This document shows positions 1-64,000 of a stretch of DNA of 64,000 bases, one piece after another. Under the pieces are notes generated by a model. The model worked only from the letters and a program-made list of their open reading frames with translations. It had not been told where the DNA came from and searched no databases. This DNA comes from Bdellovibrionales bacterium. GTDB lineage: Bacteria; Bdellovibrionota; Bdellovibrionia; Bdellovibrionales; UBA1609. The position numbers and the translations under genes are program-made. The stretch covers positions 832,001 to 896,000 of the forward strand of contig OZ241877.1 of assembly GCA_965203095.1 (NCBI GenBank), in the 5' to 3' direction. Within the stretch, counting starts at the first letter, position 1; every line of letters starts with the position of its first letter.

Positions 1-112
1 AAGTAAGCTAAAGAGATCAAAAACACAACAAAAAAAGGAATTTATTCCCGGACAAAAAGAGCTTTTTACAATTTAAGCATTTTTAAACTATCCTTTTTTA
101 GTTCAGGAAATA

Positions 113-655
113 TTACTTGATCATAAAAGCCATATATCTTGAAAAAGAATGTGTTTTATAATCAAAGTTCAGTTCTCCGGAAAAAAGCAGTTGGCTGTGG
201 GGGAATTTATCCTTCAGCTCTTCTTTTGAATGAACAGGGGCAATATGCTCTTTGTGCAGGAGATCACATGCTTGAAGAGCAATAGTTTTTCCAGTAGGAA
301 TATTGTCATACCACAGCCGGGAGGAAAAGTGCTCAACAGAAGTGTTGATGATAATATCAGGCTTTTCGGAATCGGCAAAAGCCAAATCTTTATAATCCAA
401 CTGATTGCAGTCTATGGTTTTGGCTTTAAACTTCCAAGCCCGGCAAAGCCAGTTTTCATTAAGGCTATCCGCTATTTTTTCGGAGAGAGGATCTTTGTCA
501 AATAGCCGGATGGTTTTAATTTTTAAATTCTCCCGGCTCAGCAATAAAAAAGGAAGGAGCCCTACCCATCCACCCAAAATCCATATTGTTTGAGATTCTT
601 TTTTGCTAATAAAAAGCTTTTCCAACTCCCGGCAAAGCCAAAGCTTGGATTCCAC
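113..655 (-). CDS. Class I SAM-dependent methyltransferase-like protein; start probably further upstream, at ATT 706
   Basis: ILGGWVG glycine loop, acidic D after the second strand (LFDKD), INTSVEH motif; the open frame extends upstream as ...LSRDVFSSGQVESKLWL. Confidence 0.6.
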   Translation of the reverse strand: MESKLWLCRELEKLFISKKESQTIWILGGWVGLLPFLLLSRENLKIKTIRLFDKDPLSEKIADSLNENWLCRAWKFKAKTIDCNQLDYKDLAFADSEKPDIIINTSVEHFSSRLWYDNIPTGKTIALQACDLLHKEHIAPVHSKEELKDKFPHSQLLFSGELNFDYKTHSFSRYMAFMIK

Positions 656-724
656 CTGGCCTGATGAAAAAACATCTCGGCTAAGCTTTATATTGTTTTC
701 TTTAATCTTCCTCTCCTCCAGCCA

Positions 725-853
725 TTCCTGTAAATGTTCAGTATTTCGCTGACAGAATCATTTTTTAACCTTTTCAACTGTTTTTGTCCAAAGGCTGTTT
801 CATGAGGGTCCAAGGTATTTCCGTCCCGAAATGGAACAGCCTTTGGACAAAAA
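725..853 (+). repeat. Hairpin element family 1, copy A (stem 781-803/831-853, loop 804-830) plus a 34-nt flank shared with 13460-13493
   Basis: 23-bp inverted repeat with one T/G pair around GAGGGTCCAAGGTATTTCCGTCCCGAA; loop recurs four more times in the window. Confidence 0.9.
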
Positions 854-943
854 GCTAAGGAATAAGGTTTTTTAATAAATTTTTGTGGAAAAGATTGAGA
901 TTCCTGGATGACTGTTTGCACGGGATTGATTGGCTGTTAGTTT

Positions 944-1684
944 TTAAACAATTAATCCTCCAGTCACTTCTAACAAGGCACCGTTAATATAGCCGGCCTC
1001 CTCAGAGCACAAAAACAAACAGGCAGAAGAGACATCCTCCACTTGGCCAATCCTACTGGTGGGGATTTTTTCTATAAGGTTTTTAATTAAATCTTCCGGC
1101 ATATCCTTTAAAATATCTGTTTGAATAAGGCCGGGGACCAAAGCATTTACAGTCCAACCTTTCCGGCCCAATTCCCTGGCCCAAACTTTTGTTAAAGCGA
1201 GCACCCCTGCTTTAGAGGCAGAATAATTGCTTTGGCCAAAAAAGCCATAAAGTGCAGAGATGCTGGAAAGATTCACAATCCTTTTAAAAGATCCAGTAGT
1301 AAAATGAGGCAACAAATACTTTGTGCTTAAAAAAACGCCATTCAAATTAGTCCCCATGACAGAGGAATATTCTTCCCAAGTCATTTTTGATAAACTTCGA
1401 TCTTTAAGAATGCCGGCATTATTGATTAAAAAATCTATGGGTGCAGGCAAACCTCTTGTAGCATGAAAGCAGGACTCTTTTTGGGAGACATCCACTTGCT
1501 GAACGGATACTGAGGGGAAGTCCTGTTTCAACCGCTTTATACACTTTGGAGACTTTTCCCAAACCAGCACTTCCGCTTTAGCAAAAAAAAAGCTCTCCAC
1601 TATTTTCCGGCCAATCCCTTGCCCCCCACCTGTGACAAGAACCCGTTTGCCGGAAAAATCAAACTGAATATTGCCCATATTCAA
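944..1684 (-). CDS. fabG: 3-oxoacyl-ACP reductase-like short-chain dehydrogenase
   Basis: TGGGQGIG, NNAG, YSASK motifs. Confidence 0.8.
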   Translation of the reverse strand: MNMGNIQFDFSGKRVLVTGGGQGIGRKIVESFFFAKAEVLVWEKSPKCIKRLKQDFPSVSVQQVDVSQKESCFHATRGLPAPIDFLINNAGILKDRSLSKMTWEEYSSVMGTNLNGVFLSTKYLLPHFTTGSFKRIVNLSSISALYGFFGQSNYSASKAGVLALTKVWARELGRKGWTVNALVPGLIQTDILKDMPEDLIKNLIEKIPTSRIGQVEDVSSACLFLCSEEAGYINGALLEVTGGLIV

Positions 1685-1690
1685 TATCCT

Positions 1691-2875
1691 TTAGATAACA
1701 GCTCGCCCGGCCAGCTCTTTAGTAATGTTTTTTTCCAAAGCTTCGTTAGTCCCGCCACCAATTTCCAATAATTTAGCATCTCTCCAAAGCCTCTCCACAA
1801 TGTATTCGCCTACATAGCCATAACCACCCAATATTTGTATAGCTCGATCCGCTATATTTTTACCCGTCTTAGCGGATAAAAGTTTGACGCTGTCACAAGC
1901 CAAGCGATGCTTTTTTAAAGGCTCTGCTTCCACCTGACGAGCCGTCTCATAAGCATAAGTCCGGCTGGCCTGAAACTCCGCATAACTCCGGGCAATATGG
2001 CTTTGAATTTGACCAAAAGAGCGAATGCTTTTTTGAAAAGATTTTCTCTCAGAGCTATAATTATTCATAATACTTAAACATCTACTGGCAATCCCTAAAG
2101 ACATGCCAGCCAATGCCAACCTCTCCACCTCTAAGTTTTTCATCATTTGCTGAAGGCCATCTCCTTCATCCCCTACCCGATACTTAAGAGGGATCTCACA
2201 GTTGTCAAAAATCAATTCCGCAGTGGAGGAGGCCCTCATCCCTAATTTATCTTTAATTTGTTGGCCAACAGAAAAACCCTTAAAACCCTTTTCCACAACA
2301 AAAGTAGAGATTTTATCCTTAGTTTTAGCGTAAAGCAGACAAATATCACAAGGCTTTTTACCATCCGGACAGGCATTGGTGATCCACATTTTTCGCCCGT
2401 TTAAAATGTATTTATCGCCTTTTTTAACTGCATAACTTTTCATAGCTAAAACATCGGTCCCACAGTCCGGCTCCGACATAGCCATAGCTCCTATTTTTTT
2501 GCCACTGGAGAGATCCGGAAGGCACAGTTTTTTAAGATCTTCGCTGGCATTTCGGGAAATGTTGTAAGCACACAAAACACTGTGAGCTAAATAGGCCAAA
2601 CAAAAACCAGGGTCTGACCGGCTCAATTCTTCATGAACTAAAAGCATAGCTGTCAGATCCATATTGGATCCGCCCAAGCTCTCCTCTCGAACCAGCAGGC
2701 CCAACAAACCCGCAGGACCTAATTTTTGGAATAACTTAAGGTTAAATTTTTCTGCCCTATCCCCCTCTAAAGCTTGTGGTTCCAACTCTTTTTGTGCAAA
2801 AGAGGAGGACAGATCCCTTAAAGCTTTGTGTTCCGGAGTAGGCTCAAAGAGAGAAAAACTTTTCCAGTGGGACAT
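1691..2875 (-). CDS. Acyl-CoA dehydrogenase (isovaleryl-CoA dehydrogenase-like)
   Basis: GAMAMSEPDCGTD, NGRKMWITN, KLGMRASSTAEL, QILGGYGY, EIGGGTNE. Confidence 0.92.
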   Translation of the reverse strand: MSHWKSFSLFEPTPEHKALRDLSSSFAQKELEPQALEGDRAEKFNLKLFQKLGPAGLLGLLVREESLGGSNMDLTAMLLVHEELSRSDPGFCLAYLAHSVLCAYNISRNASEDLKKLCLPDLSSGKKIGAMAMSEPDCGTDVLAMKSYAVKKGDKYILNGRKMWITNACPDGKKPCDICLLYAKTKDKISTFVVEKGFKGFSVGQQIKDKLGMRASSTAELIFDNCEIPLKYRVGDEGDGLQQMMKNLEVERLALAGMSLGIASRCLSIMNNYSSERKSFQKSIRSFGQIQSHIARSYAEFQASRTYAYETARQVEAEPLKKHRLACDSVKLLSAKTGKNIADRAIQILGGYGYVGEYIVERLWRDAKLLEIGGGTNEALEKNITKELAGRAVI

Positions 2876-2988
2876 AATATGTTCCTTTTTTAAAACCTTA
2901 CCTTTTTAAAATAACATAAACTCTATAAGCCGTCCAGCTCTCTTTTTGCTATTTGCTAAATCCCAGCCAAAGGAGGAAAACTATTTTT

Positions 2989-4032
2989 TTAAAATGCGGT
3001 CTCCTCCTCCCAATCACCTTCAAAAAATTGCTCGATAGATATTTTATTCATGGCATAACCTAAGCAATCTGAGCGAGCAATGGCCTGATTTTTTGTAAGC
3101 ATAGAGGGGATAAAAGAGGATTTGACTGTTAAACGATTTTGATTGATAGAAAAATATTGAGTTAAAATATTTCTTCCCGCTTTATCTATAAGTTTTAATT
3201 TTTTAGAGTTTTTAATTTTCCCTAAGAATTGGCCCACAGGCAGTTTTTTAAAATTTAAATCTTCCAGTTCATTTATAAAACAAAAATGGCTATTTTTTAA
3301 AACCAGAGGAGAACGAAAAGAGAGCACAGAATCCTTATCTATGCGAATAACCGCAAAAGTGTAATAAATATGAGAAATTGTGATTTTATTATTCTCCCAT
3401 TGATCATCGGGATCTAAAAGAGTCTCTATCAGTTGAACTCCTTTTATTAGGCCCTGGGGGGTCCCTGGAAGACCGCACTCAATCACCACAGCCGGACATA
3501 TATCCGCTAAAGCTATAGATAAAACAGAATCAGGCTGAGTAAAATAAACAATATTGTTGGAAAAATTTTGAGCTATTTTTAAAGCCTTCTTCCCCTTTTG
3601 ATTGATACAGGCATAAAGAGGATTTTTCCCACTGTTGTTGTGAATATCCACCCCCAATTTAACTTTTTGATCTTGTGCGTATTGCAAGACGGATCGAGCT
3701 AAAGGGTGATTAAGAGATTTATGCCATATCCGGTTAAAATCTGGTTGATGGCTTAAATGACGCTGGCCCTTGGCCCCGGCCTCCGGATTGCCAATAAAGA
3801 AAATGAGACTCCTTGGCAAAGCTCTTCCCTGATATTTTTTTAAAATTTTTTGCAGGATAATAAAACCAGAAAACTCATTGCCATGAACCAAAACAGAAAT
3901 AAAAAGAGGTTGATCTTTTTCCCCCTTCAGATGGATTAGTGTTGGGCTATCAATAATTTTTGTTATTTCATGAGCTTTAATGCTCAATAAACCATCAGGG
4001 ATTTTCTTTATAATTTTTAAATGCTTATTCAT
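2989..4032 (-). CDS. Succinylglutamate desuccinylase/aspartoacylase family (M14-like) hydrolase
   Basis: VHGNE, DFNR, DIHNN and IECG zinc/catalytic motifs. Confidence 0.85.
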   Translation of the reverse strand: MNKHLKIIKKIPDGLLSIKAHEITKIIDSPTLIHLKGEKDQPLFISVLVHGNEFSGFIILQKILKKYQGRALPRSLIFFIGNPEAGAKGQRHLSHQPDFNRIWHKSLNHPLARSVLQYAQDQKVKLGVDIHNNSGKNPLYACINQKGKKALKIAQNFSNNIVYFTQPDSVLSIALADICPAVVIECGLPGTPQGLIKGVQLIETLLDPDDQWENNKITISHIYYTFAVIRIDKDSVLSFRSPLVLKNSHFCFINELEDLNFKKLPVGQFLGKIKNSKKLKLIDKAGRNILTQYFSINQNRLTVKSSFIPSMLTKNQAIARSDCLGYAMNKISIEQFFEGDWEEETAF

Positions 4033-4040
4033 CTTTTAAG

Positions 4041-5462
4041 TTATACTTTCCATTGATAAACAGGGAGGTTTTTTTGTTGATTTTCCCAATAGATCTGGAC
4101 CAACTTATCAAATTTTTTCCCAAATTTATGGATAAAGGCTTTTTGCCATTTTGCACCGGTTTGTCCGGAATGCACTCTGTTTTTTATTACATCATGGATC
4201 CAATAATCTGTTTGAGAGTTATCTAAAGATAAGTTTTTTATCTCTTCCCACACTAAAGGAATTAGTTTTTTTAAAATAAGCTGGCTAAGTTCATAAGTGT
4301 TCCCGTCCCACCAAGGGCCCTCTGCTGAAAGCCCCCACCGGGAGGCTCGATAAAAAAACTCCTCCAACTTTGAAAAAGCAATATAAGGGGTTTTGCCCTC
4401 TATGTTTTTTCTTATTAAAGAGATCAAACCGATAAAGAAAATAATGTTAGCTTGCATATCTACAAGGCTGGGGCCGGAAGAAGGAACTCTGTGCTCAATA
4501 CGAAAATGAGGAACTCCCTTTTTATCAAAGCCAACAAGAATGCGATTCCATCTCCAGATAGATCCATTGTGAAGCAGTAAATGTTCTAACCGCCCTTTTC
4601 CTCCTTTTTTTATTTCCGGAAGCAAAACAGGATGAAAAAGGTTTTGATCAAAAAGTTCTGACACGCATTGATTGACAAAACCATGACCTAAACCCACACG
4701 AGAAACCGGGGGATCGCTTGTAGATTTTAAAGAGATCACCTGCTCAAAAAGAGGGATGCGGGACTCCTCCCAAAGCTCCTTCCCGCGAATAAAAGGGGAG
4801 TTAGCACAGAGGGCACTCATTATAGGGCTGGCAATTAAAGCCGAATTGTAAAAATCTTTAGCCTGCAAATAAGCCACTTGAAGATGAATTTGTAAAGAAG
4901 TGGTTTCAGCCTCGTGCATAACACTGGAAGTTTCCAAACGGAGGCTATCTTTTCCTTGTATATGAATTTGAGCCTTGCTTTTTCTTAAAAAAAGGATGCG
5001 ATCATTTATGGCATAATATCTGTTTTGCGGAAAAATTTGATCCATCCCAAAAGCCACCTGTGTAATATCGGGATAAGTGCCAATAAACAAAACTCGCCCT
5101 TGATGAGCTTGAGTTGCTTGAGCACATTTCTTCCAATAAAATTGAAAATCCTCCTCTAAGTTTTGAGCTAAGTTGGCCTTCAGCTCAAAAGGCTTTCCGT
5201 TAATTTCAAAGTTAAATTTAGAAAGCTCTGGGGTAATGTGCGGGTCTTTAACAATCTTCAGCAGTTTCTCACTAAAAGCATACGGAAGGGCTTTTTTGTT
5301 GATAATCCAGCCTTCTGCTTCATAACCACAAACTAATGGGGAATTTGTAAAACGACCGTCAGAGATCCACTGCTGGAGCTGTTTTGTCTCTTCCTTAAGG
5401 TGGAGAGCAAACTCCTCTTCCTGTGCTTTTGTCCAATGAGATTGGCTGATTTCCTGACCCAT
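4041..5462 (-). CDS. Glutamate--cysteine ligase (GCS2)-family carboxylate-amine ligase
   Basis: GYEAEGW, ELSKFNFEIN, TSLQIHLQV, ANSPF, WEESRIPLFEQ, RIEHR. Confidence 0.85.
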   Translation of the reverse strand: MGQEISQSHWTKAQEEEFALHLKEETKQLQQWISDGRFTNSPLVCGYEAEGWIINKKALPYAFSEKLLKIVKDPHITPELSKFNFEINGKPFELKANLAQNLEEDFQFYWKKCAQATQAHQGRVLFIGTYPDITQVAFGMDQIFPQNRYYAINDRILFLRKSKAQIHIQGKDSLRLETSSVMHEAETTSLQIHLQVAYLQAKDFYNSALIASPIMSALCANSPFIRGKELWEESRIPLFEQVISLKSTSDPPVSRVGLGHGFVNQCVSELFDQNLFHPVLLPEIKKGGKGRLEHLLLHNGSIWRWNRILVGFDKKGVPHFRIEHRVPSSGPSLVDMQANIIFFIGLISLIRKNIEGKTPYIAFSKLEEFFYRASRWGLSAEGPWWDGNTYELSQLILKKLIPLVWEEIKNLSLDNSQTDYWIHDVIKNRVHSGQTGAKWQKAFIHKFGKKFDKLVQIYWENQQKNLPVYQWKV

Positions 5463-5509
5463 AAAAATAGCTCCTCTGTCTTTTAGTGTTAGGGTTTAAG
5501 CGGTAATTT

Positions 5510-6742
5510 TTATTGGACTGGCCCCACTGTAGATCCCATCACACGAGTTTTAATAGATACTGATAAACGAGACATTTTTTGACTCAACTCCAAAACATTT
5601 TCTTTTTCTAAATCCATAATCAAATAGCCAATCCACTTGTTGGTGGCTAAATATTGAGTTTTAATATTGACTCCCGATTCAGAAATCAATTTGTTGATCT
5701 GGCTTAAAACCCCCGGCTGATTTTTATGAACATTAGTCACACGAGTTGCGTTTTCAGGAACAGGGGGAGCTAAAAGCGAAGGGAAGTTGACAGAGTTTTG
5801 GACAGTCCCTGTTTGTAAAAAATCCTTCAGACTTTTAGATACTTCAAAAGCAATGGAGGCTTGGGCCTCTTCAGTGCTTCCTCCTATATGAGGGGTTAAA
5901 ACAACATGTTTCATTTTTTGCAAAGGAGAATTAAAAAGAGCAGAACTGGCACTGGGCTCTTCCGGAAAAACATCTATTGCCACCCCTGCAATTTGACGAG
6001 CCTCTAAAGCGGATTTAAGAGAGATCAGATCCACAACAGTTCCTCTGCTGGTGTTAATGAGAAAGCTGTTTTTTTTCATATACCCCAATTCTTTTTTAGA
6101 GATAAGTTTTTTAGTTTGTGGGGTTTCCGGAACATGAAGAGTCACAAAATCAGCCATCTTTAAAAGGTTTTTTAGGTGAAAACAGGGTTTAGAATTGCCA
6201 ATAGGAAGTTTGTTGACAATATCATAGTAAAGAACTCTCATCCCCAAAGCCTCTGCTAAAACACTTACCTGACTCCCAATATGCCCATAGCCTATAATGC
6301 CAAGAGTTTTCCCTCTCAACTCAAAACAACCTTCAGTAAACTTTTCCCACCGCCCCTCTCTCATATTTTGAAAATGATCAAAAAGGGATCGGGAAAGCCC
6401 AACCATTAAACCTATTACCATTTCTGCCACACTTCTGGTATTGCCAAAAGGGGCGTTAAAAACAGGAACTCCCCTTTTGCAAGCATTATCCAAGTCAATT
6501 TGATTGACCCCAATGCAAAAAGCCCCAATACAGTCTAACTGGGAATGAGACAAAACCTCTTTGTTAATAAAAGTTCGGGACCGGGTGCAAAGAACATTAA
6601 TATTTTTTAATTTTTGAATAAGCTCTTTAGTGGATGGGGCTTTCTTCAACCTTTCGATATTGAGGCCCAACTCCTGCAAGGTCTCTTCTGCCTGTTTGTG
6701 GATCTTTTCAGTTAAAAGAGCTTTAAGAGATAAAGATTTCAC
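5510..6742 (-). CDS. serA: D-3-phosphoglycerate dehydrogenase
   Basis: GAFCIG, NTRSVAE, GIIGYGHIG, TPHIGGSTEEAQ, C-terminal ACT domain. Confidence 0.95.
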   Translation of the reverse strand: MKSLSLKALLTEKIHKQAEETLQELGLNIERLKKAPSTKELIQKLKNINVLCTRSRTFINKEVLSHSQLDCIGAFCIGVNQIDLDNACKRGVPVFNAPFGNTRSVAEMVIGLMVGLSRSLFDHFQNMREGRWEKFTEGCFELRGKTLGIIGYGHIGSQVSVLAEALGMRVLYYDIVNKLPIGNSKPCFHLKNLLKMADFVTLHVPETPQTKKLISKKELGYMKKNSFLINTSRGTVVDLISLKSALEARQIAGVAIDVFPEEPSASSALFNSPLQKMKHVVLTPHIGGSTEEAQASIAFEVSKSLKDFLQTGTVQNSVNFPSLLAPPVPENATRVTNVHKNQPGVLSQINKLISESGVNIKTQYLATNKWIGYLIMDLEKENVLELSQKMSRLSVSIKTRVMGSTVGPVQ

Positions 6743-6840
6743 TTATAATTTCCTTTTAATGTGTTGATCTCAGTTGCTAAAAAGCCTGGGGAGCTTTTTA
6801 GCAAGCTTTTTCAAAACCGACTAAGTAGGACAAATAAAGT

Positions 6841-8235
6841 TCAATCAGGAAAAGAGCAAATAAAAACGCTCCCCTCCCTCAATTCACTTTGAACTTTTAT
6901 AGTTCCACCATGTTTTTCTATAAGTTGTTTTACAATAGAGAGGCCAATACCCGCTCCTTTTACTGAAGTTCGAGAAGGATCCACCCTGTAAAACCTTTCA
7001 AACAACCGGCTTTTGTGCCGGCCAGCTATCCCTTCCCCATGATCCCGCACTTCTAATTGGACATAAGTTAATTTTTTTGTCCATACAATTTCAATCAATC
7101 GGCCAGAGGGGACATATTTAATCGCATTGTCAATCAAGTTGTAAAGAATCTGTTTTAAAAAATGGCGATCAGCCTTCACTGTTTTTTGCAAAAAATCCAT
7201 CTTGATTTCGTGATTTTTGATATGTAAATCCCGAACAATAGATCGAGTGATCTCCTCAGTGCTTAAGGTTTGTTTTTTTAACTCCGCTGGAGACTCCATC
7301 TGAGAAAGCTCTAAAAAGTGGTTTAATAGGGAAACCAGCCTTTGAACATTTCTTTGGATAATGCCTAAAAACTGTTTGATTTGCTCTTTACTGTTGGTCT
7401 CTATTTCATCTAATAGAGTGCCCACATAGCCTTGAATAGTGGTTAAAGGGGTCCTCAACTCATGGGAGACATTGGTGATAAAGTCCAACTGTATCTTTTC
7501 TGTTTTACGAATGTTGGAAATATCATAAAAAAGCCCTACCGCCCCGTGAATTTTGTTGTTGGCTCTTTTTAGCGGTGCCACTGTGATTTCATAAATGAAA
7601 GTTTCCTCCTCTGTGTCAAAAAAACCAATGGATAAAGTTTTTTTAATAACATTTTTTTTTCGCAAACACTCCTCATAAGCATGAAGAATATCGGGGTTTC
7701 TTATCATTTCACTTAAAAGCAGTTCCTGTTTGTAAGGTCTTTTTTGTGATGAAAAAAGCAAGGTGGCCTGATTGTTGAAAAACAAAACTTTTTTATTTTG
7801 ATCAATAGCTAAAATAGCCCCCGTCAAGGCGGAGATCACGGCCTCTAACTCAGAGGATTCTTGAGATATGATCTTCTCCTGCCATTTTAATCTGCTGTGG
7901 ATATGATTTAAGTTGGTGTTCAGTTCATAAAACTCTCCCGGCTCTTCATCTAAATAAGAAGATGAATCTTTATCAAAGGAATCTTTACCCTTAGCAATGT
8001 CTTGAACTCTTGTAAAAATCCGGGCCAAAGAATGGAGCAGGCGAATAAACAAAAAAGCAAAAACAAAGCCACAAAAAAGAAAACACAATAAAAATATATA
8101 AACAAACTGGGAAAGATCATAAGAGCTAAAAAATATATAGTAAGAAGATAAACCAGCAATAAGAAAAAAAAAGAAAAAAATAAATAACCGGCGAAACAGC
8201 CACTTGATCAGTTTGGGAAAAGGAAATTTTATCAT
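6841..8235 (-). CDS. phoR: Phosphate regulon sensor histidine kinase
   Basis: Two TM helices, PAS-like region, SHELRTPL, NLIDNAIKY, FERFYRVD, GIGL; lies in the pst operon. Confidence 0.88.
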   Translation of the reverse strand: MIKFPFPKLIKWLFRRLFIFFFFFLIAGLSSYYIFFSSYDLSQFVYIFLLCFLFCGFVFAFLFIRLLHSLARIFTRVQDIAKGKDSFDKDSSSYLDEEPGEFYELNTNLNHIHSRLKWQEKIISQESSELEAVISALTGAILAIDQNKKVLFFNNQATLLFSSQKRPYKQELLLSEMIRNPDILHAYEECLRKKNVIKKTLSIGFFDTEEETFIYEITVAPLKRANNKIHGAVGLFYDISNIRKTEKIQLDFITNVSHELRTPLTTIQGYVGTLLDEIETNSKEQIKQFLGIIQRNVQRLVSLLNHFLELSQMESPAELKKQTLSTEEITRSIVRDLHIKNHEIKMDFLQKTVKADRHFLKQILYNLIDNAIKYVPSGRLIEIVWTKKLTYVQLEVRDHGEGIAGRHKSRLFERFYRVDPSRTSVKGAGIGLSIVKQLIEKHGGTIKVQSELREGSVFICSFPD

Positions 8236-8238
8236 AAA

Positions 8239-8952
8239 TTATTTAATAGAGACACGGTAGCCCACCCCTCGGATGGTCTCTATTTTCTCTCCGTAAGTGC
8301 CTAATTTTTTTCTCAAACTGGAAATATGAGTATCAATAGTCCGGCCCGCCACAACCACATCTTCCCCTTGAATAAAACTGGTGATTTGTTTCCGGGACAA
8401 AACTCGACCCTGATGGGCGATAAGCATCTCCAACATTCTAAATTCTGAATAAGTTAAATCTATAACTTGGCCGGACAAAACCACTTTATGAGAATCTCTG
8501 TTGATAGTCAGCTCTCCCATAGATAAAATAGGAGGGCCTTTCCCCTTTTTTTGAGATCTTTGGACAAACTCTGATCTTTCTAAAAGGTTTCTCGCTCTGG
8601 CCCGGAGGACATTAAAATCAAAAGGTTTGATCATGTAATCATCTGCCCCTGTCTCTAAACCCAAAACAATACTTTCCGGATCGGATTTGGCCGTCACCAT
8701 TAAGATAGGGGTTTCGTATTGAATATGCTCCTTTTTTTTCATCCAAGAGACCAGATCTAAGCCACTGATTTCAGGAATCATCCAATCCATGATCACAAGG
8801 TCATATTTGCTTTTTAAAAGTTTATCATAAGCGATCCGGCCATTTTCAGCTATGTCCACTTCCATGTGCTGTTTAGATAGATGAAAAGACATGAGATCGC
8901 GAATATCCTGCTCATCTTCTACAATCAAAACTTTAGTTCTTTTGATATTCAT
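8239..8952 (-). CDS. phoB: OmpR/PhoB-family response regulator
   Basis: Receiver domain (EDE, DWMIP, KPF) plus winged helix (RTIDTHISSLRKKL, TIRGVGY). Confidence 0.88.
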   Translation of the reverse strand: MNIKRTKVLIVEDEQDIRDLMSFHLSKQHMEVDIAENGRIAYDKLLKSKYDLVIMDWMIPEISGLDLVSWMKKKEHIQYETPILMVTAKSDPESIVLGLETGADDYMIKPFDFNVLRARARNLLERSEFVQRSQKKGKGPPILSMGELTINRDSHKVVLSGQVIDLTYSEFRMLEMLIAHQGRVLSRKQITSFIQGEDVVVAGRTIDTHISSLRKKLGTYGEKIETIRGVGYRVSIK

Positions 8953-8978
8953 AAAATAACTTTCTTGTTTTTTAGAAA

Positions 8979-9650
8979 CTAAGGGTTTTGGTGTTTAATG
9001 TCCAGTCCTGTTTGAAGAAAAACCACTTCCTCTGCAATGTTTGTGGCTTGATCTCCTACCCTTTCTAACTTTTCCGCAATGCCCACAAGCTGAATGCAGG
9101 TGTCAATAAGCTCTGTGTTTTTTAAAATACATTTTTTTAACTCTGAGCAAATTTTGTCCTTAAGTTGATCGGCTTTTTTATCTTGAACAATGACCTCTCT
9201 GGCCAGCTTTTCATCCTCGTTGATAAAAGAATCCAAACAGTTCAAAACCATTACAGAGATATGAGTAAACATTTCCTCTAAACAACGCAAAGAAAGCTCC
9301 AATAAAGGGTCTTCTTTTAAGCTTTTGCCTCTTTTAGCAATGTTTAAAGACAGATCTCCCATTCTCTCTAAAGAAGTATTGGCGGAAATAATGGATAAAA
9401 TCATTCGCAAATCTTTAGCTACAGGAGATTGAACCGCTAAAAACCGGTAACAGTATTTACCTAATTTGATTTGAAGGCTATCAATCTCTATTTCCCTATC
9501 GCGAATGGTGTGATAAATTTGCTCTCTGTTCACATTTTTTTGAAAAATGATCATGCTGGCTTCTTTAAGCATTTGCTCCACACAGCCCCCCATACCTGCT
9601 ATAAGGGATTTCAGATGGCTCAGCCGTTCATCAAATAGTTTTACAGACAT
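8979..9650 (-). CDS. phoU: Phosphate signalling complex protein
   Basis: QSPVAKDLR, LERMGD, LERVGDQATNIAE. Confidence 0.95.
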   Translation of the reverse strand: MSVKLFDERLSHLKSLIAGMGGCVEQMLKEASMIIFQKNVNREQIYHTIRDREIEIDSLQIKLGKYCYRFLAVQSPVAKDLRMILSIISANTSLERMGDLSLNIAKRGKSLKEDPLLELSLRCLEEMFTHISVMVLNCLDSFINEDEKLAREVIVQDKKADQLKDKICSELKKCILKNTELIDTCIQLVGIAEKLERVGDQATNIAEEVVFLQTGLDIKHQNP

Positions 9651-10411
9651 TAAAATCTCCCCGTAATATAATCCTCTGACTTAGAACTTTTAGGCTTAGT
9701 AAAAAACCATGAGGTTTTACTGTATTCTACAAGCTCTCCGTTGAGAAGGAAAGCAATATGATCCGACACCCGTGCCGCTTGTTGCATATTATGCGTGACT
9801 ACAATTACTGTCACTTGGCTTTTTAGTTTTTGAATTAACTCCTCAATCCATGAAGTGGAAATAGGGTCCAAGGCCGAGGTCGGCTCATCCATCAGTATCA
9901 CAGAGGGATCTACAGCTAAAGCTCTGGCAATGCAAAGCCTTTGTTGCTGGCCTCCGGAAAGGCTTAAGCCCGGACGATGAAGGCGATCTTTGACTTCTTT
10001 CCATAGAGCTGAGTTTTTTAAAGAAATTTCCACTTTTTCATCCAAAAGGCTTCTTTTCCTAATACCAGAGAGTTTTAAGCCAATAGCTACATTATCATAA
10101 ATACTCATCCCTGGAAAGGGGTTTGGTTTTTGAAAAACCATGCCAATATTCCTCCGAATCAGTGTCGGATCGGTATTGGTGCTGTAAATGTTCTTCCCGT
10201 CCAAAATCACCTCCCCCTCTAAGCGGGCACCCTCTACCTCCTCATGGAGGCGGTTAAGGCAACGGATAAAGGTGGATTTGCCACAACCCGATGGGCCGAT
10301 AATAGCCACTACACTGTGTTTTTTGATAAGCAAATTGATTTTAGATAAAGCCTGTGAGGTTTTAAACCAAGCACTCAGGTTGCTTACTTGTATTAATGTT
10401 TTTTTATCCAT
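9650..10411 (-). CDS. pstB: Phosphate ABC transporter ATP-binding protein
   Basis: [38 protein letters not shown]. Confidence 0.97.
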
Positions 10412-10420
10412 ATCTCAACT

Positions 10421-11281
10421 CTACAAATGACTTCGATAGCGAGGGTTCATAATAAAAATCACAAACCGAGCACTCAAGTTAACTAAAAAAACAAAAGAAA
10501 TCAATACCAAAGCTCCCCCCCAAGCCATAGCTTCTAAATCGGCAAAGCCACTTTTTGAAAATTCGTAAATTTGAACGGGTAAAGAGGCTATAGGATCACT
10601 TAATTTTTTTGAAAAAAACGGATTGCCCAAAGCAGTAAACAAAAGAGGAGCTGTCTCTCCGGCAATGCGGGCTAAGGACAAGATCATCCCGCTCAACAGC
10701 ATAGTCATTGCTCCCGGGATCAGAATTTGAAGAATCACCCTCCACCGGGGCAATCCTAAAGCCAAACCCGCCTCCCGGATATGATAAGGTGTCATTTTTA
10801 AAATCTCTTCAGATGTTCGCCCGGCCATAGGAACAAAAATCAACAAAAGGGCCATTGTTCCAGCATAAGCCGAAAAACCAAAAAAAGCCACAATCAAGCT
10901 ATAAACAAAAATGCCTATGACAATAGAGGGGGCACTCAGGGACAGATCCACAACAAATCGCAAAACTTTTGACAGGGGGTGCGAGCGATACTCACTTAAA
11001 AAAATCCCTAAAGCCCCTCCCCAAGGCACCCCTAAAAGGGAAGCCATGCCCACCATTACAGCACTTCCCATAATCGCATTGGCTAAGCCCCCTCCAGATT
11101 GCCCCGGACCTTTTGGGATTTGAGTAAAAAAATCCCAGCTAAGGGCTGTCCATCCCTTTTCCAAAACAAAGTAAGCAATATAAAAAAAAGGCAGAGTGGC
11201 TAAACAGGACAAAATCAATATCAAAAAGAGCATGACTTTGCTGTAAAACTTTCTCAACACATAATAAACAGATAAAAACAT
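10421..11281 (-). CDS. pstA: Phosphate ABC transporter permease
   Basis: GGGLANAIMGS, PSIVIG, ARIAGETAPLL. Confidence 0.95.
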   Translation of the reverse strand: MFLSVYYVLRKFYSKVMLFLILILSCLATLPFFYIAYFVLEKGWTALSWDFFTQIPKGPGQSGGGLANAIMGSAVMVGMASLLGVPWGGALGIFLSEYRSHPLSKVLRFVVDLSLSAPSIVIGIFVYSLIVAFFGFSAYAGTMALLLIFVPMAGRTSEEILKMTPYHIREAGLALGLPRWRVILQILIPGAMTMLLSGMILSLARIAGETAPLLFTALGNPFFSKKLSDPIASLPVQIYEFSKSGFADLEAMAWGGALVLISFVFLVNLSARFVIFIMNPRYRSHL

Positions 11282-11284
11282 AGC

Positions 11285-12235
11285 TTAACCTTTAAATTGC
11301 TTTTTCATTCTCCATACAAGAAAAATAGCCAAACTGTTAAACAGTAAAGAGACCATAAACAAAGTGAAACCCACAGCCGTTAAGGAGGAGAGATGAAGGC
11401 GGGTGTCCGCCTCTGCATACTGTGTCGCCAAAACACTGGCCATAGTTTGTGAAGGGGCAAATAAAGAGGCACTCAGATCCACTTTGTTCCCTATAACCAT
11501 TGTGACGGCCATGGTTTCGCCAAAGGCTCTTCCAAAACCCAGGACCACAGCTCCCACAATGCCAGAGCAACCTCCGCCCAAAATAGCCACTTTAAACATT
11601 TCCCAACGAGTAGCCCCTAAACTCAGTGCCGCTTCTTTGTTAGAGTGAGGGACGGCCCGAAATACCTCTTTGCAAATTGAGGAGATGGTGGGTGTGATCA
11701 TAATGGCTAAAATCAGCCCCGCACACATCATGCCGATCCCATAGTAGGGGCCAGAAAATAAAGGCAAATGCCCTATATGCTCAGAGAGAAAAGGCTGGAC
11801 AGACTTTCTTAAAAAAGGGGCTAAAATAAAAACCCCCCAAAGGCCATACACAATGGAAGGGATAGCGGCCAGCATTTCCACAATAAAACCTAAAGGGACA
11901 GAAATCCAGCGAGGGGCCAACTCATTTAAAAACAAAGCAAAAGCCACACTCACAGGCACAGCAATTAACAAAGCCAAAAGGGAGCTAATAGTTGTGCCAT
12001 AAATTAGGGATAAAGCCCCGAACTCCTGTTTCCAGCTATTCCAAACCGGTTGGATAAAAAAGGAGAGTCCAAATTTTGAAAAGGCCGGCCAGCTGTTTAT
12101 AAATATTACAACTGCCATAGAGAAAAACAAAACAATAAAAGCCAATGCCAGAGCTTGAACAGCAAGAGAAAACAGCTTGTCCCCAGAATAGGTAAGTGAT
12201 TTATTCAACTCAAGGGCCTCATTGTTTTTGCTCAA
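11285..12235 (-). CDS. pstC: Phosphate ABC transporter permease
   Basis: LAAIPSIVYGLWG, GRAFGETMAVTMVIGN. Confidence 0.95.
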   Translation of the reverse strand: MSKNNEALELNKSLTYSGDKLFSLAVQALALAFIVLFFSMAVVIFINSWPAFSKFGLSFFIQPVWNSWKQEFGALSLIYGTTISSLLALLIAVPVSVAFALFLNELAPRWISVPLGFIVEMLAAIPSIVYGLWGVFILAPFLRKSVQPFLSEHIGHLPLFSGPYYGIGMMCAGLILAIMITPTISSICKEVFRAVPHSNKEAALSLGATRWEMFKVAILGGGCSGIVGAVVLGFGRAFGETMAVTMVIGNKVDLSASLFAPSQTMASVLATQYAEADTRLHLSSLTAVGFTLFMVSLLFNSLAIFLVWRMKKQFKG

Positions 12236-13271
12236 ACTCTACTTGAGATAAAGTTTTGAGTGCAGATTCCGCCACTGTCTTAGGTAAGGATACAAAATGA
12301 AGAGGCTCAGCAAATTCTTGCCCTGGCCCTAAAGCCCACTTTAAAAAATTCAGTAATGCCTCCCCTTTTTGTTTTGGCATTTTTTTAGAAATGATAATAT
12401 AGGTGAAGCCGGAGAGAGGGTAAGCCCCCTTCCCCTCAATGTTAATTAGGGAACTGATATGGCTTTTTTGGCTTTTCATAGCTTGCTTGGCCGCCCATTG
12501 GATGGATTCCAAAGTGGGTTTTACCCATTGGCCAGATTTGTTTTTTATTACCGCTTGCGGGAGCTTTTGTGAAACCGCATAGCTGGCACCGATATAGGCT
12601 ATGGCTCCCTCAATTTTATTTACCAAGCCCATAATGCCCTCATTGCCTTTGCCTCCCACACCTACTGGCCAAGGGACAGACTTCCCCTTACCGATTTTTT
12701 GGACAAAGCTTTTGTCAGATTGAGCCAAGTAATCAGTCCAAAAACTGGTCGTCCCGCTGGCATCAGCCCTATAAACGACAACAATGTCCTGTTGGGGAAG
12801 GGGTAGATCGGGGTTGAGTTTTTTGATTTGAGGATTGTTCCAAAGTTTAATTTCCCCTTGAAAAATTTGAGAGAGAGTCCAGCCATCCAAGTGAAGGCTT
12901 GTTCCCTTACCTATAGGAAGATTATAAGTGACAGCCACAGCTCCTAAAGCTGTGGGAATATGAAGAATCTCTTTTTGACTGTTAGCCGTTTCTTCCTTAG
13001 GCACGGGGACATCTGTTCCGCCAAAATCCAAAGTTCCTGTAAGAAATTGACGGATCCCCCCTCCACTGCCAATGGATTGATAGTTGATAAATACTGAGGG
13101 ATCAATTTTTCGATATTCTGAAAGCCATCGAGAATATAAAATATAGGGGAAGGAGGCTCCTGCACCGTTAATAAGCAATTCCTCTGACTTTTTTTTAAAA
13201 AAGCAGGCATTCAAGCTCAAGTAGGATAAAAATAGGAGAAGAAAAGAGCTTTTTAAAATGAGGGTCTTCAT
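12219..13271 (-). CDS. pstS: Phosphate-binding lipoprotein
   Basis: Lipobox LNAC, GAGASFP, YQSIGSGGG, RADASGTT, GGKGNEG. Confidence 0.95.
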   Translation of the reverse strand: MKTLILKSSFLLLFLSYLSLNACFFKKKSEELLINGAGASFPYILYSRWLSEYRKIDPSVFINYQSIGSGGGIRQFLTGTLDFGGTDVPVPKEETANSQKEILHIPTALGAVAVTYNLPIGKGTSLHLDGWTLSQIFQGEIKLWNNPQIKKLNPDLPLPQQDIVVVYRADASGTTSFWTDYLAQSDKSFVQKIGKGKSVPWPVGVGGKGNEGIMGLVNKIEGAIAYIGASYAVSQKLPQAVIKNKSGQWVKPTLESIQWAAKQAMKSQKSHISSLINIEGKGAYPLSGFTYIIISKKMPKQKGEALLNFLKWALGPGQEFAEPLHFVSLPKTVAESALKTLSQVEFEQKQ

Positions 13272-13459
13272 CCTTTTCTCTATTTTTTAAAAAAGAAATG
13301 TTCCACCTGATTTGTGACTTACTTTACAGGCCAGCCTTTGTCCATACATTTTTTTAAATTCATAGCACTTTATTTGAGACGGCTTTTTTAGTTGGTTTTT
13401 GCCCTCATTTCAATCCCTTTTCCGCATGTGCACTGGATATTAAACTGGAAAATCAGCCT

Positions 13460-13576
13460 TTCCTGTAAATGTTCAGTATTTCACTGACAGAATTTATTTA
13501 AGTTTCTTTGCCTAAAGGTCCGTCCCATTTCGGGACGGCAATACCTTGGACCCTTATGGGACGGCCTTTAGGCAAA
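13460..13576 (-). repeat. Hairpin element family 1, copy B (hairpin 13507-13576, loop on the minus strand)
   Basis: Reverse complement of the 27-nt loop inside TTTGCCTAAAGG.CCGTCCCAT arms; 13460-13493 matches 725-758 at 33/34. Confidence 0.9.
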
Positions 13577-13608
13577 AACACATAGACTTTCTCAGCTTGC
13601 CCTTGCTA

Positions 13609-13702
13609 AGTTTGCCAAAAAGTTCCCCAAACTTTTTGGCTCCCGTGAAAACGGGAATCCAGAAAAGCCGGTTTTTGTGAAAACAGGGGTTCTTCCCGCA
13701 AA
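13609..13702 (+). repeat. Palindromic element family 2 (TCCCG-N-CGGGAATCC, dRS3/RPE-like), upstream of protease cassette 1
   Basis: Homologous to the reverse complement of 41070-41162. Confidence 0.85.
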
Positions 13703-13735
13703 GCACCTATTTTTATGCCATAAAGGATTTTTTTC

Positions 13736-13763
13736 TACAGTTTTTTAGCCTTTCTGACGATAA
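13736..13763 (+). promoter_or_regulatory. Putative sigma28/FliA promoter
   Basis: TACA-N16-GACGATAA; same spacing as three other candidates in the window. Confidence 0.5.
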
Positions 13764-13824
13764 AGTATTACAGCCCTTTTAAAATTGTGTGTTGTTTTAT
13801 CTCATTTTAAATAAGGAAGGCTTT

Positions 13825-16800
13825 ATGCCCCTTGGTTTTTTGCTTTTTCTTTTTTTTGCCTCTTCCGCCCTTCCTGAAAATGCAAAAATCCCTAAAGCCT
13901 CTTTAAATGAACTAAGCCTTCAAGTGGCAGGGCAAACTCAAAAAACTCTTACAAAAAGTCTTAGCCAGTATATCGCAAAAGCTCTTAAGCCAAAATTAAG
14001 GAAAAGGCTTTATGCTCAGGCAGAAAATCCTCCTGGCAGTTCACCTTTTTTTGAAAAAAGACTTCATCACAAAACACAAACAAATCCCTCTCCCCCCTGC
14101 CATATCAATAGGGAATGTTTAAATCAGTTGCACAATAAGCTCTTAAACAAAAAGGATGAAGATAGCATACATTTTAACTGCCAATGGGCTTATAGGAACA
14201 ATCATCTCTGTTGTAAGGACCCTACGGGCTGTTTCCTCTCTTATGCTACAGATGAGATTAAAGAGGAGTTAGATGATAAGCTCAAGACTCTTGTTGTATC
14301 TCAAGCTTGCTCTCAGGAGGGGATTTCTTCTTTAAACTCTTTTTTGTCTGACTTTCAGGGGGATTTTTGCGAAAAGGGAGTTCGGCATTGTAAAGAGTTT
14401 TGTGAGCATACACTTAGGGATTTTCAGCAAAGTTTTAGGGCTTGTTTTTCCATAAAAAAATCGGTTTCTATAGATGAGGCATTGAGGAGAGCCAGGCAAG
14501 ATCCCTTATGTCACAGGGAAATGAGCAAAGTATCTCAAATTTATAAAGAATTGAGTTTTGATTCTTTGAGTGGTTTTTATAAAAATTTGAAGTGGGAGTC
14601 TTTGTTGAGTTTTCGTGAGGATCTTTCGTTTGAGGATTTTGTGGATTGTGAGCGGGTGAGGGAGGGGAAGGGGGATGAGAGTTTTAAAAGCTCAGCTTTT
14701 TCTATGTGTCAGATGGCAGGAACTATAGAATCAGGAAGGAAACTTCTTGCAAGGGCTAAGGCAAACAGGGAAGGTTCAGAGGAGGAGGAAAACTCAGAGG
14801 AAAACTCAAATGATGAAGATTCTCATCCTGTGAGTGCTACTAGTGGAAATTTTGCGGGCGGAGTTTATCAGCCTTCGGCTTTAGTTCCTACTCCTACAAA
14901 AATTTTTCCTGATGAAGGAAAAGGCTTGCTGGAAGAAGACAAAAAGGATTTGAGTAGGAGAGAGCTTTCCTCTGTAAAAGAACCTTCATTAAAAGAACCT
15001 TTACTTAAAAGCCCAGCAAGTTCTGTTTTAGAAAAAGGCTTATCTTCTACAAAAGCTATAGTGGGAAAAACCCAAGAAAGCTCTCAATCAAATCCTCAAT
15101 CTATTAAAAATCCTCAATCTATTAACAAGGCCAAAGCTCCTTTTCCCCCTCAAGCTGTTAATTCACTGGGATCAGGGGCAAAAATTCCTGAAGGAGCTTA
15201 TAAAGCCCCCTCTTATGAAGATTATTTAGGAGGGAGGTCCCCTTCTTCAAAAATATCTTCTTCAGAAAAGGCGTGGAGAGAATTGTTTGAAGACTCTCCC
15301 CTATCTAAAGAACCCCAAGGTTTTTTTGAAAAAACAGAGGATTTTTGGTTTCATTTTGTTGGGAAACCCCGTCAATACTTCAGTAAGTTGTGGTTTTCTA
15401 AGCTTAGGGGTGGCCCACAAGTGGTCTATCAGATGCTGTTTCAATCGGTATCAGCCCCTCAATTAGAGCCTTTGTTTGTTCAGGAACATCAAAAGTATCT
15501 TCCTCAACCTGTTTTTAAAAGCTATGATCTTCTGAGAGGAAAACCCGCTGGTCTTTTAGTTGAAATCAAATACAAATTGCCCAAGCTTTGTCTTCAGTTG
15601 AGAGGTCCTAAAAAATGTTTCCCAAAAAGAGAGTTTAAGTTAAAATTACAGGTTAAAGAGGATAAAAATATTCCTACCTTTTGCCATTCTGTAAGTAAAG
15701 AGGAAGGGAGGCTTGTAATAGAGGCGGATGATAAAAATGAAGAGCCTTGTTTTTTTAATAGTGAGGAGTTTTTTTCATCAAGGGATTCTCATAAGGTTCA
15801 TAAAAATTCCTCTCAAGATTTTTTTGAAGGCTCAGTTTTTAAGTTGATAGAGTTTCCCACAAGATTTATAGAGCCTGTGGATTTGAAGGAGTATATTGAT
15901 ATTGGTGAGCTGACAAACATTAGTTATCCTTTCAATGTTTTGCTTTCTTTTTCTGGTTTTAATGATCGGGTAGTGAAGGATATTGATGGTGAAAATTCCC
16001 ATGTTCCGGTTCGTATAAACATTGTGGAGTTGAAAAAGGCTTTTTTGCCAGATATGTCTATTCTTCGGTCGATGAGGAATGGGGAAAGAGCTACTCCGGG
16101 GAAGTCTATTTTAAAGCTATTTCGTGCAAGGGAGAAAGAAATCATTTTGCCCAATATGTCTGTTTTAGAAAACAGAGTATCTTGGAAGAAGGGCTTAGGG
16201 AATTGTGAAGATAATGTTGAGGCTTATTTTAAGACAAAGCTTTCGTCCGCAAATATTTTTTGCGTCAATGCTTTAGATCTTTTGCCGTTAAAAATAGGCT
16301 GGACGAGGATTAAAGGAGCTGAAGGAGTTGAGAAAATTGTAGGGGTTAAAGGAACTAAAGAGGCCGAAAGGATTAAAAGAGCAGAGGAAAATCATAAAAG
16401 ATGCATTTTAAGTGAGGAGGAAGCCGAGATAAATGCCAAAATCCCAAACTGGGGGGAAAGCAGTAAAAATGGCTATAAAATGACAGATTTGGAAAAAGTT
16501 CAAGCCTTTGCTTCTTCAGAGGAGATAAGAATTTTTGTGCCCACAGTGTTTCCCATTGCGGAGATCAGCTCAGAGGTTTTAAGGACTACAGTAGGTAAAG
16601 ATTTTGTTATTGGGAGTTGTGATACTTATACAACAGCTCAAGAATATTCGTCTTTTCAAAAAGATTCTGTTCCCGATTTAGATTTTTGCCGGGAGATTTA
16701 TGTTCATCCTAAACTTTATCATCGTTATCAAACTTATGGTTTGTTAAATGACCTTCAACTTTTAGAGGATGAAAGATTTAAAGGCGATTTTAGCAAACTT

Positions 16801-17004
16801 ATTGTTGTGGTTCCAAGGGATTATTTTGTCTACCATGGTATTCAAAGGGAGGGGGAGCATGAACCAGAAGTTTATGGCTGGACCCCTTTGCCTCATTTTA
16901 AACAGACGACTGGGGGGGTATTTGTCCTATTCTGGTTGGGGTTTTCTTGGAGGAATTACTTTTATTCGGGAGGATCAGTTGGATCGAGGGGTTTTAAGCC
17001 ATGA
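13825..17004 (+). CDS. Giant secreted Cys-rich metalloprotease-like protein, N-terminal part (frameshifted at G7 16912-16918)
   Basis: SD AAGGAAGG before ATG 13825, signal peptide, CCxDPxxC domain; paralogous to 37856-41017 (QSVxAPQ.EP, YDLxxGKPAG). Confidence 0.8.
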   Translation: MPLGFLLFLFFASSALPENAKIPKASLNELSLQVAGQTQKTLTKSLSQYIAKALKPKLRKRLYAQAENPPGSSPFFEKRLHHKTQTNPSPPCHINRECLNQLHNKLLNKKDEDSIHFNCQWAYRNNHLCCKDPTGCFLSYATDEIKEELDDKLKTLVVSQACSQEGISSLNSFLSDFQGDFCEKGVRHCKEFCEHTLRDFQQSFRACFSIKKSVSIDEALRRARQDPLCHREMSKVSQIYKELSFDSLSGFYKNLKWESLLSFREDLSFEDFVDCERVREGKGDESFKSSAFSMCQMAGTIESGRKLLARAKANREGSEEEENSEENSNDEDSHPVSATSGNFAGGVYQPSALVPTPTKIFPDEGKGLLEEDKKDLSRRELSSVKEPSLKEPLLKSPASSVLEKGLSSTKAIVGKTQESSQSNPQSIKNPQSINKAKAPFPPQAVNSLGSGAKIPEGAYKAPSYEDYLGGRSPSSKISSSEKAWRELFEDSPLSKEPQGFFEKTEDFWFHFVGKPRQYFSKLWFSKLRGGPQVVYQMLFQSVSAPQLEPLFVQEHQKYLPQPVFKSYDLLRGKPAGLLVEIKYKLPKLCLQLRGPKKCFPKREFKLKLQVKEDKNIPTFCHSVSKEEGRLVIEADDKNEEPCFFNSEEFFSSRDSHKVHKNSSQDFFEGSVFKLIEFPTRFIEPVDLKEYIDIGELTNISYPFNVLLSFSGFNDRVVKDIDGENSHVPVRINIVELKKAFLPDMSILRSMRNGERATPGKSILKLFRAREKEIILPNMSVLENRVSWKKGLGNCEDNVEAYFKTKLSSANIFCVNALDLLPLKIGWTRIKGAEGVEKIVGVKGTKEAERIKRAEENHKRCILSEEEAEINAKIPNWGESSKNGYKMTDLEKVQAFASSEEIRIFVPTVFPIAEISSEVLRTTVGKDFVIGSCDTYTTAQEYSSFQKDSVPDLDFCREIYVHPKLYHRYQTYGLLNDLQLLEDERFKGDFSKLIVVVPRDYFVYHGIQREGEHEPEVYGWTPLPHFKQTTGGVFVLFWLGFSWRNYFYSGGSVGSRGFKP

Positions 17005-17740
17005 GTTGGCTCATCTTTTAGGCCAGCGGAGGGATTTTTATGATCAAGAGGGAAAGCAACAGCAAAAGTGCCGCAGGTTTTCCGGGGATGAGTTGATTCC
17101 TTGTGATGGATACAAAATCCCAAGGGCTTTAGAGGTTAAATTAGATAAGGAGAACAAACAAATTTGGCAATTTATAAGAAATAGATTCAGCATTATGGAC
17201 AATAAAAATGAGCCTGATATTGAAAATGTTTTAGAAATTTTATGGATAGATCGGGAGAGCCATCAGAGAGTGTTTTCACCTTACGCTAAAGTCAGTTCTG
17301 TTCTTTACGAGATTAAAAATTTTAGAAGCCATTTACCTAAAAAGAAGATTAAACCAAAAAAGCTTTTAGTTTCTGGTTTTTACGATAAGAAGAGGAATCG
17401 GTTTTTATCTCCTCAGTTGAGGGTTTTAGAGACGGACGGGATAACTCCTTCTTTATCTAAGGACTGGGATGTGAAGGAAGTGTCTTTAGTTTCATTTCAT
17501 GTAAAAAACAGGGAGGGCTCTCCTTTGCAGACGATTCGTCGTCCTGCTTTTGATGTGGAATCTCGGTTTCTTTATGAGGAGGGGAAGAGTAGAGAATGTG
17601 GTTCCAAGTCTTTTGGTTTATCGATGGTTTCAGCTATTTTTAATTTATCAAAGTTGAAGACGGAGGCAAAGGATCTCAAACTTTCGGTTTTTGGCCCGGA
17701 GGGGGAGGAAATTTTTTCCTCCTTCTTGCCTGAGGATTGA
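16769..17740 (+). CDS. C-terminal part of the same gene, carrying the HELAH zinc motif and Met-turn; real coding starts at about 16913
   Basis: FIREDQLDRGVLSHELAHLLGQRRDFY...SIMD aligns with FVREDQLNQGTVAHELAHTLGQGREFY...SIMN of the intact paralogue. Confidence 0.8.
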   Translation: MKDLKAILANLLLWFQGIILSTMVFKGRGSMNQKFMAGPLCLILNRRLGGYLSYSGWGFLGGITFIREDQLDRGVLSHELAHLLGQRRDFYDQEGKQQQKCRRFSGDELIPCDGYKIPRALEVKLDKENKQIWQFIRNRFSIMDNKNEPDIENVLEILWIDRESHQRVFSPYAKVSSVLYEIKNFRSHLPKKKIKPKKLLVSGFYDKKRNRFLSPQLRVLETDGITPSLSKDWDVKEVSLVSFHVKNREGSPLQTIRRPAFDVESRFLYEEGKSRECGSKSFGLSMVSAIFNLSKLKTEAKDLKLSVFGPEGEEIFSSFLPED

Positions 17741-17775
17741 CAAAATCCCATAAAATAGTTTATAGTTTTTTCATT

Positions 17776-18372
17776 ATGAAGTTCTTTTTTGTTTTATATT
17801 TATTATTTTTTTCTTCAAATGCTATGGCTTGGACCGGGTATTGGGAGAGAGCCACTCGTGGTCCTCTTCGTCAGATTGTGCTTTCTGGTTATTATGTCCC
17901 TGAAGATGAAAAGGAGTTCGAGAAGTCGGAGGAACATTATCGAACATGGGGCTACTTAGAAGAAGGGGAATCTTTTAAAGAAAGCTCACTTTATGGAGGA
18001 GAAGGAAAAGAGCGTTATGGGGGGAAGAGGAAGTATTGTCACAAAGAAACAGATCCTGATGATGAGGGCTATACGGTGATTTTTAATCCTAATTTAAGGG
18101 CAAGGCTTTATGATAAGGAGTGGAATCTTTTAACAGAGGATTATTTGAGGAGTTCTCAGCCGGAAATGTATACTCCATTTACTTGGAGAGTTAGATCTTA
18201 TGTTCCCTACCATCCGGAGGCTTATTATCTAAGAGTTGTAAGACTTGTTGAAAATAAGGAGGTTGCTGTTCTTAGAGAAACAAGAGTTAACACTTTAAAG
18301 TGGTTGAAAAGTGGAGGCAGTAGCTACCGGTATGATAAATTCTTAAAATGCTATCGTGTCTATCACATCTAA
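17776..18372 (+). CDS. Secreted partner protein 1 of the protease cassette (unknown function)
   Basis: Signal peptide MKFFFVLYLLFFSSNAMA; motifs LRARLYD..EDYLR and YVPYHPE..RVVRL shared with two paralogues. Confidence 0.8.
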   Translation: MKFFFVLYLLFFSSNAMAWTGYWERATRGPLRQIVLSGYYVPEDEKEFEKSEEHYRTWGYLEEGESFKESSLYGGEGKERYGGKRKYCHKETDPDDEGYTVIFNPNLRARLYDKEWNLLTEDYLRSSQPEMYTPFTWRVRSYVPYHPEAYYLRVVRLVENKEVAVLRETRVNTLKWLKSGGSSYRYDKFLKCYRVYHI

Positions 18373-18410
18373 CTCCCCTTTTTACTCCTAAAAAATTGTA
18401 GTTTTTGATT

Positions 18411-19047
18411 ATGAAGTTATTTTTTGTTTTCTACTTATTGCTTTTTTCTTTAAATGCTGAGGCTTGGAGAATGCCTTGGGAGAGGGAAGATCCCGGTCCC
18501 CTTCGTGAAATTAGGATTCGAGGTTCTTACACCCCTGAAGATGAAAGGGAGTTAAGGGAATTGAAGGAGTCGGAGGAGTATTACCGTGAAATTGGCTTTT
18601 TAGAGGAAAATGAGGCATTAAAAGATAAATACCCTTTTGTCAATTATCGATATGGAGAGGAGCGCTTTGGTTTTTCTAATAATTATACTGGGTTTAAGTA
18701 TTGCCATACAAAACTTCCGGAAAAGTGGAAATACAAGTTTACTGTGGATCCAAAATTAAGAGACCCGAATTTGAGCACTCCGGATTTAAGGGTCCGGCTT
18801 TATGATGGGAGGGGGAATTTTTTATCAGAGGATCGCTTACGAAGTGGAGAATATGAAATAGGTTCTCGTTTCACTTGGATTGTGGAAGCCTATTCCCTAT
18901 CATCCGGAAGCACGAAAAACAAGAGTTGTGAGATTAGAAGAGGGTAAGGAGATAGTTCTTCGGGAAAGAGGACTATACACTTTAGAGGAGCTTCGCTCTG
19001 AGAAGATCAGTATAGTGTATGATAATGTATGGGACTGTTATATGTAA
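18411..19047 (+). pseudogene. Secreted partner protein 2, frameshifted near 18894
   Basis: Paralogue of 17776-18372; homology continues in another frame as PYHPEARKTRVVRLEEGKEIVLRE...DCYM* to TAA 19047. Confidence 0.8.
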
Positions 19048-19420
19048 GGCCCATAATCCTTCCTAAACCCCACAGTTTTTAACATTATGAAATTGTTTTT
19101 TATTTGTGTGGCTGTTCCAAATTGAGAATAGGATTTAAGCTCATCTTGTATTGGCTTTAGATCTTTATCTTTTATAAAGACCATCTGTTGATCCATTTAA
19201 CAATTCGCTCCTGATAAATTGTTATTTCAAAGTGAAGGGTTTTTCCAATCCTGTGAGGCTACTTTTTACCATTTGACCCCCCTCTTAAAATGATTATCTA
19301 AGAGCAATTTAATCGATCATACCAGCCTCTGTCAAAAATTTTTACCATAAATCTTAAATTTTTTCATTAAACACTCTAAAAAAATATGTTAAACTCTAAA
19401 TCCAGAACCTTTGTGAAATT

Positions 19421-20881
19421 ATGTCTACAAATACAAAACCTATCGAATGTTTGGGAAGTTATATCAGAGGGGATTTTGAGTTTTCTCCCTCTCTTTCGCC
19501 CAATAAAAATTTTGAACAGGTCCGCAAAAGTCCGGCAGATTTTGAGGACATTGTTTTCCGGCAAGTCCCAACCCCGCTTTCTTCTATAACTTTAGCTGTA
19601 AAAGAAGGGGAAAAAGCTTATCTCCCATGGACCCGGCTAAAACCAGAAGAGCGAGCCAAAAAGCTGGCACCACTAAAACAAATAATAAAGAGGAACTTGC
19701 CAGAGCTTTCACAAACTATATCTCGTGAAATAGGCAAACCCCTTTGGGAAAGTGAGGGGGAAGTAAAATCCCTTATTGCCAAAGTAGATTTTGTTTTAAA
19801 AGAGGGTTTGAATCGCATCCGGAAACAAGAGATTTTACCAGCTAAAGGGCAAATCCGTTTTAAAAGTCGTGGGCTTTTTGTTGTGGTTGGGCCTTTTAAT
19901 TTTCCCATGCATCTGCCCTTAGGGCAAATTTTGCCCGCTCTAATCAGTGGCAATACAGTAATTTTTAAACCATCGGAAAAAGCCCCCGCTACTGGGCAAA
20001 AACTAGCGGAACTGTTTCACAAATTGAATCTTCCAGTAGGGGTTTTTCAAATGTTAACAGGTGGGGCCCGCTTGTCGGCAAAGCTTTGCACTCAGCCCTT
20101 AGTGGATGGTGTTTTTTTTACGGGTTCTTTTAAAACAGGCCAAAAAATCAAAGAGGCTTTGCTTAAAGACCCTTTTAAAATTTTGGCTTTGGAAATGGGA
20201 GGATACAACAGTGCTTTGATTTGGGACAACTCCTCTATAGAGCAGGCTTTAACAGAAAGCCTTAAAGGGAGTTTTTTTTCTGCTGGGCAAAGGTGCTCCT
20301 CCACTTCACAGATCATCCTTCACAAAAGTCTTTCAGAGGAGTTTGCCAAAGAGTTTGTCCGCCAAGCCCAAAAGCTTTCTGTAGATCATTACAGCCAAAA
20401 CCCTTTTATGGGCCCTTTAATTGATCAACAGGCGGTGCAGAGGCATTTTTCCTTTCAAAAAGAGATTCAAAAAGCTGGAGGGGAAACTTTGTTAGAAAGC
20501 CATCTTCTCAAAAGCAAAAAGGGCCATTATGTTGGCCCTGGAATTTACAAAATGAGTTTCACTGCTGGATCCCCCATAGGGACAGAGGAGACCTTCACCC
20601 CACAAGTAATCTTGTATGAAACAGAGGATTTAGATCAGGCTTTAGATATAATCCATCACTCTCAATATGGCTTGAGCTTATCGCTATTTACAAAAGATCC
20701 GGCACTGAGGGAGGAAATGTTTTACCGTGCCAAAGTGGGCTTAATTCATTACAATTTGTCCACCATTGGGGCAAGCGGATTTTTGCCCTTTGGAGGTTTA
20801 GGAAAATCTGGGAACGACCGCCCTGCAGGAGCTTTTGCTATTGACTCTTGTGTCAGCCCCTTGGCGGAAAGATTTGCTTGA
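19421..20881 (+). CDS. astD: Aldehyde dehydrogenase, succinylglutamate-semialdehyde dehydrogenase-like
   Basis: GPFNFP, FKPSE, FTGS, LEMGG, SAGQRCS, PFGGLGKSGNDRP. Confidence 0.75.
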   Translation: MSTNTKPIECLGSYIRGDFEFSPSLSPNKNFEQVRKSPADFEDIVFRQVPTPLSSITLAVKEGEKAYLPWTRLKPEERAKKLAPLKQIIKRNLPELSQTISREIGKPLWESEGEVKSLIAKVDFVLKEGLNRIRKQEILPAKGQIRFKSRGLFVVVGPFNFPMHLPLGQILPALISGNTVIFKPSEKAPATGQKLAELFHKLNLPVGVFQMLTGGARLSAKLCTQPLVDGVFFTGSFKTGQKIKEALLKDPFKILALEMGGYNSALIWDNSSIEQALTESLKGSFFSAGQRCSSTSQIILHKSLSEEFAKEFVRQAQKLSVDHYSQNPFMGPLIDQQAVQRHFSFQKEIQKAGGETLLESHLLKSKKGHYVGPGIYKMSFTAGSPIGTEETFTPQVILYETEDLDQALDIIHHSQYGLSLSLFTKDPALREEMFYRAKVGLIHYNLSTIGASGFLPFGGLGKSGNDRPAGAFAIDSCVSPLAERFA

Positions 20882-20882
20882 T

Positions 20883-21890
20883 ATGAAAAAACTGCTTTTG
20901 GGCCTTCTTTTTGCTATTGGATTTTTTATTTCACTTTTTAGTGGCTATCGGTTGTTTTGGCCTATAGGGGGGGAAAGCCAAGAGCTTTCTCTTGATGTTC
21001 CCCCTGGGCAAAGTTTTTATAAAATAGCAGAAGAACTGGCTGAAAAAAGGCTTATTCGCTCTTCTTGGGATATGAAAGTTCTGGTTAAATTGGCCCATTC
21101 CCCCTCCCTCCCCCAAGGCTTGTATAAGCTTTCCTCTGAAATGTCCCTTTGGCGTATTTTTCAAAAAATCCGGAGGGGCCGGGAAGAGCTTTTTTCCATC
21201 TCTTTTCCCGAAGGCTTTAACCACTATGAAATGGGGGAACTTTTAAAAAGCCAAAACTGGCCTGCTGGGGAGTTTTTTTTAAAGCGGGCAAGAGATAAAA
21301 AACTGATTCAGAAACTTTTAAAACAAAATTTCAACTCCTTTGAAGGTTATTTGTTTCCGGACACCTATCATTTAGGAAAATATACTTCTGCTGAAGATCT
21401 AATTGAAATGATGACTAAAAAACAAAAAGAGGTTTATAAAAAACTTTCCCCTTTGCCTTTGCCCATCCCGCTGAGCACTCACCAAATTGTCACCTTAGCC
21501 AGCCTGATTGAAAAAGAGACCGGACAAGCCAAAGAGCGAGCTTTAATTGCTGGGGTATTTTACAACCGGCTCCGGAAAAACATGAAACTTCAAACAGACC
21601 CCAGCATACTTTATGCCCTTTACTTGGTCCAAGGTTTTGAAAGAGAGAAGAATATCCGGAAAAAAGACATTTTATTCCCTTCAGCTTATAATACTTATGT
21701 AATTCAGGGCCTTCCCCCGGGGCCTATAGCCAATCCAGGGGAAAAAAGCCTTCAAGCGGTTTTCACTCCAGAACCTTCTGATTATCTTTACTTTGTGAGT
21801 AAAAATGACGGAAGTCATAAGTTTTCAAAAAATTATAAAGAGCATAAGAAAGCGGTTTATAAGTATCAGATTCAGCCCTTTCAAAAATAG
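20883..21890 (+). CDS. mltG: Endolytic transglycosylase
   Basis: EGYLFPDTY, LASLIEKET, LQTDP, YNTY, GLPPGPIANPG. Confidence 0.95.
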   Translation: MKKLLLGLLFAIGFFISLFSGYRLFWPIGGESQELSLDVPPGQSFYKIAEELAEKRLIRSSWDMKVLVKLAHSPSLPQGLYKLSSEMSLWRIFQKIRRGREELFSISFPEGFNHYEMGELLKSQNWPAGEFFLKRARDKKLIQKLLKQNFNSFEGYLFPDTYHLGKYTSAEDLIEMMTKKQKEVYKKLSPLPLPIPLSTHQIVTLASLIEKETGQAKERALIAGVFYNRLRKNMKLQTDPSILYALYLVQGFEREKNIRKKDILFPSAYNTYVIQGLPPGPIANPGEKSLQAVFTPEPSDYLYFVSKNDGSHKFSKNYKEHKKAVYKYQIQPFQK

Positions 21891-22035
21891 AAGATAGGGC
21901 TTTAAGAAAACTGATAAAAAAGCTATTGACAGCTCACCCTGGGTATGACCTAATAATGAAAGAATAATATCTAACTTTTCGCCAACTTCTAAAACAGGAT
22001 GGATTCCGGTTCGGGCTATGGATAAACTATAAAAG

Positions 22036-23079
22036 ATGGGGCTTTTAACTCAAATCAGCAAATATTTTAATAAAGACATTGCCATAGACTTGGGCACGGC
22101 CAACACTTTGGTTTTTTCTCCAGGTCAGGGGATTATCTTAAATGAGCCTTCTGTAGTGACAATGCAGAAGGATTTTCAAAACGAAAAAAAAGTTCTGGCT
22201 GTGGGTGCAGAGGCGAAACACATGTTGGGGCGAACACCAGGGAACATTGTAGCTATTCGTCCTATTAAAGACGGGGTGATTGCTGATTTTGAAATCACGC
22301 AACAGATGCTGAAGTATTTTATTTCCAAATCTACAGAGCACTCTTCTTATTTTATCCGTCCCCGGATTGTGATCTGTGTGCCTTATGGGATCACTCAAGT
22401 GGAAAAAAGAGCTGTGCAGGAATCGGCTCTCTCCGCTGGAGCCAGAGCTGTGCATCTTATTGAGGAACCTTTGGCCGCTGCTATGGGGGCTGGGCTTCCC
22501 ATCACTGAGGCTATGGGAAATTTAGTGGTGGACATTGGGGGAGGGACAACAGGGGTAGCTATCATCTCCCTTGGTGGAATTGTGATTTGTGAGTCCATTA
22601 AAGTGGGTGGGGATAAATTTGACGAAGCCATTATCAATTACATTCGCCGGAACTTTAATCTTTTAATTGGAGAGAGAACAGCGGAAAACATAAAAATCAA
22701 ACTGGGGACAGCCTTTTGTGTGGAAAACGATAACAAGAGTTTAGCTGTCAAAGGCAGAGATTTGGTTTCCGGCACACCCAAAACAATCACTCTCAACCGC
22801 TTTCAAGTGAATAAAGCCCTTATGGACCCTTTAGAAAAAATCATTGGAGCCATTCGCCTCGCTTTAGAAAAAACCCCACCAGAGCTGGCTTCAGACATTG
22901 TAGATAATGGTTTGTTTTTAACAGGTGGGGGGGCACTTCTTCACAACATGGATCTTCTGTTGAAAGAAAAAACAGGACTTCCCGTCTCCGTAGCTGAAGA
23001 ACCTCTTTTTTGCGTGGTCCTTGGGGCCGGAAAAACCTTAGATCAATTAGATTTGCTCAATCAAATCACTATTAAATAA
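22036..23079 (+). CDS. mreB: Rod shape-determining protein (actin-like); no mreCD alongside
   Basis: IDLGTANT, DGVIADF, DIGGGTT, TPPELASDI, LTGGGALL. Confidence 0.97.
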   Translation: MGLLTQISKYFNKDIAIDLGTANTLVFSPGQGIILNEPSVVTMQKDFQNEKKVLAVGAEAKHMLGRTPGNIVAIRPIKDGVIADFEITQQMLKYFISKSTEHSSYFIRPRIVICVPYGITQVEKRAVQESALSAGARAVHLIEEPLAAAMGAGLPITEAMGNLVVDIGGGTTGVAIISLGGIVICESIKVGGDKFDEAIINYIRRNFNLLIGERTAENIKIKLGTAFCVENDNKSLAVKGRDLVSGTPKTITLNRFQVNKALMDPLEKIIGAIRLALEKTPPELASDIVDNGLFLTGGGALLHNMDLLLKEKTGLPVSVAEEPLFCVVLGAGKTLDQLDLLNQITIK

Positions 23080-23155
23080 TTTATCCTCTCTCTTTTTTAT
23101 CGGTAGTCTTATCAGGGAGAGGATTTTACAAATTTATAAAAAAAGAAGGCTGGAG

Positions 23156-24715
23156 TTATTTTTTAGGAATGAGCAATCTTGTCCCTGTTAAAAGTATGGT
23201 TTTGAGGTTCATGGAGTTGGCCTTCATAAGATTTAATAGAGGAATGTTATGTTTTTTTGCAATTCCGATTAAGGTATCTCCTTTGCGAACCACATAATAT
23301 TTTTTGGATTCGTTAGCAGGGGATCTGTGCTTGACCCTTAACTTTTGGCCGGGATGAATGAGCGGAGTCCCTTGTATGTTATTCATTAGTTTAAGTTGTT
23401 TCAAGCTCAAACCATGGAGCCGGGCAATACGGGATAGAGTTTGCCCTCTTCTTACCGTGTGAAATTCTTTTTTAGAGACTTTAGCTTTAGAGGGGGCTAT
23501 TTTAGAGACTGCCAGCTTTCGTGTGGGAATTTTTAATTTCTGCCCGATCCTCAAAAAAGAGCTGTTCCCTAAGCGATTCGCCCTTCGGAGTTTTCTTACA
23601 GTGGTCCGGTGCCGACGGGCAATTCTATAGAGACTATCCCCCCGACGCACCCGATACCAATAATGATAGTGATAACTGTATCGGGGCCGTTTCATCTGGC
23701 TCTTTTCCAAAGAGGCTTGAGCCAAAGCTTGAGAACCTACAGGAACACGAAGGTTGACTTCTCCCTCATAAATAGGCACATATTCCCCTTTATACATAGG
23801 ATTTAAGCTTTTTAATTCTTCCAAAGAAAGGCCAACATTTTGTGCCAGCTTTAAAAGAGATATAGGCTTTTTGACTTTTATCAGCTCATAACTGACTGGT
23901 TCTTGATAGTTCAAATTGTGAAAACCATATTTTTCCGGATCTTTAGAAATATGAATAGCGGCAATCAACTTAGGAATATAGTTTCGAGTTTCCCTGGGAA
24001 GGGCCTTTTTTTCACTCAAAAACCAAAAGTTCCGGTTGTAATGTCTCAAAACGGCCCGATTCACCCTATACTCTCCAGAATTGTAAGCCGCTAAGGCCAA
24101 AGGCCAGGATTCAAATAGGGAAAACAACTCTTTAAAATAATTCCCTGCCGCTCGTGTAGATAAAACAGGATCTCTTCTTTCATCCACAAAACCGTCAATT
24201 CTCAAACCATATCTTTTCCCTGTCCCCTGAATGAATTGCCAATATCCCACAGCATTAGCCCGGCTGAGAGCTTTTGGGCTAAACCCCGACTCAATAAGAG
24301 CTACATAAACTAAATTCTCTGGCAAATGCTTTTCTTTCAAAATGGATTTCATAAGAGGAATATAGCGGGAAGAACGTTCTAAATAGGCTGTCATATACTC
24401 CCGCCCTCGGTCAGTAAAATACTCAATCCAGCGATGAACTGCGGGATGGCTATCTAAGGAAATGTCACCATAAGGGCTTTTATAAGGCTTTTCCAAGCCC
24501 TTATAAAGTTGAGAGGAGCTGGATTCTTTATGAGAAACAGGGCTTTTTGTTTTAATAAAATGAGCACAACTGTTTAAAAAAATCCCGCTCAAGCCTAAAG
24601 TAATGGGCACTAAGTAGATGGTTTTTTTACAAAACTTTGATCCCCGGCTTTTAAATAAGGGAATGAACTTGTGAGTGTTCCCTAATGCTTTGACATATTT
24701 TAAAAAAAATAACAT
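23156..24715 (-). CDS. MltD-like lytic transglycosylase with multiple LysM domains
   Basis: ALIESGF, AVGYWQFI, DERRDP, AAYNSG, ETRNYIPK; three clear LysM repeats. Confidence 0.9.
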   Translation of the reverse strand: MLFFLKYVKALGNTHKFIPLFKSRGSKFCKKTIYLVPITLGLSGIFLNSCAHFIKTKSPVSHKESSSSQLYKGLEKPYKSPYGDISLDSHPAVHRWIEYFTDRGREYMTAYLERSSRYIPLMKSILKEKHLPENLVYVALIESGFSPKALSRANAVGYWQFIQGTGKRYGLRIDGFVDERRDPVLSTRAAGNYFKELFSLFESWPLALAAYNSGEYRVNRAVLRHYNRNFWFLSEKKALPRETRNYIPKLIAAIHISKDPEKYGFHNLNYQEPVSYELIKVKKPISLLKLAQNVGLSLEELKSLNPMYKGEYVPIYEGEVNLRVPVGSQALAQASLEKSQMKRPRYSYHYHYWYRVRRGDSLYRIARRHRTTVRKLRRANRLGNSSFLRIGQKLKIPTRKLAVSKIAPSKAKVSKKEFHTVRRGQTLSRIARLHGLSLKQLKLMNNIQGTPLIHPGQKLRVKHRSPANESKKYYVVRKGDTLIGIAKKHNIPLLNLMKANSMNLKTILLTGTRLLIPKK

Positions 24716-24763
24716 ATAGCCCTCATAATGCTTTTTTAAATAAAATAAACTGGCATTTTTCCC

Positions 24764-25675
24764 TTATAAAATGGTCTGAATTTGTTGTTGAATGAGAAGT
24801 TTTAAAATCTCTAAAATCTTTTCTTTCTTTTCCCCCGGTTTATGATAAAAATTCACATTTACAGAGTAGTCAAAACCGTCCAATGCAATAATCCTCAATC
24901 GGCCCAACCGGAGTTGTTTGGAAATACTATGAGCTGGTAAAAAACCACATCCTAAGCCGGATTCAATAGCTCTTTTGACAGTGCCCACATTATCGCATTG
25001 AAAGCTCGGCTCAATGGACAGGTTGTGCTCCTTAGCTTTTTTTTGAAAAAGATTTTGGAAAGCTAAATAATGATTTTCAACCTGTATCAGCCTTAGTTTC
25101 CCGATATCTTTAAAGTTCAAAATTTTAGGAAGTGTCAAATCTCTCCCTGCACCCACAAAATGCATACTGTCTTTAAACAGCAAACTTTTTTTAAATTGAG
25201 GAAAATCCCTGCCATACTCTTGCCTGAGATCAGGCATAATCACCGCATCTAAAGCCCCATCTTGCATACGGCGAATAACAGCTTCCCCTGTTCCATAAAA
25301 TAAAGACAGGCACATTTTGCTGTTCAGTTTGAGAAAGTTTCCAATTATTGGGGAGACCAAGTGCAATCCAATGGAGTTAACTGTAGAAACATTGATTTTT
25401 TCTCCAGAAAGCTGAAGGGAAATGGCTTGAATGGAATTTCTCGCTTTTTGAACCAAATTTAAAATTTTGCTGGCAGTTTCATAAAATATTTCACCTTGAA
25501 CTGTGGTTTTTACTTTTCTGGCATTTCGGGACAACAGTTTAACGCCAAAGTCCTTTTCCAACTGTCGAATCTGCTGACTGACTGCCGGTTGAGTGATGGA
25601 AAGCTTACTTGCGGCCGCTGTCATACTTCCTTCTGAAATTACAGTGCAAAAAGTGTAAAGATTTTGAAAATCCAT
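24764..25675 (-). CDS. LysR-family transcriptional regulator
   Basis: GSMTAAASKLSITQPAVSQQIRQLE helix-turn-helix. Confidence 0.93.
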   Translation of the reverse strand: MDFQNLYTFCTVISEGSMTAAASKLSITQPAVSQQIRQLEKDFGVKLLSRNARKVKTTVQGEIFYETASKILNLVQKARNSIQAISLQLSGEKINVSTVNSIGLHLVSPIIGNFLKLNSKMCLSLFYGTGEAVIRRMQDGALDAVIMPDLRQEYGRDFPQFKKSLLFKDSMHFVGAGRDLTLPKILNFKDIGKLRLIQVENHYLAFQNLFQKKAKEHNLSIEPSFQCDNVGTVKRAIESGLGCGFLPAHSISKQLRLGRLRIIALDGFDYSVNVNFYHKPGEKKEKILEILKLLIQQQIQTIL

Positions 25676-25893
25676 GCCTTATGATTTAATCAAAATAGAG
25701 ATAAAAGTCAAATGCTATTTATCGCCGTAAAAAACCAGCTCAAAATTAGAGGAATGGGCTTTTTTTCAAAAAAAATCATAAAATTTTTAAAAAAGGCTTT
25801 ATTTTTATATTTTTTAAGCTATGCTAAATTTTTATAGGATAAAATGTAAAAAAAGGCGAGCGGTTCGCCTAAAAACTTAAACCTAAGGTGATT

Positions 25894-26664
25894 ATGCAAA
25901 AATGGTTTTTTCTTTTAATGGCTTTCTGTTGGACAGCTCAGGGCAAACCCTTTAACAATTCTTATATCAGCTTTGATATACCTGAAACATGGGCCTGTAG
26001 GGCTTTTGGCACAGACTGGGTGTGCCACAGCAAATTTCAAGATAAAAAAGTGGAAGCCATAATCACATCCACTGCAAAAGTGGCTGGGCCTAATGACACT
26101 TTAAACGAATATAAAACCTATCTCCAGCAAGAAAAAACATGGTCCAATATTCGAAAAGAGCAGATCACTTCTGAAAAAATGACACCGGCCAAAGTGATTT
26201 TTATCAATAGATTTCAATGGGTGGACAGCATTCATAAAAATAGTGAGGTGAAATCCTATATCAGTCGCTATGTGGGCACTGTGTGTTGCCAAGGCAAATC
26301 CTCTCAGTTAGGGATTTTAGTGGTTTTGAGTGCCCATCAAGATCATTACACAAAATATTCTAACATATTTATTAAAACAGTTAACAGTTTGAAGGTTCAA
26401 GATATTGATAAAGCGATCTCTAAAGTCCGTGCCCATCAAGGGCAGGCCGAAGGGCAAATGACAGATTACTTAGGGGGCCTATTTGACGATTCCGATGGTG
26501 AGGGTTTAGACGACACAAATGCTACTGATGACAAACTCTTCGGTTTGGACATTAAACAGTTAGGAGCACTGGCAGGAGTTGCTGTTGTCTTTTTTATGTA
26601 TTTCATCATTAAAAAGGGAAGTAAAAAATCTCGTTCGCGAAGAAGGAGGCGGAGGAGAAGATAA
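25894..26664 (+). CDS. Exported protein with a C-terminal TM helix and poly-Arg tail (hypothetical)
   Basis: Signal peptide, acidic linker, TM helix, then KKGSKKSRSRRRRRRRR. Confidence 0.7.
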   Translation: MQKWFFLLMAFCWTAQGKPFNNSYISFDIPETWACRAFGTDWVCHSKFQDKKVEAIITSTAKVAGPNDTLNEYKTYLQQEKTWSNIRKEQITSEKMTPAKVIFINRFQWVDSIHKNSEVKSYISRYVGTVCCQGKSSQLGILVVLSAHQDHYTKYSNIFIKTVNSLKVQDIDKAISKVRAHQGQAEGQMTDYLGGLFDDSDGEGLDDTNATDDKLFGLDIKQLGALAGVAVVFFMYFIIKKGSKKSRSRRRRRRRR

Positions 26665-26698
26665 TCTCCCTATCTCAGTGGGCTTTATAAGCTCAAGT

Positions 26699-28261
26699 TT
26701 ATGAAAATTTATGAGCAATAGGTTTTTTCCAAGACTCTCCTAAATCTTTTTCACTCAACTTTAAAATGATAGGGGCTTGTGCTCTTTTAAATTCCTGTTT
26801 TTGAACAAGATTCTCTATCTCTCTTCCTTTAAAAGTTTTTGGTGTTTGGCCTTGAAGGATCTTTTCAAGCAAAGGATCCAGCTGATGGTAAGGGAGGAGG
26901 TCATCTCTGTCTTTTTGCCGAGGGGCCAACTCAGCACTGGGCTCTCTTAACAAAAGACTGTTAGGAAAAAGTTTTCGTTTTTTATTGATATAACGAGCCA
27001 GATCATAAACTTGGCTTTTCCAAAGGTCGCCAATAGGGCAAAGGGCCCCACACAGATCGCCATATAAGGTGGCATAGCCAACAGCTATTTCACTTTTATT
27101 TCCTGTAGATAAGAGCAAGCTTGAGGATTCGTTGCTGGCAGACATTAAAATTAAAGCCCTCAGCCGGGACTGAATATTTTGAAGAGTCACAGGATTCCGG
27201 CAAGCTCTTTTATTAAAAAACCATTTTAAAAAAACATTATAAAGAGAGTTTATGTCTTTTTCCCTCAGCTCCACTTTCAGTTTATGGGCTATAAGCCGAG
27301 CCATTTTAAAGCTAATGCTTTGAGTGTGAGGCCCCGGTAAAAAATAAACTTTCACTTGCCTTGCCCCTAAGGCCTGAACTGTCAAATAAGTTGTCAGGGC
27401 AGAGTCTAAGCCTCCGCTCAGGCCCAAAATGGCTTTAGAAAAACCTGTTTGAGCAAAAAAGTCCCTTATTCCCAAAACAATAGCTTGCTCCCTGGCCTGC
27501 TGAATGTTTAACAAGCCTCTTACTTTTTGATGAGTCTTCTGAATGGTTTTTCTATTTGAAATATTGAGAATTTTCACTTCCTCTTTAAAAAAAGCCCCTT
27601 GCCATATTCGATCCCCTTGGCAATTTAAAGCAAAGCTGGCCCCGTCAAAAATCAAGCTATCTTGTGCCCCCACACGATTTAAATAAATGGCAGGGCAACG
27701 GTATTGACTTGTCAGATAGTGCATTCTTTTCAACCTGCTTTCTGGCTTTTGATCTGTGTAAGGGGAGGCGTTGATAGCTATTAACAGATCCGCAGGGGCC
27801 TGAGGGGAAACTTGCCAAAGATCTTCACATATCAGTATTTGGATTTTTTGATTATTCCAGAAAAAAAAGTTCTCCTCTGTCCGACCTCTTTCAAAGTAGC
27901 GAGATTCAAAAAATACGCCTTTATCGGGAAGAAACTCTTTTGCAAAAAAAACTGGCTTTTTATTTTTTTCAAAAAGAAAAACCCCGTTTTTCATGCCCTC
28001 TTCACTTTTAATAAAAGTGGGAAGTAAAAGGCCAAAGCCTTTTTTTAAACTTTTGTGGATCCGGTTCAGGTTTTTTTCCTGAATTTTAAAATATTTCTCA
28101 TGGTTTAAAAAATCCTTTGGAGGATAACCCCATAAGCCTCCTTCAGGAAAAACAGCCAATTCCGCTTTGTTCTCAATTTTTTTTAAAATCTTTAAAACTT
28201 GAGAACCATTCTTATGAAAATCCCCAAGGGGAAGTTTCACTTGAGCTAAAGCCAACTTCAT
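26699..28261 (-). CDS. nadE: NAD+ synthase with an N-terminal CN-hydrolase domain
   Basis: FPE, ICEDLW, GLSGGLDS, NIQSRLR, TGNKSE, GYATLYGD, PSAEL. Confidence 0.95.
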   Translation of the reverse strand: MKLALAQVKLPLGDFHKNGSQVLKILKKIENKAELAVFPEGGLWGYPPKDFLNHEKYFKIQEKNLNRIHKSLKKGFGLLLPTFIKSEEGMKNGVFLFEKNKKPVFFAKEFLPDKGVFFESRYFERGRTEENFFFWNNQKIQILICEDLWQVSPQAPADLLIAINASPYTDQKPESRLKRMHYLTSQYRCPAIYLNRVGAQDSLIFDGASFALNCQGDRIWQGAFFKEEVKILNISNRKTIQKTHQKVRGLLNIQQAREQAIVLGIRDFFAQTGFSKAILGLSGGLDSALTTYLTVQALGARQVKVYFLPGPHTQSISFKMARLIAHKLKVELREKDINSLYNVFLKWFFNKRACRNPVTLQNIQSRLRALILMSASNESSSLLLSTGNKSEIAVGYATLYGDLCGALCPIGDLWKSQVYDLARYINKKRKLFPNSLLLREPSAELAPRQKDRDDLLPYHQLDPLLEKILQGQTPKTFKGREIENLVQKQEFKRAQAPIILKLSEKDLGESWKKPIAHKFS

Positions 28262-28350
28262 AACATTAAAAGCCTCTTTAAAAATAAATTTATATAACTA
28301 ACTTTCATTCTTGAAAAAAAAATTGTTTTAACAGGCTGGTGGAGAGCAGG

Positions 28351-29319
28351 TCATTCCTCTTGCCTCAGCTGTAGGAATTCCACCTCTTCACCTTTTAAAA
28401 CAAAAGGTATATCTTGCTGGACCCAGCCCTCCTGATCGGGTAAAAACTCATAGCGAGCTAATGTTTGAATGACAAAATTATCTAATTCTGTATGCCCAGA
28501 GGATTTTTCTAACTGAATTTGCTCTACAAGCCCCCTTCCTGTCACAAAAAAAGAAATAGAAACCGTCCCCTGCATACCAGCCCTTCGAGCAAAGTCCGGG
28601 TAAGACAAAGGGGGGTTGCCTCTTTTTTGCTTTTTACCTTGAAAATTCAAAACAGGCTCTTCAGGAACTGCTTTTTCTGAAGGAGTGGTTTGAGAAGATT
28701 CCGATATATCTGTGCTTTTTTGTGAAGGACTGGTATTTTTCGCCGGAGCCACTGATGGCGATTCCAACTCAGCTGTTTTTAAAGGAGGGGGGCTGGGTTC
28801 TGGAATTTCTTTCAGCTCTAATTCTATAACAGGATCCGGCACCTTTTCTGGCCCCGGCGGGGTTGTTTTGGGCGGGTCCGGTTCTACTACGAGAGGTGGG
28901 GGAGCTATAACTTTTAAAGGCTTTTTTGGGCTGGGTTCTTCCTTTTTAACGGGAGTAAGCTTATCTTTTATAGGCTTCTTTTCAGCCTCTTCTTCTGCTT
29001 TTATTTTAGGAGGATCCAGCGGGCTTTCAGGCTTTATGGTCTCTGTTTTTGTTGAATCTTTTTGTGGCTTTATGGCTTTTTTTATCTTCTTCAACCATGA
29101 GGCTTTTCCCTCAGATTTTTCCTTCAAAACAGGTTTTGAATGGGGTTGAGCCGTCCATTCCGGTGGAGGAGGGGTAAGGGCTTCTTCCTCTAATTCCTCT
29201 TCTTCTAACTCTGAGACTGGCTGAGGGCCTATCCGGATAGGGTTATAATAAAAATAAAGGGCAATGGCTCCCACCACATGGATGATTAGAGAAGCTATTA
29301 CAAAAGATTTTAATTTCAT
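28351..29319 (-). CDS. TonB-family energy transducer
   Basis: N-terminal TM with SxxxH, Pro/Glu/Lys-rich linker, YPDFARRAGMQGTV...SSGHTELD. Confidence 0.9.
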   Translation of the reverse strand: MKLKSFVIASLIIHVVGAIALYFYYNPIRIGPQPVSELEEEELEEEALTPPPPEWTAQPHSKPVLKEKSEGKASWLKKIKKAIKPQKDSTKTETIKPESPLDPPKIKAEEEAEKKPIKDKLTPVKKEEPSPKKPLKVIAPPPLVVEPDPPKTTPPGPEKVPDPVIELELKEIPEPSPPPLKTAELESPSVAPAKNTSPSQKSTDISESSQTTPSEKAVPEEPVLNFQGKKQKRGNPPLSYPDFARRAGMQGTVSISFFVTGRGLVEQIQLEKSSGHTELDNFVIQTLARYEFLPDQEGWVQQDIPFVLKGEEVEFLQLRQEE

Positions 29320-29349
29320 AAATCCTCAAGTTTTTATATCCGAGTTAAA

Positions 29350-29937
29350 CTAACTCTCTTCGCACCAAGCTCCTTGATGGTTGAGGCTCAATTCCTTATT
29401 GGAGTCAAGAGTGATAGCCCCTAAAATGAACTGATCACAATCGCACCATGTTGTAGGAGTGGGTGGGCAGGAGGAAAAATCACCCGTAGCCAAAGCATTC
29501 ACCCCAGTTCCTGGTTTACAAGAATTTTTATGAGTATAATTGAGGTCATTGCATATTTCAACATTATCTGTAGCCTTGTTTAAATTATCATTTTTGTAAT
29601 TATAGTAAATCCAGCCTCCTGTCATAGTGCTCGATAGGCTACCTCCTGGGTTGGGGTATTTATTGCAACATATAACCGCCGGGTCACCTGCTGTCCCCAC
29701 CCTGGCCAAAAGCTTACCTTTAGGCCGATAGCCCATGGCATAGATATATTGATGATAATGCCCGTCAGTAGATTTAACCATTTTCATCAAGCGGGATAGA
29801 GCTATCATCTCCACCTTAGCCCAAGTGATAGCACCGGTTTGCTTTTGTTTATTGTAAAACCTCATGCCCACCAATACCAACATTCCCAGGATGGATGTTA
29901 TCACTAACAGCTCCACTAAAGAAAAGGCTTTGCTCAT
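29350..29937 (-). CDS. Type IV pilin-like protein
   Basis: KA|FSLVELL prepilin motif, hydrophobic helix, Cys-rich globular domain. Confidence 0.8.
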   Translation of the reverse strand: MSKAFSLVELLVITSILGMLVLVGMRFYNKQKQTGAITWAKVEMIALSRLMKMVKSTDGHYHQYIYAMGYRPKGKLLARVGTAGDPAVICCNKYPNPGGSLSSTMTGGWIYYNYKNDNLNKATDNVEICNDLNYTHKNSCKPGTGVNALATGDFSSCPPTPTTWCDCDQFILGAITLDSNKELSLNHQGAWCEES

Positions 29938-30059
29938 CGGATATTAGACTTTTTGTAAAAACAGGATTTGTCAATAAAAAACCAGAAAAAAGGCCAAGTC
30001 CTCCATTTTTTAAACCGATTGACGAAAGCCACACAAAAGTTTAATAAAGGGGCAAAAGT

Positions 30060-30716
30060 ATGATAAAAGCAATCACTATTGATGGCCCCGCCAGTTCTGG
30101 AAAAAGCTCTCTTTCCCGCTTGCTTTCTAAAAAATTAAATTGGCCTTGGTGGTCTACGGGAGTTCTTTATAGAGGTTTGGCTTATGTGGGCTTTAAAGAA
30201 AATCTCAGCCCACAGGGCTATTTGCACTTTTTTCAATCCAAAAATTGGCATATTCATCTGACCGATTCAAAAAGTCTCTTTTTTTATAAAGGGAGAGATA
30301 TTAGCTCAAAGTTAGACAAAGGGGAAATGGATGAGCGAGCCAGCCTTTTCAGCTCCAACCCCTTGTTTAGGAAGGCTCTTATCCCTGTTCAAAAGCAGTT
30401 TTTCCAGCCCTATTTAAAAAAAGGTATTATTATGGAAGGTAGGGACTGTGGCACTGTCCTCTGCCCCTCAGCCCCATTAAAAGTTTTTTTATCCGCCAGC
30501 TCCATTGAACGAGCCAAAAGAAGAGCTAAGGACAGAAACCAAGATCAGTCCACCGTATTCCAAGCTCAAAAAATAAGAGATAAAAGAGACCAAAATCGCC
30601 CCTTTGCCCCCCTTATCCCTCCAAAAAATGCCTTGTGTTTGGATTCCAGCAAAAAAAGTGCTATGGAGTTGAGCTTTTTAGTTTACAAAAAGGCTCAAAG
30701 TCTTTTTTCTCTATAA
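30060..30716 (+). CDS. cmk: Cytidylate kinase
   Basis: ITIDGPASSGKS, TGVLYR, MEGRDCGT; upstream of rpsA. Confidence 0.93.
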   Translation: MIKAITIDGPASSGKSSLSRLLSKKLNWPWWSTGVLYRGLAYVGFKENLSPQGYLHFFQSKNWHIHLTDSKSLFFYKGRDISSKLDKGEMDERASLFSSNPLFRKALIPVQKQFFQPYLKKGIIMEGRDCGTVLCPSAPLKVFLSASSIERAKRRAKDRNQDQSTVFQAQKIRDKRDQNRPFAPLIPPKNALCLDSSKKSAMELSFLVYKKAQSLFSL

Positions 30717-30817
30717 AAGCTTGATTTTCATACTTTTCCCATGTAAAATCGTCAAAATATGCTTGCACCAATTTAAAATCCGGGTTAAAAGCCTCAAAAA
30801 ATTAAGGAAAGTAATTT

Positions 30818-32650
30818 ATGTCTTTACCTATTACAGAAAAAAAACCTTTGTCTCAAAAAGACAAATCAAAAATTTTGTCACAGTTGGACGCTTTTGACAA
30901 AAATTTCCCGGCCAATCCAGGCCGTTTTTCCGCAGTTGAAGAATTTAATGAGCAATCCAAAACCATTTTTGATACCGCCTTACAAAATAAAGCCTTCAAA
31001 ACCGGACAAGTGGTTGAAGGACAGATCCTCCAGATCACAGAGGATCATGTGATTGTGGATATTCAATACAAAAGTGAAGGTATTATCTCCCGTTCAGAGT
31101 TTCGCCAAGAGGATCAATTGGAAATAGGCAAAAAAGTAGATGTCTATATAGAGCAAATTGAGGATAGAAACGGCATGGTGGTTTTATCTAAGGACAAGGC
31201 CAATGTTAAAAAAATTTGGCAGGACATTATCCGTGCGAAAGAAAATGATGAGACTATTCAAGGCAAAGTGATCTCAGTGGTTAAAGGCGGGGTGAGTGTG
31301 GATATTGGTATTAAAGCCTTCTTGCCGGGCAGTCAGGCCGATATTCGTCATGTCCGAAAGCTGGATTCCTTTATTGGGCAAACTCTCGATTTTAAAATTA
31401 TTAAAATGAATTACAAAAGAGGGAATATTGTTTTATCCCGAAGGATGATCCTTGAAAAAGAGAGGGAAAAGCTCAGCTCTTCAACAGACATTAAAGAAGG
31501 AGCTGTTGTAAAAGGCATTGTCAAAAACATTACAGATTATGGGGCTTTTGTTGACTTAGGGGACCGAGATGGTCTTCTTCACATTACAGATATGAGTTGG
31601 TCTCGCATTGAGCGACCCGGCCAGTTGGTGCAAGTGGGGCAAGAATTGGAATTGAAAATTCTAAAAATCGATAAAGATAAAAATCGCATCTCCCTTGGGC
31701 TAAAGCAACTCAATGAGAAAAAGTGGGAATCCACAATCGCTAAATATAAAATAGGTTCTGTAGTGAAAGGTAAAGTGTCTTCTATTGTGGATTATGGGGC
31801 TTTTGTCCTTTTAGAAGATGGCTTAGAGGGCTTGGTTCATGTTAATGAACTGTCTTGGTCGCGAAAATTAAAACACCCTTCACATATTATCCAAACAGGT
31901 GAAGATGTAGAAGTTAAAATCATTGACATAAAAAAAGACAGCCGGAAACTGAGTTTAAGCTTGAAACGCACTCAAGAAAACCCTTGGGAAAATCTAAAAA
32001 ATCAATTTTCTGTTGGAGATGTGGGAGAGTTTGAAGTGGTCTCTATAAGTGATTTTGGTTTTTTTGTTAAAGTCAATGATATGATTGATGGCTTAGTGAG
32101 GGTGTCTGATATTTCCTGGACAGAAAACATTAATCATTTTGAAACATATAAAACCGGGGATAAAGTCAAAGCCAAAATTTTAGATATTGATCCGGAAGGA
32201 GAGAGATTCAGCCTGGGTATTAAGCAGTTGTCGGTCAACCCATGGTCCCTTGTGGAAGAAAAATACACTATCGGTTCTCGTCATGAAGTGGAAATCACCC
32301 GTGTTGTGGATTTTGGAGCTTTTGTTCATATTCAGGATGACATTGAAGGCTTAATACATGTCAGTGAGTTAAGCAAAAAAAGAGTAGACAAACCTCAAGA
32401 TGTGGTTCGTGTAGGGGATAAAGTGACGGCAGAAATTTTAAGTATTGACAAAAACGCCAAAAAAATCAACCTCAGCATTCGCCTTGTGGAATCCTCCTCA
32501 CCGGAAGAGACAGCCAAACCACTAAAAGACAGCCCTTCAAAATCCTCTTCGCACTTTATGGAAAACTTTTTTGCTAAGGCTCTAAAAAAATCTGTCCGAA
32601 TAAAAAATTCACAGGAAGAGAAAAAAGACGAAAAACAAAATGACAGCTAA
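30818..32650 (+). CDS. rpsA: 30S ribosomal protein S1
   Basis: Six S1 repeats (AFLPGSQ, DYGAFVDLG, DGLLHITDMSW). Confidence 0.97.
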   Translation: MSLPITEKKPLSQKDKSKILSQLDAFDKNFPANPGRFSAVEEFNEQSKTIFDTALQNKAFKTGQVVEGQILQITEDHVIVDIQYKSEGIISRSEFRQEDQLEIGKKVDVYIEQIEDRNGMVVLSKDKANVKKIWQDIIRAKENDETIQGKVISVVKGGVSVDIGIKAFLPGSQADIRHVRKLDSFIGQTLDFKIIKMNYKRGNIVLSRRMILEKEREKLSSSTDIKEGAVVKGIVKNITDYGAFVDLGDRDGLLHITDMSWSRIERPGQLVQVGQELELKILKIDKDKNRISLGLKQLNEKKWESTIAKYKIGSVVKGKVSSIVDYGAFVLLEDGLEGLVHVNELSWSRKLKHPSHIIQTGEDVEVKIIDIKKDSRKLSLSLKRTQENPWENLKNQFSVGDVGEFEVVSISDFGFFVKVNDMIDGLVRVSDISWTENINHFETYKTGDKVKAKILDIDPEGERFSLGIKQLSVNPWSLVEEKYTIGSRHEVEITRVVDFGAFVHIQDDIEGLIHVSELSKKRVDKPQDVVRVGDKVTAEILSIDKNAKKINLSIRLVESSSPEETAKPLKDSPSKSSSHFMENFFAKALKKSVRIKNSQEEKKDEKQNDS

Positions 32651-33539
32651 AAAATCTTTATTTTTATTGTGCTTCTTCTGCCTCATAGCTTGTGACTCCT
32701 TTCATCAACAGGAAAAAACTGTGAAGGAAAGCTCCATTCTTTTATTAAAAGTCAATGGCATTATTACCAATGAGCTGGCTGAGGATTTTATGGAGTATGT
32801 AAGGAAGTATGCCGGGAAAGATAAAATTAAAGGTGTTTTGGTGCGAGTCAATAGTCCGGGTGGGGTTGTTGGTGCCAGTCAGGAGATCAACTCCACCATT
32901 CGTGAAGTGAGGGAGTTTTATAAAAAGCCTGTTTTTATTAGTGGAGGAGATGTGGTGGCCAGTGGGGCTGTGTATTCCATTGTATCGGCAGACAAAATTT
33001 TTGCCAGCCGAGGAACTCTGTTTGGATCGATTGGAGTTTTAATGACTTTTCACGATTATAGCGAGCTTATTCAATGGGCTAAAATGGATATTTATCAACT
33101 TAAAGCCGGTGAATTTAAAGACAGCGGAAGTCCTTTTCGAAAAATGACTTTAAGAGAAAGAGAGCTGTTTGAAGATCTAATGGAAACTGCCATTGATCAG
33201 TTTAAACAAGCTATTGTCAGCGGAAGGAAGTTAGAGCTTAAAGCGGTAGAAAGTTTTGCTGATGGACGCATTTTTTCTGGGGCGACCGCCCTTGATCTGG
33301 GGCTTGTAGACAGTTTAGGAACTTTCAATCAGGCGGTCCGGGCTATTGGGGAAAAAACAGGTTTAGGCTCAGACCCTCATTTATTTGATCCTGGGGCCAA
33401 AACCGCTTATGAAAGATTTTTTGAAGGTGTTTCCTCAAAAACTCCTCTTCTTAGCCAGTTGTTCTCTTTTTTTAAACTATCTAAACAACTGACAAATCGT
33501 CCACTTTATATTTTACCATCTTATATTTCTCCTCAATAA
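32640..33539 (+). CDS. sppA: Signal peptide peptidase (S49)
   Basis: NSPGG, ASGAVY, GSIGV, KAGEFKD, ADGRIFSG. Confidence 0.92.
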   Translation: MTAKKSLFLLCFFCLIACDSFHQQEKTVKESSILLLKVNGIITNELAEDFMEYVRKYAGKDKIKGVLVRVNSPGGVVGASQEINSTIREVREFYKKPVFISGGDVVASGAVYSIVSADKIFASRGTLFGSIGVLMTFHDYSELIQWAKMDIYQLKAGEFKDSGSPFRKMTLRERELFEDLMETAIDQFKQAIVSGRKLELKAVESFADGRIFSGATALDLGLVDSLGTFNQAVRAIGEKTGLGSDPHLFDPGAKTAYERFFEGVSSKTPLLSQLFSFFKLSKQLTNRPLYILPSYISPQ

Positions 33540-34279
33540 TGAGATATGTTTCTCCATTTTATAATTTTAACATTAGCTCTTTTGTCAAAATCATTATTTT
33601 AGTCAATGTTTTTATTTGGTTTTTTTTAGTTTTTGTTTTGCAAGGGCTTTTTTTAGATAAAAACTATGTTTTTGGTTTTTTAGGATTAACGCCGGAAAAA
33701 GCAATCTCTCACTTTTGGTTATGGCAAATCTTCACCTATTTTTTTATTCATGCGGAAGGCTTTTTTCACATTGCCTTTAATATGTTTGTGCTTTGGATGT
33801 TTGGTGTTGAGCTGGAGAGATTTTGGGGCTCTCGGTTTTTTCTTCTTTATTATATGTTTTGTGGTATTGGGGCTGGGGTAATTTACTTGGTTAGCTCATG
33901 GATTGCTGTTTTCCTTTTTAATGCCTCCCCATTAGTTTTGACTGTTCCTATGGTGGGTGCTTCTGGGGCTATTTTTGGGATTTTATTTGCTTATGGTCTC
34001 ATTTTTAGTGAAAGGACTGTTTATTTTATGATGGTTTTTCCCATCAAAGCTCGTTATTTTACTTTACTGATTGCAATGGCGGAATTTGTGAGTTTGGTTA
34101 ATAGCGGGATGGGCAGTTCTGTTAGCCATTTGGCTCATTTATCTGGCTTCCTTTCCGGAATGATTTTTTTACAAGCTCGCCGGTTAAAGCACAAATTCCA
34201 TTTTTTAGAATGGGCAAAGGTTTGGAAGTCCCCTCGCTTAAAAGTTTTAAAAAATAAATCCCCTTGGAGGGAGCATTAA
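33539..34279 (+). CDS. Rhomboid-family intramembrane serine protease
   Basis: HIAFNM, VGASGA, HLAHLSG. Confidence 0.93.
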   Translation: MRYVSPFYNFNISSFVKIIILVNVFIWFFLVFVLQGLFLDKNYVFGFLGLTPEKAISHFWLWQIFTYFFIHAEGFFHIAFNMFVLWMFGVELERFWGSRFFLLYYMFCGIGAGVIYLVSSWIAVFLFNASPLVLTVPMVGASGAIFGILFAYGLIFSERTVYFMMVFPIKARYFTLLIAMAEFVSLVNSGMGSSVSHLAHLSGFLSGMIFLQARRLKHKFHFLEWAKVWKSPRLKVLKNKSPWREH

Positions 34280-34343
34280 AATAAATAAAGTTTGTGGATT
34301 TTTTTCTTGGTTTTTATAAAATAACATAAAAGGAGGTTTTTTT

Positions 34344-34529
34344 ATGTCCGATCTGTCAAAAGCACTTAAGGCCCTTAAGTATGATAAACGAATGCTCAGT
34401 TGGAACTTACGGCAAAAAATTATAAGTCAAAAAGAGTATCAGAAGCATTTGTCTCAGCTAAAGGATATGTCTCATTTGGCTGCCTCCGATTCTTCTAAAG
34501 AAAGCAAAGAGGATCAAAATAACTCCTGA
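34344..34529 (+). CDS. Small hypothetical protein
   Basis: Strong SD AAGGAGG; 61-aa ORF filling the intergenic space. Confidence 0.65.
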   Translation: MSDLSKALKALKYDKRMLSWNLRQKIISQKEYQKHLSQLKDMSHLAASDSSKESKEDQNNS

Positions 34530-34542
34530 TGCTTTTTGGCTG

Positions 34543-35292
34543 TTGCTGATTTTTTTAGGTGGGGTTTCCGGCTTTTGTTCCTCTTGGTTAGGGGTGGGTG
34601 GCAGTGTTTTTATCGTCCCGCTCCTTCCTTTTCTATCGGGGTTGGATCCTCTGTCCTCTTTACAAGTTTCCCTTTCTCTAATTTTTGTCATTTCCCTTTT
34701 AAACAGCCTGTCTTTTATTATTCAAAAATTGGTTTTATGGGAGTTTTTTTTTCAAGGTCTGCTCAGTGCATTGGTTTTTGCCTTTCTGTCTGGTTTTTTT
34801 GTGACTCAGCTCAGCCCTTTTCAAATTCGTTTTATGTTGTGGCTTTTTTTGCTTTTGATATTGGCTTTGCCTTGGTTTTTAAAAAAAATTCCTTTTTTGC
34901 ATCAGCACGGTTTTTATGTTTTTAGCTCACTTATGGGTTTATGTGCTGGAGGAACAGGGCTTGGTGGAGGGCTTATCCTCAGCCCTTATTTGCATGAATC
35001 TCAAAAAATGCCTGTTAAAAACATTCCGGCGGTGGTGTCTTGCATTATGTTTTTTGTGTCCTCTTTTTCCCTTTTAGGTCAAATCTTTCGAGGGGGATTT
35101 TCTTTTGAAGTTTCTACTCATTGGAAGTTTTGTTTTTTTATTTTGTTGATCCCCTCCTCTTTGGCTTTGTGCTTGGGCTATGTGGCCAATATTCGGCAAA
35201 AAAACATTATATTGAGGAGACTGTTTTTAAGGGCCATAGTAGGGCTTATGTTTCTCAAACTCACAACGGAACTTATGGGCTTTCCTTTCTGA
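34543..35292 (+). CDS. TauE/SafE (TSUP) family membrane protein
   Basis: Duplicated GVGGS/GLGGG motifs, about eight TM helices. Confidence 0.85.
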   Translation: MLIFLGGVSGFCSSWLGVGGSVFIVPLLPFLSGLDPLSSLQVSLSLIFVISLLNSLSFIIQKLVLWEFFFQGLLSALVFAFLSGFFVTQLSPFQIRFMLWLFLLLILALPWFLKKIPFLHQHGFYVFSSLMGLCAGGTGLGGGLILSPYLHESQKMPVKNIPAVVSCIMFFVSSFSLLGQIFRGGFSFEVSTHWKFCFFILLIPSSLALCLGYVANIRQKNIILRRLFLRAIVGLMFLKLTTELMGFPF

Positions 35293-35346
35293 ACCTTGCT
35301 CAAGAGGATTAAATGATCACTGGCTAAAAAGTGTATTCTTTATCTT

Positions 35347-35482
35347 TTTTGCCCCTGAAAAACCTCGGCCTTTTATCGCATAAGCAAAAGCCAGCGGTGA
35401 GGGTCCAAGGTATTGCCGTCCCGAACAAGCTGGACTTTTGCTTATGCGATCTATCAAATGTAGACTTTTTCATGGGTGATTA
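35347..35482 (+). mobile_element. MITE-like element carrying family-1 hairpin copy D (35375-35450)
   Basis: Imperfect terminal inverted repeats (GCCCCTGAAAAA / TTTTTCATGGGTGATTA); hairpin identical to 55381-55456. Confidence 0.75.
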
Positions 35483-36685
35483 GATAGAGAGTTCTACAGG
35501 AGCATTTTCAAGACTCCTTTGAGTGAAAAGGAGCCTTCCATCACAGGCAAAACCCAAACCGCTCCAATCCACTTTATTTAGTTTTTCGGCGGCTTTTTCA
35601 ACATCTGTCCTGGGATCTTTTGGAAAAAGAGCCATAACAGATCCATCATATTCCAAAGATTTATGTGTAAAAAAGGGTTTGGGATTGCGGGTTTTGCAAT
35701 TGACATAAACACGAGGGCCTTTTCTATCGCAATATTTCCTCCCCCACTCCCACCAGTTATTTTCATTAAAAGATCTGATTCTACGGCTCAAAAGTTCTGT
35801 TTTATGAGGCAGTAGACTTTTGTCTTTTTGATTATAGATCATTCTCCGTGTTTTTTTTGTGCTGGCAGTAAAAGAGCACACCATATTTGCATTCCCTCGG
35901 TTTTCATTTGCAAATATATGGTCAGCCCCGCTTACAGCTCCCACTTTCACTTCAAATTGATCGGATAAATTCCCACTTTTTTTGGATCCAAACCAAAGTT
36001 GACCTTGGTGGTGATGGAACCAGCCCCACCCGCCGGAAAGCTTATGATTCTTTCTTCCTTTCTCCCATCGCCAGATAGCACAGTTGGGGCTATAACCGGA
36101 AAACACCGGCAAATCGCCCAATTCGCGATAATAGCTAATAGAGCCTTTTTTATAAAGATCACTATTTAATATTTTAGCACTGGTGGCTTTTAAAAAGTCG
36201 CGAGGAGTAATAAAGATCAGCTCCCCAGCCTTGTTTAAATGCTGAATGCACTTTGCGATAAAAAAAAGATAAAGGTTAGTTCTTCTATCAAAGCCTTCCA
36301 TGGGCAATATTTTTTTGGTTTCAGGCAATATGTCCTGAAAACGAACATAAGGGGGATTGCCAATAATGGTATTAAATTTATTGGCAATGGGGTAGGAAAA
36401 AAAATCACAAAAAACAATCTTGTTTTTAAGCTTTTTGGCTATTGAGGAATGATTCAACAAAGTTTTATCTAACTCAATACCTAAAATCTTGTTTTTTTGA
36501 ACAAAGGTTTTATTATTCAAATAATTTAAAAAAGCACCATTCCCACAAGCCGGCTCCAACAAAGCCCCTTGATTTTGACGCAATAAAAGCATTTCCCGCA
36601 CAATATTATTGGGAGTAAACACCTGTCCTAAGTGTTTTATGCTTTTGGATTTTTTAGCATAAGCCTCAGTTTTATGGTTTGGCAT
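35480..36685 (-). CDS. Orphan N6-adenine DNA methyltransferase (gamma class, M.HincII/HindII-like); ORF track start 36814
   Basis: GQVFTP, LEPACGNGAF, NPPY, NLYLFF, GELIFITP; no adjacent endonuclease. Confidence 0.88.
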   Translation of the reverse strand: MPNHKTEAYAKKSKSIKHLGQVFTPNNIVREMLLLRQNQGALLEPACGNGAFLNYLNNKTFVQKNKILGIELDKTLLNHSSIAKKLKNKIVFCDFFSYPIANKFNTIIGNPPYVRFQDILPETKKILPMEGFDRRTNLYLFFIAKCIQHLNKAGELIFITPRDFLKATSAKILNSDLYKKGSISYYRELGDLPVFSGYSPNCAIWRWEKGRKNHKLSGGWGWFHHHQGQLWFGSKKSGNLSDQFEVKVGAVSGADHIFANENRGNANMVCSFTASTKKTRRMIYNQKDKSLLPHKTELLSRRIRSFNENNWWEWGRKYCDRKGPRVYVNCKTRNPKPFFTHKSLEYDGSVMALFPKDPRTDVEKAAEKLNKVDWSGLGFACDGRLLFTQRSLENAPVELSI

Positions 36686-36846
36686 TAGCTTGTGGTTTTT
36701 TTTACCTTTGAGGTCACTTGCTGTCATAAGATATTTTTGCTTTGAGCTGTTTCTTAGCCATTTTTTTATAGCTTTATTTAAAAATAATAGCAAATACTCT
36801 TTCCTGCAAGTCAAACAAGCCCATAGTCAAGAGGAAGTAATGATGT

Positions 36847-36918
36847 GGATTTATCCCTCCGGAAAGCCTACACCCAAAAAACTTCGGCGGGAATGACTGG
36901 CTTTTTCACAAGCGACTA
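36847..36918. repeat. Degenerate family-2 palindrome followed by the shared terminal motif
   Basis: GCGGGAATGAC (36887-36897) then TTTTTCACAAGCGACTA. Confidence 0.6.
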
Positions 36919-36931
36919 TTCAACGGGAGGG

Positions 36932-37699
36932 CTAATAATGGCATTGGTTTTCTTCATTATAATTCCAGCCAGAGATACCAGGGCCACTATGAATTGTATA
37001 TTTCTGAATTAAATAAGATTTGCTGTAGACTACCCCAGAACTCAACACAATCTCTTTATCCCCCTCAAGCCGGACAATGCGAATTTCATGCCCCTCCGGA
37101 TGATAAGGGAGATAGGCGTCCACATGGCGATAGTCTAAAATCCCGTCTTCAGGTTTTATTTGCCAAGATTCTGGAGTCCAAGTTCCTAAAGCATCTGCAA
37201 GCTCTATATAAACCTCAGAGTAGTCCCCCTCATCATCATAAAGCCATGGATCTTCAGCATATTCCCTCTTCATATAAGCCTCAGAGTATCTCCCCTCCTC
37301 ATCATAATCCTCTGGAGAATCCAACCTTAAAAAATCTTCTGCGAGTAAAACACCATTTTTATCATAAAGCCTAATCCTTAAATCCTCCCTATAAATAGGT
37401 TTTTTATCCTTTTCCTTACTATAACAATAAGATCTACCGGAAAAATTAAACTTCTCATCTCCATAGTCTAAAGAATGAGGATATTTTTTAGCAAAATCCT
37501 CACCTTCTTTTAGAAATCCCATTTTAATCTTTTCCTGTTTCAATTCTTCTAATCTTCTCGGATCTGCAGGCCAGTAAGAACCATAAGTAATGATCTCCTC
37601 TAATTCCTTCTTAGGGAAATCGGGCTGTTTTTTCCTCAAACAACTGCATGAAAAAATTAAAATCGAAAACAAAACAGAATAAAGAAAACTCTTTGGCAT
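36932..37699 (-). CDS. Lipoprotein partner of protease cassette 2 (unknown function)
   Basis: SD AGGAGGAG, lipobox-like IFSC; LRIRLYD..EDFLR and YLPYHPE..RIVRL shared with the 17776 and 18411 proteins. Confidence 0.8.
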   Translation of the reverse strand: MPKSFLYSVLFSILIFSCSCLRKKQPDFPKKELEEIITYGSYWPADPRRLEELKQEKIKMGFLKEGEDFAKKYPHSLDYGDEKFNFSGRSYCYSKEKDKKPIYREDLRIRLYDKNGVLLAEDFLRLDSPEDYDEEGRYSEAYMKREYAEDPWLYDDEGDYSEVYIELADALGTWTPESWQIKPEDGILDYRHVDAYLPYHPEGHEIRIVRLEGDKEIVLSSGVVYSKSYLIQKYTIHSGPGISGWNYNEENQCHY

Positions 37700-37730
37700 T
37701 ACTCCTCCTTTTTTATCTTTTCGCCACTCC

Positions 37731-37843
37731 GTCATTCCCGTGAAAACGGGAATCCATAAAAACTTGCTTTACAGGAAAACCACCGTTTTCACAAAAACTG
37801 GCTCTTCTGGATTCCCGCTCAAGGCGGGAATCACGGACGACTA
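37731..37843. repeat. Inverted pair of family-2 palindromes between protease and partner
   Basis: GTCATTCCCGTGAAAACGGGAATCC (37731-37755) and GGATTCCCGCTCAAGGCGGGAATCAC (37809-37834), ending in GGACGACTA. Confidence 0.88.
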
Positions 37844-37855
37844 ATTATTGTAGCC

Positions 37856-40800
37856 CTATTCTTGTTTTTTGTCCATACTCTTTGGTTTTATTTCCGGTTT
37901 TTTACTTTTTTTCTGCTTTTTCTTTTTCTTCTTAGGGATTGTAGTAGTCAAAATAAGTTTTTTTTGAGGGTTTAAAACCACAAGCCTTAACTTATCCCTC
38001 TCTATTCCCTCCGGTAAATCAAAAACAGCTCTCAAAGGGGAAAAATCAAAAGCTCGCTTTTCTGACCGACCATTCCTATAAAAAATCTCCATCTCCATTT
38101 TTAAAATCGGCCTTTTGATCTCCTTTAAAAGGCTTTGCTCCCTCCATAACTGGAAAAACAATGTGGGAAGTTTAGTATTCTGGGTCCTGGGATAAAAAGA
38201 GGGGGTTTTAAGAGCTGTTCTCCTAACCCTAATTTTAGGCACAACAAAAGAATTTTCATTAGGGTTATAAAAACCAGATATGATAATGGCCTTTCTTTTC
38301 TGATCTTCTCTGTGAAAAGAGTCGGTTTGGCTAAACAAATTTATTCTGGGATCTATCACTGTTCCGTATTTATGCGATGTCCAAAAGATCTTTTGATGAG
38401 TGTCACGGTCTATCCATTGATCTTTAATTTCGCCTTGATTATTCATAATGCTCCAGCGGTTTTTGACAAACTCCCAAAACTGCCTGCCATTTTTCTGCCA
38501 AGCCCTTAAACCCTGAGGGATTTTGTATTTAAAACAAGCCTTAAGAGACCTCCCCTTAAACTCGCGACAATACTCTATTGGCCCTGTTTCTTTCTTGTAA
38601 AACTCTCTTCCTTGGCCTAAGGTATGAGCCAGCTCATGGGCTACTGTTCCCTGATTCAGCTGATCTTCTCTTACAAAAGCCACATTCCAACTCCCACCAA
38701 AAAAATCTCGTATCCAGTTGAATGTAATATAATCCCCCGTATTCAAAATCTCCCAAGCTGGGCGAATCACCAATCCTGCCACTGGATCGCCTTCTCTATC
38801 CACCTTCTTATTAAAAATAAAAAAATCCTTAGAAACAATGGCAATAATCTTTCCATAACCAAGAGCTGAGCGAATATTCTCCACATTCCCAACAGCCCAC
38901 AACAAAGTCTTAGTTATATCCCCTCTATACTGGGCTGGCCCCGCATTGCAAGAACCATAGATATAATCATAACTTTTCTCTCCTGATTTATACCTCAAAA
39001 CAGAAGATTGGATTCCTGAAATAGGAAACATGGAAAGGATATAACTTATCTCATCCGAACGAGCAAAATCCCTTAATTTCTGAAGAGAAACTATGTCATA
39101 ACCTGTCTTTTTATCAGGGCTTGCATAGCAGTTTTTTCCACCATATATCCGGGTAAAAGCCAATTTTAAACTATGGGTTTTAATAATTTTTATTTGAAAA
39201 CTCTGTTGCCTGTGGCAAGATTCATTGTTTGTATTTATGCCATCAACAGGAAAAAGAGTAAGTTGGATATGATGATTAAAATTGGCTCTTTTTAACCAAG
39301 CCTCCTGCATAGGGAGAGGGAAAAACTTATAAGATCCTTCGGCTTTTAGATCATCTCTTGTAAAAGAGCAAATATCCTCCTCCCCCTCTTTCATTACCCC
39401 TTTCTGGGGTTCATGAAAACATGTTTTGTAATATTCCTTCTTGTTGCCAGAAATCAATAAATCAATGGCAAATTCTTTTTGCCTGTTCATCCCACCCCTC
39501 CTCAACTCCAGTAAAACACCAGCAGGTTTCCCCATTGCTAAATCATAATTGTTGTAAGGTTTTTTTGCTTGGCTTTTCATTGGTTCTATTTGAGGAGCTT
39601 TTACACTTTGATAAAGGATAGCCGATCGGAGTTTTGGCATAGAGACAGGGCATTTTTTTGAGTTGGTATCCGCTTGAGCCAGCAAAATGGGCTTTTCTTG
39701 CTCTAACTCACTTGTGCGACTTCCCCTTAAATTTTCAGAAGAATAAGCCTCAATCTCACCAGAGCTTTTATGGGATATTTTAGAAAAGCTGACTTGACCT
39801 GCTACCTTCCTATTTCTATTTCTATTCCTCCTCCGGTATTGGGAACTTTGACGACTCCTCATTCTCATAGAAGATCTCTTTTTCTTATTAGAAACTCTTA
39901 ACTTTTGAGAAAGTTTTTTCCTTGCTTGAGAAAGCTTTTTTTTGGAACTCTTTTTTGATTTTTTTGATTTTAAACTTTGGTTGGACTGGCTGGCCTTTTT
40001 CCCTTTCCCCTCAAGCTTTTGAGAAACCAAGGCTTTGCTCTTTTTTTGAGCTGGTTTAGAGTTTTTTGACTTAGAGGCAGAATGAGACTTTGAAGTAGAG
40101 GCTTTTTGAGCTGTTTTAGAGTTTTTTGCTTGATCTGCCTCTTTTTTTTGCCTTTCAGCCAGTATTTTCTCTAACCGGGCCTGCTCCTCAGCCTCCTTTG
40201 CCCTCAATTTTTCCTCTTTTTGCTTTCTCAGCCTCTCTTCTTCCTCCTCCTTCGCTCTTCTTTCCTCATCCATTTTTTGACTTTGAGCTTGACGGCACAT
40301 ACTCAAAGCAAAATTGTTGAGGTAATGAGCCGTCTTTAAACTCCTAATCCCCTCACAACGAACAATATCCTTTGCCTTAAGATCTTCTCTCAAAAGGGAT
40401 TTCTTATCTAAACTCTGTTTTTTGTATTTTTCCGCTAAACGGATCATGGCCTCATTACAAAACTTTTGATCAGTTGTTTGATTAGGGGCTGGGTTTTTTG
40501 CCTTCTCTAAAACTTCATCAATAGAGTATTTATTGGGAATGGCAAAACAACTCCTAAAATAATTTTTAAAAGCCTCTAATCTGTTCTCACAATCCATCTC
40601 GCAATTTTCCACCCCAAGATTGCAAACATTAGATTGAATATTGGATAAAGAGCTTATGAGGCCAGAAAGTTGGTTTAACTGGCAAGAAAGAATATCCCCG
40701 CCCGATTCCTCCACACGGCTTAAGCTTTCAGTTTTTAACTGTTGGGCCAAATCCGAACCATAATGTTCCTCACAATCAGAAGGATCTCTGCAACAAAATT

Positions 40801-41017
40801 TAATGTTTTCATAAGTGTTCTCGCAGTATTGATAAATCCCCTTACTCTCTTTTTTGTTTAAAATAATGTTGTATAAATCCTTCCAACATTCCTTCTCCAC
40901 TGTGCAAGTGTAGCCGGAAGATTTTGTTGGAGTTGTTTTAAAATCTTGAGCTGATGATAAAGCAATGAAAGGGATAAGAAGGAAGGAGAGACCGGAAAAA
41001 ATATAAGGAGAGGTCAT
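37856..41017 (-). CDS. Giant secreted Cys-rich zinc metalloprotease-like protein (intact, 1053 aa)
   Basis: Signal peptide, CCRDPSDC domain, charged coiled coil and K/S/R-rich linker, HELAHTLG at 38624-38638, SIMN Met-turn. Confidence 0.82.
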   Translation of the reverse strand: MTSPYIFSGLSFLLIPFIALSSAQDFKTTPTKSSGYTCTVEKECWKDLYNIILNKKESKGIYQYCENTYENIKFCCRDPSDCEEHYGSDLAQQLKTESLSRVEESGGDILSCQLNQLSGLISSLSNIQSNVCNLGVENCEMDCENRLEAFKNYFRSCFAIPNKYSIDEVLEKAKNPAPNQTTDQKFCNEAMIRLAEKYKKQSLDKKSLLREDLKAKDIVRCEGIRSLKTAHYLNNFALSMCRQAQSQKMDEERRAKEEEEERLRKQKEEKLRAKEAEEQARLEKILAERQKKEADQAKNSKTAQKASTSKSHSASKSKNSKPAQKKSKALVSQKLEGKGKKASQSNQSLKSKKSKKSSKKKLSQARKKLSQKLRVSNKKKRSSMRMRSRQSSQYRRRNRNRNRKVAGQVSFSKISHKSSGEIEAYSSENLRGSRTSELEQEKPILLAQADTNSKKCPVSMPKLRSAILYQSVKAPQIEPMKSQAKKPYNNYDLAMGKPAGVLLELRRGGMNRQKEFAIDLLISGNKKEYYKTCFHEPQKGVMKEGEEDICSFTRDDLKAEGSYKFFPLPMQEAWLKRANFNHHIQLTLFPVDGINTNNESCHRQQSFQIKIIKTHSLKLAFTRIYGGKNCYASPDKKTGYDIVSLQKLRDFARSDEISYILSMFPISGIQSSVLRYKSGEKSYDYIYGSCNAGPAQYRGDITKTLLWAVGNVENIRSALGYGKIIAIVSKDFFIFNKKVDREGDPVAGLVIRPAWEILNTGDYITFNWIRDFFGGSWNVAFVREDQLNQGTVAHELAHTLGQGREFYKKETGPIEYCREFKGRSLKACFKYKIPQGLRAWQKNGRQFWEFVKNRWSIMNNQGEIKDQWIDRDTHQKIFWTSHKYGTVIDPRINLFSQTDSFHREDQKRKAIIISGFYNPNENSFVVPKIRVRRTALKTPSFYPRTQNTKLPTLFFQLWREQSLLKEIKRPILKMEMEIFYRNGRSEKRAFDFSPLRAVFDLPEGIERDKLRLVVLNPQKKLILTTTIPKKKKKKQKKSKKPEIKPKSMDKKQE

Positions 41018-41023
41018 ATAGTT

Positions 41024-41051
41024 TTATCGGTTTATTAGGAGTAAAACTTTA
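41024..41051 (-). promoter_or_regulatory. Putative sigma28/FliA promoter; transcript apparently leaderless
   Basis: TAAAGTTT-N12-ACCGATAA ending 6 nt before ATG 41017. Confidence 0.65.
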
Positions 41052-41069
41052 GGTTTTTTTTTGCAAAGA

Positions 41070-41175
41070 TTTGTGGGAGAACCCCTGTTTTTACAAGAGC
41101 TGGCTCTTCTGGATTCCCGCTTTCACGGGAGCCAGAAAGTCCGGGGGACTTTCTGGCAAACTCATGGGAATGACT
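41070..41175 (-). repeat. Family-2 palindromic element upstream of protease cassette 2
   Basis: Inverted homologue of 13609-13702; GTCATTCCC...TCCCGTGAAAGCGGGAATCC with an inserted hairpin at 41131-41157. Confidence 0.85.
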
Positions 41176-41301
41176 GTGTTCGCGATAGCCAAGCTGAACA
41201 GGAAAAAACTGGCTTTTTCACAAGAGAATTTAAGATTTTTTGGAGTTTTAGCCAAAAAACATTTGTAAGATATGAAACTTTGTGATACTTGTCCTCTTGT
41301 T

Positions 41302-41571
41302 ATGAAAAAGAATATTCACCCCAAAACTCGCCCTGTGGTTTTTAAAGATGTGTCCAGTGGCTTTCAGATCATCACCCACTCCACTGTGGAGACCAAACAG
41401 AATATAGAGGTCAAGGGGAAAAGCTATCCCTTGGTATCCTTTGATGTTTCCAGTGCCTCTCATCCTTTTTATACGGGCCAACAAAGGCTTGTAGATACAG
41501 AAGGACGAGCCGAAAGGTTTATGAAAAAATACAAAGGTTTTAAATCTTTAGGGAAGAGCACTAAGCCATAG
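41302..41571 (+). CDS. rpmE2: 50S ribosomal protein L31 type B
   Basis: MKKNIHP, VVFKD, DVSSASHPFYTG, GRAERF; no zinc cysteines. Confidence 0.95.
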   Translation: MKKNIHPKTRPVVFKDVSSGFQIITHSTVETKQNIEVKGKSYPLVSFDVSSASHPFYTGQQRLVDTEGRAERFMKKYKGFKSLGKSTKP

Positions 41572-43132
41572 CTATTTTTTCACTGAGCCGAACCACAGTG
41601 ATTTTAATCAGCCCAGGGTAAGACCGCTCCTGTTCAATTTTTCTCGCAATAAGGCGACTCAAATCCAAAGCCCCTTTGTCGCTGATTTTTTTGTTGTTTA
41701 CAATTACTCTCATCTCCCGCCCCGCACTCATGATGTAGGCGTCCTCAATGTTTTCAAAACTGTCTATAATTCTCTCTAAACTGGCCATTTTTTGATTATA
41801 AGAATCTTCTGTAAATCGCCGGGCCCCTGGCCTGGAACCAGAAATGGAATCCGCAACAATCACTAAATAAGCCAATGCTGTGGAGGGTGATTCATCGTGG
41901 TGATGGGCCCGAACGGCATGCAATATCTCTTCTCTCTCCTTGTGCTTAGAGAGGAAGTCCGCCCCAATCACCGCGTGATTCCCCTCAACGGAATGATCCA
42001 TAGCCTTTCCAATATCGTGAAACATGCCGGATCGATGGGCTGGTTTAATGGGCAAATTCATCTCTGCACTCAACAACCCGCAAAGCCAGCCCACCTCTTC
42101 ACAATGAAAATATTGATTTTGAGCAAAAGAATACCTATATCTTAAAGCCCCCATCATATTTTGCACAGGGGAAGAGATATTTTTAAGCCTTAATTTTCTG
42201 CATATATTTTGCCCGTCCCGGCGGATTTTAGAAAAAAGCTCTTTTTTAGATTGCCGAACAGTGGTTTTAATAATAGGAATATTCACTCTGTGTTTTTTAG
42301 AAAGTTTTTGTAAGGTGATACGGCCCCACTCCCTACGCACAGGATCAATACCCAATACAACAGCCTGTTGATCTTCTGTATTGACCAAAATATCTACCCC
42401 ACACTCTTTTTCAACTTCATTGAGGAAAGCATTTTTCGGACCCATGACCTTCTCCCTTTGCCGGGAAGTTCTAAAAATCACAGGAGGAATTCTTCTTTCC
42501 GGACAATAAACTCGATCAAAGCGACTCAAAACCATATTCAAATGAAAAAAGGAATCCTTTTGAAGATTTTGCCGATTCTGTTTGTCTCGTTTTTCTAAAT
42601 CCTTGTTAATTTTATTCAGCCAACTCTCTTCAATGCTTTCTTTGAGTTCCTTTTTAAACTGCTCCCAATTTATGGAGAACTTTTTTTCCAACTTTTCTGC
42701 TTTTCTTTTTGCAAAAGTTTTTAGATCTGAGAGCAGTTGTGCCTTTTCCTCCGCCCTTTGCCCTGATGTTTGATCCATCTTGTGAATAGTTTTTTTGATT
42801 TGGCTTAGGGATTGATCTCTCTCGCTGTTTTTTAATTTGAACTGATGAAATTTTTTATCCAATTCCGCTTGCCATTCCCTTATCTGTGATTCCCTTTTCT
42901 CTTTTTCTTTTTCAAAAACAGCAATTTTTTGCCTGTTCAGATTATGAAATTCTTTTTGATGGGTTTTAAACAAGGAGTCCGCTTTCTCCTTAGCTAAAAG
43001 AAAAATATGCTCCCCTTCCGCCTTTACCTTTTTCAGTGTGGCTTTTCTCTCTAAATAATTCCAAAATAGAGCTAAAAAAAGACCTACAGGCCATCCGCTG
43101 GCAAAAATATAAAAAAGTTTGTCCCATTCCAT
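41561..43132 (-). CDS. rny: Ribonuclease Y
   Basis: N-terminal TM, coiled coil, KH-like region, HD domain (HDIGKA, ADSISGSRPGARR), YPGLIKITVVR. Confidence 0.9.
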   Translation of the reverse strand: MEWDKLFYIFASGWPVGLFLALFWNYLERKATLKKVKAEGEHIFLLAKEKADSLFKTHQKEFHNLNRQKIAVFEKEKEKRESQIREWQAELDKKFHQFKLKNSERDQSLSQIKKTIHKMDQTSGQRAEEKAQLLSDLKTFAKRKAEKLEKKFSINWEQFKKELKESIEESWLNKINKDLEKRDKQNRQNLQKDSFFHLNMVLSRFDRVYCPERRIPPVIFRTSRQREKVMGPKNAFLNEVEKECGVDILVNTEDQQAVVLGIDPVRREWGRITLQKLSKKHRVNIPIIKTTVRQSKKELFSKIRRDGQNICRKLRLKNISSPVQNMMGALRYRYSFAQNQYFHCEEVGWLCGLLSAEMNLPIKPAHRSGMFHDIGKAMDHSVEGNHAVIGADFLSKHKEREEILHAVRAHHHDESPSTALAYLVIVADSISGSRPGARRFTEDSYNQKMASLERIIDSFENIEDAYIMSAGREMRVIVNNKKISDKGALDLSRLIARKIEQERSYPGLIKITVVRLSEKIAMA

Positions 43133-43291
43133 AAAAGGCAGTTTAATGGGTTTTTTACTAAAAATCCATATTTTGTTTGATTCGTGGTTATTTTCTTAAA
43201 TTCCTACTTTTCTTACCCTGTTTTGACCAGATATTTCAACTGTGATCAGTATAAATTGAGTTGATACTGAAAAAATATCCTCTTAAGCACT

Positions 43292-43410
43292 TTTGCCTAA
43301 AGGCCGTCCGGTGATGGTCCAAGGTATTGCCGTCCCGAAATGGGACGGACCTTTAGGCAAAGAAACTGAAGAGTCCCTTGTAAATTATAGAGGTTTTTCA
43401 CAGGTGATTA
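43292..43410 (+). repeat. Family-1 hairpin copy C (43292-43361) with downstream terminal motif
   Basis: Loop GATGGTCCAAGGTATTGCCGTCCCGAA, B-type stem, ends GAGGTTTTTCACAGGTGATTA. Confidence 0.88.
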
Positions 43411-43423
43411 AATTTATCAGGAA

Positions 43424-44047
43424 TTAAGGGAAAAGCCTTTGTTTTTTCCAACCCTTACTGGTTTTTTGGAATAAAAAGCGATCATGCAGGCGATGCCTTC
43501 GATTTTTCCAAAATTCTATTTTTTGGATAAATAAGGCATAGCCCCCCCATTGTTTGGGGCAAGGGATGTTTTTCTTGCGAAATGTGTTTTTTGCAATACT
43601 TTTTAAGTTTTCCAACTCTTCCCTGGAAGAGAGGGGTTGGGATTGCCGGGATATCCACTGGCTGAGCTGGCTCTCCCGACTTCTTGAATCCCAATACAAA
43701 ACGGATTTTCTCCTGCTGATTTTTTTAACAGGTCCCTCTATGCGAATCTGTCGCCCCAACTGAGGCCAATAAAAATTCATAGCTGTTAGGGGGTGGTTTT
43801 GTATGCATTGCCCTTTTTCACTCAAATAATTGGTGTAAAAAATAAGCTGACTATTTTGAAACTGCTTGAGAAGGACTACCCTTGAGCTGACACCTCTTTT
43901 AGACCTTGTAGATAAAACCATAGCCCAAGGCTCTTCTAAATGAGGAATCTGCTTGGCCTCCCTCAACCACTGGTCTAAAAGTTTTAGAGGATCTGTCTCT
44001 GTCAAATGTTTTTTAATGCCTTTATCTTTTTTAATAATAACCTCCAT
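43424..44047 (-). CDS. pdxH: Pyridoxamine 5'-phosphate oxidase
   Basis: AMVLST, RVVLLK, FYTNY, RQIRIEG, IEFW, RLHDR, RLFP. Confidence 0.95.
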   Translation of the reverse strand: MEVIIKKDKGIKKHLTETDPLKLLDQWLREAKQIPHLEEPWAMVLSTRSKRGVSSRVVLLKQFQNSQLIFYTNYLSEKGQCIQNHPLTAMNFYWPQLGRQIRIEGPVKKISRRKSVLYWDSRSRESQLSQWISRQSQPLSSREELENLKSIAKNTFRKKNIPCPKQWGGYALFIQKIEFWKNRRHRLHDRFLFQKTSKGWKKQRLFP

Positions 44048-44139
44048 AAATTATATTTTCGCTTTGAGCCTTCACAGGTTCAAACTCAACATATTTGAGG
44101 GCCGACACATAGGCCGACCCTCAAAAGCAGTTGTTTTCA

Positions 44140-44459
44140 GGATAGGCGATAAGCCGGATTCTGTCTGCCTTTTTCCTACTAAAAAAGGGAAACGGTGATT
44201 CCTCTAAGAGTTTTGTTGCCAAAACCCTTTTGCGATCAACCCGAAGGCACTGCCTCTTGGCTCAGGATAGCCTTCCTATTTGATCTCGCTCCGGGCAGAG
44301 TTTAGCTGATTTCACTCCAGCACCGGTAAAAACCGGCCGGATATTCTTTCTGTTCCACTGGTCCGCGCCTTTCGGCGGAAGGCGGTTAGCCTTTGCCTTG
44401 CCAAAGGAGTCCGGACTTTCCTCTTTGCCCTTATGGGCAAAGCCACCGTTTGCCTATCC
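44140..44459 (-). ncRNA. rnpB: RNase P RNA (class A)
   Basis: Minus strand has GAGGAAAGTCCGGACTCC near the 5' end and ACAGAATCCGGCTTATC near the 3' end; P1 helix GGATAGGC/GCCTATCC. Confidence 0.95.
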
Positions 44460-44520
44460 AAAAAAAGCCTATCAGAACATAGCCAAAAAAGCAACCAAAA
44501 CATCTCCCACTTCTAAAGGC

Positions 44521-44707
44521 TTAAAATTTCCCAAACAAAACTTGAAAAGCGGTTTCTGGCCTCAATACCCGGCAAAGATTTTGTTTATATTCTTGTTTTA
44601 GCTGAGCCACAATTTGAAGAGAATGCACTGGTTTTAATTTTTCAGAATAATATGTCAGAGATTTTAGATAAGTCCCTCATAATATCCCGTTCAATAAATC
44701 TCTTCAT
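44521..44707 (-). pseudogene. Internally deleted relic of an AAA_14/DUF4143-like ATPase
   Basis: N-terminus MKRFIERDIMRDLSK joined out of frame to a C-terminus-like SLTYYSEKLKPVHSLQIVAQLKQEY...GKF*. Confidence 0.45.
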
Positions 44708-44976
44708 ATTCGCCATTTTATACTCTATTCCAAAATAGTCAAGGCTATATTGGAATAGAGTGCAAAATAGCTGACTACAAAAGACTTTTTGCTTTGTGTC
44801 TATTTTTTTTAAGGCTTTTATCCGACCACCGGACATTTGACATTCTGAAAAAGGGTTTTAGTCCAGTTTTTGTTCTTTTCCTTAATGCAGAGCGGGTTCC
44901 TTTAAAAATCAGCCTTTTTCTCAATCCCTCAGTATGGTATTTTTTATGTCAGCAGGGCAAAAAATAAAAGGCTAAT

Positions 44977-46344
44977 ATGTCTCTTAAACTTAGACTGGGC
45001 TTAAACCAAAAAATTGCACTTTCACAAAGGTTAAGGCAATCTCTTTCGATTTTGTCCTTATCTTATGAGGAATTGCTGAAAGCCATTCAACAAGAACTTT
45101 TAGAAAATCCTTTTTTGTCAGAAGTTAAATCACCAAAAGGCTTTGATTCATCAAATTTTCAAATGCCTCTGCCCCGGACAAATCACAACAAAACTGGGCC
45201 TGTTTCTCAAGTTTTTTCAGCAGAGCTTTTAAGTGAGCCGGAGTCCCTCAGAAGTTATATTCTAAAACAAGTGGATATGTCTTTTTTTCCGAAAGAAGTA
45301 AAAGCTGTTATGCTCTGTTTGATCTCCTATTTAGATGATAGAGCTTATCTTAATTTAGACATAGAAGAACTGTCTAAAAGGGAAAAGATCCCTCTTTTTT
45401 TAGTAGAGCAATCCCTTAAGGCTTTGCAAAGCCTTGAGCCAGTGGGCTTAGGTGGAAGAGATCTTAAAGAATGCCTTTTAATTCAGTTAAGACATAAAAA
45501 AGAGGACACAAAACAGGCCCAGCAAATAGTTCAGCATCACTTGCAGAATATAAAGGAAAAAAAGTTTCGGGCCATAGCTTATGATCTCAATATTTCTTTA
45601 GAAGACTGCATGAAATACTGCCGTATGATTCAGTCTTTAGAGCCTTTTCCCGGCAGAAACTTCTCCCCTCAACCCACAACCTTTATCCGCCCCGACATCT
45701 ATATCTATAAACAAAACTCAACTTACTATGTCACTTTAAATCAAGAGGAATTTCCAAGATTAAGGGTTTCCTCTGAATACAGAAGATCAATTAAAAGATC
45801 AGGCCAGTTTAAGCCTCAAGAGCAAAAATATTTTAGAGATAAAATAATCTCTGCTCATTGGTTTCTCTACTCTGTCAAGCAAAGGCAGGAGAAGATCAAA
45901 AAAATTGCCTATTATCTCATCCATAATCAAAGGGATTTTTTGGAAAAAGGAAGTGCCCACCTCAAACCCTTAAGGATGCAGGATATGGCGGAGGCTTTGT
46001 CTGTTCATGTGTCCACAATCAGCCGGGCCGTTTATAATAAATACGCTTGGACCCCTCAGGGAATGGTAGATTTAAGATCTTTCTTTCAAAAGGGATTGAA
46101 AACTGAAAATGGGGCTTTTGTTTCCAAACAGAAAATCAAACAAGCTATAAAACAATGGGTGAAAGAGGAAAAGCCCTCACAACCCCTTTCTGACAAACAA
46201 CTGAAAGACAAAGTCTATGAAAAATTCCATATCTGTCTATTGAGGAGAAGTGTTAGCCTTTATCGATCCTCTATGGGCATCCCCCCCATAAGAGTAAGGC
46301 GGTTAGGCTACTCCCACTCTCTTGACCATTCGCCCGCCTCCTAA
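44977..46344 (+). CDS. rpoN: RNA polymerase sigma-54 factor
   Basis: LLENPFL, PVGLGGRDLKECLLIQL, LKPLRMQDMAE, HVSTISRAV, PLSD, divergent RpoN box. Confidence 0.93.
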   Translation: MSLKLRLGLNQKIALSQRLRQSLSILSLSYEELLKAIQQELLENPFLSEVKSPKGFDSSNFQMPLPRTNHNKTGPVSQVFSAELLSEPESLRSYILKQVDMSFFPKEVKAVMLCLISYLDDRAYLNLDIEELSKREKIPLFLVEQSLKALQSLEPVGLGGRDLKECLLIQLRHKKEDTKQAQQIVQHHLQNIKEKKFRAIAYDLNISLEDCMKYCRMIQSLEPFPGRNFSPQPTTFIRPDIYIYKQNSTYYVTLNQEEFPRLRVSSEYRRSIKRSGQFKPQEQKYFRDKIISAHWFLYSVKQRQEKIKKIAYYLIHNQRDFLEKGSAHLKPLRMQDMAEALSVHVSTISRAVYNKYAWTPQGMVDLRSFFQKGLKTENGAFVSKQKIKQAIKQWVKEEKPSQPLSDKQLKDKVYEKFHICLLRRSVSLYRSSMGIPPIRVRRLGYSHSLDHSPAS

Positions 46345-46505
46345 CTTTGATTCATGGGTATTTAAGAGCTTTTTTTTCAATATTTCTGCATATAGAGCCT
46401 CAAAAAGCCTATTTTGATTGAATTTTAACAAGCAAAGTAAGAAAAATAAAAGTTGCTTTTGGACTTTGTCAATGATAGACAAGGGAAACTTTTAAAAAGG
46501 CAGTT

Positions 46506-47387
46506 ATGCAAGAATTGAGTTTAGAAAATTTAATTGGTGCCGGTGTTCATTTTGGCCATGAGATTCGAAAATGGAATCCCAAGATGAAAGCCTTTGTTTA
46601 TCGCACTCAAGGGGGAATCCATATTATTGACCTCCAAAAAACCATAGTTTACGCCAAAAAAGCTATGGCTTTTTTAGAGCAAATCACCTCTGAGGGAGGT
46701 CGTGTGCTTTTTGTGGGAACCAAAATTCAAGCCCTATCTATAGCCAGGGCGGAAGCTGAAGCTTCTCATCAGTTTTATGTAAACAAAAGATGGTTTGGGG
46801 GTACTCTGACTAATTTTGAAACATTAAAAATCAGTATCGAAAGGATGAAGAAGATCCAGAAAATTAAAGAACGATTTGATTTGGATCGCTACTCTAAAAA
46901 AGAGAGGAGCCGTATTGAAAAAGAATACAATAAAATGGAGGAATGCCTTTGCGGGATAAAAGATATGAAAGATATTCCCTCTGCCCTTTTTATTTTGGAC
47001 ATTAACAAGGAAAGAATAGCCTTAAACGAGGCCAAAAAACTGAATATTCCAGTGGTGGCACTTGTGGACACAAACTGTGATCCCTCTTTGGTAGATTTTC
47101 CCATTCCTGCTAACGATGATTCCTCTCGCTCCATTAAACTTTTTACTCACTTGGCCGGAAATGCCTGTAAAAGAGGTTGGGATAAGAGGGAGAAATCTTC
47201 ATCAAATCAAAAAAAAGAAACAGATAAAAATTCCATTAGCAAAAGCCAACCCGCTGGGGAAGGCCCTAAAGTTGTCAATTTGAGTAAAAACCGAAAATTA
47301 GTGGCCGCAGGCACAGCAGAGGATATGGAAATTAAAATGGAGTTAGAAAAAGATTCTACTGGTAAGGTAAAAAATCAATCTAAGTGA
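46506..47387 (+). CDS. rpsB: 30S ribosomal protein S2
   Basis: [31 protein letters not shown]. Confidence 0.97.
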
Positions 47388-47398
47388 AGGGAGTCGAT

Positions 47399-48043
47399 AT
47401 GTCCAATATTCCTCTTAAAGAAATTCAACGGCTGAGGCAGAGGACAGGTGCCGGGATTATGGACTGCAAACAGGCCCTTAAATCCTCTAAAGGCCAGTTT
47501 GACCAAGCTGTAGATTGGCTGAGAAAAAAGGGAATAGCTACAGCTAATAAAAAATCCGATAGAACAGCTCGCCAAGGATCTGTATCCGCTTATATTCATG
47601 CTGATGGCCGTATTGGAGTTTTGTTGGAGGTCAATTCAGAAACAGATTTTGTGGCCCGAAATGAAAGCTTTAAAACCTTTGTCAAAGAGCTTAGCTTACA
47701 TATCACAGCCATGAACCCTCTTTATATTCAAGATGAGGACATTCCTAAAGAAAGAAAAACAAAGGAACAGCAAGTTTTTAAAGAACAAGCCCAGTCTAAA
47801 GCCAAAGATCCCTCCATAATCCATCGTATATCTGAGGGGCTTTATAAAAAATGGAGGAGTGAAGTTTGCTTACTGGATCAGGAGTTTGTTAAAGAAAAGG
47901 CAGAGCAAAAAGAGACTGTCCGCCAAGCACTTAACAAATTGATTGCCAAAACTGGAGAAAATATTGTGATTCGCCGTTTTGTCCGTTTTGCCTTAGGGGA
48001 GACGGAAAGCCGTCCCCATAAATCATCAGAAAGTCAGGTCTAA
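47399..48043 (+). CDS. tsf: Elongation factor Ts (short form)
   Basis: TGAGIMDCK, EVNSETDFVA, GENIVIRRF. Confidence 0.97.
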   Translation: MSNIPLKEIQRLRQRTGAGIMDCKQALKSSKGQFDQAVDWLRKKGIATANKKSDRTARQGSVSAYIHADGRIGVLLEVNSETDFVARNESFKTFVKELSLHITAMNPLYIQDEDIPKERKTKEQQVFKEQAQSKAKDPSIIHRISEGLYKKWRSEVCLLDQEFVKEKAEQKETVRQALNKLIAKTGENIVIRRFVRFALGETESRPHKSSESQV

Positions 48044-48045
48044 TT

Positions 48046-48774
48046 TTGTCTAAAAAAGCTGTTTATAAAAAAGTTCTTATTAAAATTAGCGGGGAAATAT
48101 TATCTGGAGAACAAAATTTTGGCATAAATCCCTCTATTCTAAATCAGTTGGCTGAGGACTTAAAACAGCTGATCGATCTCAAAGTCCAAGTGGCAGTGGT
48201 GATTGGTGGTGGGAATATTTTTCGTGGAGAAGAAGCTTCTCGAAAAGGTATGAACCGGGTCAGTTCCGATCACATGGGCATGTTAGCGACTTGCATTAAC
48301 GGCTTGGCTTTACAAAATGTTTTGGAACAAAACCAAGTAGAAACAAGGGTCCTTTCAGCCATTGAGATTTCAGACATGGCTGAGCCTTACATTCACCGCC
48401 GAGCTTTACGACACCTTGAAAAAAACCGACTTTTAATTTTTTCTGGCGGGACGGGCAACCCTTACTTTTCAACAGATACCGCCGCGGCCCTTCGTGCGAT
48501 GGAAATTTCAGCAGAGGTTTTATTAAAAGCAACTAAAGTGGATGGTATTTTTGACAAAGACCCTAAAAAGAATAAAAACTGCAAAAAGTTTGATCAGATA
48601 AGTTATACAGATGTTTTAAAAAAGAATCTTAAAGTTATGGACGGGGCAGCTGTGAGTTTGTGCCGGGATAACAATATGCCCTTAATCACCTTCAACCTTA
48701 AGATAAAAGGGAATTTATCTCGTGTGATTTGTGGGGAAAAGATAGGAACTTTAATCCAAAAGGATGTTTTATAA
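48046..48774 (+). CDS. pyrH: UMP kinase
   Basis: KISGE, GGGNIFRG, DHMGMLAT, GNPYFSTDTAAALRA. Confidence 0.97.
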   Translation: MSKKAVYKKVLIKISGEILSGEQNFGINPSILNQLAEDLKQLIDLKVQVAVVIGGGNIFRGEEASRKGMNRVSSDHMGMLATCINGLALQNVLEQNQVETRVLSAIEISDMAEPYIHRRALRHLEKNRLLIFSGGTGNPYFSTDTAAALRAMEISAEVLLKATKVDGIFDKDPKKNKNCKKFDQISYTDVLKKNLKVMDGAAVSLCRDNNMPLITFNLKIKGNLSRVICGEKIGTLIQKDVL

Positions 48775-48790
48775 TTAAAAACCAGAGGAG

Positions 48791-49354
48791 TTGCCAATGT
48801 TTGATGAATATGCAAAACAGGCCCAAGCCAAAATGAAAGGCAATGTAGAGGCTTTTCGTGCAAGAGTCAGGAAAATTCGAACAGGGCGAGCCAGCCCGGC
48901 ACTTTTAGAATCAGTCCATGTGATTTACTATGGAAGTTCCACCCCTTTGCTACAGATGGCTAATATCAGCACTCCCTCACCTCGCCAGCTGGTGGTGACA
49001 CCTTGGGATTTAAAGGCTTTAAAAGATATTCAACAAGCTTTGACTAAAGCCAACATAGGGGCTAACCCTCAAATTGACGAAAAGATCATTCGGTTAACAC
49101 TTCCTGAACTTACAGAAGAAAGACGAAAAGAGTTAGTTAAAGAGGTAAAAAAAATGGCGGAAAAATGCCGCGTGGATTTACGAAACAGCCGTCGCTCTGT
49201 TAATGAGGAAATTAAAAAAGCACAAAAAGAAAAAGTTTTAAGCGAAGATGATCAAAAACTTTTAATAGATAAAATACAAAAAGTCACAGACGATTTTATA
49301 AAGCAAGTGGAACAAATTGTTCAATCTAAGGAAAAAGAAATTTTGGAGTTTTAA
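48791..49354 (+). CDS. frr: Ribosome recycling factor
   Basis: IRTGRASP, PELTEERRKELVK, IQKVTD. Confidence 0.97.
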   Translation: MPMFDEYAKQAQAKMKGNVEAFRARVRKIRTGRASPALLESVHVIYYGSSTPLLQMANISTPSPRQLVVTPWDLKALKDIQQALTKANIGANPQIDEKIIRLTLPELTEERRKELVKEVKKMAEKCRVDLRNSRRSVNEEIKKAQKEKVLSEDDQKLLIDKIQKVTDDFIKQVEQIVQSKEKEILEF

Positions 49355-49356
49355 TT

Positions 49357-50061
49357 TTGCCCTCCCTGCCTTTAAAGCATTTGGCTTTGATTATGGATGG
49401 CAATGGCCGATGGGCTGAGAAACAGAGGCACTCCCGTATTTTTGGTCATGTCCGGGGGGCAAAAACGGCCCAAACGATCATTAAATACTGTTCTCAAATT
49501 CAACTGCCTTTTTTAAGTCTTTTTACCCTCAGTGCTGAAAATATTTTTCGTCCTAAAGAGGAAGTCAAAAACCTAACCCGGTTGTTAAAAAAAGTTTTTG
49601 TTCAGCGAACTGATCTTTTACTTGAAGAGCAGATTCAACTGAATATTTTAGGAGATCTTTCTATTTTCTCTTCTGATTTGAGGGAGCTTTGCCTTTCGCT
49701 TTGTAAAAAAACCAAAAAGCATAAAGGCTTGCGTTTGATTGTAGCTTTAAATTATGGTGGACGACAAGAGATTTTACAGGCTGTTCAAAAAATAGCTCAA
49801 GCCGTTCAGCAAAACAAAATCCAACCTCAGCAATTAGACGAAAGCCGGTGGGCCTCTTTCCTATCCTCTTCTTGTTTCCCTCCTCCAGATATGATTATTC
49901 GGACAGGAGGAAAGGTCCGCCTCTCTAATTTTTATTTATGGTCTGCCGCCTATTCTGAACTTTATTTTACAGATATTTTATGGCCGGACTTCAGCAAAGA
50001 GGACTTGTGTAAAGCTCTGCAAAATTTCTCCTCATCTCAAAGAAAATTTGGAAAACTTTAA
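49357..50061 (+). CDS. uppS: Undecaprenyl diphosphate synthase
   Basis: IMDGNGRWA, NYGGRQEI, IRTGG, RLSNFYLW, LWPDF. Confidence 0.95.
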   Translation: MPSLPLKHLALIMDGNGRWAEKQRHSRIFGHVRGAKTAQTIIKYCSQIQLPFLSLFTLSAENIFRPKEEVKNLTRLLKKVFVQRTDLLLEEQIQLNILGDLSIFSSDLRELCLSLCKKTKKHKGLRLIVALNYGGRQEILQAVQKIAQAVQQNKIQPQQLDESRWASFLSSSCFPPPDMIIRTGGKVRLSNFYLWSAAYSELYFTDILWPDFSKEDLCKALQNFSSSQRKFGKL

Positions 50062-50844
50062 AGCTCTATTTTGGAGAAAAAGACTTAACCATTTAAGCTT
50101 TTCAGCTCTTTTTTTAAAAGGTTTTATCGCGGTTAAGCTTTTTTGAATTGCGGACTTCAATTCCTTAAGACCCTCTTGTTTTGAGTTAAAAAAAGAAAGC
50201 TTATCTTGCAAGTCATCTGCGATTTGATAGGCTATTCCCATATTTTGGCTATAGTTTTGAAGAGCCTTTTTTTCTTTATGATTTTTCCCCCATAAAAGAA
50301 AAGGCCCTAAAACAGAGGCGGATATAAGAGAGCTGGTTTTTAATTGGATCATTTTTAAAAATTGAGATTTTGTGGTAAAATTCTCCCTTAAATCTAAAGC
50401 CTGCCCACTCATCAAGCCACTAAAACCCACTTCGGAGAGAAACAGATCCAAAACTTGTGCCCTCTTCTCGTCAAAAAGAGGATCTTTTAAAAAAGAAAAA
50501 CTTTGGACAAAAAGACAAGTTCCAGCCAAAAGAGCTATGTCTTCTCCAAAAACTAAGTGATTGCACTTTTTTCCTCGGCGGGTTTTGCTGTCATCCATAA
50601 GAGGCAGATCATCATGAATAAGGCTGGCACAATGGATCATTTCCACAGCCATGGCCCAAGGGAAAATATCTTGAGGTTTTTTTCCAAAAACATGAGCAGA
50701 GGCAAAACACAAATGAGGGCGAAAGCGAGAGGCTTTTCCAAATAAACTGTAAAATAAAGATTTTTTTAAAAGCTTTTGAGATGGCAATAAGGCTTTTGAG
50801 AAAAGTTTTTGCAGGTGCTTTTTAAAAACCGATTCAAAATCCAT
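50032..50844 (-). CDS. ispA: Polyprenyl (farnesyl) diphosphate synthase
   Basis: SLIHDDLPLMDD, RRG, GQALD, YQIADD. Confidence 0.9.
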   Translation of the reverse strand: MDFESVFKKHLQKLFSKALLPSQKLLKKSLFYSLFGKASRFRPHLCFASAHVFGKKPQDIFPWAMAVEMIHCASLIHDDLPLMDDSKTRRGKKCNHLVFGEDIALLAGTCLFVQSFSFLKDPLFDEKRAQVLDLFLSEVGFSGLMSGQALDLRENFTTKSQFLKMIQLKTSSLISASVLGPFLLWGKNHKEKKALQNYSQNMGIAYQIADDLQDKLSFFNSKQEGLKELKSAIQKSLTAIKPFKKRAEKLKWLSLFLQNRALKFSKFSLR

Positions 50845-50894
50845 AAACTTTTACATAAGGAAAAATTAAAAGCATCTCTTTAAAATCAATTTTT

Positions 50895-51137
50895 TTAATC
50901 CTCATTTTCAGAAGAAGGCTCAAAATCTTCTGTCTCTGGTTCTCCCGTCTCTTCATTGATTCGGACTAACTTTTGAACGGACTGCTCTGCTGACTTCAGC
51001 TCCTCTCGGCATTTTTTAATCAGTTGTAAAGCTTTTTTAAAAGTCTCAATGGATTCTTTTAAACCAAGCTCCCCACTGGACATTTTCTCACTTATTTTTT
51101 CCAACTCTTTCAAGTTTTTTTCAAAATCCATATTCAC
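50895..51137 (-). CDS. xseB: Exodeoxyribonuclease VII small subunit
   Basis: FEKNLKELEKI...LKESIETF; between xseA and ispA. Confidence 0.93.
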   Translation of the reverse strand: MNMDFEKNLKELEKISEKMSSGELGLKESIETFKKALQLIKKCREELKSAEQSVQKLVRINEETGEPETEDFEPSSENED

Positions 51138-52327
51138 TCCTCCTTTTCTGTGACAACAGCTACAGCTTGCCCCTTTAAGAACTTTATATGAATACTGTCT
51201 TTAATTTTCAAGCCTTTTGTGTTATGCAGAATTTCCCCCTCAGCATTTGTGACAATGGAAAAGCCCCTTGTCATTACTGTTTGAGGGTTAAGGGAATGCA
51301 AAACCTGCTCTAAGTTTTTGAGCTGAACTTTAGATTTTTCAAAAACCATTTTAAGATTCTGGTTTAACTGTGAACTGATCTCGTCTAATTTTTGAGAGCT
51401 ATCCCTGAGCAGTCTGTTGGGGCGAACAAGACTCTTTTCTAAAGAGGAAATCCTGTCTTTTAAAAAACTCAGCTGAAGTTGAAGATTTTGGCTTATATGT
51501 TTTTTTATCCTTTGGAATTTTGTCAATAAGTCCTGAGCATTTTGAGTCACAAGCTCTGCGGAGGCTGAGGGTGTCGGTGCTCTTAAATCCGAGACAAAAT
51601 CACAGATAGTGAAGTCAATCTCATGCCCCACGGCGGAAATTATAGGAACAGAATGTTCCGCAATAGCACGGGCCAGCTTTTCGTCATTAAAAGCCCACAG
51701 ATCTTCCATAGATCCTCCACCTCTTCCAATGATTAAAACATCTAAAGGCAGTTTTTTAGAATCCGACAGTGCCTTTAACAAACTAACTGGGGCCTCCGCC
51801 CCTTGCACTAAAGCGGGAATCACAGTCACTTTTAAGTTTTTAAACCGCCGATTCAAAATTTGCAAAATATCACGAATGGCCGCCCCTGTGGGAGAGGTAA
51901 TAACAGCTATATGGCGAGGGAAGAGGGGGATAGCTTTTTTTCTCTCCGGATCAAATAGCCCTTCTTTTTTCAATTTTCTTTTTATGTCTTCAAATTCTTT
52001 CTGCAAAAGGCCAGAGCCTACAATTTCCATCTCAGAACATAAAATTTGGTAATCCCCCCTGGGGGGATAAGAGCTGATTTGCCCATAAACCAAAACCTCT
52101 TCACCTGTTCGTGGGCGAAAAGAGAGTTTTTGATTTTTCCCTCTAAACATAGCCCCCTTAATTTGTGCCTTTTCATCCTTTAAACTAAAATACCAATGGC
52201 CAGAGCTATGGGCGATAAAGTTAGACAATTCCCCTTTTAACCAAAGGGCAGGGAATTGAGATTCCAAACAAGTTCGTATCTGATGAGAAACTTGCGAAAC
52301 AGTTAAAATATTTTTATCTTTATCCAT
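51134..52327 (-). CDS. xseA: Exodeoxyribonuclease VII large subunit
   Basis: SGHWYFSLKD, TSPTGAAIRD, RGGGSMEDLW, GHEIDFT, RAPTPS. Confidence 0.97.
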   Translation of the reverse strand: MDKDKNILTVSQVSHQIRTCLESQFPALWLKGELSNFIAHSSGHWYFSLKDEKAQIKGAMFRGKNQKLSFRPRTGEEVLVYGQISSYPPRGDYQILCSEMEIVGSGLLQKEFEDIKRKLKKEGLFDPERKKAIPLFPRHIAVITSPTGAAIRDILQILNRRFKNLKVTVIPALVQGAEAPVSLLKALSDSKKLPLDVLIIGRGGGSMEDLWAFNDEKLARAIAEHSVPIISAVGHEIDFTICDFVSDLRAPTPSASAELVTQNAQDLLTKFQRIKKHISQNLQLQLSFLKDRISSLEKSLVRPNRLLRDSSQKLDEISSQLNQNLKMVFEKSKVQLKNLEQVLHSLNPQTVMTRGFSIVTNAEGEILHNTKGLKIKDSIHIKFLKGQAVAVVTEKEE

Positions 52328-52401
52328 AATATTTTAGGTTCAGGGGTATTTATATTATACATATCAAATTAAATCAACTGAGGTAAATAAAAAAAGAAGG
52401 A

Positions 52402-53529
52402 TTAAAAACCTAACTGCTGACGGATGAGTTTTTGACGAATTTTGAATAGGCTGGATTTTTGTATTTCAGAAACAAAATAAATGCTTTGTATTCTTTCAAA
52501 AGGAAGAACTTTAGAGTTAAAAGTTCTGACTAATTTTTGAATTTTTGTAATATTAAAATCAGAGCTGACCAAAGCCAACTGAGCACCCTGTCGCCTGTCA
52601 GGCAGAGCTGTAAGATAGCCTTCTTTTTTAAAGCGGAGTGACAATTCTTCCAATAAAACCGAAAGCTTTTGCAGATCTACTCTTTCCCCAAGAATTTTTA
52701 TTTCCTCTTCTCTCCTCCCTTTAATCAGCAAAAAATTTTTATTTAAAACCGCTTTGTCTGGTAATTTTAGCCAACCTTTAGAATCTTTAGGATCAAAAAG
52801 TTTGTTTTTTTGAAGGTCAAAACTCTTAGTGAGAAGGCTGGAACTTTTTATTTTGATTTGTGAAAATATTTGCTTTATTTCTATATGCTTAAGAACTTTC
52901 ATTTTTGGAAATTTATTTTTATTTAAAGAGGAAAGGCTGGCTGAAGCCACCTGAGAGCTGGCCTCTGTCAAGCCATAAGAGATCAAAATGGGCCAACCTA
53001 AGGCTCTGCCTTTTTTATAAAGCAATGGAGACAAACTATCCCCCCCCACTATTACAGCTCTTAAGCTTTTAGGGGCTTTAATTTTATTTTGGACCAAGTC
53101 ATAAATTTGAGCCGGAACTAAAGAGCTTAAACTGATTTTTTTTTCTTTTAACTGCTTTTGAAAAGAGTGAGCCTGCCATTTGCCCCGGCTCTTATAGAAG
53201 GAAAAGCCTCCGCAAAAACTTCGAGCTAAAATAGACAAGCCCGCTATGTGAAACAAAGGAAGAGATACTAACCAACGATCCTTTTTGTGAGTTTGAAGGT
53301 TTTTATTAACCGCATGGGCTGAACTGAGAATAGCGGATTTTGAAAGCAAACAAATCTTCCCTCTATTAGAAGTAAAAAGATAAATATGAGATTTTAAAAA
53401 AGGAAGTTTTTTAGTTAGCTTAGCCAATGCCTTTGCCTGAGGGTGCCGGGGATTAAAAAAGTAATGGCTATGAGGGCTTTCCCAGTCAATTTTATGATTA
53501 TTTATATAAAGAGTTGTTTTTCTTCTCAT
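52402..53529 (-). CDS. menE: o-succinylbenzoate--CoA ligase (short, divergent)
   Basis: SLPLFHIAGL, SLVPAQ, SYGLTEASSQ; men cluster context. Confidence 0.8.
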   Translation of the reverse strand: MRRKTTLYINNHKIDWESPHSHYFFNPRHPQAKALAKLTKKLPFLKSHIYLFTSNRGKICLLSKSAILSSAHAVNKNLQTHKKDRWLVSLPLFHIAGLSILARSFCGGFSFYKSRGKWQAHSFQKQLKEKKISLSSLVPAQIYDLVQNKIKAPKSLRAVIVGGDSLSPLLYKKGRALGWPILISYGLTEASSQVASASLSSLNKNKFPKMKVLKHIEIKQIFSQIKIKSSSLLTKSFDLQKNKLFDPKDSKGWLKLPDKAVLNKNFLLIKGRREEEIKILGERVDLQKLSVLLEELSLRFKKEGYLTALPDRRQGAQLALVSSDFNITKIQKLVRTFNSKVLPFERIQSIYFVSEIQKSSLFKIRQKLIRQQLGF

Positions 53530-53532
53530 AAA

Positions 53533-54471
53533 TCAGATCCATCGCACCCAAGGTTCTTTTTTTAAAAAATCACCAAAGCCAAAACCAAAACCCGCTGGCG
53601 GAATAAAGCCTTTAGAGTTTTCTGCTAAGTGATAGGCTTTTATTTTGTTAAGCCCAGAAAATACAAAAGCCCCTGTCTCAAAAAATCGAGGGTAAAGTTT
53701 ATAAAATTGGCCCGCCCAAAAACCAGCAATTGCTTGGCCAAAGAGATGATCCTTACTGTGAGTGAATATAACTCTCTTCCATCGGGAAAAGGAGGGGTTT
53801 TTAATTAAAAGATCTATTCGATCTCTTGAGGGTTTAACAATTTTTATTTGAGCTGAGGGGAGAGAAAGCCAATCCTCTGCAAAAAGCCGATGATCTGATC
53901 CTTTAAAAAGATCTTTTTCTAAAAGAGGATCTTCAATAAAATCTATATTGGATTTTAAAAATTTAAGTGGGGCTTTCCACTCTCGCCAACTTCTGCCATT
54001 TAGATCTAACCTCCATTTCACCCCTGGGATCTGCTGGTTTAAATTTTTTAAATGTTGAATTTGCTCTGCCTTTTTATGAGGTTGAAGTTTGACTTTAATA
54101 ATAGCTGGATCCCATTTTAAATTTGTTTTCTTAAAACAAGATAGATCTTCAATTAAAAAGTGACTTTTAGGAATTTTTAAACCAAAAAATAAACTTCTTT
54201 TTTGAGATCGTGCTTTAGCGTCTAAAAAAGCATTGTGCCGAGCGATTAAAAACCTAAGGCTAAGTTGGCCTTTTTGAATTTGCCTTAACTGCTGAAGTAA
54301 AGGAGCTTCTTTGTTAAAAGATGGCCAAGGCAAAAAATCGCTATAGCCTTTAAGGTTAGATCCAAAATCAAAAGATAAAAGAGCACCTTTTAATGAAGCC
54401 CCCCTCTCCCTTTGAAGTTTGTAAGGGGAAATAAAAAGCTTAAAAAATTTTGGTTTTGAAAAAAAAGTCAT
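53533..54471 (-). CDS. menC: o-succinylbenzoate synthase (divergent enolase superfamily)
   Basis: KVK, RLDLN, FIEDP, IVKP; lies between menA and menE. Confidence 0.75.
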   Translation of the reverse strand: MTFFSKPKFFKLFISPYKLQRERGASLKGALLSFDFGSNLKGYSDFLPWPSFNKEAPLLQQLRQIQKGQLSLRFLIARHNAFLDAKARSQKRSLFFGLKIPKSHFLIEDLSCFKKTNLKWDPAIIKVKLQPHKKAEQIQHLKNLNQQIPGVKWRLDLNGRSWREWKAPLKFLKSNIDFIEDPLLEKDLFKGSDHRLFAEDWLSLPSAQIKIVKPSRDRIDLLIKNPSFSRWKRVIFTHSKDHLFGQAIAGFWAGQFYKLYPRFFETGAFVFSGLNKIKAYHLAENSKGFIPPAGFGFGFGDFLKKEPWVRWI

Positions 54472-54483
54472 GCTTTTTATCTC

Positions 54484-55362
54484 TTAAATCCAAAGCCCAA
54501 CAATCCAAAGCCCACTATAAACTGTGTAAAGTAAAGAGCAAAGGGCCAAATAAGAATTGTATTTTGAGGAAGAAGCTTGGCTCGCTATAAAGTAAATTAA
54601 AAGGGCAGAAAAAGGCATAACAAAAAAACTCAAAGCTCCGGATTTTAAACCCTGCCCCATCCAAAAAAAGCAAATCAAATAAATAAAAGCCTGAGCTATA
54701 GTGAGAAAAAACAAAGCATGGGTCCGGCCATACAAAGTCACAAAATGCCGCCGGCCACCCGCCCGATCTTCTTTTTCATCTCTTAGATGATTGATGAGCA
54801 AAAGGCTTAGTGACCAAAGCCCGCAAGGGATTCCTAAATAAATTATATTCATATCCCAGTGAAGGCTTTGCAGGTAATATGTTCCAAAAACAGCTATAGG
54901 GCCAAAAAAAAGAAAACAAAACAATTCTGAAAGGCCCAGCCTTAGAAGGGAAAACTTTGTCCCCGTATAAAGATAAGCTAAAACACAAGATACAATACCT
55001 AAGATCAAAATGGGCCAACCCCCTCTTAAAATGAGAGGAACACCTGCAAGCACAGCCAACACAGAAGTAAAAATAGCCCAGTTTTGTATTTGAGAAAAAG
55101 AGAGCTTTCCCGTTTGGCTGAGTCGCTTAGGGCCTTTTCTCAAATGACTATCTACTCCCTGCTTATAATCTAAAGCATCATTAAAAAGGTTGGCTGAAAT
55201 TTGAATACAACTGGCGGAAAGGGCTGTCCAAAACAAAATATCCTTTTTTAAAAATCCGGTTTGATAAAATGCCCAAGCACTGCTCATAGCGATAGGCGAT
55301 AAAATAGCTGGAAGGGTTTTCAGCCTTGCCCCTTCAATAAAAAAAACTATATATTCGCCCAT
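54484..55362 (-). CDS. menA: 1,4-dihydroxy-2-naphthoate prenyltransferase
   Basis: RLKTLPA, NLFNDALDYKQGVD, RKGPKR, NHLRD..D; multi-TM. Confidence 0.92.
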   Translation of the reverse strand: MGEYIVFFIEGARLKTLPAILSPIAMSSAWAFYQTGFLKKDILFWTALSASCIQISANLFNDALDYKQGVDSHLRKGPKRLSQTGKLSFSQIQNWAIFTSVLAVLAGVPLILRGGWPILILGIVSCVLAYLYTGTKFSLLRLGLSELFCFLFFGPIAVFGTYYLQSLHWDMNIIYLGIPCGLWSLSLLLINHLRDEKEDRAGGRRHFVTLYGRTHALFFLTIAQAFIYLICFFWMGQGLKSGALSFFVMPFSALLIYFIASQASSSKYNSYLALCSLLYTVYSGLWIVGLWI

Positions 55363-55488
55363 GAAAAACCTCTATCTCTTATCGCATAAGCAAAAGCCAG
55401 CGGTGAGGGTCCAAGGTATTGCCGTCCCGAACAAGCTGGACTTTTGCTTATGCGATCTGTCAAATGTAAGCTTTTTCACGGACGACTA
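55352..55488 (+). mobile_element. MITE-like element carrying family-1 hairpin copy E (55381-55456)
   Basis: Terminal inverted repeats TATTCGCCCATGAAAAA / TTTTTCACGGACGACTA in TA-rich flanks. Confidence 0.8.
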
Positions 55489-55518
55489 TATATTGTTTGA
55501 ATGGCAAAAAGCCCTCTC

Positions 55519-56340
55519 CTAAGGATAGCGAGGGAAACGGGAGAAATCGGGTTCTCTTTTTTCTAAAAAAGCTTTTTTGCCCTCTTCTGCTTCTTCTGTT
55601 TGATAATATAAAAGAGTGGCTTGAGCTGAAAGATCCAACAAACCCATCTGGCCATCACAATCGGCATTCATAGCGGATTTTAGGCAACGAAGAGCCGTGG
55701 GAGAATGCTTTAAAATCTCCTTAGCCCATTTTAAAGTTTCTTCTTCTAATTTTTTTAAAGGAACTACTTTGTTGACCAAACCCATATCCAAAGCCTCCTT
55801 AGCAGAATATTGCCGGCAGAGAAACCATATTTCACGAGCTTTTTTTTGCCCCACAATGCGAGACAAATAAGAGGAACCTAAGCCACCGTCAAAAGATCCC
55901 ACCTTAGGTCCGGTTTGGCCAAAGCGGGCATTACTGGCCACGATGCTTAAGTCACACACAACATGAAGAACATGCCCCCCGCCAATGGCATAGCCTGCCA
56001 CACTGGCAATAACAGGTTTAGGTAAAGAGCGAATCTGTTTTTGAACATCTAAAATATTCAAGCGAGGCAAACCTTGGCGATCCGCATAGCCCGCTTTTAC
56101 TCTCACTTTTTGATCTCCTCCGGCAGAAAAGGCTTTATCCCCTTTCCCTCTTAGAATGACAACGCCAATTTGCCCATCCTCCCGGCAGATCTCTAAAGCC
56201 TCTTTCATCTCTTTTACTGTGAGCGGACGAAAAGCATTATGTTGCTGGGGCCGGTTGATGGTGATGCGAGCTATCCCTTGATTTGTTTTTTCAAACTCAA
56301 TGTCAGTATAAGCTTTAATTTTCTTCCACAGTTTTTTCAT
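55519..56340 (-). CDS. menB: 1,4-dihydroxy-2-naphthoyl-CoA synthase
   Basis: [43 protein letters not shown]. Confidence 0.97.
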
Positions 56341-56540
56341 GTGTTTTTAAAATCCGGCATTTTTGTTCCCATCGCCTGATCTCCTTTTATTATAACAGGA
56401 GGATCCTCTTGAACAGGGGCGGAAGGGACTTTTCGTGAAAAAAAATACTGCTCCACAATAGAGCTTTGTTGAAAAATAGTTAAGAGATCCTGGCTTGTAA
56501 GCCTTTGCTGTTGTGCTTTAATTTTTTTATTGTTTGGCAT
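56337..56540 (-). CDS. Small hypothetical protein coupled to menB
   Basis: 67-aa ORF whose stop overlaps the menB start (ATGA). Confidence 0.45.
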
Positions 56541-56642
56541 TTTGCCTTTTCAGGGCGGTTGTTTTTTAAAAAACTCTTGTTTGGAAAAAGCCCTACTCCT
56601 TTTATATGTGTTTTGATGATTTGTTTCAAGAAGATTTAAACA

Positions 56643-57383
56643 CTATTTTAAGCCCAAGTAATGATATTTTAAAATGCCTAAGGCCAAAAGTCCGGCCGTC
56701 TCCAACCTTAATATCTGCTCCCCCATAGAAAAAACAAAAGCCTTTTCCCTTAAAGAAAACTCTTTGGCTTCCTCAGCCGAAAAGCCCCCCTCAGCCCCAA
56801 TAAAAAGCCAGACTCCCGATGGTTGAGGATTTTTTTGCAATAATTGAGCTAAAGGGAGGACTGCTCTCTGGCCTTCGTAAGCCATGAGTGCCAGATCTCC
56901 TTTAGGGATTTTGATTTCCCTAAGAGGGAGAGGGGCTTTAATGCTCATTTTTTCCGTCCGGCCGGTTAAGGCCATGCTTTGTTCAACAATTTTATTCCAT
57001 CGTTTAAGACGCGAAGAGGGCAGTTGAGATGATTTTTTAAAAAAACTGAGTTGGGAGCTAAAGGGATGAAAACTCTTAACCCCTATTTCCACAGCTTTTT
57101 CTATAAGAAAATCCATTTTTTGTAGGCGAGCGAGGGCCAAGGCCAAATGCAAATAAGGTTTTTTTAAAGGAGGAACAGGCCATGACTTTAAAATTTCAGC
57201 AGTGGCTTGAGATGGAAAAATCTGGCTCAACCGGACTTTGTATTTTGCCAATCCCTCACAGTAAAGCTCAAAAATATCCCCTTTTTTCATCCGGGCAACC
57301 CGGCATATATGATGATAAAGGGAGTTTTTTATAATAAACTCTTTATTTTTTAAATAAGATCGATCAATCCAAAATCGAAGGAT
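56643..57383 (-). CDS. rsmE: 16S rRNA m3U1498 methyltransferase; probable ATC start at 57383 (ORF track start 57290)
   Basis: HHICRVAR, KAVEIGV, IGAEGGF, ILRLETA. Confidence 0.92.
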   Translation of the reverse strand: MLRFWIDRSYLKNKEFIIKNSLYHHICRVARMKKGDIFELYCEGLAKYKVRLSQIFPSQATAEILKSWPVPPLKKPYLHLALALARLQKMDFLIEKAVEIGVKSFHPFSSQLSFFKKSSQLPSSRLKRWNKIVEQSMALTGRTEKMSIKAPLPLREIKIPKGDLALMAYEGQRAVLPLAQLLQKNPQPSGVWLFIGAEGGFSAEEAKEFSLREKAFVFSMGEQILRLETAGLLALGILKYHYLGLK

Positions 57384-57409
57384 GGCTCAGCCTCTTTTTA
57401 AGAAAATTT

Positions 57410-57631
57410 TTAAGATCGGCTAAAAAGCTTAACCTGCCCTGCTTTTTTTGACAAAAGTGCGGGTTCTAAAAGTGCAGAAGATTCTGGGGATAGCTCTCCT
57501 CTTCTAACAGCCTTGCTTTTAGGAGCTGAAATGCCTAACCGCACCTGTCGGCCACGAATCTGAACAATTTGAACTACAATATCTCCATCAATAGTGATGG
57601 TTTCACCAGCTTTTCGAGTTAAAACCAACAT
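57410..57631 (-). CDS. csrA: Carbon storage regulator
   Basis: MLVLTRKAGETITI...VRLGISAPK..RRGE; SD AAGGAGG. Confidence 0.93.
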   Translation of the reverse strand: MLVLTRKAGETITIDGDIVVQIVQIRGRQVRLGISAPKSKAVRRGELSPESSALLEPALLSKKAGQVKLFSRS

Positions 57632-57834
57632 TAGGACCTCCTTAAATAACGACAGGAACATTAAAAAACTTGTCTTAGGGATTGGGCATCACACAGACAA
57701 CGGCACTTAAACTAACAGCTTGTTTTTTAAAGTCAAGGCTTATAAATAAAAAATATTGAGATCTCAGCAATTATAGCCTGCGTCATTTTTTGACTGCTTT
57801 CTTAAATTAAGGGATACTTTAAAAAGGCAACAGG

Positions 57835-58737
57835 ATGTGGCTTTTTTTCTTTCTTTTCTCTTTTTGGCCCTCTCTGGCGGAAAGCCCTTTTGTGGCCTGG
57901 CCTGTTAGTGCTCCTGAAGAGAACCTGTCAAAAGCTAAAAAACTCAATTTTAAGCCTTTTCCGGTGATTCATCGGCCAGAAGTGACCCGCTGGGTTCATT
58001 TTTTTAGCCATAGCTCCTCTCCTTACTTCAAGCTATGGCTCAAAAGGGCCTATCGCTACTTTCCTAATATGGAAAGGATTTTTCAAGATAGTGGTTTGCC
58101 AAAGGAGCTGGTTTCTATGAGTTTAGTAGAGAGCAGTCTCTCTGCAAAGGCGGTCAGCTCGGCAAAAGCAGTGGGTTATTGGCAGTTTATTGAGCCTACG
58201 GGTTTAAAATTCGGCTTAAGGATAAATAGTTGGATTGATGAAAGGCGAGATTTTCAAAAAAGCACTCAGGCCGCTGTTAAATATCTCCACCAACTTTATG
58301 AAGAGTTTGAAGATTGGCTATTGGTCATGTCAGCTTACAATATGGGGGAGAGCCGTTTAAGGGCCTTAATTCAAAAACATAAAACAAAAAATTTTTGGCT
58401 TTTATCACAAAAAGCAGATTTTCCTACAGAGACCGCTCTTTATGTTCCTAAAGTTTTGGCCGCTGTTCATATTGTTCGTGACCCTGTGTCTTACGGCTTG
58501 AGTGAGTTTGTTGTCCTTCCCCCTTATAACTATGATATTTTTTTTATTCCTGGGGGCACTAACTTAAAAAAGCTATCTCAAGGGGCAAAAATCTCTTTGG
58601 CAGAGATAAAATTACTGAATCCCGACTTAAAAAGCGAAATTATCCCTAAAAGTATTTCTTTTCATCAAGTTCGGATTCCTAAAGGCACTGGCATATTGAT
58701 CTCTAATTGGCTGGACAAACAGCCCTCCATTGATTAG
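57835..58737 (+). CDS. SLT-domain lytic transglycosylase (MltD-like, truncated C-terminus)
   Basis: SLVESSL, AVGYWQFI, DERRDF, AYNMG, ETALYVPK. Confidence 0.9.
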   Translation: MWLFFFLFSFWPSLAESPFVAWPVSAPEENLSKAKKLNFKPFPVIHRPEVTRWVHFFSHSSSPYFKLWLKRAYRYFPNMERIFQDSGLPKELVSMSLVESSLSAKAVSSAKAVGYWQFIEPTGLKFGLRINSWIDERRDFQKSTQAAVKYLHQLYEEFEDWLLVMSAYNMGESRLRALIQKHKTKNFWLLSQKADFPTETALYVPKVLAAVHIVRDPVSYGLSEFVVLPPYNYDIFFIPGGTNLKKLSQGAKISLAEIKLLNPDLKSEIIPKSISFHQVRIPKGTGILISNWLDKQPSID

Positions 58738-58749
58738 TCTTTTCACTTA

Positions 58750-60552
58750 ATGGCTTATGAAGCATTGGCCCGCAAGTGGCGACCTAAAAATTTTTCTGAA
58801 TTGGCTGGCCAGCCGGCCGTCCGTCAAACTTTAACCAACGGCTTGAGGCAAAACCGCATTTATCCTGTTTTGCTTTTTACAGGTCCCAGGGGAACAGGCA
58901 AAACCTCAACGGCCCGAATTTTAGCTAAAAGCTTAAGATGTCAAAAAAAGAAAGAGTTAAAACCTTGTGATCAGTGTGAGGACTGCCTGTTAATCCAAAA
59001 CAGTCGTCACTTAGATGTGATGGAAATTGACGGTGCCAGCAACAACGGGGTGGAGGCTGTTCGTGAACTGAGGGACACTATCAGCTATATGCCTTCCACT
59101 GGCTCTTGGAAAATTTATATTATAGACGAAGTGCACATGCTATCTCACAGTGCCTTCAATGCCTTACTCAAAACTTTAGAAGAGCCCCCCTCTCATGTTC
59201 TTTTTATTATGGCCACTACGGAGAGCCATAAGATCCCCACCACCGTTTTGTCTCGTGCCCAAAGGTTAGATTTTCATAATTTGTCGCCACAACTCATTAA
59301 AAAGCAATTAGAAAATATAAGCCAAAAAGAAAAGCTGAATGTTCCAGAAGAGGTTTTATGGCTTATCGCCCGCCAGGCCCGTGGATCTTTAAGAGATGCA
59401 CAAAGCCTTTTAGATCACCTGCTCACTTTTTGCGGAGAGGATCTAACAGTTGAAAGTGCCTCCCGGCTTTTAGGCTTAAGTGATCCTCATGTTTTATTCC
59501 AATGTCTTCAAGCCCTAATCCACCAAAAAGAAAAGGCTATGATAGAGCTTATTGAAAGTTTGAGATCTAAAGGGGCAGAGCCTTCACTTTTTTTACAAAG
59601 CTTAATAGAGACTATTGCTAATTGTTTATTTTTAAAAAGAAATCCAGAAAATCGCCCGGAGCTGGCACAGATCTCTAAAGAAGAAATAGAGAGGATAAAA
59701 AAAGAACTGGCCTTTATCAGCTATGAAGATCTCCATTTCCTGTTTGATATGATGTTAAAGGGGCAAAAAGAGCTGGCTTTTTGTCATGACAGCCAGTTGA
59801 CCTTAGAAATTTTGCTTTTGAGATTTTGCCATGCCCCTCGGTTAGAGAGCCTGGCCCCATTAAAGCCCTTATTTGAGCCTGAAGGAAAACCTCTTCTTCC
59901 CAATAAAAAAACCAGCCTAAAGCCTAATAAAAAAACAGATTCTATAGATTCCCGTTTGCAGGAGAAAAACATGTCTTCTTCCTCTCTGGCAAAAAGCCCG
60001 GAGCCTCCTTTAAAAAAGCCCAGCCCAAAGTTCAGCAAAAAAACAGATCTTATGGATTCCCGCGTTCGCGAAAATGACATGCCTTCTCCTCCTCCACCGG
60101 AAGAAAAGTTAAAAACTGCTATTCCCGCAAAGTCTGTCACTCCCGATTCAGACTGGCGTTTTAATTTTTTGGATTTTTTGAAAAAAAAAGACCCGGCCTT
60201 TTCTGCTGTGATGGAAAATTTAATTTTAAAACAAAAATCCCAGCAGTATTTTTCCCTTAGCCTTCCAGAGGGGGCTTTTTCCTATTTGAGCAATAAAATT
60301 AAAGAACCGGCTTTTCTCCGTCTTTTAGAAAATCAGTTGACAAAATTTTTTAATCTCAAAGAGCGAGCACAGGTAGAGGTTCAAAACAATTTAGAAAAAC
60401 ATTTGAGTTTAAAAGCAAAAAAAGAGCTTATAGAAAAAGAGAGCCTGCTTTCTCAAGCTGAAAAAGATCCTTTTGTTCGTGAAGTTAAGGATATTTTTGG
60501 TGGCGAGATCAAACCTGCGGGAAAATCAAATAAAAAGTCGGGAAAGGATTGA
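58750..60552 (+). CDS. dnaX: DNA polymerase III subunit gamma/tau
   Basis: ARKWRP, GPRGTGKT, EIDGASNNGV, IIDEVHML, NALLKTLEEPP. Confidence 0.97.
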   Translation: MAYEALARKWRPKNFSELAGQPAVRQTLTNGLRQNRIYPVLLFTGPRGTGKTSTARILAKSLRCQKKKELKPCDQCEDCLLIQNSRHLDVMEIDGASNNGVEAVRELRDTISYMPSTGSWKIYIIDEVHMLSHSAFNALLKTLEEPPSHVLFIMATTESHKIPTTVLSRAQRLDFHNLSPQLIKKQLENISQKEKLNVPEEVLWLIARQARGSLRDAQSLLDHLLTFCGEDLTVESASRLLGLSDPHVLFQCLQALIHQKEKAMIELIESLRSKGAEPSLFLQSLIETIANCLFLKRNPENRPELAQISKEEIERIKKELAFISYEDLHFLFDMMLKGQKELAFCHDSQLTLEILLLRFCHAPRLESLAPLKPLFEPEGKPLLPNKKTSLKPNKKTDSIDSRLQEKNMSSSSLAKSPEPPLKKPSPKFSKKTDLMDSRVRENDMPSPPPPEEKLKTAIPAKSVTPDSDWRFNFLDFLKKKDPAFSAVMENLILKQKSQQYFSLSLPEGAFSYLSNKIKEPAFLRLLENQLTKFFNLKERAQVEVQNNLEKHLSLKAKKELIEKESLLSQAEKDPFVREVKDIFGGEIKPAGKSNKKSGKD

Positions 60553-60583
60553 CAAAACTCTTTTGGTTTTTTCAAATAAAATA

Positions 60584-61183
60584 ATGAAAGGTTTGCCTTC
60601 TCTTCAATCTTTGCTTTTTGAGTTGGAAAAGCTCCCCGGAGTAGGCCCCCGGAGTGCTCGCCGTCTCACAGAGCATCTTTTAAAAACAGAAGATCAAAAT
60701 GTATTCAAACTTTCTCGTGCCCTTTTGGATTTGAAAACCAAAATCCAAAAATGCACCCAGTGCTTTAACTTCACACAAGAGCAAGCGGTTTGTGCTCTGT
60801 GTGAGGATCCTTCGCGAAACCCCGATTTGCTCTGTGTGGTGGAGCAAGCTTTTGATGTTTTTAGGATAGAGGCTTGCGGGACTTTTAAAGGTCGCTATCA
60901 TGTCCTTCACGGGGCACTCTCCCCACTCCATCAGATTCATCCTAAGGATTTAACCTTGAAGGAGTTAAACTGTCGGATCCAAACTCAGGGGGTTAAAGAG
61001 TTAATACTGGCCATCGACTCCGATTTAGAGGGGGACACAACAGCTCTTTATATTATGAAAAACTTTCAAACTCCAGGTTTAACCATCTCCCGTTTGGCCC
61101 GTGGCATCCCTTTTGGAAGTGATCTATCTTTTGTGGATGACAAAACTTTAGGCCAGGCTCTTGAAAATCGAAACAGCCTTTAA
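60584..61183 (+). CDS. recR: Recombination mediator
   Basis: LPGVGPRSARR, C4 zinc finger, YHVLHG, EGDTTA, RLARGIP. Confidence 0.95.
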   Translation: MKGLPSLQSLLFELEKLPGVGPRSARRLTEHLLKTEDQNVFKLSRALLDLKTKIQKCTQCFNFTQEQAVCALCEDPSRNPDLLCVVEQAFDVFRIEACGTFKGRYHVLHGALSPLHQIHPKDLTLKELNCRIQTQGVKELILAIDSDLEGDTTALYIMKNFQTPGLTISRLARGIPFGSDLSFVDDKTLGQALENRNSL

Positions 61184-61749
61184 TGTCTATTATCAACACT
61201 AATGCTAAAGAAATTCATTGTAAAATTCTGTATTGTGGGCCTCAGCACTCAGGTAAAAAAAGCTCTTTACTTTGCATAAGAGATCAATTTGAAGAGGGAA
61301 AAAGGGATTTTTTTATTCTTCCCTTTCAAAAAGAGATTTATTGCCTTGTCCTTTCAGTAGGGCCTGTTTTTGCTTGCCAGACTTTTTTTCATATTTATAA
61401 CTTGAGCAATGAGTCGAGAAAAGATAACGAAAATCTTTTAAGAGGCTTAGACGGGATTGTTTTTGTCGCGAGTCAAGATCTCAGGGACCGGGAGAAAAAT
61501 ATCCAATCCTTTTCGGAAATGGTGTCAATTTTACAGGCTGAGGGGCGAAACCTCTTTCATACCCCTTTGGTTTTGCAGTATAATAAAAAAGATTTAGCTG
61601 AAACTCAAAGCATTAAAGATTTGAGGATGGATTTGAACCGATACAATAACAAAGATTGTGAAAGCTCCGCCTTAAAGGGCCAAGGGGTTTTAGAGCCTTT
61701 AAAGCATGTGTGCAAAAGGATTTTAAACAATTTAAAGCATGTGAATTAA
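61183..61749 (+). CDS. mglA: MglA-like small GTPase with degenerate G1-G3 motifs
   Basis: IINTNAKEIHCKILYCGP, GLDGIVFVA, VLQYNKKDL; directly after recR. Confidence 0.8.
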   Translation: MSIINTNAKEIHCKILYCGPQHSGKKSSLLCIRDQFEEGKRDFFILPFQKEIYCLVLSVGPVFACQTFFHIYNLSNESRKDNENLLRGLDGIVFVASQDLRDREKNIQSFSEMVSILQAEGRNLFHTPLVLQYNKKDLAETQSIKDLRMDLNRYNNKDCESSALKGQGVLEPLKHVCKRILNNLKHVN

Positions 61750-61864
61750 TTTATGACTGTATGTAATAGAATATAAGTATTTTCCAGTCTGTAGTTTAGT
61801 TTTCAGGGCAAAGTCCTATATTTATTAGGTAATATAAAGAAGCTGGCCTTAAGCTAAAAAATAT

Positions 61865-61892
61865 TAAAGCTTTTTTGTTAAATTGCCGATAG
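61865..61892 (+). promoter_or_regulatory. Putative sigma28/FliA promoter
   Basis: TAAA-N16-GCCGATAG, 10 nt before the ATG. Confidence 0.6.
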
Positions 61893-61902
61893 GTTAAAAG
61901 CC

Positions 61903-62844
61903 ATGTTCAAAATAAACAATTGGAATCCGATTTTCTGCCTTAGCCTTGTTGTCATTTGGACAGCTTGTGCCCCATTGCCTCCCCCGCCGGGAAGTCAGGC
62001 AAATCAGGTGAATCGGGATGAAAAAGAGTATGACAAAAGGAAAAAGCGGGATAAAGACCGAGATGATGTGCTCAAATCAGCCAGAAAAGGCCCTGTTTGC
62101 AGTGATGAAGAGAATAGGGAGCACAAATGCAAAAAGCAGTGCCGGGACATTTATCCTCGAAGAGGGGATAGGGAGGAATGCTTAGATCTTTCCATAAAAC
62201 AAATTGACCGATTAAGCCAACTGCATGAATTGTTAGAAAAACCCTACAGCGATAAGCTGATAGAGGATATTGACCCCGATGATTTTAATGTTTTTCTCAA
62301 ACTCTCTATTGCTCCTTGGGATAAATTGGTTGAGGATTACAGCTCAAAACAAGCTAAACAGGTTTTTGTTTGGCTTATAAAAAGCCCGGATTCAGCTAAA
62401 ACTTTTGAAAAAGCGGACGATGATCAAAAAACTTTAAATGTCCTTCTCAAAAGGCTCGCCAGTTTTACTGGGAACAATCATCATGAGCCTTTTACAGTCC
62501 GGATAGATCGGAGAGAAAACCTTATGGAACAGGCTGTGAAGTCTAATAAAGCCCTCGCAGAATGGTTTGTGGAGTATATCAACGAGCATAATGGCTATTG
62601 TGACAATAACGATGAATTGAGTTTAAATTGCTTTAAAGTCTACTGCAAAATTGCTAAAAGTATGGATGAGGATAGCCGGTCAACATGGCTGAACATAAAA
62701 AGCTGGACAGCCTACATTGACGACATCATTAAAGAAGGGACTAATGGTGCAAGACGCCCCTCCTCCAGTGAGTGGGATACAGATGAGATTGAAAGCTCTG
62801 ATGATTTGACAGACTGGTATACGGACCTCTGCCCCCCTGTTTAA
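61903..62844 (+). CDS. Cys-rich acidic lipoprotein, tandem paralogue 1 (hypothetical)
   Basis: Lipobox WTAC; C..EH.C...C.DIY...C motif; aligns along its length with the ORF at 63040. Confidence 0.8.
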   Translation: MFKINNWNPIFCLSLVVIWTACAPLPPPPGSQANQVNRDEKEYDKRKKRDKDRDDVLKSARKGPVCSDEENREHKCKKQCRDIYPRRGDREECLDLSIKQIDRLSQLHELLEKPYSDKLIEDIDPDDFNVFLKLSIAPWDKLVEDYSSKQAKQVFVWLIKSPDSAKTFEKADDDQKTLNVLLKRLASFTGNNHHEPFTVRIDRRENLMEQAVKSNKALAEWFVEYINEHNGYCDNNDELSLNCFKVYCKIAKSMDEDSRSTWLNIKSWTAYIDDIIKEGTNGARRPSSSEWDTDEIESSDDLTDWYTDLCPPV

Positions 62845-62983
62845 TCATTCCTGTATTTAAGAGAATATAAGTAAATTCAAGGCTATGGTTTATTTTTCAG
62901 TTCAAAAGTCATGGATGGCTTTTTATAGTGAGAAAATAGGCTTAAGCTTATTTTGTGAAATCGGAAGGTTTTTTAAAAAAAAT

Positions 62984-63011
62984 TAAAGTGAACTGTTCTA
63001 CCTGCCGAAAA
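62984..63011 (+). promoter_or_regulatory. Putative sigma28/FliA promoter
   Basis: TAAA-N16-GCCGAAAA. Confidence 0.5.
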
Positions 63012-63039
63012 GATAATTAGCTCAACATTGGGAGGTTTT

Positions 63040-64000
63040 ATGAACTTTTTTAAATTTATGGGCTTAGCCCTACTTTTTACCTTTTTATTGGCTTGTTTTG
63101 GGGGCAATCAAGCACCAAAACAACAAGATACCGGAGAACCTATTCGAGACGATACAGATTATGACAGAATCAGACGCAATGATACCGACCGGAAAGAGGT
63201 TTTAACCCGCTCTAAAACAAGATACACAGGGCGAGCCTGTGAGGATGAAGATCGGGACCACGACTGTAAAGACTCATGCAAAGATATTTACACAAGGCGA
63301 GCTGATAAAAAAGATTGTGAGGAGTTGCCTGTGGATCAAGTGGCCGCCCTGGAAGAATTGCATGATCTTTTAAAAAGACCAAGCGAAAGGGACTTAGGGG
63401 AGGTGGATTTTGAAGACTTTGATGTCTATCTCAATATCTCCATTCAACCTTTAGATAAGCTGATCAGGAAATACAGCAAAACCAGAGCCAAAGCCTTTAT
63501 GTTTTGGTTGATAGAAAACGAGGATGTGGCTCAAGTTTTTGAAAAAGAAGATGATGAGTATAGTGCTCTTAAATCTCTTCTTGATGAAATCTCTTCTGCT
63601 GATTGCGATGCTGATGCTGAAATGTATAAATGCTTCACAGCTAAGGTGGATGGCGGTGATAAACTTATGGAATTAGCCATTGACACCGGAAATGAAGATA
63701 TTATGGAGTGGTTTATGGATTTTATCAATGAAGAACACAGTGGTTGTGAAAGTGATAGCAATGAATCTCAAAAAAAAGCTTGCTTAACAAATTATTGTAA
63801 AATTGGTGCCGGCATAGATGACGAATATCGAGAGGGCTGGCTCGATTTTGAGCATTTTGAAGATTACATTGAAGATGTGATAAGTGAAGGAGTCAACAGT
63901 AATGCCGAAGTCACAAGCGGTGTTATATCAACAGATACCAACGATGGTGCTGATGTAGCCACTTCTAAAAAATGGTGCCGAGGGTCTTTTACCGAAGAAC
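63040..64000 (+). CDS. Cys-rich acidic lipoprotein, tandem paralogue 2; runs off the window and is absent from the ORF track
   Basis: SD GGAGG, MNFFKFMGLALLFTFLLAC lipobox, CEDEDRDHDCKDSCKDIY...FDVYLNISIQPLDKLI; open to the window end. Confidence 0.85.
   Translation, partial: MNFFKFMGLALLFTFLLACFGGNQAPKQQDTGEPIRDDTDYDRIRRNDTDRKEVLTRSKTRYTGRACEDEDRDHDCKDSCKDIYTRRADKKDCEELPVDQVAALEELHDLLKRPSERDLGEVDFEDFDVYLNISIQPLDKLIRKYSKTRAKAFMFWLIENEDVAQVFEKEDDEYSALKSLLDEISSADCDADAEMYKCFTAKVDGGDKLMELAIDTGNEDIMEWFMDFINEEHSGCESDSNESQKKACLTNYCKIGAGIDDEYREGWLDFEHFEDYIEDVISEGVNSNAEVTSGVISTDTNDGADVATSKKWCRGSFTEE

Follow-up and report, generated by a model that had tools for sequence, protein, structure and literature searches.

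A conserved folded junction inside IS5-family MITEs of a Bdellovibrio-related bacterium is a candidate single-stranded DNA site

Introduction

DDE transposases are expected to require no part of a MITE beyond its ends, which leaves a fixed, folded interior unaccounted for. Variable stems are known from integrons, where the attC site combines them with an extrahelical base on one strand and a variable tip. Among mobile repeats, MITEPsy1 of Pseudomonas syringae is a short, non-coding MITE of the IS5 family with IS5-like inverted ends and a 4-bp target duplication, moved in trans according to the available part of its description (PMC3189936). NTS/dRS3 repeats (CGTC-1 REP) and Ssn nucleases provide a strand-specific hairpin site, with a conserved stem and a free loop, in mosaic arrays, as far as the accessible text of the two accounts goes (PMC11893778, PMC3733652). 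CIR/RPE repeats are presented, in the accessible portion of the source, as intergenic palindromic repeats of 100-150 bp with a conserved structure (PMC2229807).

Here we describe small non-coding repeats of a bacterium related to Bdellovibrio; the family numbers about 100 members, many of which have transposon ends. The folded module at their centre can be likened to attC in its variable stem, its extra base on one strand and its variable tip; unlike attC, its junction sequence is fixed, and neither cassette arrays nor attC end boxes were seen. The MITEs among the repeats resemble MITEPsy1 in general build but differ in a target duplication of 6-7 bp, in ends of the ISRm12-like group and in a conserved internal junction, none being described for MITEPsy1 in the part of the report available (PMC3189936). 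NTS repeats are physical neighbours of many module copies, and the invariant junction letters look like the tags found at the base of NTS hairpins (SRM consensus, from the accessible part of PMC11893778). In contrast to NTS, the stem of the module is free and its junction fixed, and it fails the SRM pattern as given in the accessible text (PMC11893778, PMC3733652). CIR, built of two arms joined by a linker, with a GANTC site but lacking terminal repeats, is set apart by its description, as far as accessible, rather than by sequence (PMC2229807).

Results

The window, a stretch of 64,000 nt, holds a 27-nt core five times with 0-1 mismatch, at 804-830 (+), 13529-13555 (-), 35399-35425 (+), 43313-43339 (+) and 55405-55431 (+) (copies A to E), against no matches in 100 shuffled windows. 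The initial annotation had described these cores as near-invariant and intergenic, which was confirmed, all five lying outside open reading frames of at least 100 aa. It had also described stems that differ yet stay paired, and the pairing is as described, with folding z-scores of -4.2 to -8.3 on both strands (copies A, D and E). The stems are shared, in coordinate order, by B and D and by C and E, not by B and C and by D and E as had been stated. The five hairpin copies stand, with the correction that the unit exceeds the hairpin and the genome holds 81-108 cores.

Copies A (781..853, +) and B (13507..13576, -) consist of the hairpin and junction module, and no IS5-type terminal inverted repeats were found for them. 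A second small repeat adjoins copy A (722..755; 18 genomic copies by the pattern used), and a relative of it adjoins copy B (13462-13490), upstream of which lies a short palindrome of the NTS/CGTC type (13639..13660). Copies C, D and E, for which terminal inverted repeats were found, are IS5-family MITEs of 133-149 bp. Both inverted ends of copy C (35348..35480, +, 133 bp) are degenerate, its target duplication is not intact, and its right edge touches the stop codon of a methylase reading frame (35480..36814, -). Copy D (43260..43408, +, 149 bp) has a degenerate left end and 8-nt flanks that differ in one letter. Copy E (55354..55486, +, 133 bp) sits in the menB-menA interval; both of its inverted ends are present, and a 6-bp target duplication stands on either side (55348..55353 and 55487..55492).

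In run X6, from another sample, one contig joins the flanks of site E with a single copy of the duplication, and one contig skips copy D with an imprecise joint that omits 212 nt, not 149; support is one contig each, at a depth of 4-5. No joint across an empty site was found for copy C in runs X5-X8. The menB-menA interval is element-free in 9/9 congeners, which are too distant for these to count as empty sites.

Across the genome, 81 cores were found at up to 3 mismatches and 108 with a looser pattern. IS5-type inverted repeats stand at both ends of 49 of the 108 cores, at one end of 24 and at neither end of 35, A and B included. Element size is 124-260 bp in 43 of 45 end pairs, with no transposase gene inside, and an exact target duplication of 6-8 nt accompanies 23/43 end pairs, compared with 10.6% of 1806 cross pairs. 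Chimeric and flipped copies also occur. Copies show no replichore bias (45:63, p 0.10; permutation 93/300), and the core strand is the G-rich strand by local skew in only 26/71 copies, which is opposite to a lagging-template model.

What had been taken for a plain 27-nt loop is itself a folded junction, seen across nine genomes, in which a covarying 3-bp helix and a fixed TCCAAG/CGTC internal loop carry a replaceable tip of 5 to about 30 nt. The proposal of a covarying structure was supported: 16 of 18 pairs change on both sides, a score reached by 0/500 shuffles. In the 3-bp inner helix, the central base pair occurs as G-C, T-A or A-T. Among 102 cores of the studied genome the outer pair of this helix is broken in 16 and the middle pair in 12, and the arms are mismatched in 17/108. 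For short tips an alternative pairing register is also possible. In a comparison with the C-loop RNA motif, the module closes with G-C, and the CAA strand of that motif closes with U-A in five accepted examples (PMC4551918). Likeness to the hammerhead, kink-turn and SECIS motifs was rejected by eye, for want of the core letters or the bulge geometry that these motifs require.

Of 149 distinct arm pairs, 51 have an extra base, of any identity, on the 3' arm at a distance of 10-12 nt from the junction, and 1 has it on the 5' arm. The same bulged A had been thought to be kept, which does not hold genome-wide: of 108 copies 27 have A, 23 T, 9 C and 2 G, 22 have no extra base, 16 are unpaired and 9 follow other patterns. 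G-T mismatches outnumber A-C mismatches by 29:12 in the studied genome and 38:9 in relatives, although the strictest count, 23:13, is weak and by estimate not significant, and the bias is significant in only 2/4 subsets. Unpaired linkers show no strand bias. Taken together, the extra base, the G-T bias and the unbiased linkers suggest that one strand acts. A GCGNAGC mini-hairpin fits 7/149 tips, in three forms, all in genomes G107 and G109; the commonest tips (at least 109/149) are not mini-hairpins. A related tetraloop form is much less stable in RNA, according to the accessible part of the report (PMC13037366).

A likely parent of the MITE family was recognised, by sequence, in the relative G105. 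Three loci there (L278, L281 and L282; 1580-1608 bp) carry an IS5-family transposase gene (460.6 bits against NF033578; cut-off 275) between the same ends as the MITEs, with the same hairpin module between the transposase stop codon and the right end; in L278 the gene spans 1342-2679. The left arm contains the stop codon, and the core reads in the sense direction of the transposase gene. In one G105 MITE, L395, the hairpin is the point at which two right ends meet. ISRm12-like IS5 elements share the end sequence, a 6-bp TA..TA target and 43-46% protein identity with the G105 parent, and ISRm12 and the Leptospira IS5 have similar ends and a 6-bp duplication. These two, the Microvirga and Mesorhizobium elements and that of G017 differ in ending soon after the stop codon, without the module. 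No IS5 transposase or remnant was found in the studied genome, which is 90% complete by markers, and no relatives of the G105 transposase were found in viral contigs. The studied genome's own multi-copy insertion sequences were rejected as a source, their ends being different. A cognate transposase in the same genome is not required for MITE status.

Neither the window nor the 3' end of L278 gave an Rfam match for the module, in keeping with the view that it belongs to no known family: RNase P alone exceeded a gathering threshold in the window, and the best hit to L278 had an E-value of 1, with nothing at gathering or E-value level. The contrast first drawn with REP was borne out, for the conserved short stem and variable spacer of REP/REPIN are replaced here by variable stems and a fixed junction. 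The exact 24-nt core had 0 matches in GTDB genomes, 0 in IMG/VR and 0/40 in sampled relatives, and model R1 found 0/150 in an order sample. Several weaker matches were rejected: four single weak ones among 150 genomes of a phylum sample with model R2, the best inside a coding gene; chance matches by blastn to plasmids; and two metagenomic matches to a gapped pattern, one in overlapping reading frames and the other without a stem on the same Planctomycetota contig as L103, both taken to be chance. Our literature search, with subscription journals and ISfinder outside its scope, found no paper on the module-bearing element.

No partner protein was found to co-occur with the module, as judged from Ssn-like genes (1/9 module-bearing genomes) and Y1 transposases (2/6 tested, never beside the module). 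An HUH gene flanked by the motif, proposed as a check, was not found; Y1 genes are absent from the studied genome, G104, G099 and G111, and those of G105 and G110 have no adjoining module (4/8 loci with model R2, 8/8 with model R1). The studied genome also lacks an Ssn-like gene and a PF00078 reverse transcriptase (controls matched in 3). An integron integrase search returned 0/109 genomes, with no control matched either. GIY-YIG genes (236-621 aa) were rejected as partners, since no module borders them; near two loci of UvrC size there is a copy, but no more than that.

Discussion

We favour, at slightly better than even probability, a reading in which the MITEs C, D and E, non-coding and bounded by IS5-family ends, were likely mobilised in trans by an ISRm12-like transposase, intact in G105 but missing from the studied assembly, and in which the folded module of all five copies is likely a strand-specific ssDNA site. 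The middle module is likely read as ssDNA by a putative protein. The initial annotation had proposed a selected RNA or ssDNA structure, possibly a transposase substrate; the covarying structure and the link to a transposase stand, while the carrier proved to be a MITE of the common IS5-family kind and not of the type proposed.

An RNA role on the same MITE carrier is unlikely, though it is the most probable of the alternatives. The module would then be a 3' structural element in the mRNA of the transposase, acting in stability, termination or protein binding, inherited by the MITEs and perhaps expressed as a short transcript. The position of the G105 core on the sense strand, with the stop codon in the left arm, fits this equally well, and the G-U wobbles and tandem G-A pairs resemble those of RNA. 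Folded as RNA, the core strand is the stabler one in 9/11 cases, but it is also the stabler one as DNA in 10/11. Copies are randomly oriented with respect to host transcription (19 vs 20), which together with the GCGNAGC-type tips points to DNA rather than RNA. Sister IS5 elements function without the module, none of the inspected copies in G098, G099, G107, G109 and G111 adjoins a transposase gene, and there is the absence of an Rfam match.

It is quite improbable that the module is a neutral passenger, its cores alike through recent amplification and its pairing mended without selection by arm-to-arm template switching. Template switching does perfect quasi-palindromes, many copies are near-identical, chimeras and broken inner pairs persist, and 18/60 stem changes are compensated, as expected of arm copying. 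Yet the junction is kept in nine genomes, which span two genera, as the stems, tips and ends around it are replaced; the 3-bp inner helix shows covariation, and stems are less changed (52 changes in 184 columns) than linkers (72 in 124). Arm copying would also remove the extra 3' base, which is kept at a fixed distance in unrelated stems. We give little credence, too, to an independent REP/NTS-like element that would owe its spread chiefly to an Ssn- or RAYT-type single-strand nuclease, with IS5 ends as a later, secondary vehicle. An NTS-like repeat lies within 170 nt of 17/35 copies without IS5 ends, G111 combines six tandem units of module and NTS with an Ssn-like gene, and the likeness to NTS foot tags (in the accessible part of PMC11893778) agrees with such an origin. 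Against it, most copies in the studied genome have at least one IS5 end, the SRM consensus matches 0/5 window copies, Ssn-like genes occur in just 4/109 genomes of the family, one of them module-positive, and no module lies beside ssn-like or Y1 genes, the ssn-like gene of G111 being flanked by NTS only.

We propose a model for the ssDNA site in which the module predates its association with IS5 and may have been acquired by a single IS5 lineage at its right end. This lineage would have brought it into that of the studied genome, where it would have been amplified. New subfamilies may have arisen by exchange at the hairpin, with two right ends fused, arms swapped or the core inverted. In the least certain step, a protein encoded by the host or by the element would bind the core strand in its folded form, as SsnA reads NTS hairpins, and such binding would hold the junction fixed while the stems drift.

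More tentatively, and with appreciably less confidence than in the ssDNA site itself, the junction may be a portable strand-specific ssDNA signal, an inside-out counterpart of NTS and attC that is read by a putative protein, hops between carriers such as IS5 ends and NTS arrays, seeds MITE subfamilies by fusing ends at the hairpin and is one case of a widespread class, so far undescribed, in which MITEs of the IS5 type hold folded cores.

An intact IS5 element carries the module at its right end, and the interior of the MITEs can be followed back to it. With a transposase, a full element, module-free sisters and natural fold variants available, the selection that acts on a MITE interior becomes open to direct test in a laboratory strain. 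If the ssDNA site is real, it would point to a new strand-specific protein that binds or cuts DNA.

Results

Five copies of the 27-nt core, none with more than one mismatch, are present in the window, as the initial annotation had stated; 100 shuffles gave no match. All five copies (A to E in coordinate order) lie between genes, confirming their description as intergenic: A behind a fabG-like gene, B between pstS and an unknown ORF, C between a tauE-like gene and a methylase gene, D between pdxH and rny, and E between menB and menA. With up to three mismatches allowed, the genome under study (G000; 1.80 Mb, 38% GC, 90% complete) holds 81 cores (43 exact); a looser pattern raises the count to 108, of which 13 fall inside mostly short ORFs of a crude gene call.

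The stems differ yet stay paired, as had been claimed. In a set of 37 copies selected for arm diversity, 90.2% of cells are paired and both sides change in 16 of 18 pairs, a score that no shuffle or slid register approaches; these figures are not a probability, because the sequences are kin and themselves served to derive the structure. In 64 of 77 within-subfamily cases, pairing is better between the two arms of one copy than with the arms of a neighbour. Stem sharing had been misassigned to B with C and D with E, and coordinate order gives B with D and C with E. The proposed conserved loop on a variable stem survives as regards the stem, but the plain loop resolves into a folded junction with a variable tip. 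This module combines a tandem G-A step with a 3-bp helix (G-C, T-A or A-T as its middle pair), an asymmetric loop that sets TCCAA against GT, and a tip whose size varies between a few bases and ~30-nt hairpins (the latter in relatives G098, G099, G104, G105 and G111); in G109 the module is reduced to the asymmetric loop and helix. Nor is the same bulged A kept across stems: an extra base is present in the 3' arm of 51 of 149 distinct arm pairs, at a distance of 10-12 nt from the junction (5' arm, 1; none, 77), and its identity is free. One inner pair is broken in 16 of 102 G000 cores and another in 12 of 102, which counts against strict selection in this genome. Some G000 copies, among the 17 of 108 that are poorly paired, carry arms from two subfamilies; the core of locus L090 is inverted relative to its subfamily, and a miniature inverted-repeat element (MITE) of G105 (L395) is composed of two right ends that meet at the hairpin.

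Many cores form the centre of elements with ~15-bp inverted repeats and flanking TA..TA duplications. By definition, a MITE has inverted ends, target duplications and a core that lacks a transposase (PMC3184786); a mobile example of the IS5 type is MITEPsy1 (PMC3189936). IS5-type ends were found on both sides of 49 of the 108 G000 cores, on one side of 24 and on neither side of 35. Where two ends lie no more than 300 bp apart, 23 of 43 pairs show exact 6-8-nt target duplications, compared with 10.6% of 1806 control pairings across elements. Copy E (55354-55486) is a clean case, and a contig from a sequencing run of another sample (X6) joins both its flanks with a single duplication copy; another contig of that run skips copy D with an imprecise joint. 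Both are single contigs of low depth (5 and 4.3, respectively).

No matching transposase was found in G000 (best E 0.3 with a profile of related proteins), and the ends of its multi-copy insertion sequences differ from those of the MITE carrier. On contig C1, a 1.9-kb insertion sequence, presumably IS1634-like (DDE_Tnp_1, ~600 aa), occurs four times (175258-177179, 971121-973042, 1227585-1229518 and 1350952-1352888), three of them between duplicated 1.2-3.3-kb segments. A 1.14-kb sequence with TA flanks, which we take to be IS630-like, is present in eight copies (684548-685689 and seven more places) that are identical and therefore recently active; another insertion element we assume to be IS3.

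Covariance models detected the module first in 7 and subsequently in 8 of 108 further genomes of the family. All belong to a single other genus (8 of 15), and none of nine genomes of G000's own genus carries it. A look for a transposase or HUH gene flanked by the motif had been suggested; no Y1 (HUH-type) gene lies beside the module in the six genomes examined for one, and an IS5-family gene precedes it in G105, where three matches lie directly behind DUF772/DDE_Tnp_1 genes. These elements (1580-1608 bp) have the same ends as the MITEs, with the frame intact in two and a stop in one. At 460.6 bits, the 445-aa transposase clears the cut-off of 275 for NF033578 (IS5 family). Its stop codon falls within the hairpin's left arm, with the core on the sense strand. 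Ends are shared and the module is missing in ISRm12 and other plasmid-borne relatives (42-46% identity), in an IS5 element of G017 (58% identity) and in sister IS5 elements of G105 and G110. In a thinly sampled tree of 11 transposases, a 100/100 branch separates the three module-bearing rows, each of them a G105 protein, from the rest. G017 holds at least 15 module-less copies of a close IS5 relative with the same ends (L295 and others), which constitute a natural control. An extra 33-nt hairpin in the IS5 left end at L298 and L319, missing in L294, resembles the module's long tips.

The module also stands alone, without IS5 ends, in inspected copies of G099, G107 and G109. Among the 35 G000 cores without such ends, 17 have an NTS-like palindromic repeat beside them. 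G111 carries a BIME/NIME-like array (L389:3620-5010) of six tandem units at a spacing of 239-261 bp, each combining a module hairpin with an NTS repeat. We infer that the module predates its association with IS5. NTS/CGTC-type palindromes lie in the window at 13639, 37730, 41111 and 60052; G000 has 31 matches to their consensus pattern (SRM), and no Ssn-sized gene was found there.

The window also contains a class A RNase P RNA (44134-44461, minus strand; 206.5 bits) and a 1071-aa ORF (13789-17004, plus strand) that matches nothing in NCBIfam or Pfam at the thresholds applied. Contig C2 of G000 (1-17191) is entirely a ~1109-bp tandem repeat (~15 copies that are 98-100% similar), and its first 2.3 kb contain no frame of at least 80 aa; the contig may represent a small circle in concatenated form, or may not belong to G000.

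Discussion

On the core strand, G-T outnumber A-C mismatches by 29:12 in G000 and 38:9 in relatives; a stricter pairwise count gives 23:13, along with 18 compensated and 6 other changes. When changes are split into shared and private, two of four subsets are significant (22:5 and 7:0) and two are not (2:3 and 14:6). Plain strand-biased mutation is an unlikely source of this wobble bias, since the unpaired linkers have no G-T-type strand bias. Core orientation bears no relation to host transcription (19:20) and no clear one to replication (45:63, p 0.10), where GC skew is weak. A GCGNAGC mini-hairpin, in three forms, fits 7 of 149 tips, in G107 and G109. A review reports a related tetraloop form to be far less stable in RNA, and names single-strand origins and the N4 promoter as places where such mini-hairpins occur (PMC13037366). 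The fit of some tips to this motif, with the reported lower stability of the related form in RNA, tilts the balance modestly from RNA towards DNA.

Searches for Y1 transposases, an Ssn-like gene and a reverse transcriptase yielded none that tracks the module's distribution or adjoins it; the same held for an integron integrase, in a search without a working control. The nuclease SsnA binds NTS solely as single-stranded DNA, on one strand only (PMC11893778). By analogy, a protein may read the module as strand-specific single-stranded DNA, although the module itself fails to match the SRM pattern. An intact 97-aa Ssn-like GIY-YIG gene surrounded by many NTS repeats occurs in G111 (L324:1190-2300), with a homolog in G101; GIY-YIG frames of 236-283 aa occur in G000 (C1 374349 and 378992), G110, G104, G099 and G111, at 1-5 copies per genome.

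Comparison systems include CIR and RPE repeats, drawn here from a review (PMC2229807), CGTC repeats (PMC3733652) and C-loops (PMC4551918). Integron attC sites and the hammerhead, kink-turn and SECIS motifs were also considered. We found no description of this element in the literature searched. The carrier is very probably a new family within a known element type, the IS5-family MITE. The conserved junction is a real addition to the MITE, and its best reading, by analogy, is that it would act as a single-stranded DNA site. On balance we lean slightly towards the complete account, in which these MITEs would be moved in trans by an IS5-type transposase and carry the module as a single-stranded DNA site.

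Follow-up and report, generated by a model that had tools for sequence, protein, structure and literature searches.

A predicted metzincin-type protease family with linked exported partner proteins in an uncultured relative of Bdellovibrio

Metzincins are among the best-studied proteases, but the family described here is still invisible to sequence searches of Pfam, NCBIfam and the PDB. Two homologous cassettes of this family, each with a large gene followed by genes of small exported proteins, lie in a 64,000-nucleotide stretch of the genome of a Bdellovibrionales bacterium (contig OZ241877.1, positions 832,001 to 896,000; hereafter the window). The locus raises the question of what the large protein is and what the exported proteins encoded behind it do. 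The explanation that we tentatively put first is that the large protein is an exported zinc metalloprotease with the metzincin fold, and that the downstream exported protein or proteins would bind the protease in the envelope, blocking or escorting it until its release.

The two cassettes and their upstream sequences

The two homologous cassettes are present at the positions given in the original prediction, and the shared features on which their homology was based were found again. Both large proteins contain a hydrophobic, signal-like N-terminal segment, the motif CC[KR]DP..C, a low-complexity linker, and the motifs QSVxAPQxEP, YDLxxGKPAG, HELAHxLGQxR[DE]FY and SIM, and the small proteins have LRxRLYD..ED.LR and Y.PYHPE..R.VRL in common. 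In cassette 2, on the minus strand, the large gene is intact (37856..41017, 1053 aa). Its product is composed of a signal-like N-terminus, a Cys-rich domain (about residues 30-250), a K/E/S-rich linker (about 250-450), an Ig-like domain (458-614), a catalytic domain with predicted metzincin fold (612-890, with H794, E795, H798, E805, Y807 and M858), a beta-sandwich (908-1026) and a K-rich tail. The partner gene of cassette 2 (36932..37735, minus strand) probably starts with MPKSF at 37699, and its product, by inspection, carries a lipoprotein-type signal ending in ..LIFSC. Two partial copies of a dispersed hairpin repeat (37733..37829; genome 869733-869829) separate protease and partner.

Cassette 1, on the plus strand, is broken. 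It was predicted to encode a single protein of more than 1000 aa that includes HELAH, but the ORFs 13789-17004 and 16769-17740 are in different frames. The first frame of the gene (13825..17004; likely start at the ATG at 13825, with AAGGAAGG just before it) encodes the signal-like N-terminus, the Cys-rich domain, the linker, the Ig-like domain and the beginning of the catalytic domain, and its homology stops at a run of seven G (16912..16918). This run is one G longer than any in the in-frame paralogues, which have G6, G6, G5 and G4 at the same site. The second frame (16769..17740), homologous from about 16919, encodes HELAHLLGQRRDFY, SIM and the C-terminal beta-sandwich, so that HELAH lies in the second ORF because the G7 run shifts the frame. 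Behind it, on the same strand, follow an intact partner gene with a signal-like N-terminus (17737..18372; likely start MKFFF, 17776) and a second partner gene (18405..19047) frameshifted near 18890, outside any homopolymer (head 18405-18947, tail 18892-19047). Cassette 1 thus has one intact and one frameshifted partner instead of the two tandem partners and remnant of a third that had been proposed; the supposed remnant is the tail, at 18892-19047, of the second partner.

An upstream element of about 95 nt had been regarded as part of the cassette. Copies of it are indeed homologous at both loci (13609..13706, plus strand, and 41070..41162, minus strand), and their first hairpins differ between cassettes 1 and 2 by two compensatory changes, but the element is a REP/MITE-like hairpin repeat dispersed over both strands of the genome (92 nhmmer hits in round 1, 140 in round 2) and not a cassette component as such. 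The sigma-28 (FliA)-like promoter motif, in contrast, was correctly placed upstream of both cassettes: TACAGTTT-N12-GACGATAA at 13736..13763 on the plus strand, and TAAAGTTT-N12-ACCGATAA at 41024..41051 on the minus strand, the latter ending 6 nt before the ATG. The motif is enriched in the genome (49 sites versus 6-9 in shuffles) and occurs upstream of five of the eight protease loci described below, including paralogue A4, and of both loci in the relative G007. The genome encodes FliA (254 bits), and flagellin and FlhA were looked for in it and not found. The relevant passages of one study report that attack-phase genes of B. bacteriovorus, including protease genes, are driven by FliA-type promoters (PMC3627812), and the family here may likewise be expressed on a FliA programme.

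The predicted fold and zinc site of the large protein

The original prediction recognized no named family, and the searches agree with it: no Pfam family was matched at cut-off by six proteins of the window or by 43 family members, and there was neither an NCBIfam match at cut-off nor a PDB sequence match. The description as a metzincin-like protease is supported by the predicted fold. The AlphaFold model of copy 2 residues 450-1053 (pLDDT 83.4, pTM 0.84) comprises an Ig-like domain, a metzincin catalytic domain and a beta-sandwich in a StcE-like layout, and StcE (3ujz) was the top Foldseek match (E 4.4e-7). In the VIA comparison the model matched StcE with Z 12.2 (rmsd 6.6, 348 aligned, 9% identity), adamalysin 1dth with Z 11.3 (rmsd 3.6, 173 aligned), archaemetzincin with Z 10.9, and 6o38_A, which we take to be from the CpaA/CpaB structure of Acinetobacter, with Z 10.3 (rmsd 3.2, 166 aligned). 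The catalytic domain of the model reached Z 10-11.3 with adamalysin, archaemetzincin, ADAMTS and ADAM, and 8-9 with ulilysin and fragilysin. The methionine of SIM (M409) is kept in at least 90% of 43 sequences, and in the model the Met-turn is followed by a helix (422-435), the order of elements that is typical of metzincins.

The zinc motif of the family, HExxHxxGQx[KR][ED]xY, is conserved, and H, E, H and G of HExxHxxG are invariant in alignments of 43 and 18 sequences. Among 101 members with HExxHxxG, the position six residues after the second histidine (+6), where metzincins of clan MA(M) canonically have His or Asp, is occupied by Lys or Arg in 96, whereas +7 is Glu or Asp and +9 is Tyr in 100 each. 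In both copies, Arg had been noted where the third ligand usually stands, followed directly by D/E; this is confirmed, and it equals the His2+7 spacing of igalysins, for which the account of the zinc site in PMC12237041 gives Asp as a zinc ligand at His2+7 and Tyr at +9. Because Lys or Arg stands at +6, we infer rather than observe zinc binding at +7: the Glu/Asp there would be the third ligand, and the Tyr at +9 may act as in igalysins. Since igalysins show that a residue at +7 is able to serve as a ligand, the function of the zinc site is likely kept despite the basic residue at +6. The large protein is predicted from the model to be a secreted zinc metalloprotease of a new metzincin family with its own variant of the zinc motif, in which the putative acidic ligand is shifted by one residue as in igalysins and the Gly remains in its canonical place.

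Assignment to two MEROPS families was considered and rejected. The motif of M66 (StcE) is of the HEVGHNYGLGH type; membership of the present family in Peptidase M66 fails on the differing motif and on the lack of a Pfam match at cut-off, the overall fold alone being similar. Membership in Peptidase M64 fails on the Gly at +3, the S-I-M Met-turn and the Pfam result (0/43 members at cut-off, and among 26 distant members a single sub-threshold match with E 0.0017).

Copy number, linkage and the role of the partner

Two copies had been reported, but the genome actually has eight loci, and the family makes up about 2% of this 1.8-Mb genome. Three loci are intact and encode proteins of 1053-1295 aa. 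The other five are disrupted, each in a different way: by the G7 frameshift (A1, which is cassette 1), an IS630-type insertion (A3), a truncation (A5) and, in B2 and B3, in-frame stops that are or are not accompanied by a frameshift. With five of eight copies broken, the cell may be able to do without the system, and the family is either in decay or subject to on-off switching through mutation and recombination. The copies represent two types (A and B) of one protease family, the paralogues are mosaic, and the flanking genes are housekeeping genes. Outside the genus, neither the protease nor the partner family was found in 31 genomes of other genera.

Strict gene linkage, which had been proposed as a check, holds in this genome and its relatives. 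All 11 partner genes lie inside the eight protease loci, directly downstream on the same strand with gaps of -4 to about 120 nt, and partner genes adjoin protease genes in G001, G005, G007 and G008; no partner was found in G002 and G009, which have the N-terminal domain only. Partners occur in tandem, two each in A1, A2 and A4 (with 38-53% identity between the two) and four in G008, and a dedicated chaperone is a poorer fit to such tandem divergent partners than an immunity array. Between types A and B, protease and partner diverge together. Within type A their identities are uncoupled (Spearman 0.07, 10 pairs), A1 and A3 being 99% identical in the protease versus 43% in the partner, and A1 and A4 54% versus 89%; this uncoupling also sits uneasily with the explanation that we favour.

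Since type A partner and protease identities are uncoupled, tight cognate immunity pairs are argued against, and this bears on an alternative in which the system is a polymorphic toxin with immunity, directed at other bacteria. The Cys-rich N-terminus and linker would deliver a variable protease toxin, and immunity would come from the exported proteins encoded downstream, the extra copies acting as orphan immunities against the toxins of relatives. Neisseria MafB/MafI is a Sec-dependent precedent for such a pair. The partner arrays and the mosaic paralogues fit this alternative, as does the occurrence of the Cys-rich module on other C-terminal regions (six proteins of about 755 aa in G002 and three paralogues of about 800 aa in G000). 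However, neither a known domain for toxin trafficking nor a dedicated delivery system was found in or beside the loci, the N-terminal region having no Pfam or NCBIfam match and no usable Atlas match. The protease region is not variable in kind and has a predicted fold like that of host-directed secreted proteases, and ankyrin-like repeats in one member, just below the Pfam cut-off, hint at a eukaryotic target. We consider this alternative unlikely.

The model of the cassette 2 partner (pLDDT 84) is a beta-sandwich, and its three top matches (Z 7.3, 7.2 and 7.2) are N-terminal domains of BF3526 and BACOVA_00663, aligned over about 105 residues, the whole domain, with the next match at Z 5.5; a Z of 7.3 is modest, and unrelated models often get as high. 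The parts of PMC12402451 dealing with the domains of BF3526 describe the N-terminal domain as flanking the active site and limiting substrate access, and state that the catalytic domain on its own gave no expression. By inspection, type B partners have a lipobox-like ..FSC, and type A partners have a signal of cleavable appearance, ..AMA/W or ..AEA/W. The latter do not look like membrane anchors, which is at odds with our favoured explanation.

Alternatively, the partner might be secreted together with the protease, as a subunit, adaptor or surface anchor that determines where the enzyme goes or which substrate it chooses; we hold this to be about as improbable as the toxin. In G007 a 451-aa downstream protein, which also speaks for our favoured explanation, has a partner-like region (hhalign E 1e-4, probability 57%) fused to a copy of the protease-type C-terminal beta-sandwich (41% identity, E 1e-28 to the protease's own), as if this were a common docking or export module; type B partners could tether the enzyme by their lipoprotein-like signal, and divergent tandem partners could give alternative specificities. 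Against it, the closest structural analogue gates the active site and does not anchor the enzyme, and, as weaker evidence, a large protein search gave no longer fused partner forms. Profile comparison of partner with protease found no relation between the two, which counts against our favoured explanation.

Less probable still is that the family is mainly a decaying relic in a shrinking genome, its disrupted copies being ordinary pseudogenes, with no switch at G7 and no special regulation: the varied disruptions, the break of the second cassette 1 partner outside a homopolymer and the small genome are in keeping with it, but against it stand three intact long copies, ten of 11 partner genes open (all but that second partner), the retention of several copies by four further genomes of the genus, and a catalytic motif almost invariant over 101 members. 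We give the least credence to a split protease, in which an igalysin-type fused lid has become a separate, exported and freely exchangeable protein, lids and catalytic bodies are shuffled by recombination among the eight loci, a flagellum-less sigma-28 programme with near-leaderless transcripts switches the arsenal on at attack on host or prey, and the partner sets substrate access or specificity instead of merely inhibiting.

According to our favoured explanation, the protease would be exported by Sec and then by a type II system, whose secretin GspD is encoded in the genome (455 bits), and it may act on proteins, perhaps glycoproteins, at the surface of a host or prey. The partner would be a trans-acting lid, inhibitor or chaperone, as CpaB is for CpaA. 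Predicted secreted proteases that are present in several copies and preceded by sigma-28-like promoters make a good candidate for the predatory or parasitic contact machinery of this bacterium, and the partner, with its strict linkage, lends itself to testing as a trans-acting metzincin regulator.

Comparison with known protease systems

In serralysin systems with a periplasmic inhibitor (AprA/AprI, PrtA/Inh), the gene of a secreted metzincin adjoins that of a small exported inhibitor which protects the producer's periplasm. Serralysins use type I secretion and the canonical HExxHxxGxxH, and the inhibitor is a small beta-barrel. The family here resembles these systems in combining a predicted secreted metzincin with an adjacent small exported protein, without homology.

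Over the full length of the C-terminal region, the best structural match is StcE of E. coli O157:H7 (MEROPS M66), a mucin-type glycoprotease that is secreted by the type II system. Each combines a metzincin catalytic domain with an Ig-like domain and one more beta domain, and Sec export with a type II secretin in the genome is common to both, export of the family here being predicted. Unlike StcE, the family shows no sequence similarity to it (9% identity, no Pfam match), its third ligand is not a His at +6, and its large proteins have a Cys-rich N-terminal domain and a linker that StcE is without. The likeness is one of predicted fold, and glycoprotease activity is known from StcE, not from this family. 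We know of no linked partner of StcE.

CpaA (an M72 metzincin) and its dedicated type II chaperone CpaB are similar in arrangement, a metzincin with Ig-like domains being followed by the gene of a small envelope protein, and in the catalytic domain (Z 10.3), but homology to the family here was not detected. The portions of PMC4713064 and PMC7542363 that concern these proteins describe StcE and CpaA as type II substrates, and CpaB as a membrane-anchored protein whose gene adjoins that of CpaA and which binds CpaA in the periplasm, with its tail placed in the active site. CpaB is anchored by a transmembrane segment and adopts an SRPBCC-type fold, whereas the partners here are predicted beta-sandwiches with a lipoprotein or cleavable-type signal and are often in tandem. 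By gene position, the partners are encoded beside their putative effector as in the class of type II secretion chaperones (Harding et al. 2016). That class is also defined by an N-terminal membrane anchor with a periplasmic domain; at this place type B partners show, by inspection, the lipobox-like ..FSC and type A partners the signal of cleavable appearance.

Igalysins (MEROPS M64; T. ramosa IgA protease, BF3526 4df9/9qdi, BACOVA_00663 3p1v) share with the family the acidic ligand position at His2+7 and the Tyr at +9, their motif being HExxHxxxGxxDEY versus HExxHxxGQx[KR][ED]xY here, with the Gly at +4 instead of +3. The match of the catalytic domain to igalysins (Z 7.3) is below that to adamalysins. 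The description of igalysins in PMC12237041 includes a C-I-M Met-turn and a Cys-based structural zinc site; the family here has S-I-M, and because its Met-turn begins with Ser this structural site is absent. The best structural match of the partner (Z 7.2-7.3) is the N-terminal beta-sandwich of the BF3526 type, the gate of the active site, which is a fused domain in igalysins and corresponds here to a separate gene product; the partner may be a case in which one family has as a free-standing protein what another carries as a fused domain.

The large protein: domains, zinc motif and relatives

Searches with Pfam and NCBIfam, in which no model reached its cut-off on six proteins of the window, and a search of the PDB sequences using a profile of the family, which gave nothing significant (best protease-related rows: fragilysin, E 0.35; astacin, E 2.2), were in accordance with the original remark that no named family is recognised. 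The Pfam cut-off was likewise reached by none of 43 family members and none of 26 distant members. Part of the copy 2 protein, residues 450-1053, was modelled with AlphaFold from 43 sequences (pLDDT 83.4, pTM 0.84; model numbering plus 449 gives the residue of the protein). The model comprises an Ig-like sandwich (model residues 9-165), a catalytic domain (about 163-441, active-site helix 342-350) and a C-terminal sandwich (459-577). The top Foldseek match of this model was StcE (E 4.4e-7), which in VIA-align also spanned all three parts (Z 12.2, 348 residues). The catalytic domain was matched by adamalysin (Z 11.3), archaemetzincin (10.9), ADAMTS-5 (10.4), 6o38_A (10.3), ulilysin (9.3), fragilysin (8.8), InhA2 (7.9) and the igalysins (7.3). 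Based on these Foldseek and VIA-align matches, the large protein is predicted to have the fold of a metzincin, set among further domains as in StcE, which agrees with its earlier description as metzincin-like.

The zinc motif is unusual in a consistent manner. Counting from the second histidine of HExxH (His2), the 101 members with HExxHxxG have Q at +4 (97 members), K or R at +6 (96), E (86) or D (14) at +7, and Y at +9 (100). The canonical ligand position, +6, is never His or Asp, and the acidic residue comes next; the basic residue at the usual third-ligand position followed by an acidic one, first noticed in the two window copies, is thus a family-wide pattern. It was reported that the igalysins (M64) carry HExxHxxxGxxD with Asp at His2+7, then Glu, and Tyr at +9 (PMC12237041). 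The present family shares with them the acidic residue at +7 and Tyr at +9, but it differs in having Gly at the canonical +3 position and a Met-turn that starts with Ser instead of Cys. From this sequence pattern we infer that E/D at His2+7 probably serves as the third zinc ligand.

The N-terminal Cys-rich domain, with CC.DP..C and further conserved Cys, had no Pfam match and no usable match in the ESM Atlas. It also occurs in ~755-aa proteins of G002, a genome of the same genus, and three nearly identical ~800-aa exported proteins of the source genome (G000:C1:518021-520423, 1590717-1593104 and 200974-203391, C1 being the chromosome) carry the same module mid-protein together with an unrelated K/E/R-rich C-terminal region.

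Fifty relatives of the protease region were retrieved by a word-indexed search; none carries a precomputed Pfam domain, and the sole name among them is that of a hypothetical protein from a Bdellovibrionales MAG. In a full HMMER profile scan of 1.84 billion representatives, 197 proteins, of which many are fragments, reached E <= 0.001. One distant metagenome member, P0113 (1224 aa), has ankyrin-like repeats at its end (Ank_2, 27.0 bits, just short of the 27.3-bit cut-off), a hint that the target of at least some members may be eukaryotic. In whole-genome comparison, the large protein was matched in eight of the nine other genomes of the genus, and in none of 15 genomes of other genera in the same family or 16 in the same order. 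The match included the catalytic region in four of the eight (G001, G005, G007 and G008); only the Cys-rich N-terminal domain was matched in G002, G004 and G009, and this domain plus one short fragment in G003.

Eight loci and their partner genes

The source genome (1.78 Mb, with a second contig of 17 kb; G+C 38%) contains eight paralogous loci of two types, A1-A5 and B1-B3, as mapped by tblastn and stop-to-stop ORFs. The window, G000:C1:832001-896000, holds A1 (cassette 1) and B1 (cassette 2). Cassette 2 is as earlier described, with an intact large gene (37856-41017, minus strand, 1053 aa) and one partner gene (36932-37735, minus strand, 267 aa). Cassette 1 requires correction, since its large gene is not a single ORF but is split across two frames. 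The first ORF (13789-17004, 1071 aa) probably starts at the ATG at 13825, with AAGGAAGG ahead of it, and ends in out-of-frame sequence, while the second (16769-17740) carries HELAHLLGQRRDFY, SIM and the C-terminal domain. Homology changes frame at an assembled G7 run (16912-16918). Because the paralogues, which have G6 (A3, A5), G5 (A2) or G4 (A4) at this site, all keep the frame, copy 1 as assembled has one extra G. In the public sequencing runs X3 and X4, the sole contigs across the G7 site bear exactly the differences of paralogue A3 (G6), and none has the copy 1 letters; contigs from run X1 did not reach the site, and run X2 gave none. Cassette 1 has two partner genes. The second (18405-18947) is frameshifted near 18890, and what was taken for the remnant of a third partner is its tail (18892-19047).

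The large gene is also intact in A2 (1295 aa, stop to stop) and A4 (1180 aa, stop to stop), each with two partners. The remaining loci have one partner each: in A3 the large gene is interrupted in its linker region by an insertion encoding an IS630-type transposase with DDE_3 and HTH domains (G000:C1:1265852-1266877; L010:2509-3534 in the extracted locus), A5 retains only the last ~300 aa, B2 has an in-frame stop and a damaged N-terminus, and B3 a frameshift and a stop. All 11 partner genes of the source genome lie directly downstream of the protease gene within the eight loci, which bears out the proposed gene linkage. Among the relatives, G001, G005, G007 and G008 gave partner matches and G004 a single weak one; none was found in G002, G003, G006 or G009. 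The partner genes adjoin protease genes wherever the contigs let this be seen. In G008 (L023, G008:C1:1228500-1235200), the protease gene is divided between two adjacent ORFs of 617 and 363 aa, and behind them come four partner-like ORFs of 184, 187, 308 and 176 aa.

The reading of the system as a polymorphic toxin with immunity arrays draws its best argument from the tandem, divergent partners. Against this reading, protease and partner identities are uncoupled within type A: A1 and A3 are 99% identical over the C-terminal ~275 residues of the protease and 43% in their partners, A1 and A4 are 54% and 89% identical, respectively, and over 10 type A pairs the two identities are uncorrelated (Spearman 0.07). 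The fold, which resembles host-directed proteases, also argues against immunity, and we consider this explanation unlikely. Between type A and type B, protease and partner diverge together. The paralogues are mosaics.

The partner belongs to no known family: none of 21 partners reached a Pfam cut-off, and the ESM Atlas gave no usable match. By inspection, type B partners have a lipoprotein-like start (..LFSC) and type A partners start with ..AMA/W; two Cys are invariant. The predicted structure is a beta-sandwich with helical inserts (pLDDT 84), for which Foldseek found nothing at E <= 0.001. The top three VIA-align matches were solved igalysin entries (BF3526 twice and BACOVA_00663; Z 7.3, 7.2 and 7.2), aligned over about 105 residues with chain residues 27-156, the entire N-terminal domain, and the next match had Z 5.5; as values of 7-8 are common for unrelated models, the match counts as a lead rather than as proof. 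The N-terminal domain of BF3526 was reported to flank the active site and proposed to restrict substrate access, and expression of its catalytic domain alone failed (PMC12402451). Comparison of partner and protease by hhalign showed no relation, and the protein search found no longer proteins with the partner domain, which is weak evidence. Downstream of one G007 protease, the next gene (L022:3876-5231; G007:C1:47375-48730) encodes a 451-aa exported protein. Its central part resembles the partner profile (E 1e-4, probability 57%), and over its last 150 residues it shares 41% identity with the C-terminal beta-sandwich of the protease just upstream. A second gene of this kind lies at G007:C1 ~177400-178400.

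Promoter-like motifs and upstream repeats

The predicted sigma-28-like promoter was supported by enrichment of its motif: TAAAGTTT-N10-12-GCCGATAA with <=2 mismatches occurs at 49 sites in the chromosome versus 6, 8 and 9 in three block shuffles, and lies just ahead of the A1, A2, A4, B1 and B3 starts. Within the window, it is present at 13736-13763, 41024-41051 and 61865-61892. In G007, both protease loci have the motif with a single mismatch, and in G008 neither of the two loci has it even when 3 mismatches are allowed. The source genome encodes a FliA-type sigma factor (254 bits, cut-off 190), while flagellin and FlhA were not found (completeness estimate 90%). The motif had raised the idea of flagellar type III export, which was rejected because neither FlhA nor flagellin was found at this estimated completeness of 90% and because the proteins have Sec-type N-termini. 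In B. bacteriovorus, 92 of 140 attack-phase promoters were reported to be of the FliA type (TTAAG-N16-CCGATA), those of proteases and surface proteins among them (PMC3627812). In the source genome, the -10 element ends only 5-10 nt ahead of an ORF start codon at 13 of the 21 sites examined, and the ORFs behind these elements mostly have a signal-like N-terminus. From this close spacing, the motif may mark a regulon of secreted proteins whose transcripts are leaderless or nearly so.

The ~95-nt palindromic elements upstream of the two cassettes are homologous, as originally observed; pairing of the first hairpin survives two double changes, and the folding of both elements is more stable than that of shuffled sequences (z -2.2 and -4.4). 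Contrary to what had been supposed, they are not specific to the cassettes: blastn found dozens of dispersed, partial copies, and an nhmmer profile gave 92 matches, or 140 after one iteration (76 on the plus and 64 on the minus strand). Copies lie upstream of six of the eight loci and, in type B loci, also between protease and partner. The element is a genome-wide REP/MITE-like repeat, and a cassette-specific regulatory RNA was rejected because of this dispersal. Rfam had no match at the upstream elements and found in the window only an ordinary bacterial class A RNase P RNA (44134-44461, minus strand, 206 bits). The 21-nt core hairpin of the repeat (..CTCCCGTGAAAACGGGAAT..) is also repeated eight times head to tail, at a period of 28 bp, in G000:C1:1608859-1609079. 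Distinct from this dispersed repeat is a long, near-perfect inverted repeat at 13510-13577 (TGCCTAAAGGTCCGTCCCATTTCGGGACGG ... GGGACGGCCTTTAGGCA), between pstS and cassette 1.

Comparison with known protease-partner systems

By analogy with known systems, the protease may be held or escorted in the cell envelope by its partner, a reading that we favor tentatively, at somewhat less than an even chance. That the partner is instead a co-secreted adaptor seems improbable, and plain decay of the family is still less likely as an explanation. In the libraries and literature searched, no description was found of the protease family, its zinc-motif variant or the partner family, nor of the copy number or the flagellum-less sigma-28 setting. 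Secreted metzincins with a linked envelope partner are already known as a kind of system. The worked example that comes closest to a secreted metzincin retained or escorted by its partner, as favored here, is CpaA/CpaB. The CpaB gene lies beside that of CpaA; the CpaB protein is membrane-bound, binds CpaA in the periplasm and is needed for its secretion, and the CpaB tail sits in the catalytic site (PMC4713064, PMC7542363). Both StcE and CpaA exit via the type II system (PMC4713064, PMC7542363), and a GspD secretin (455 bits) is present in the source genome.
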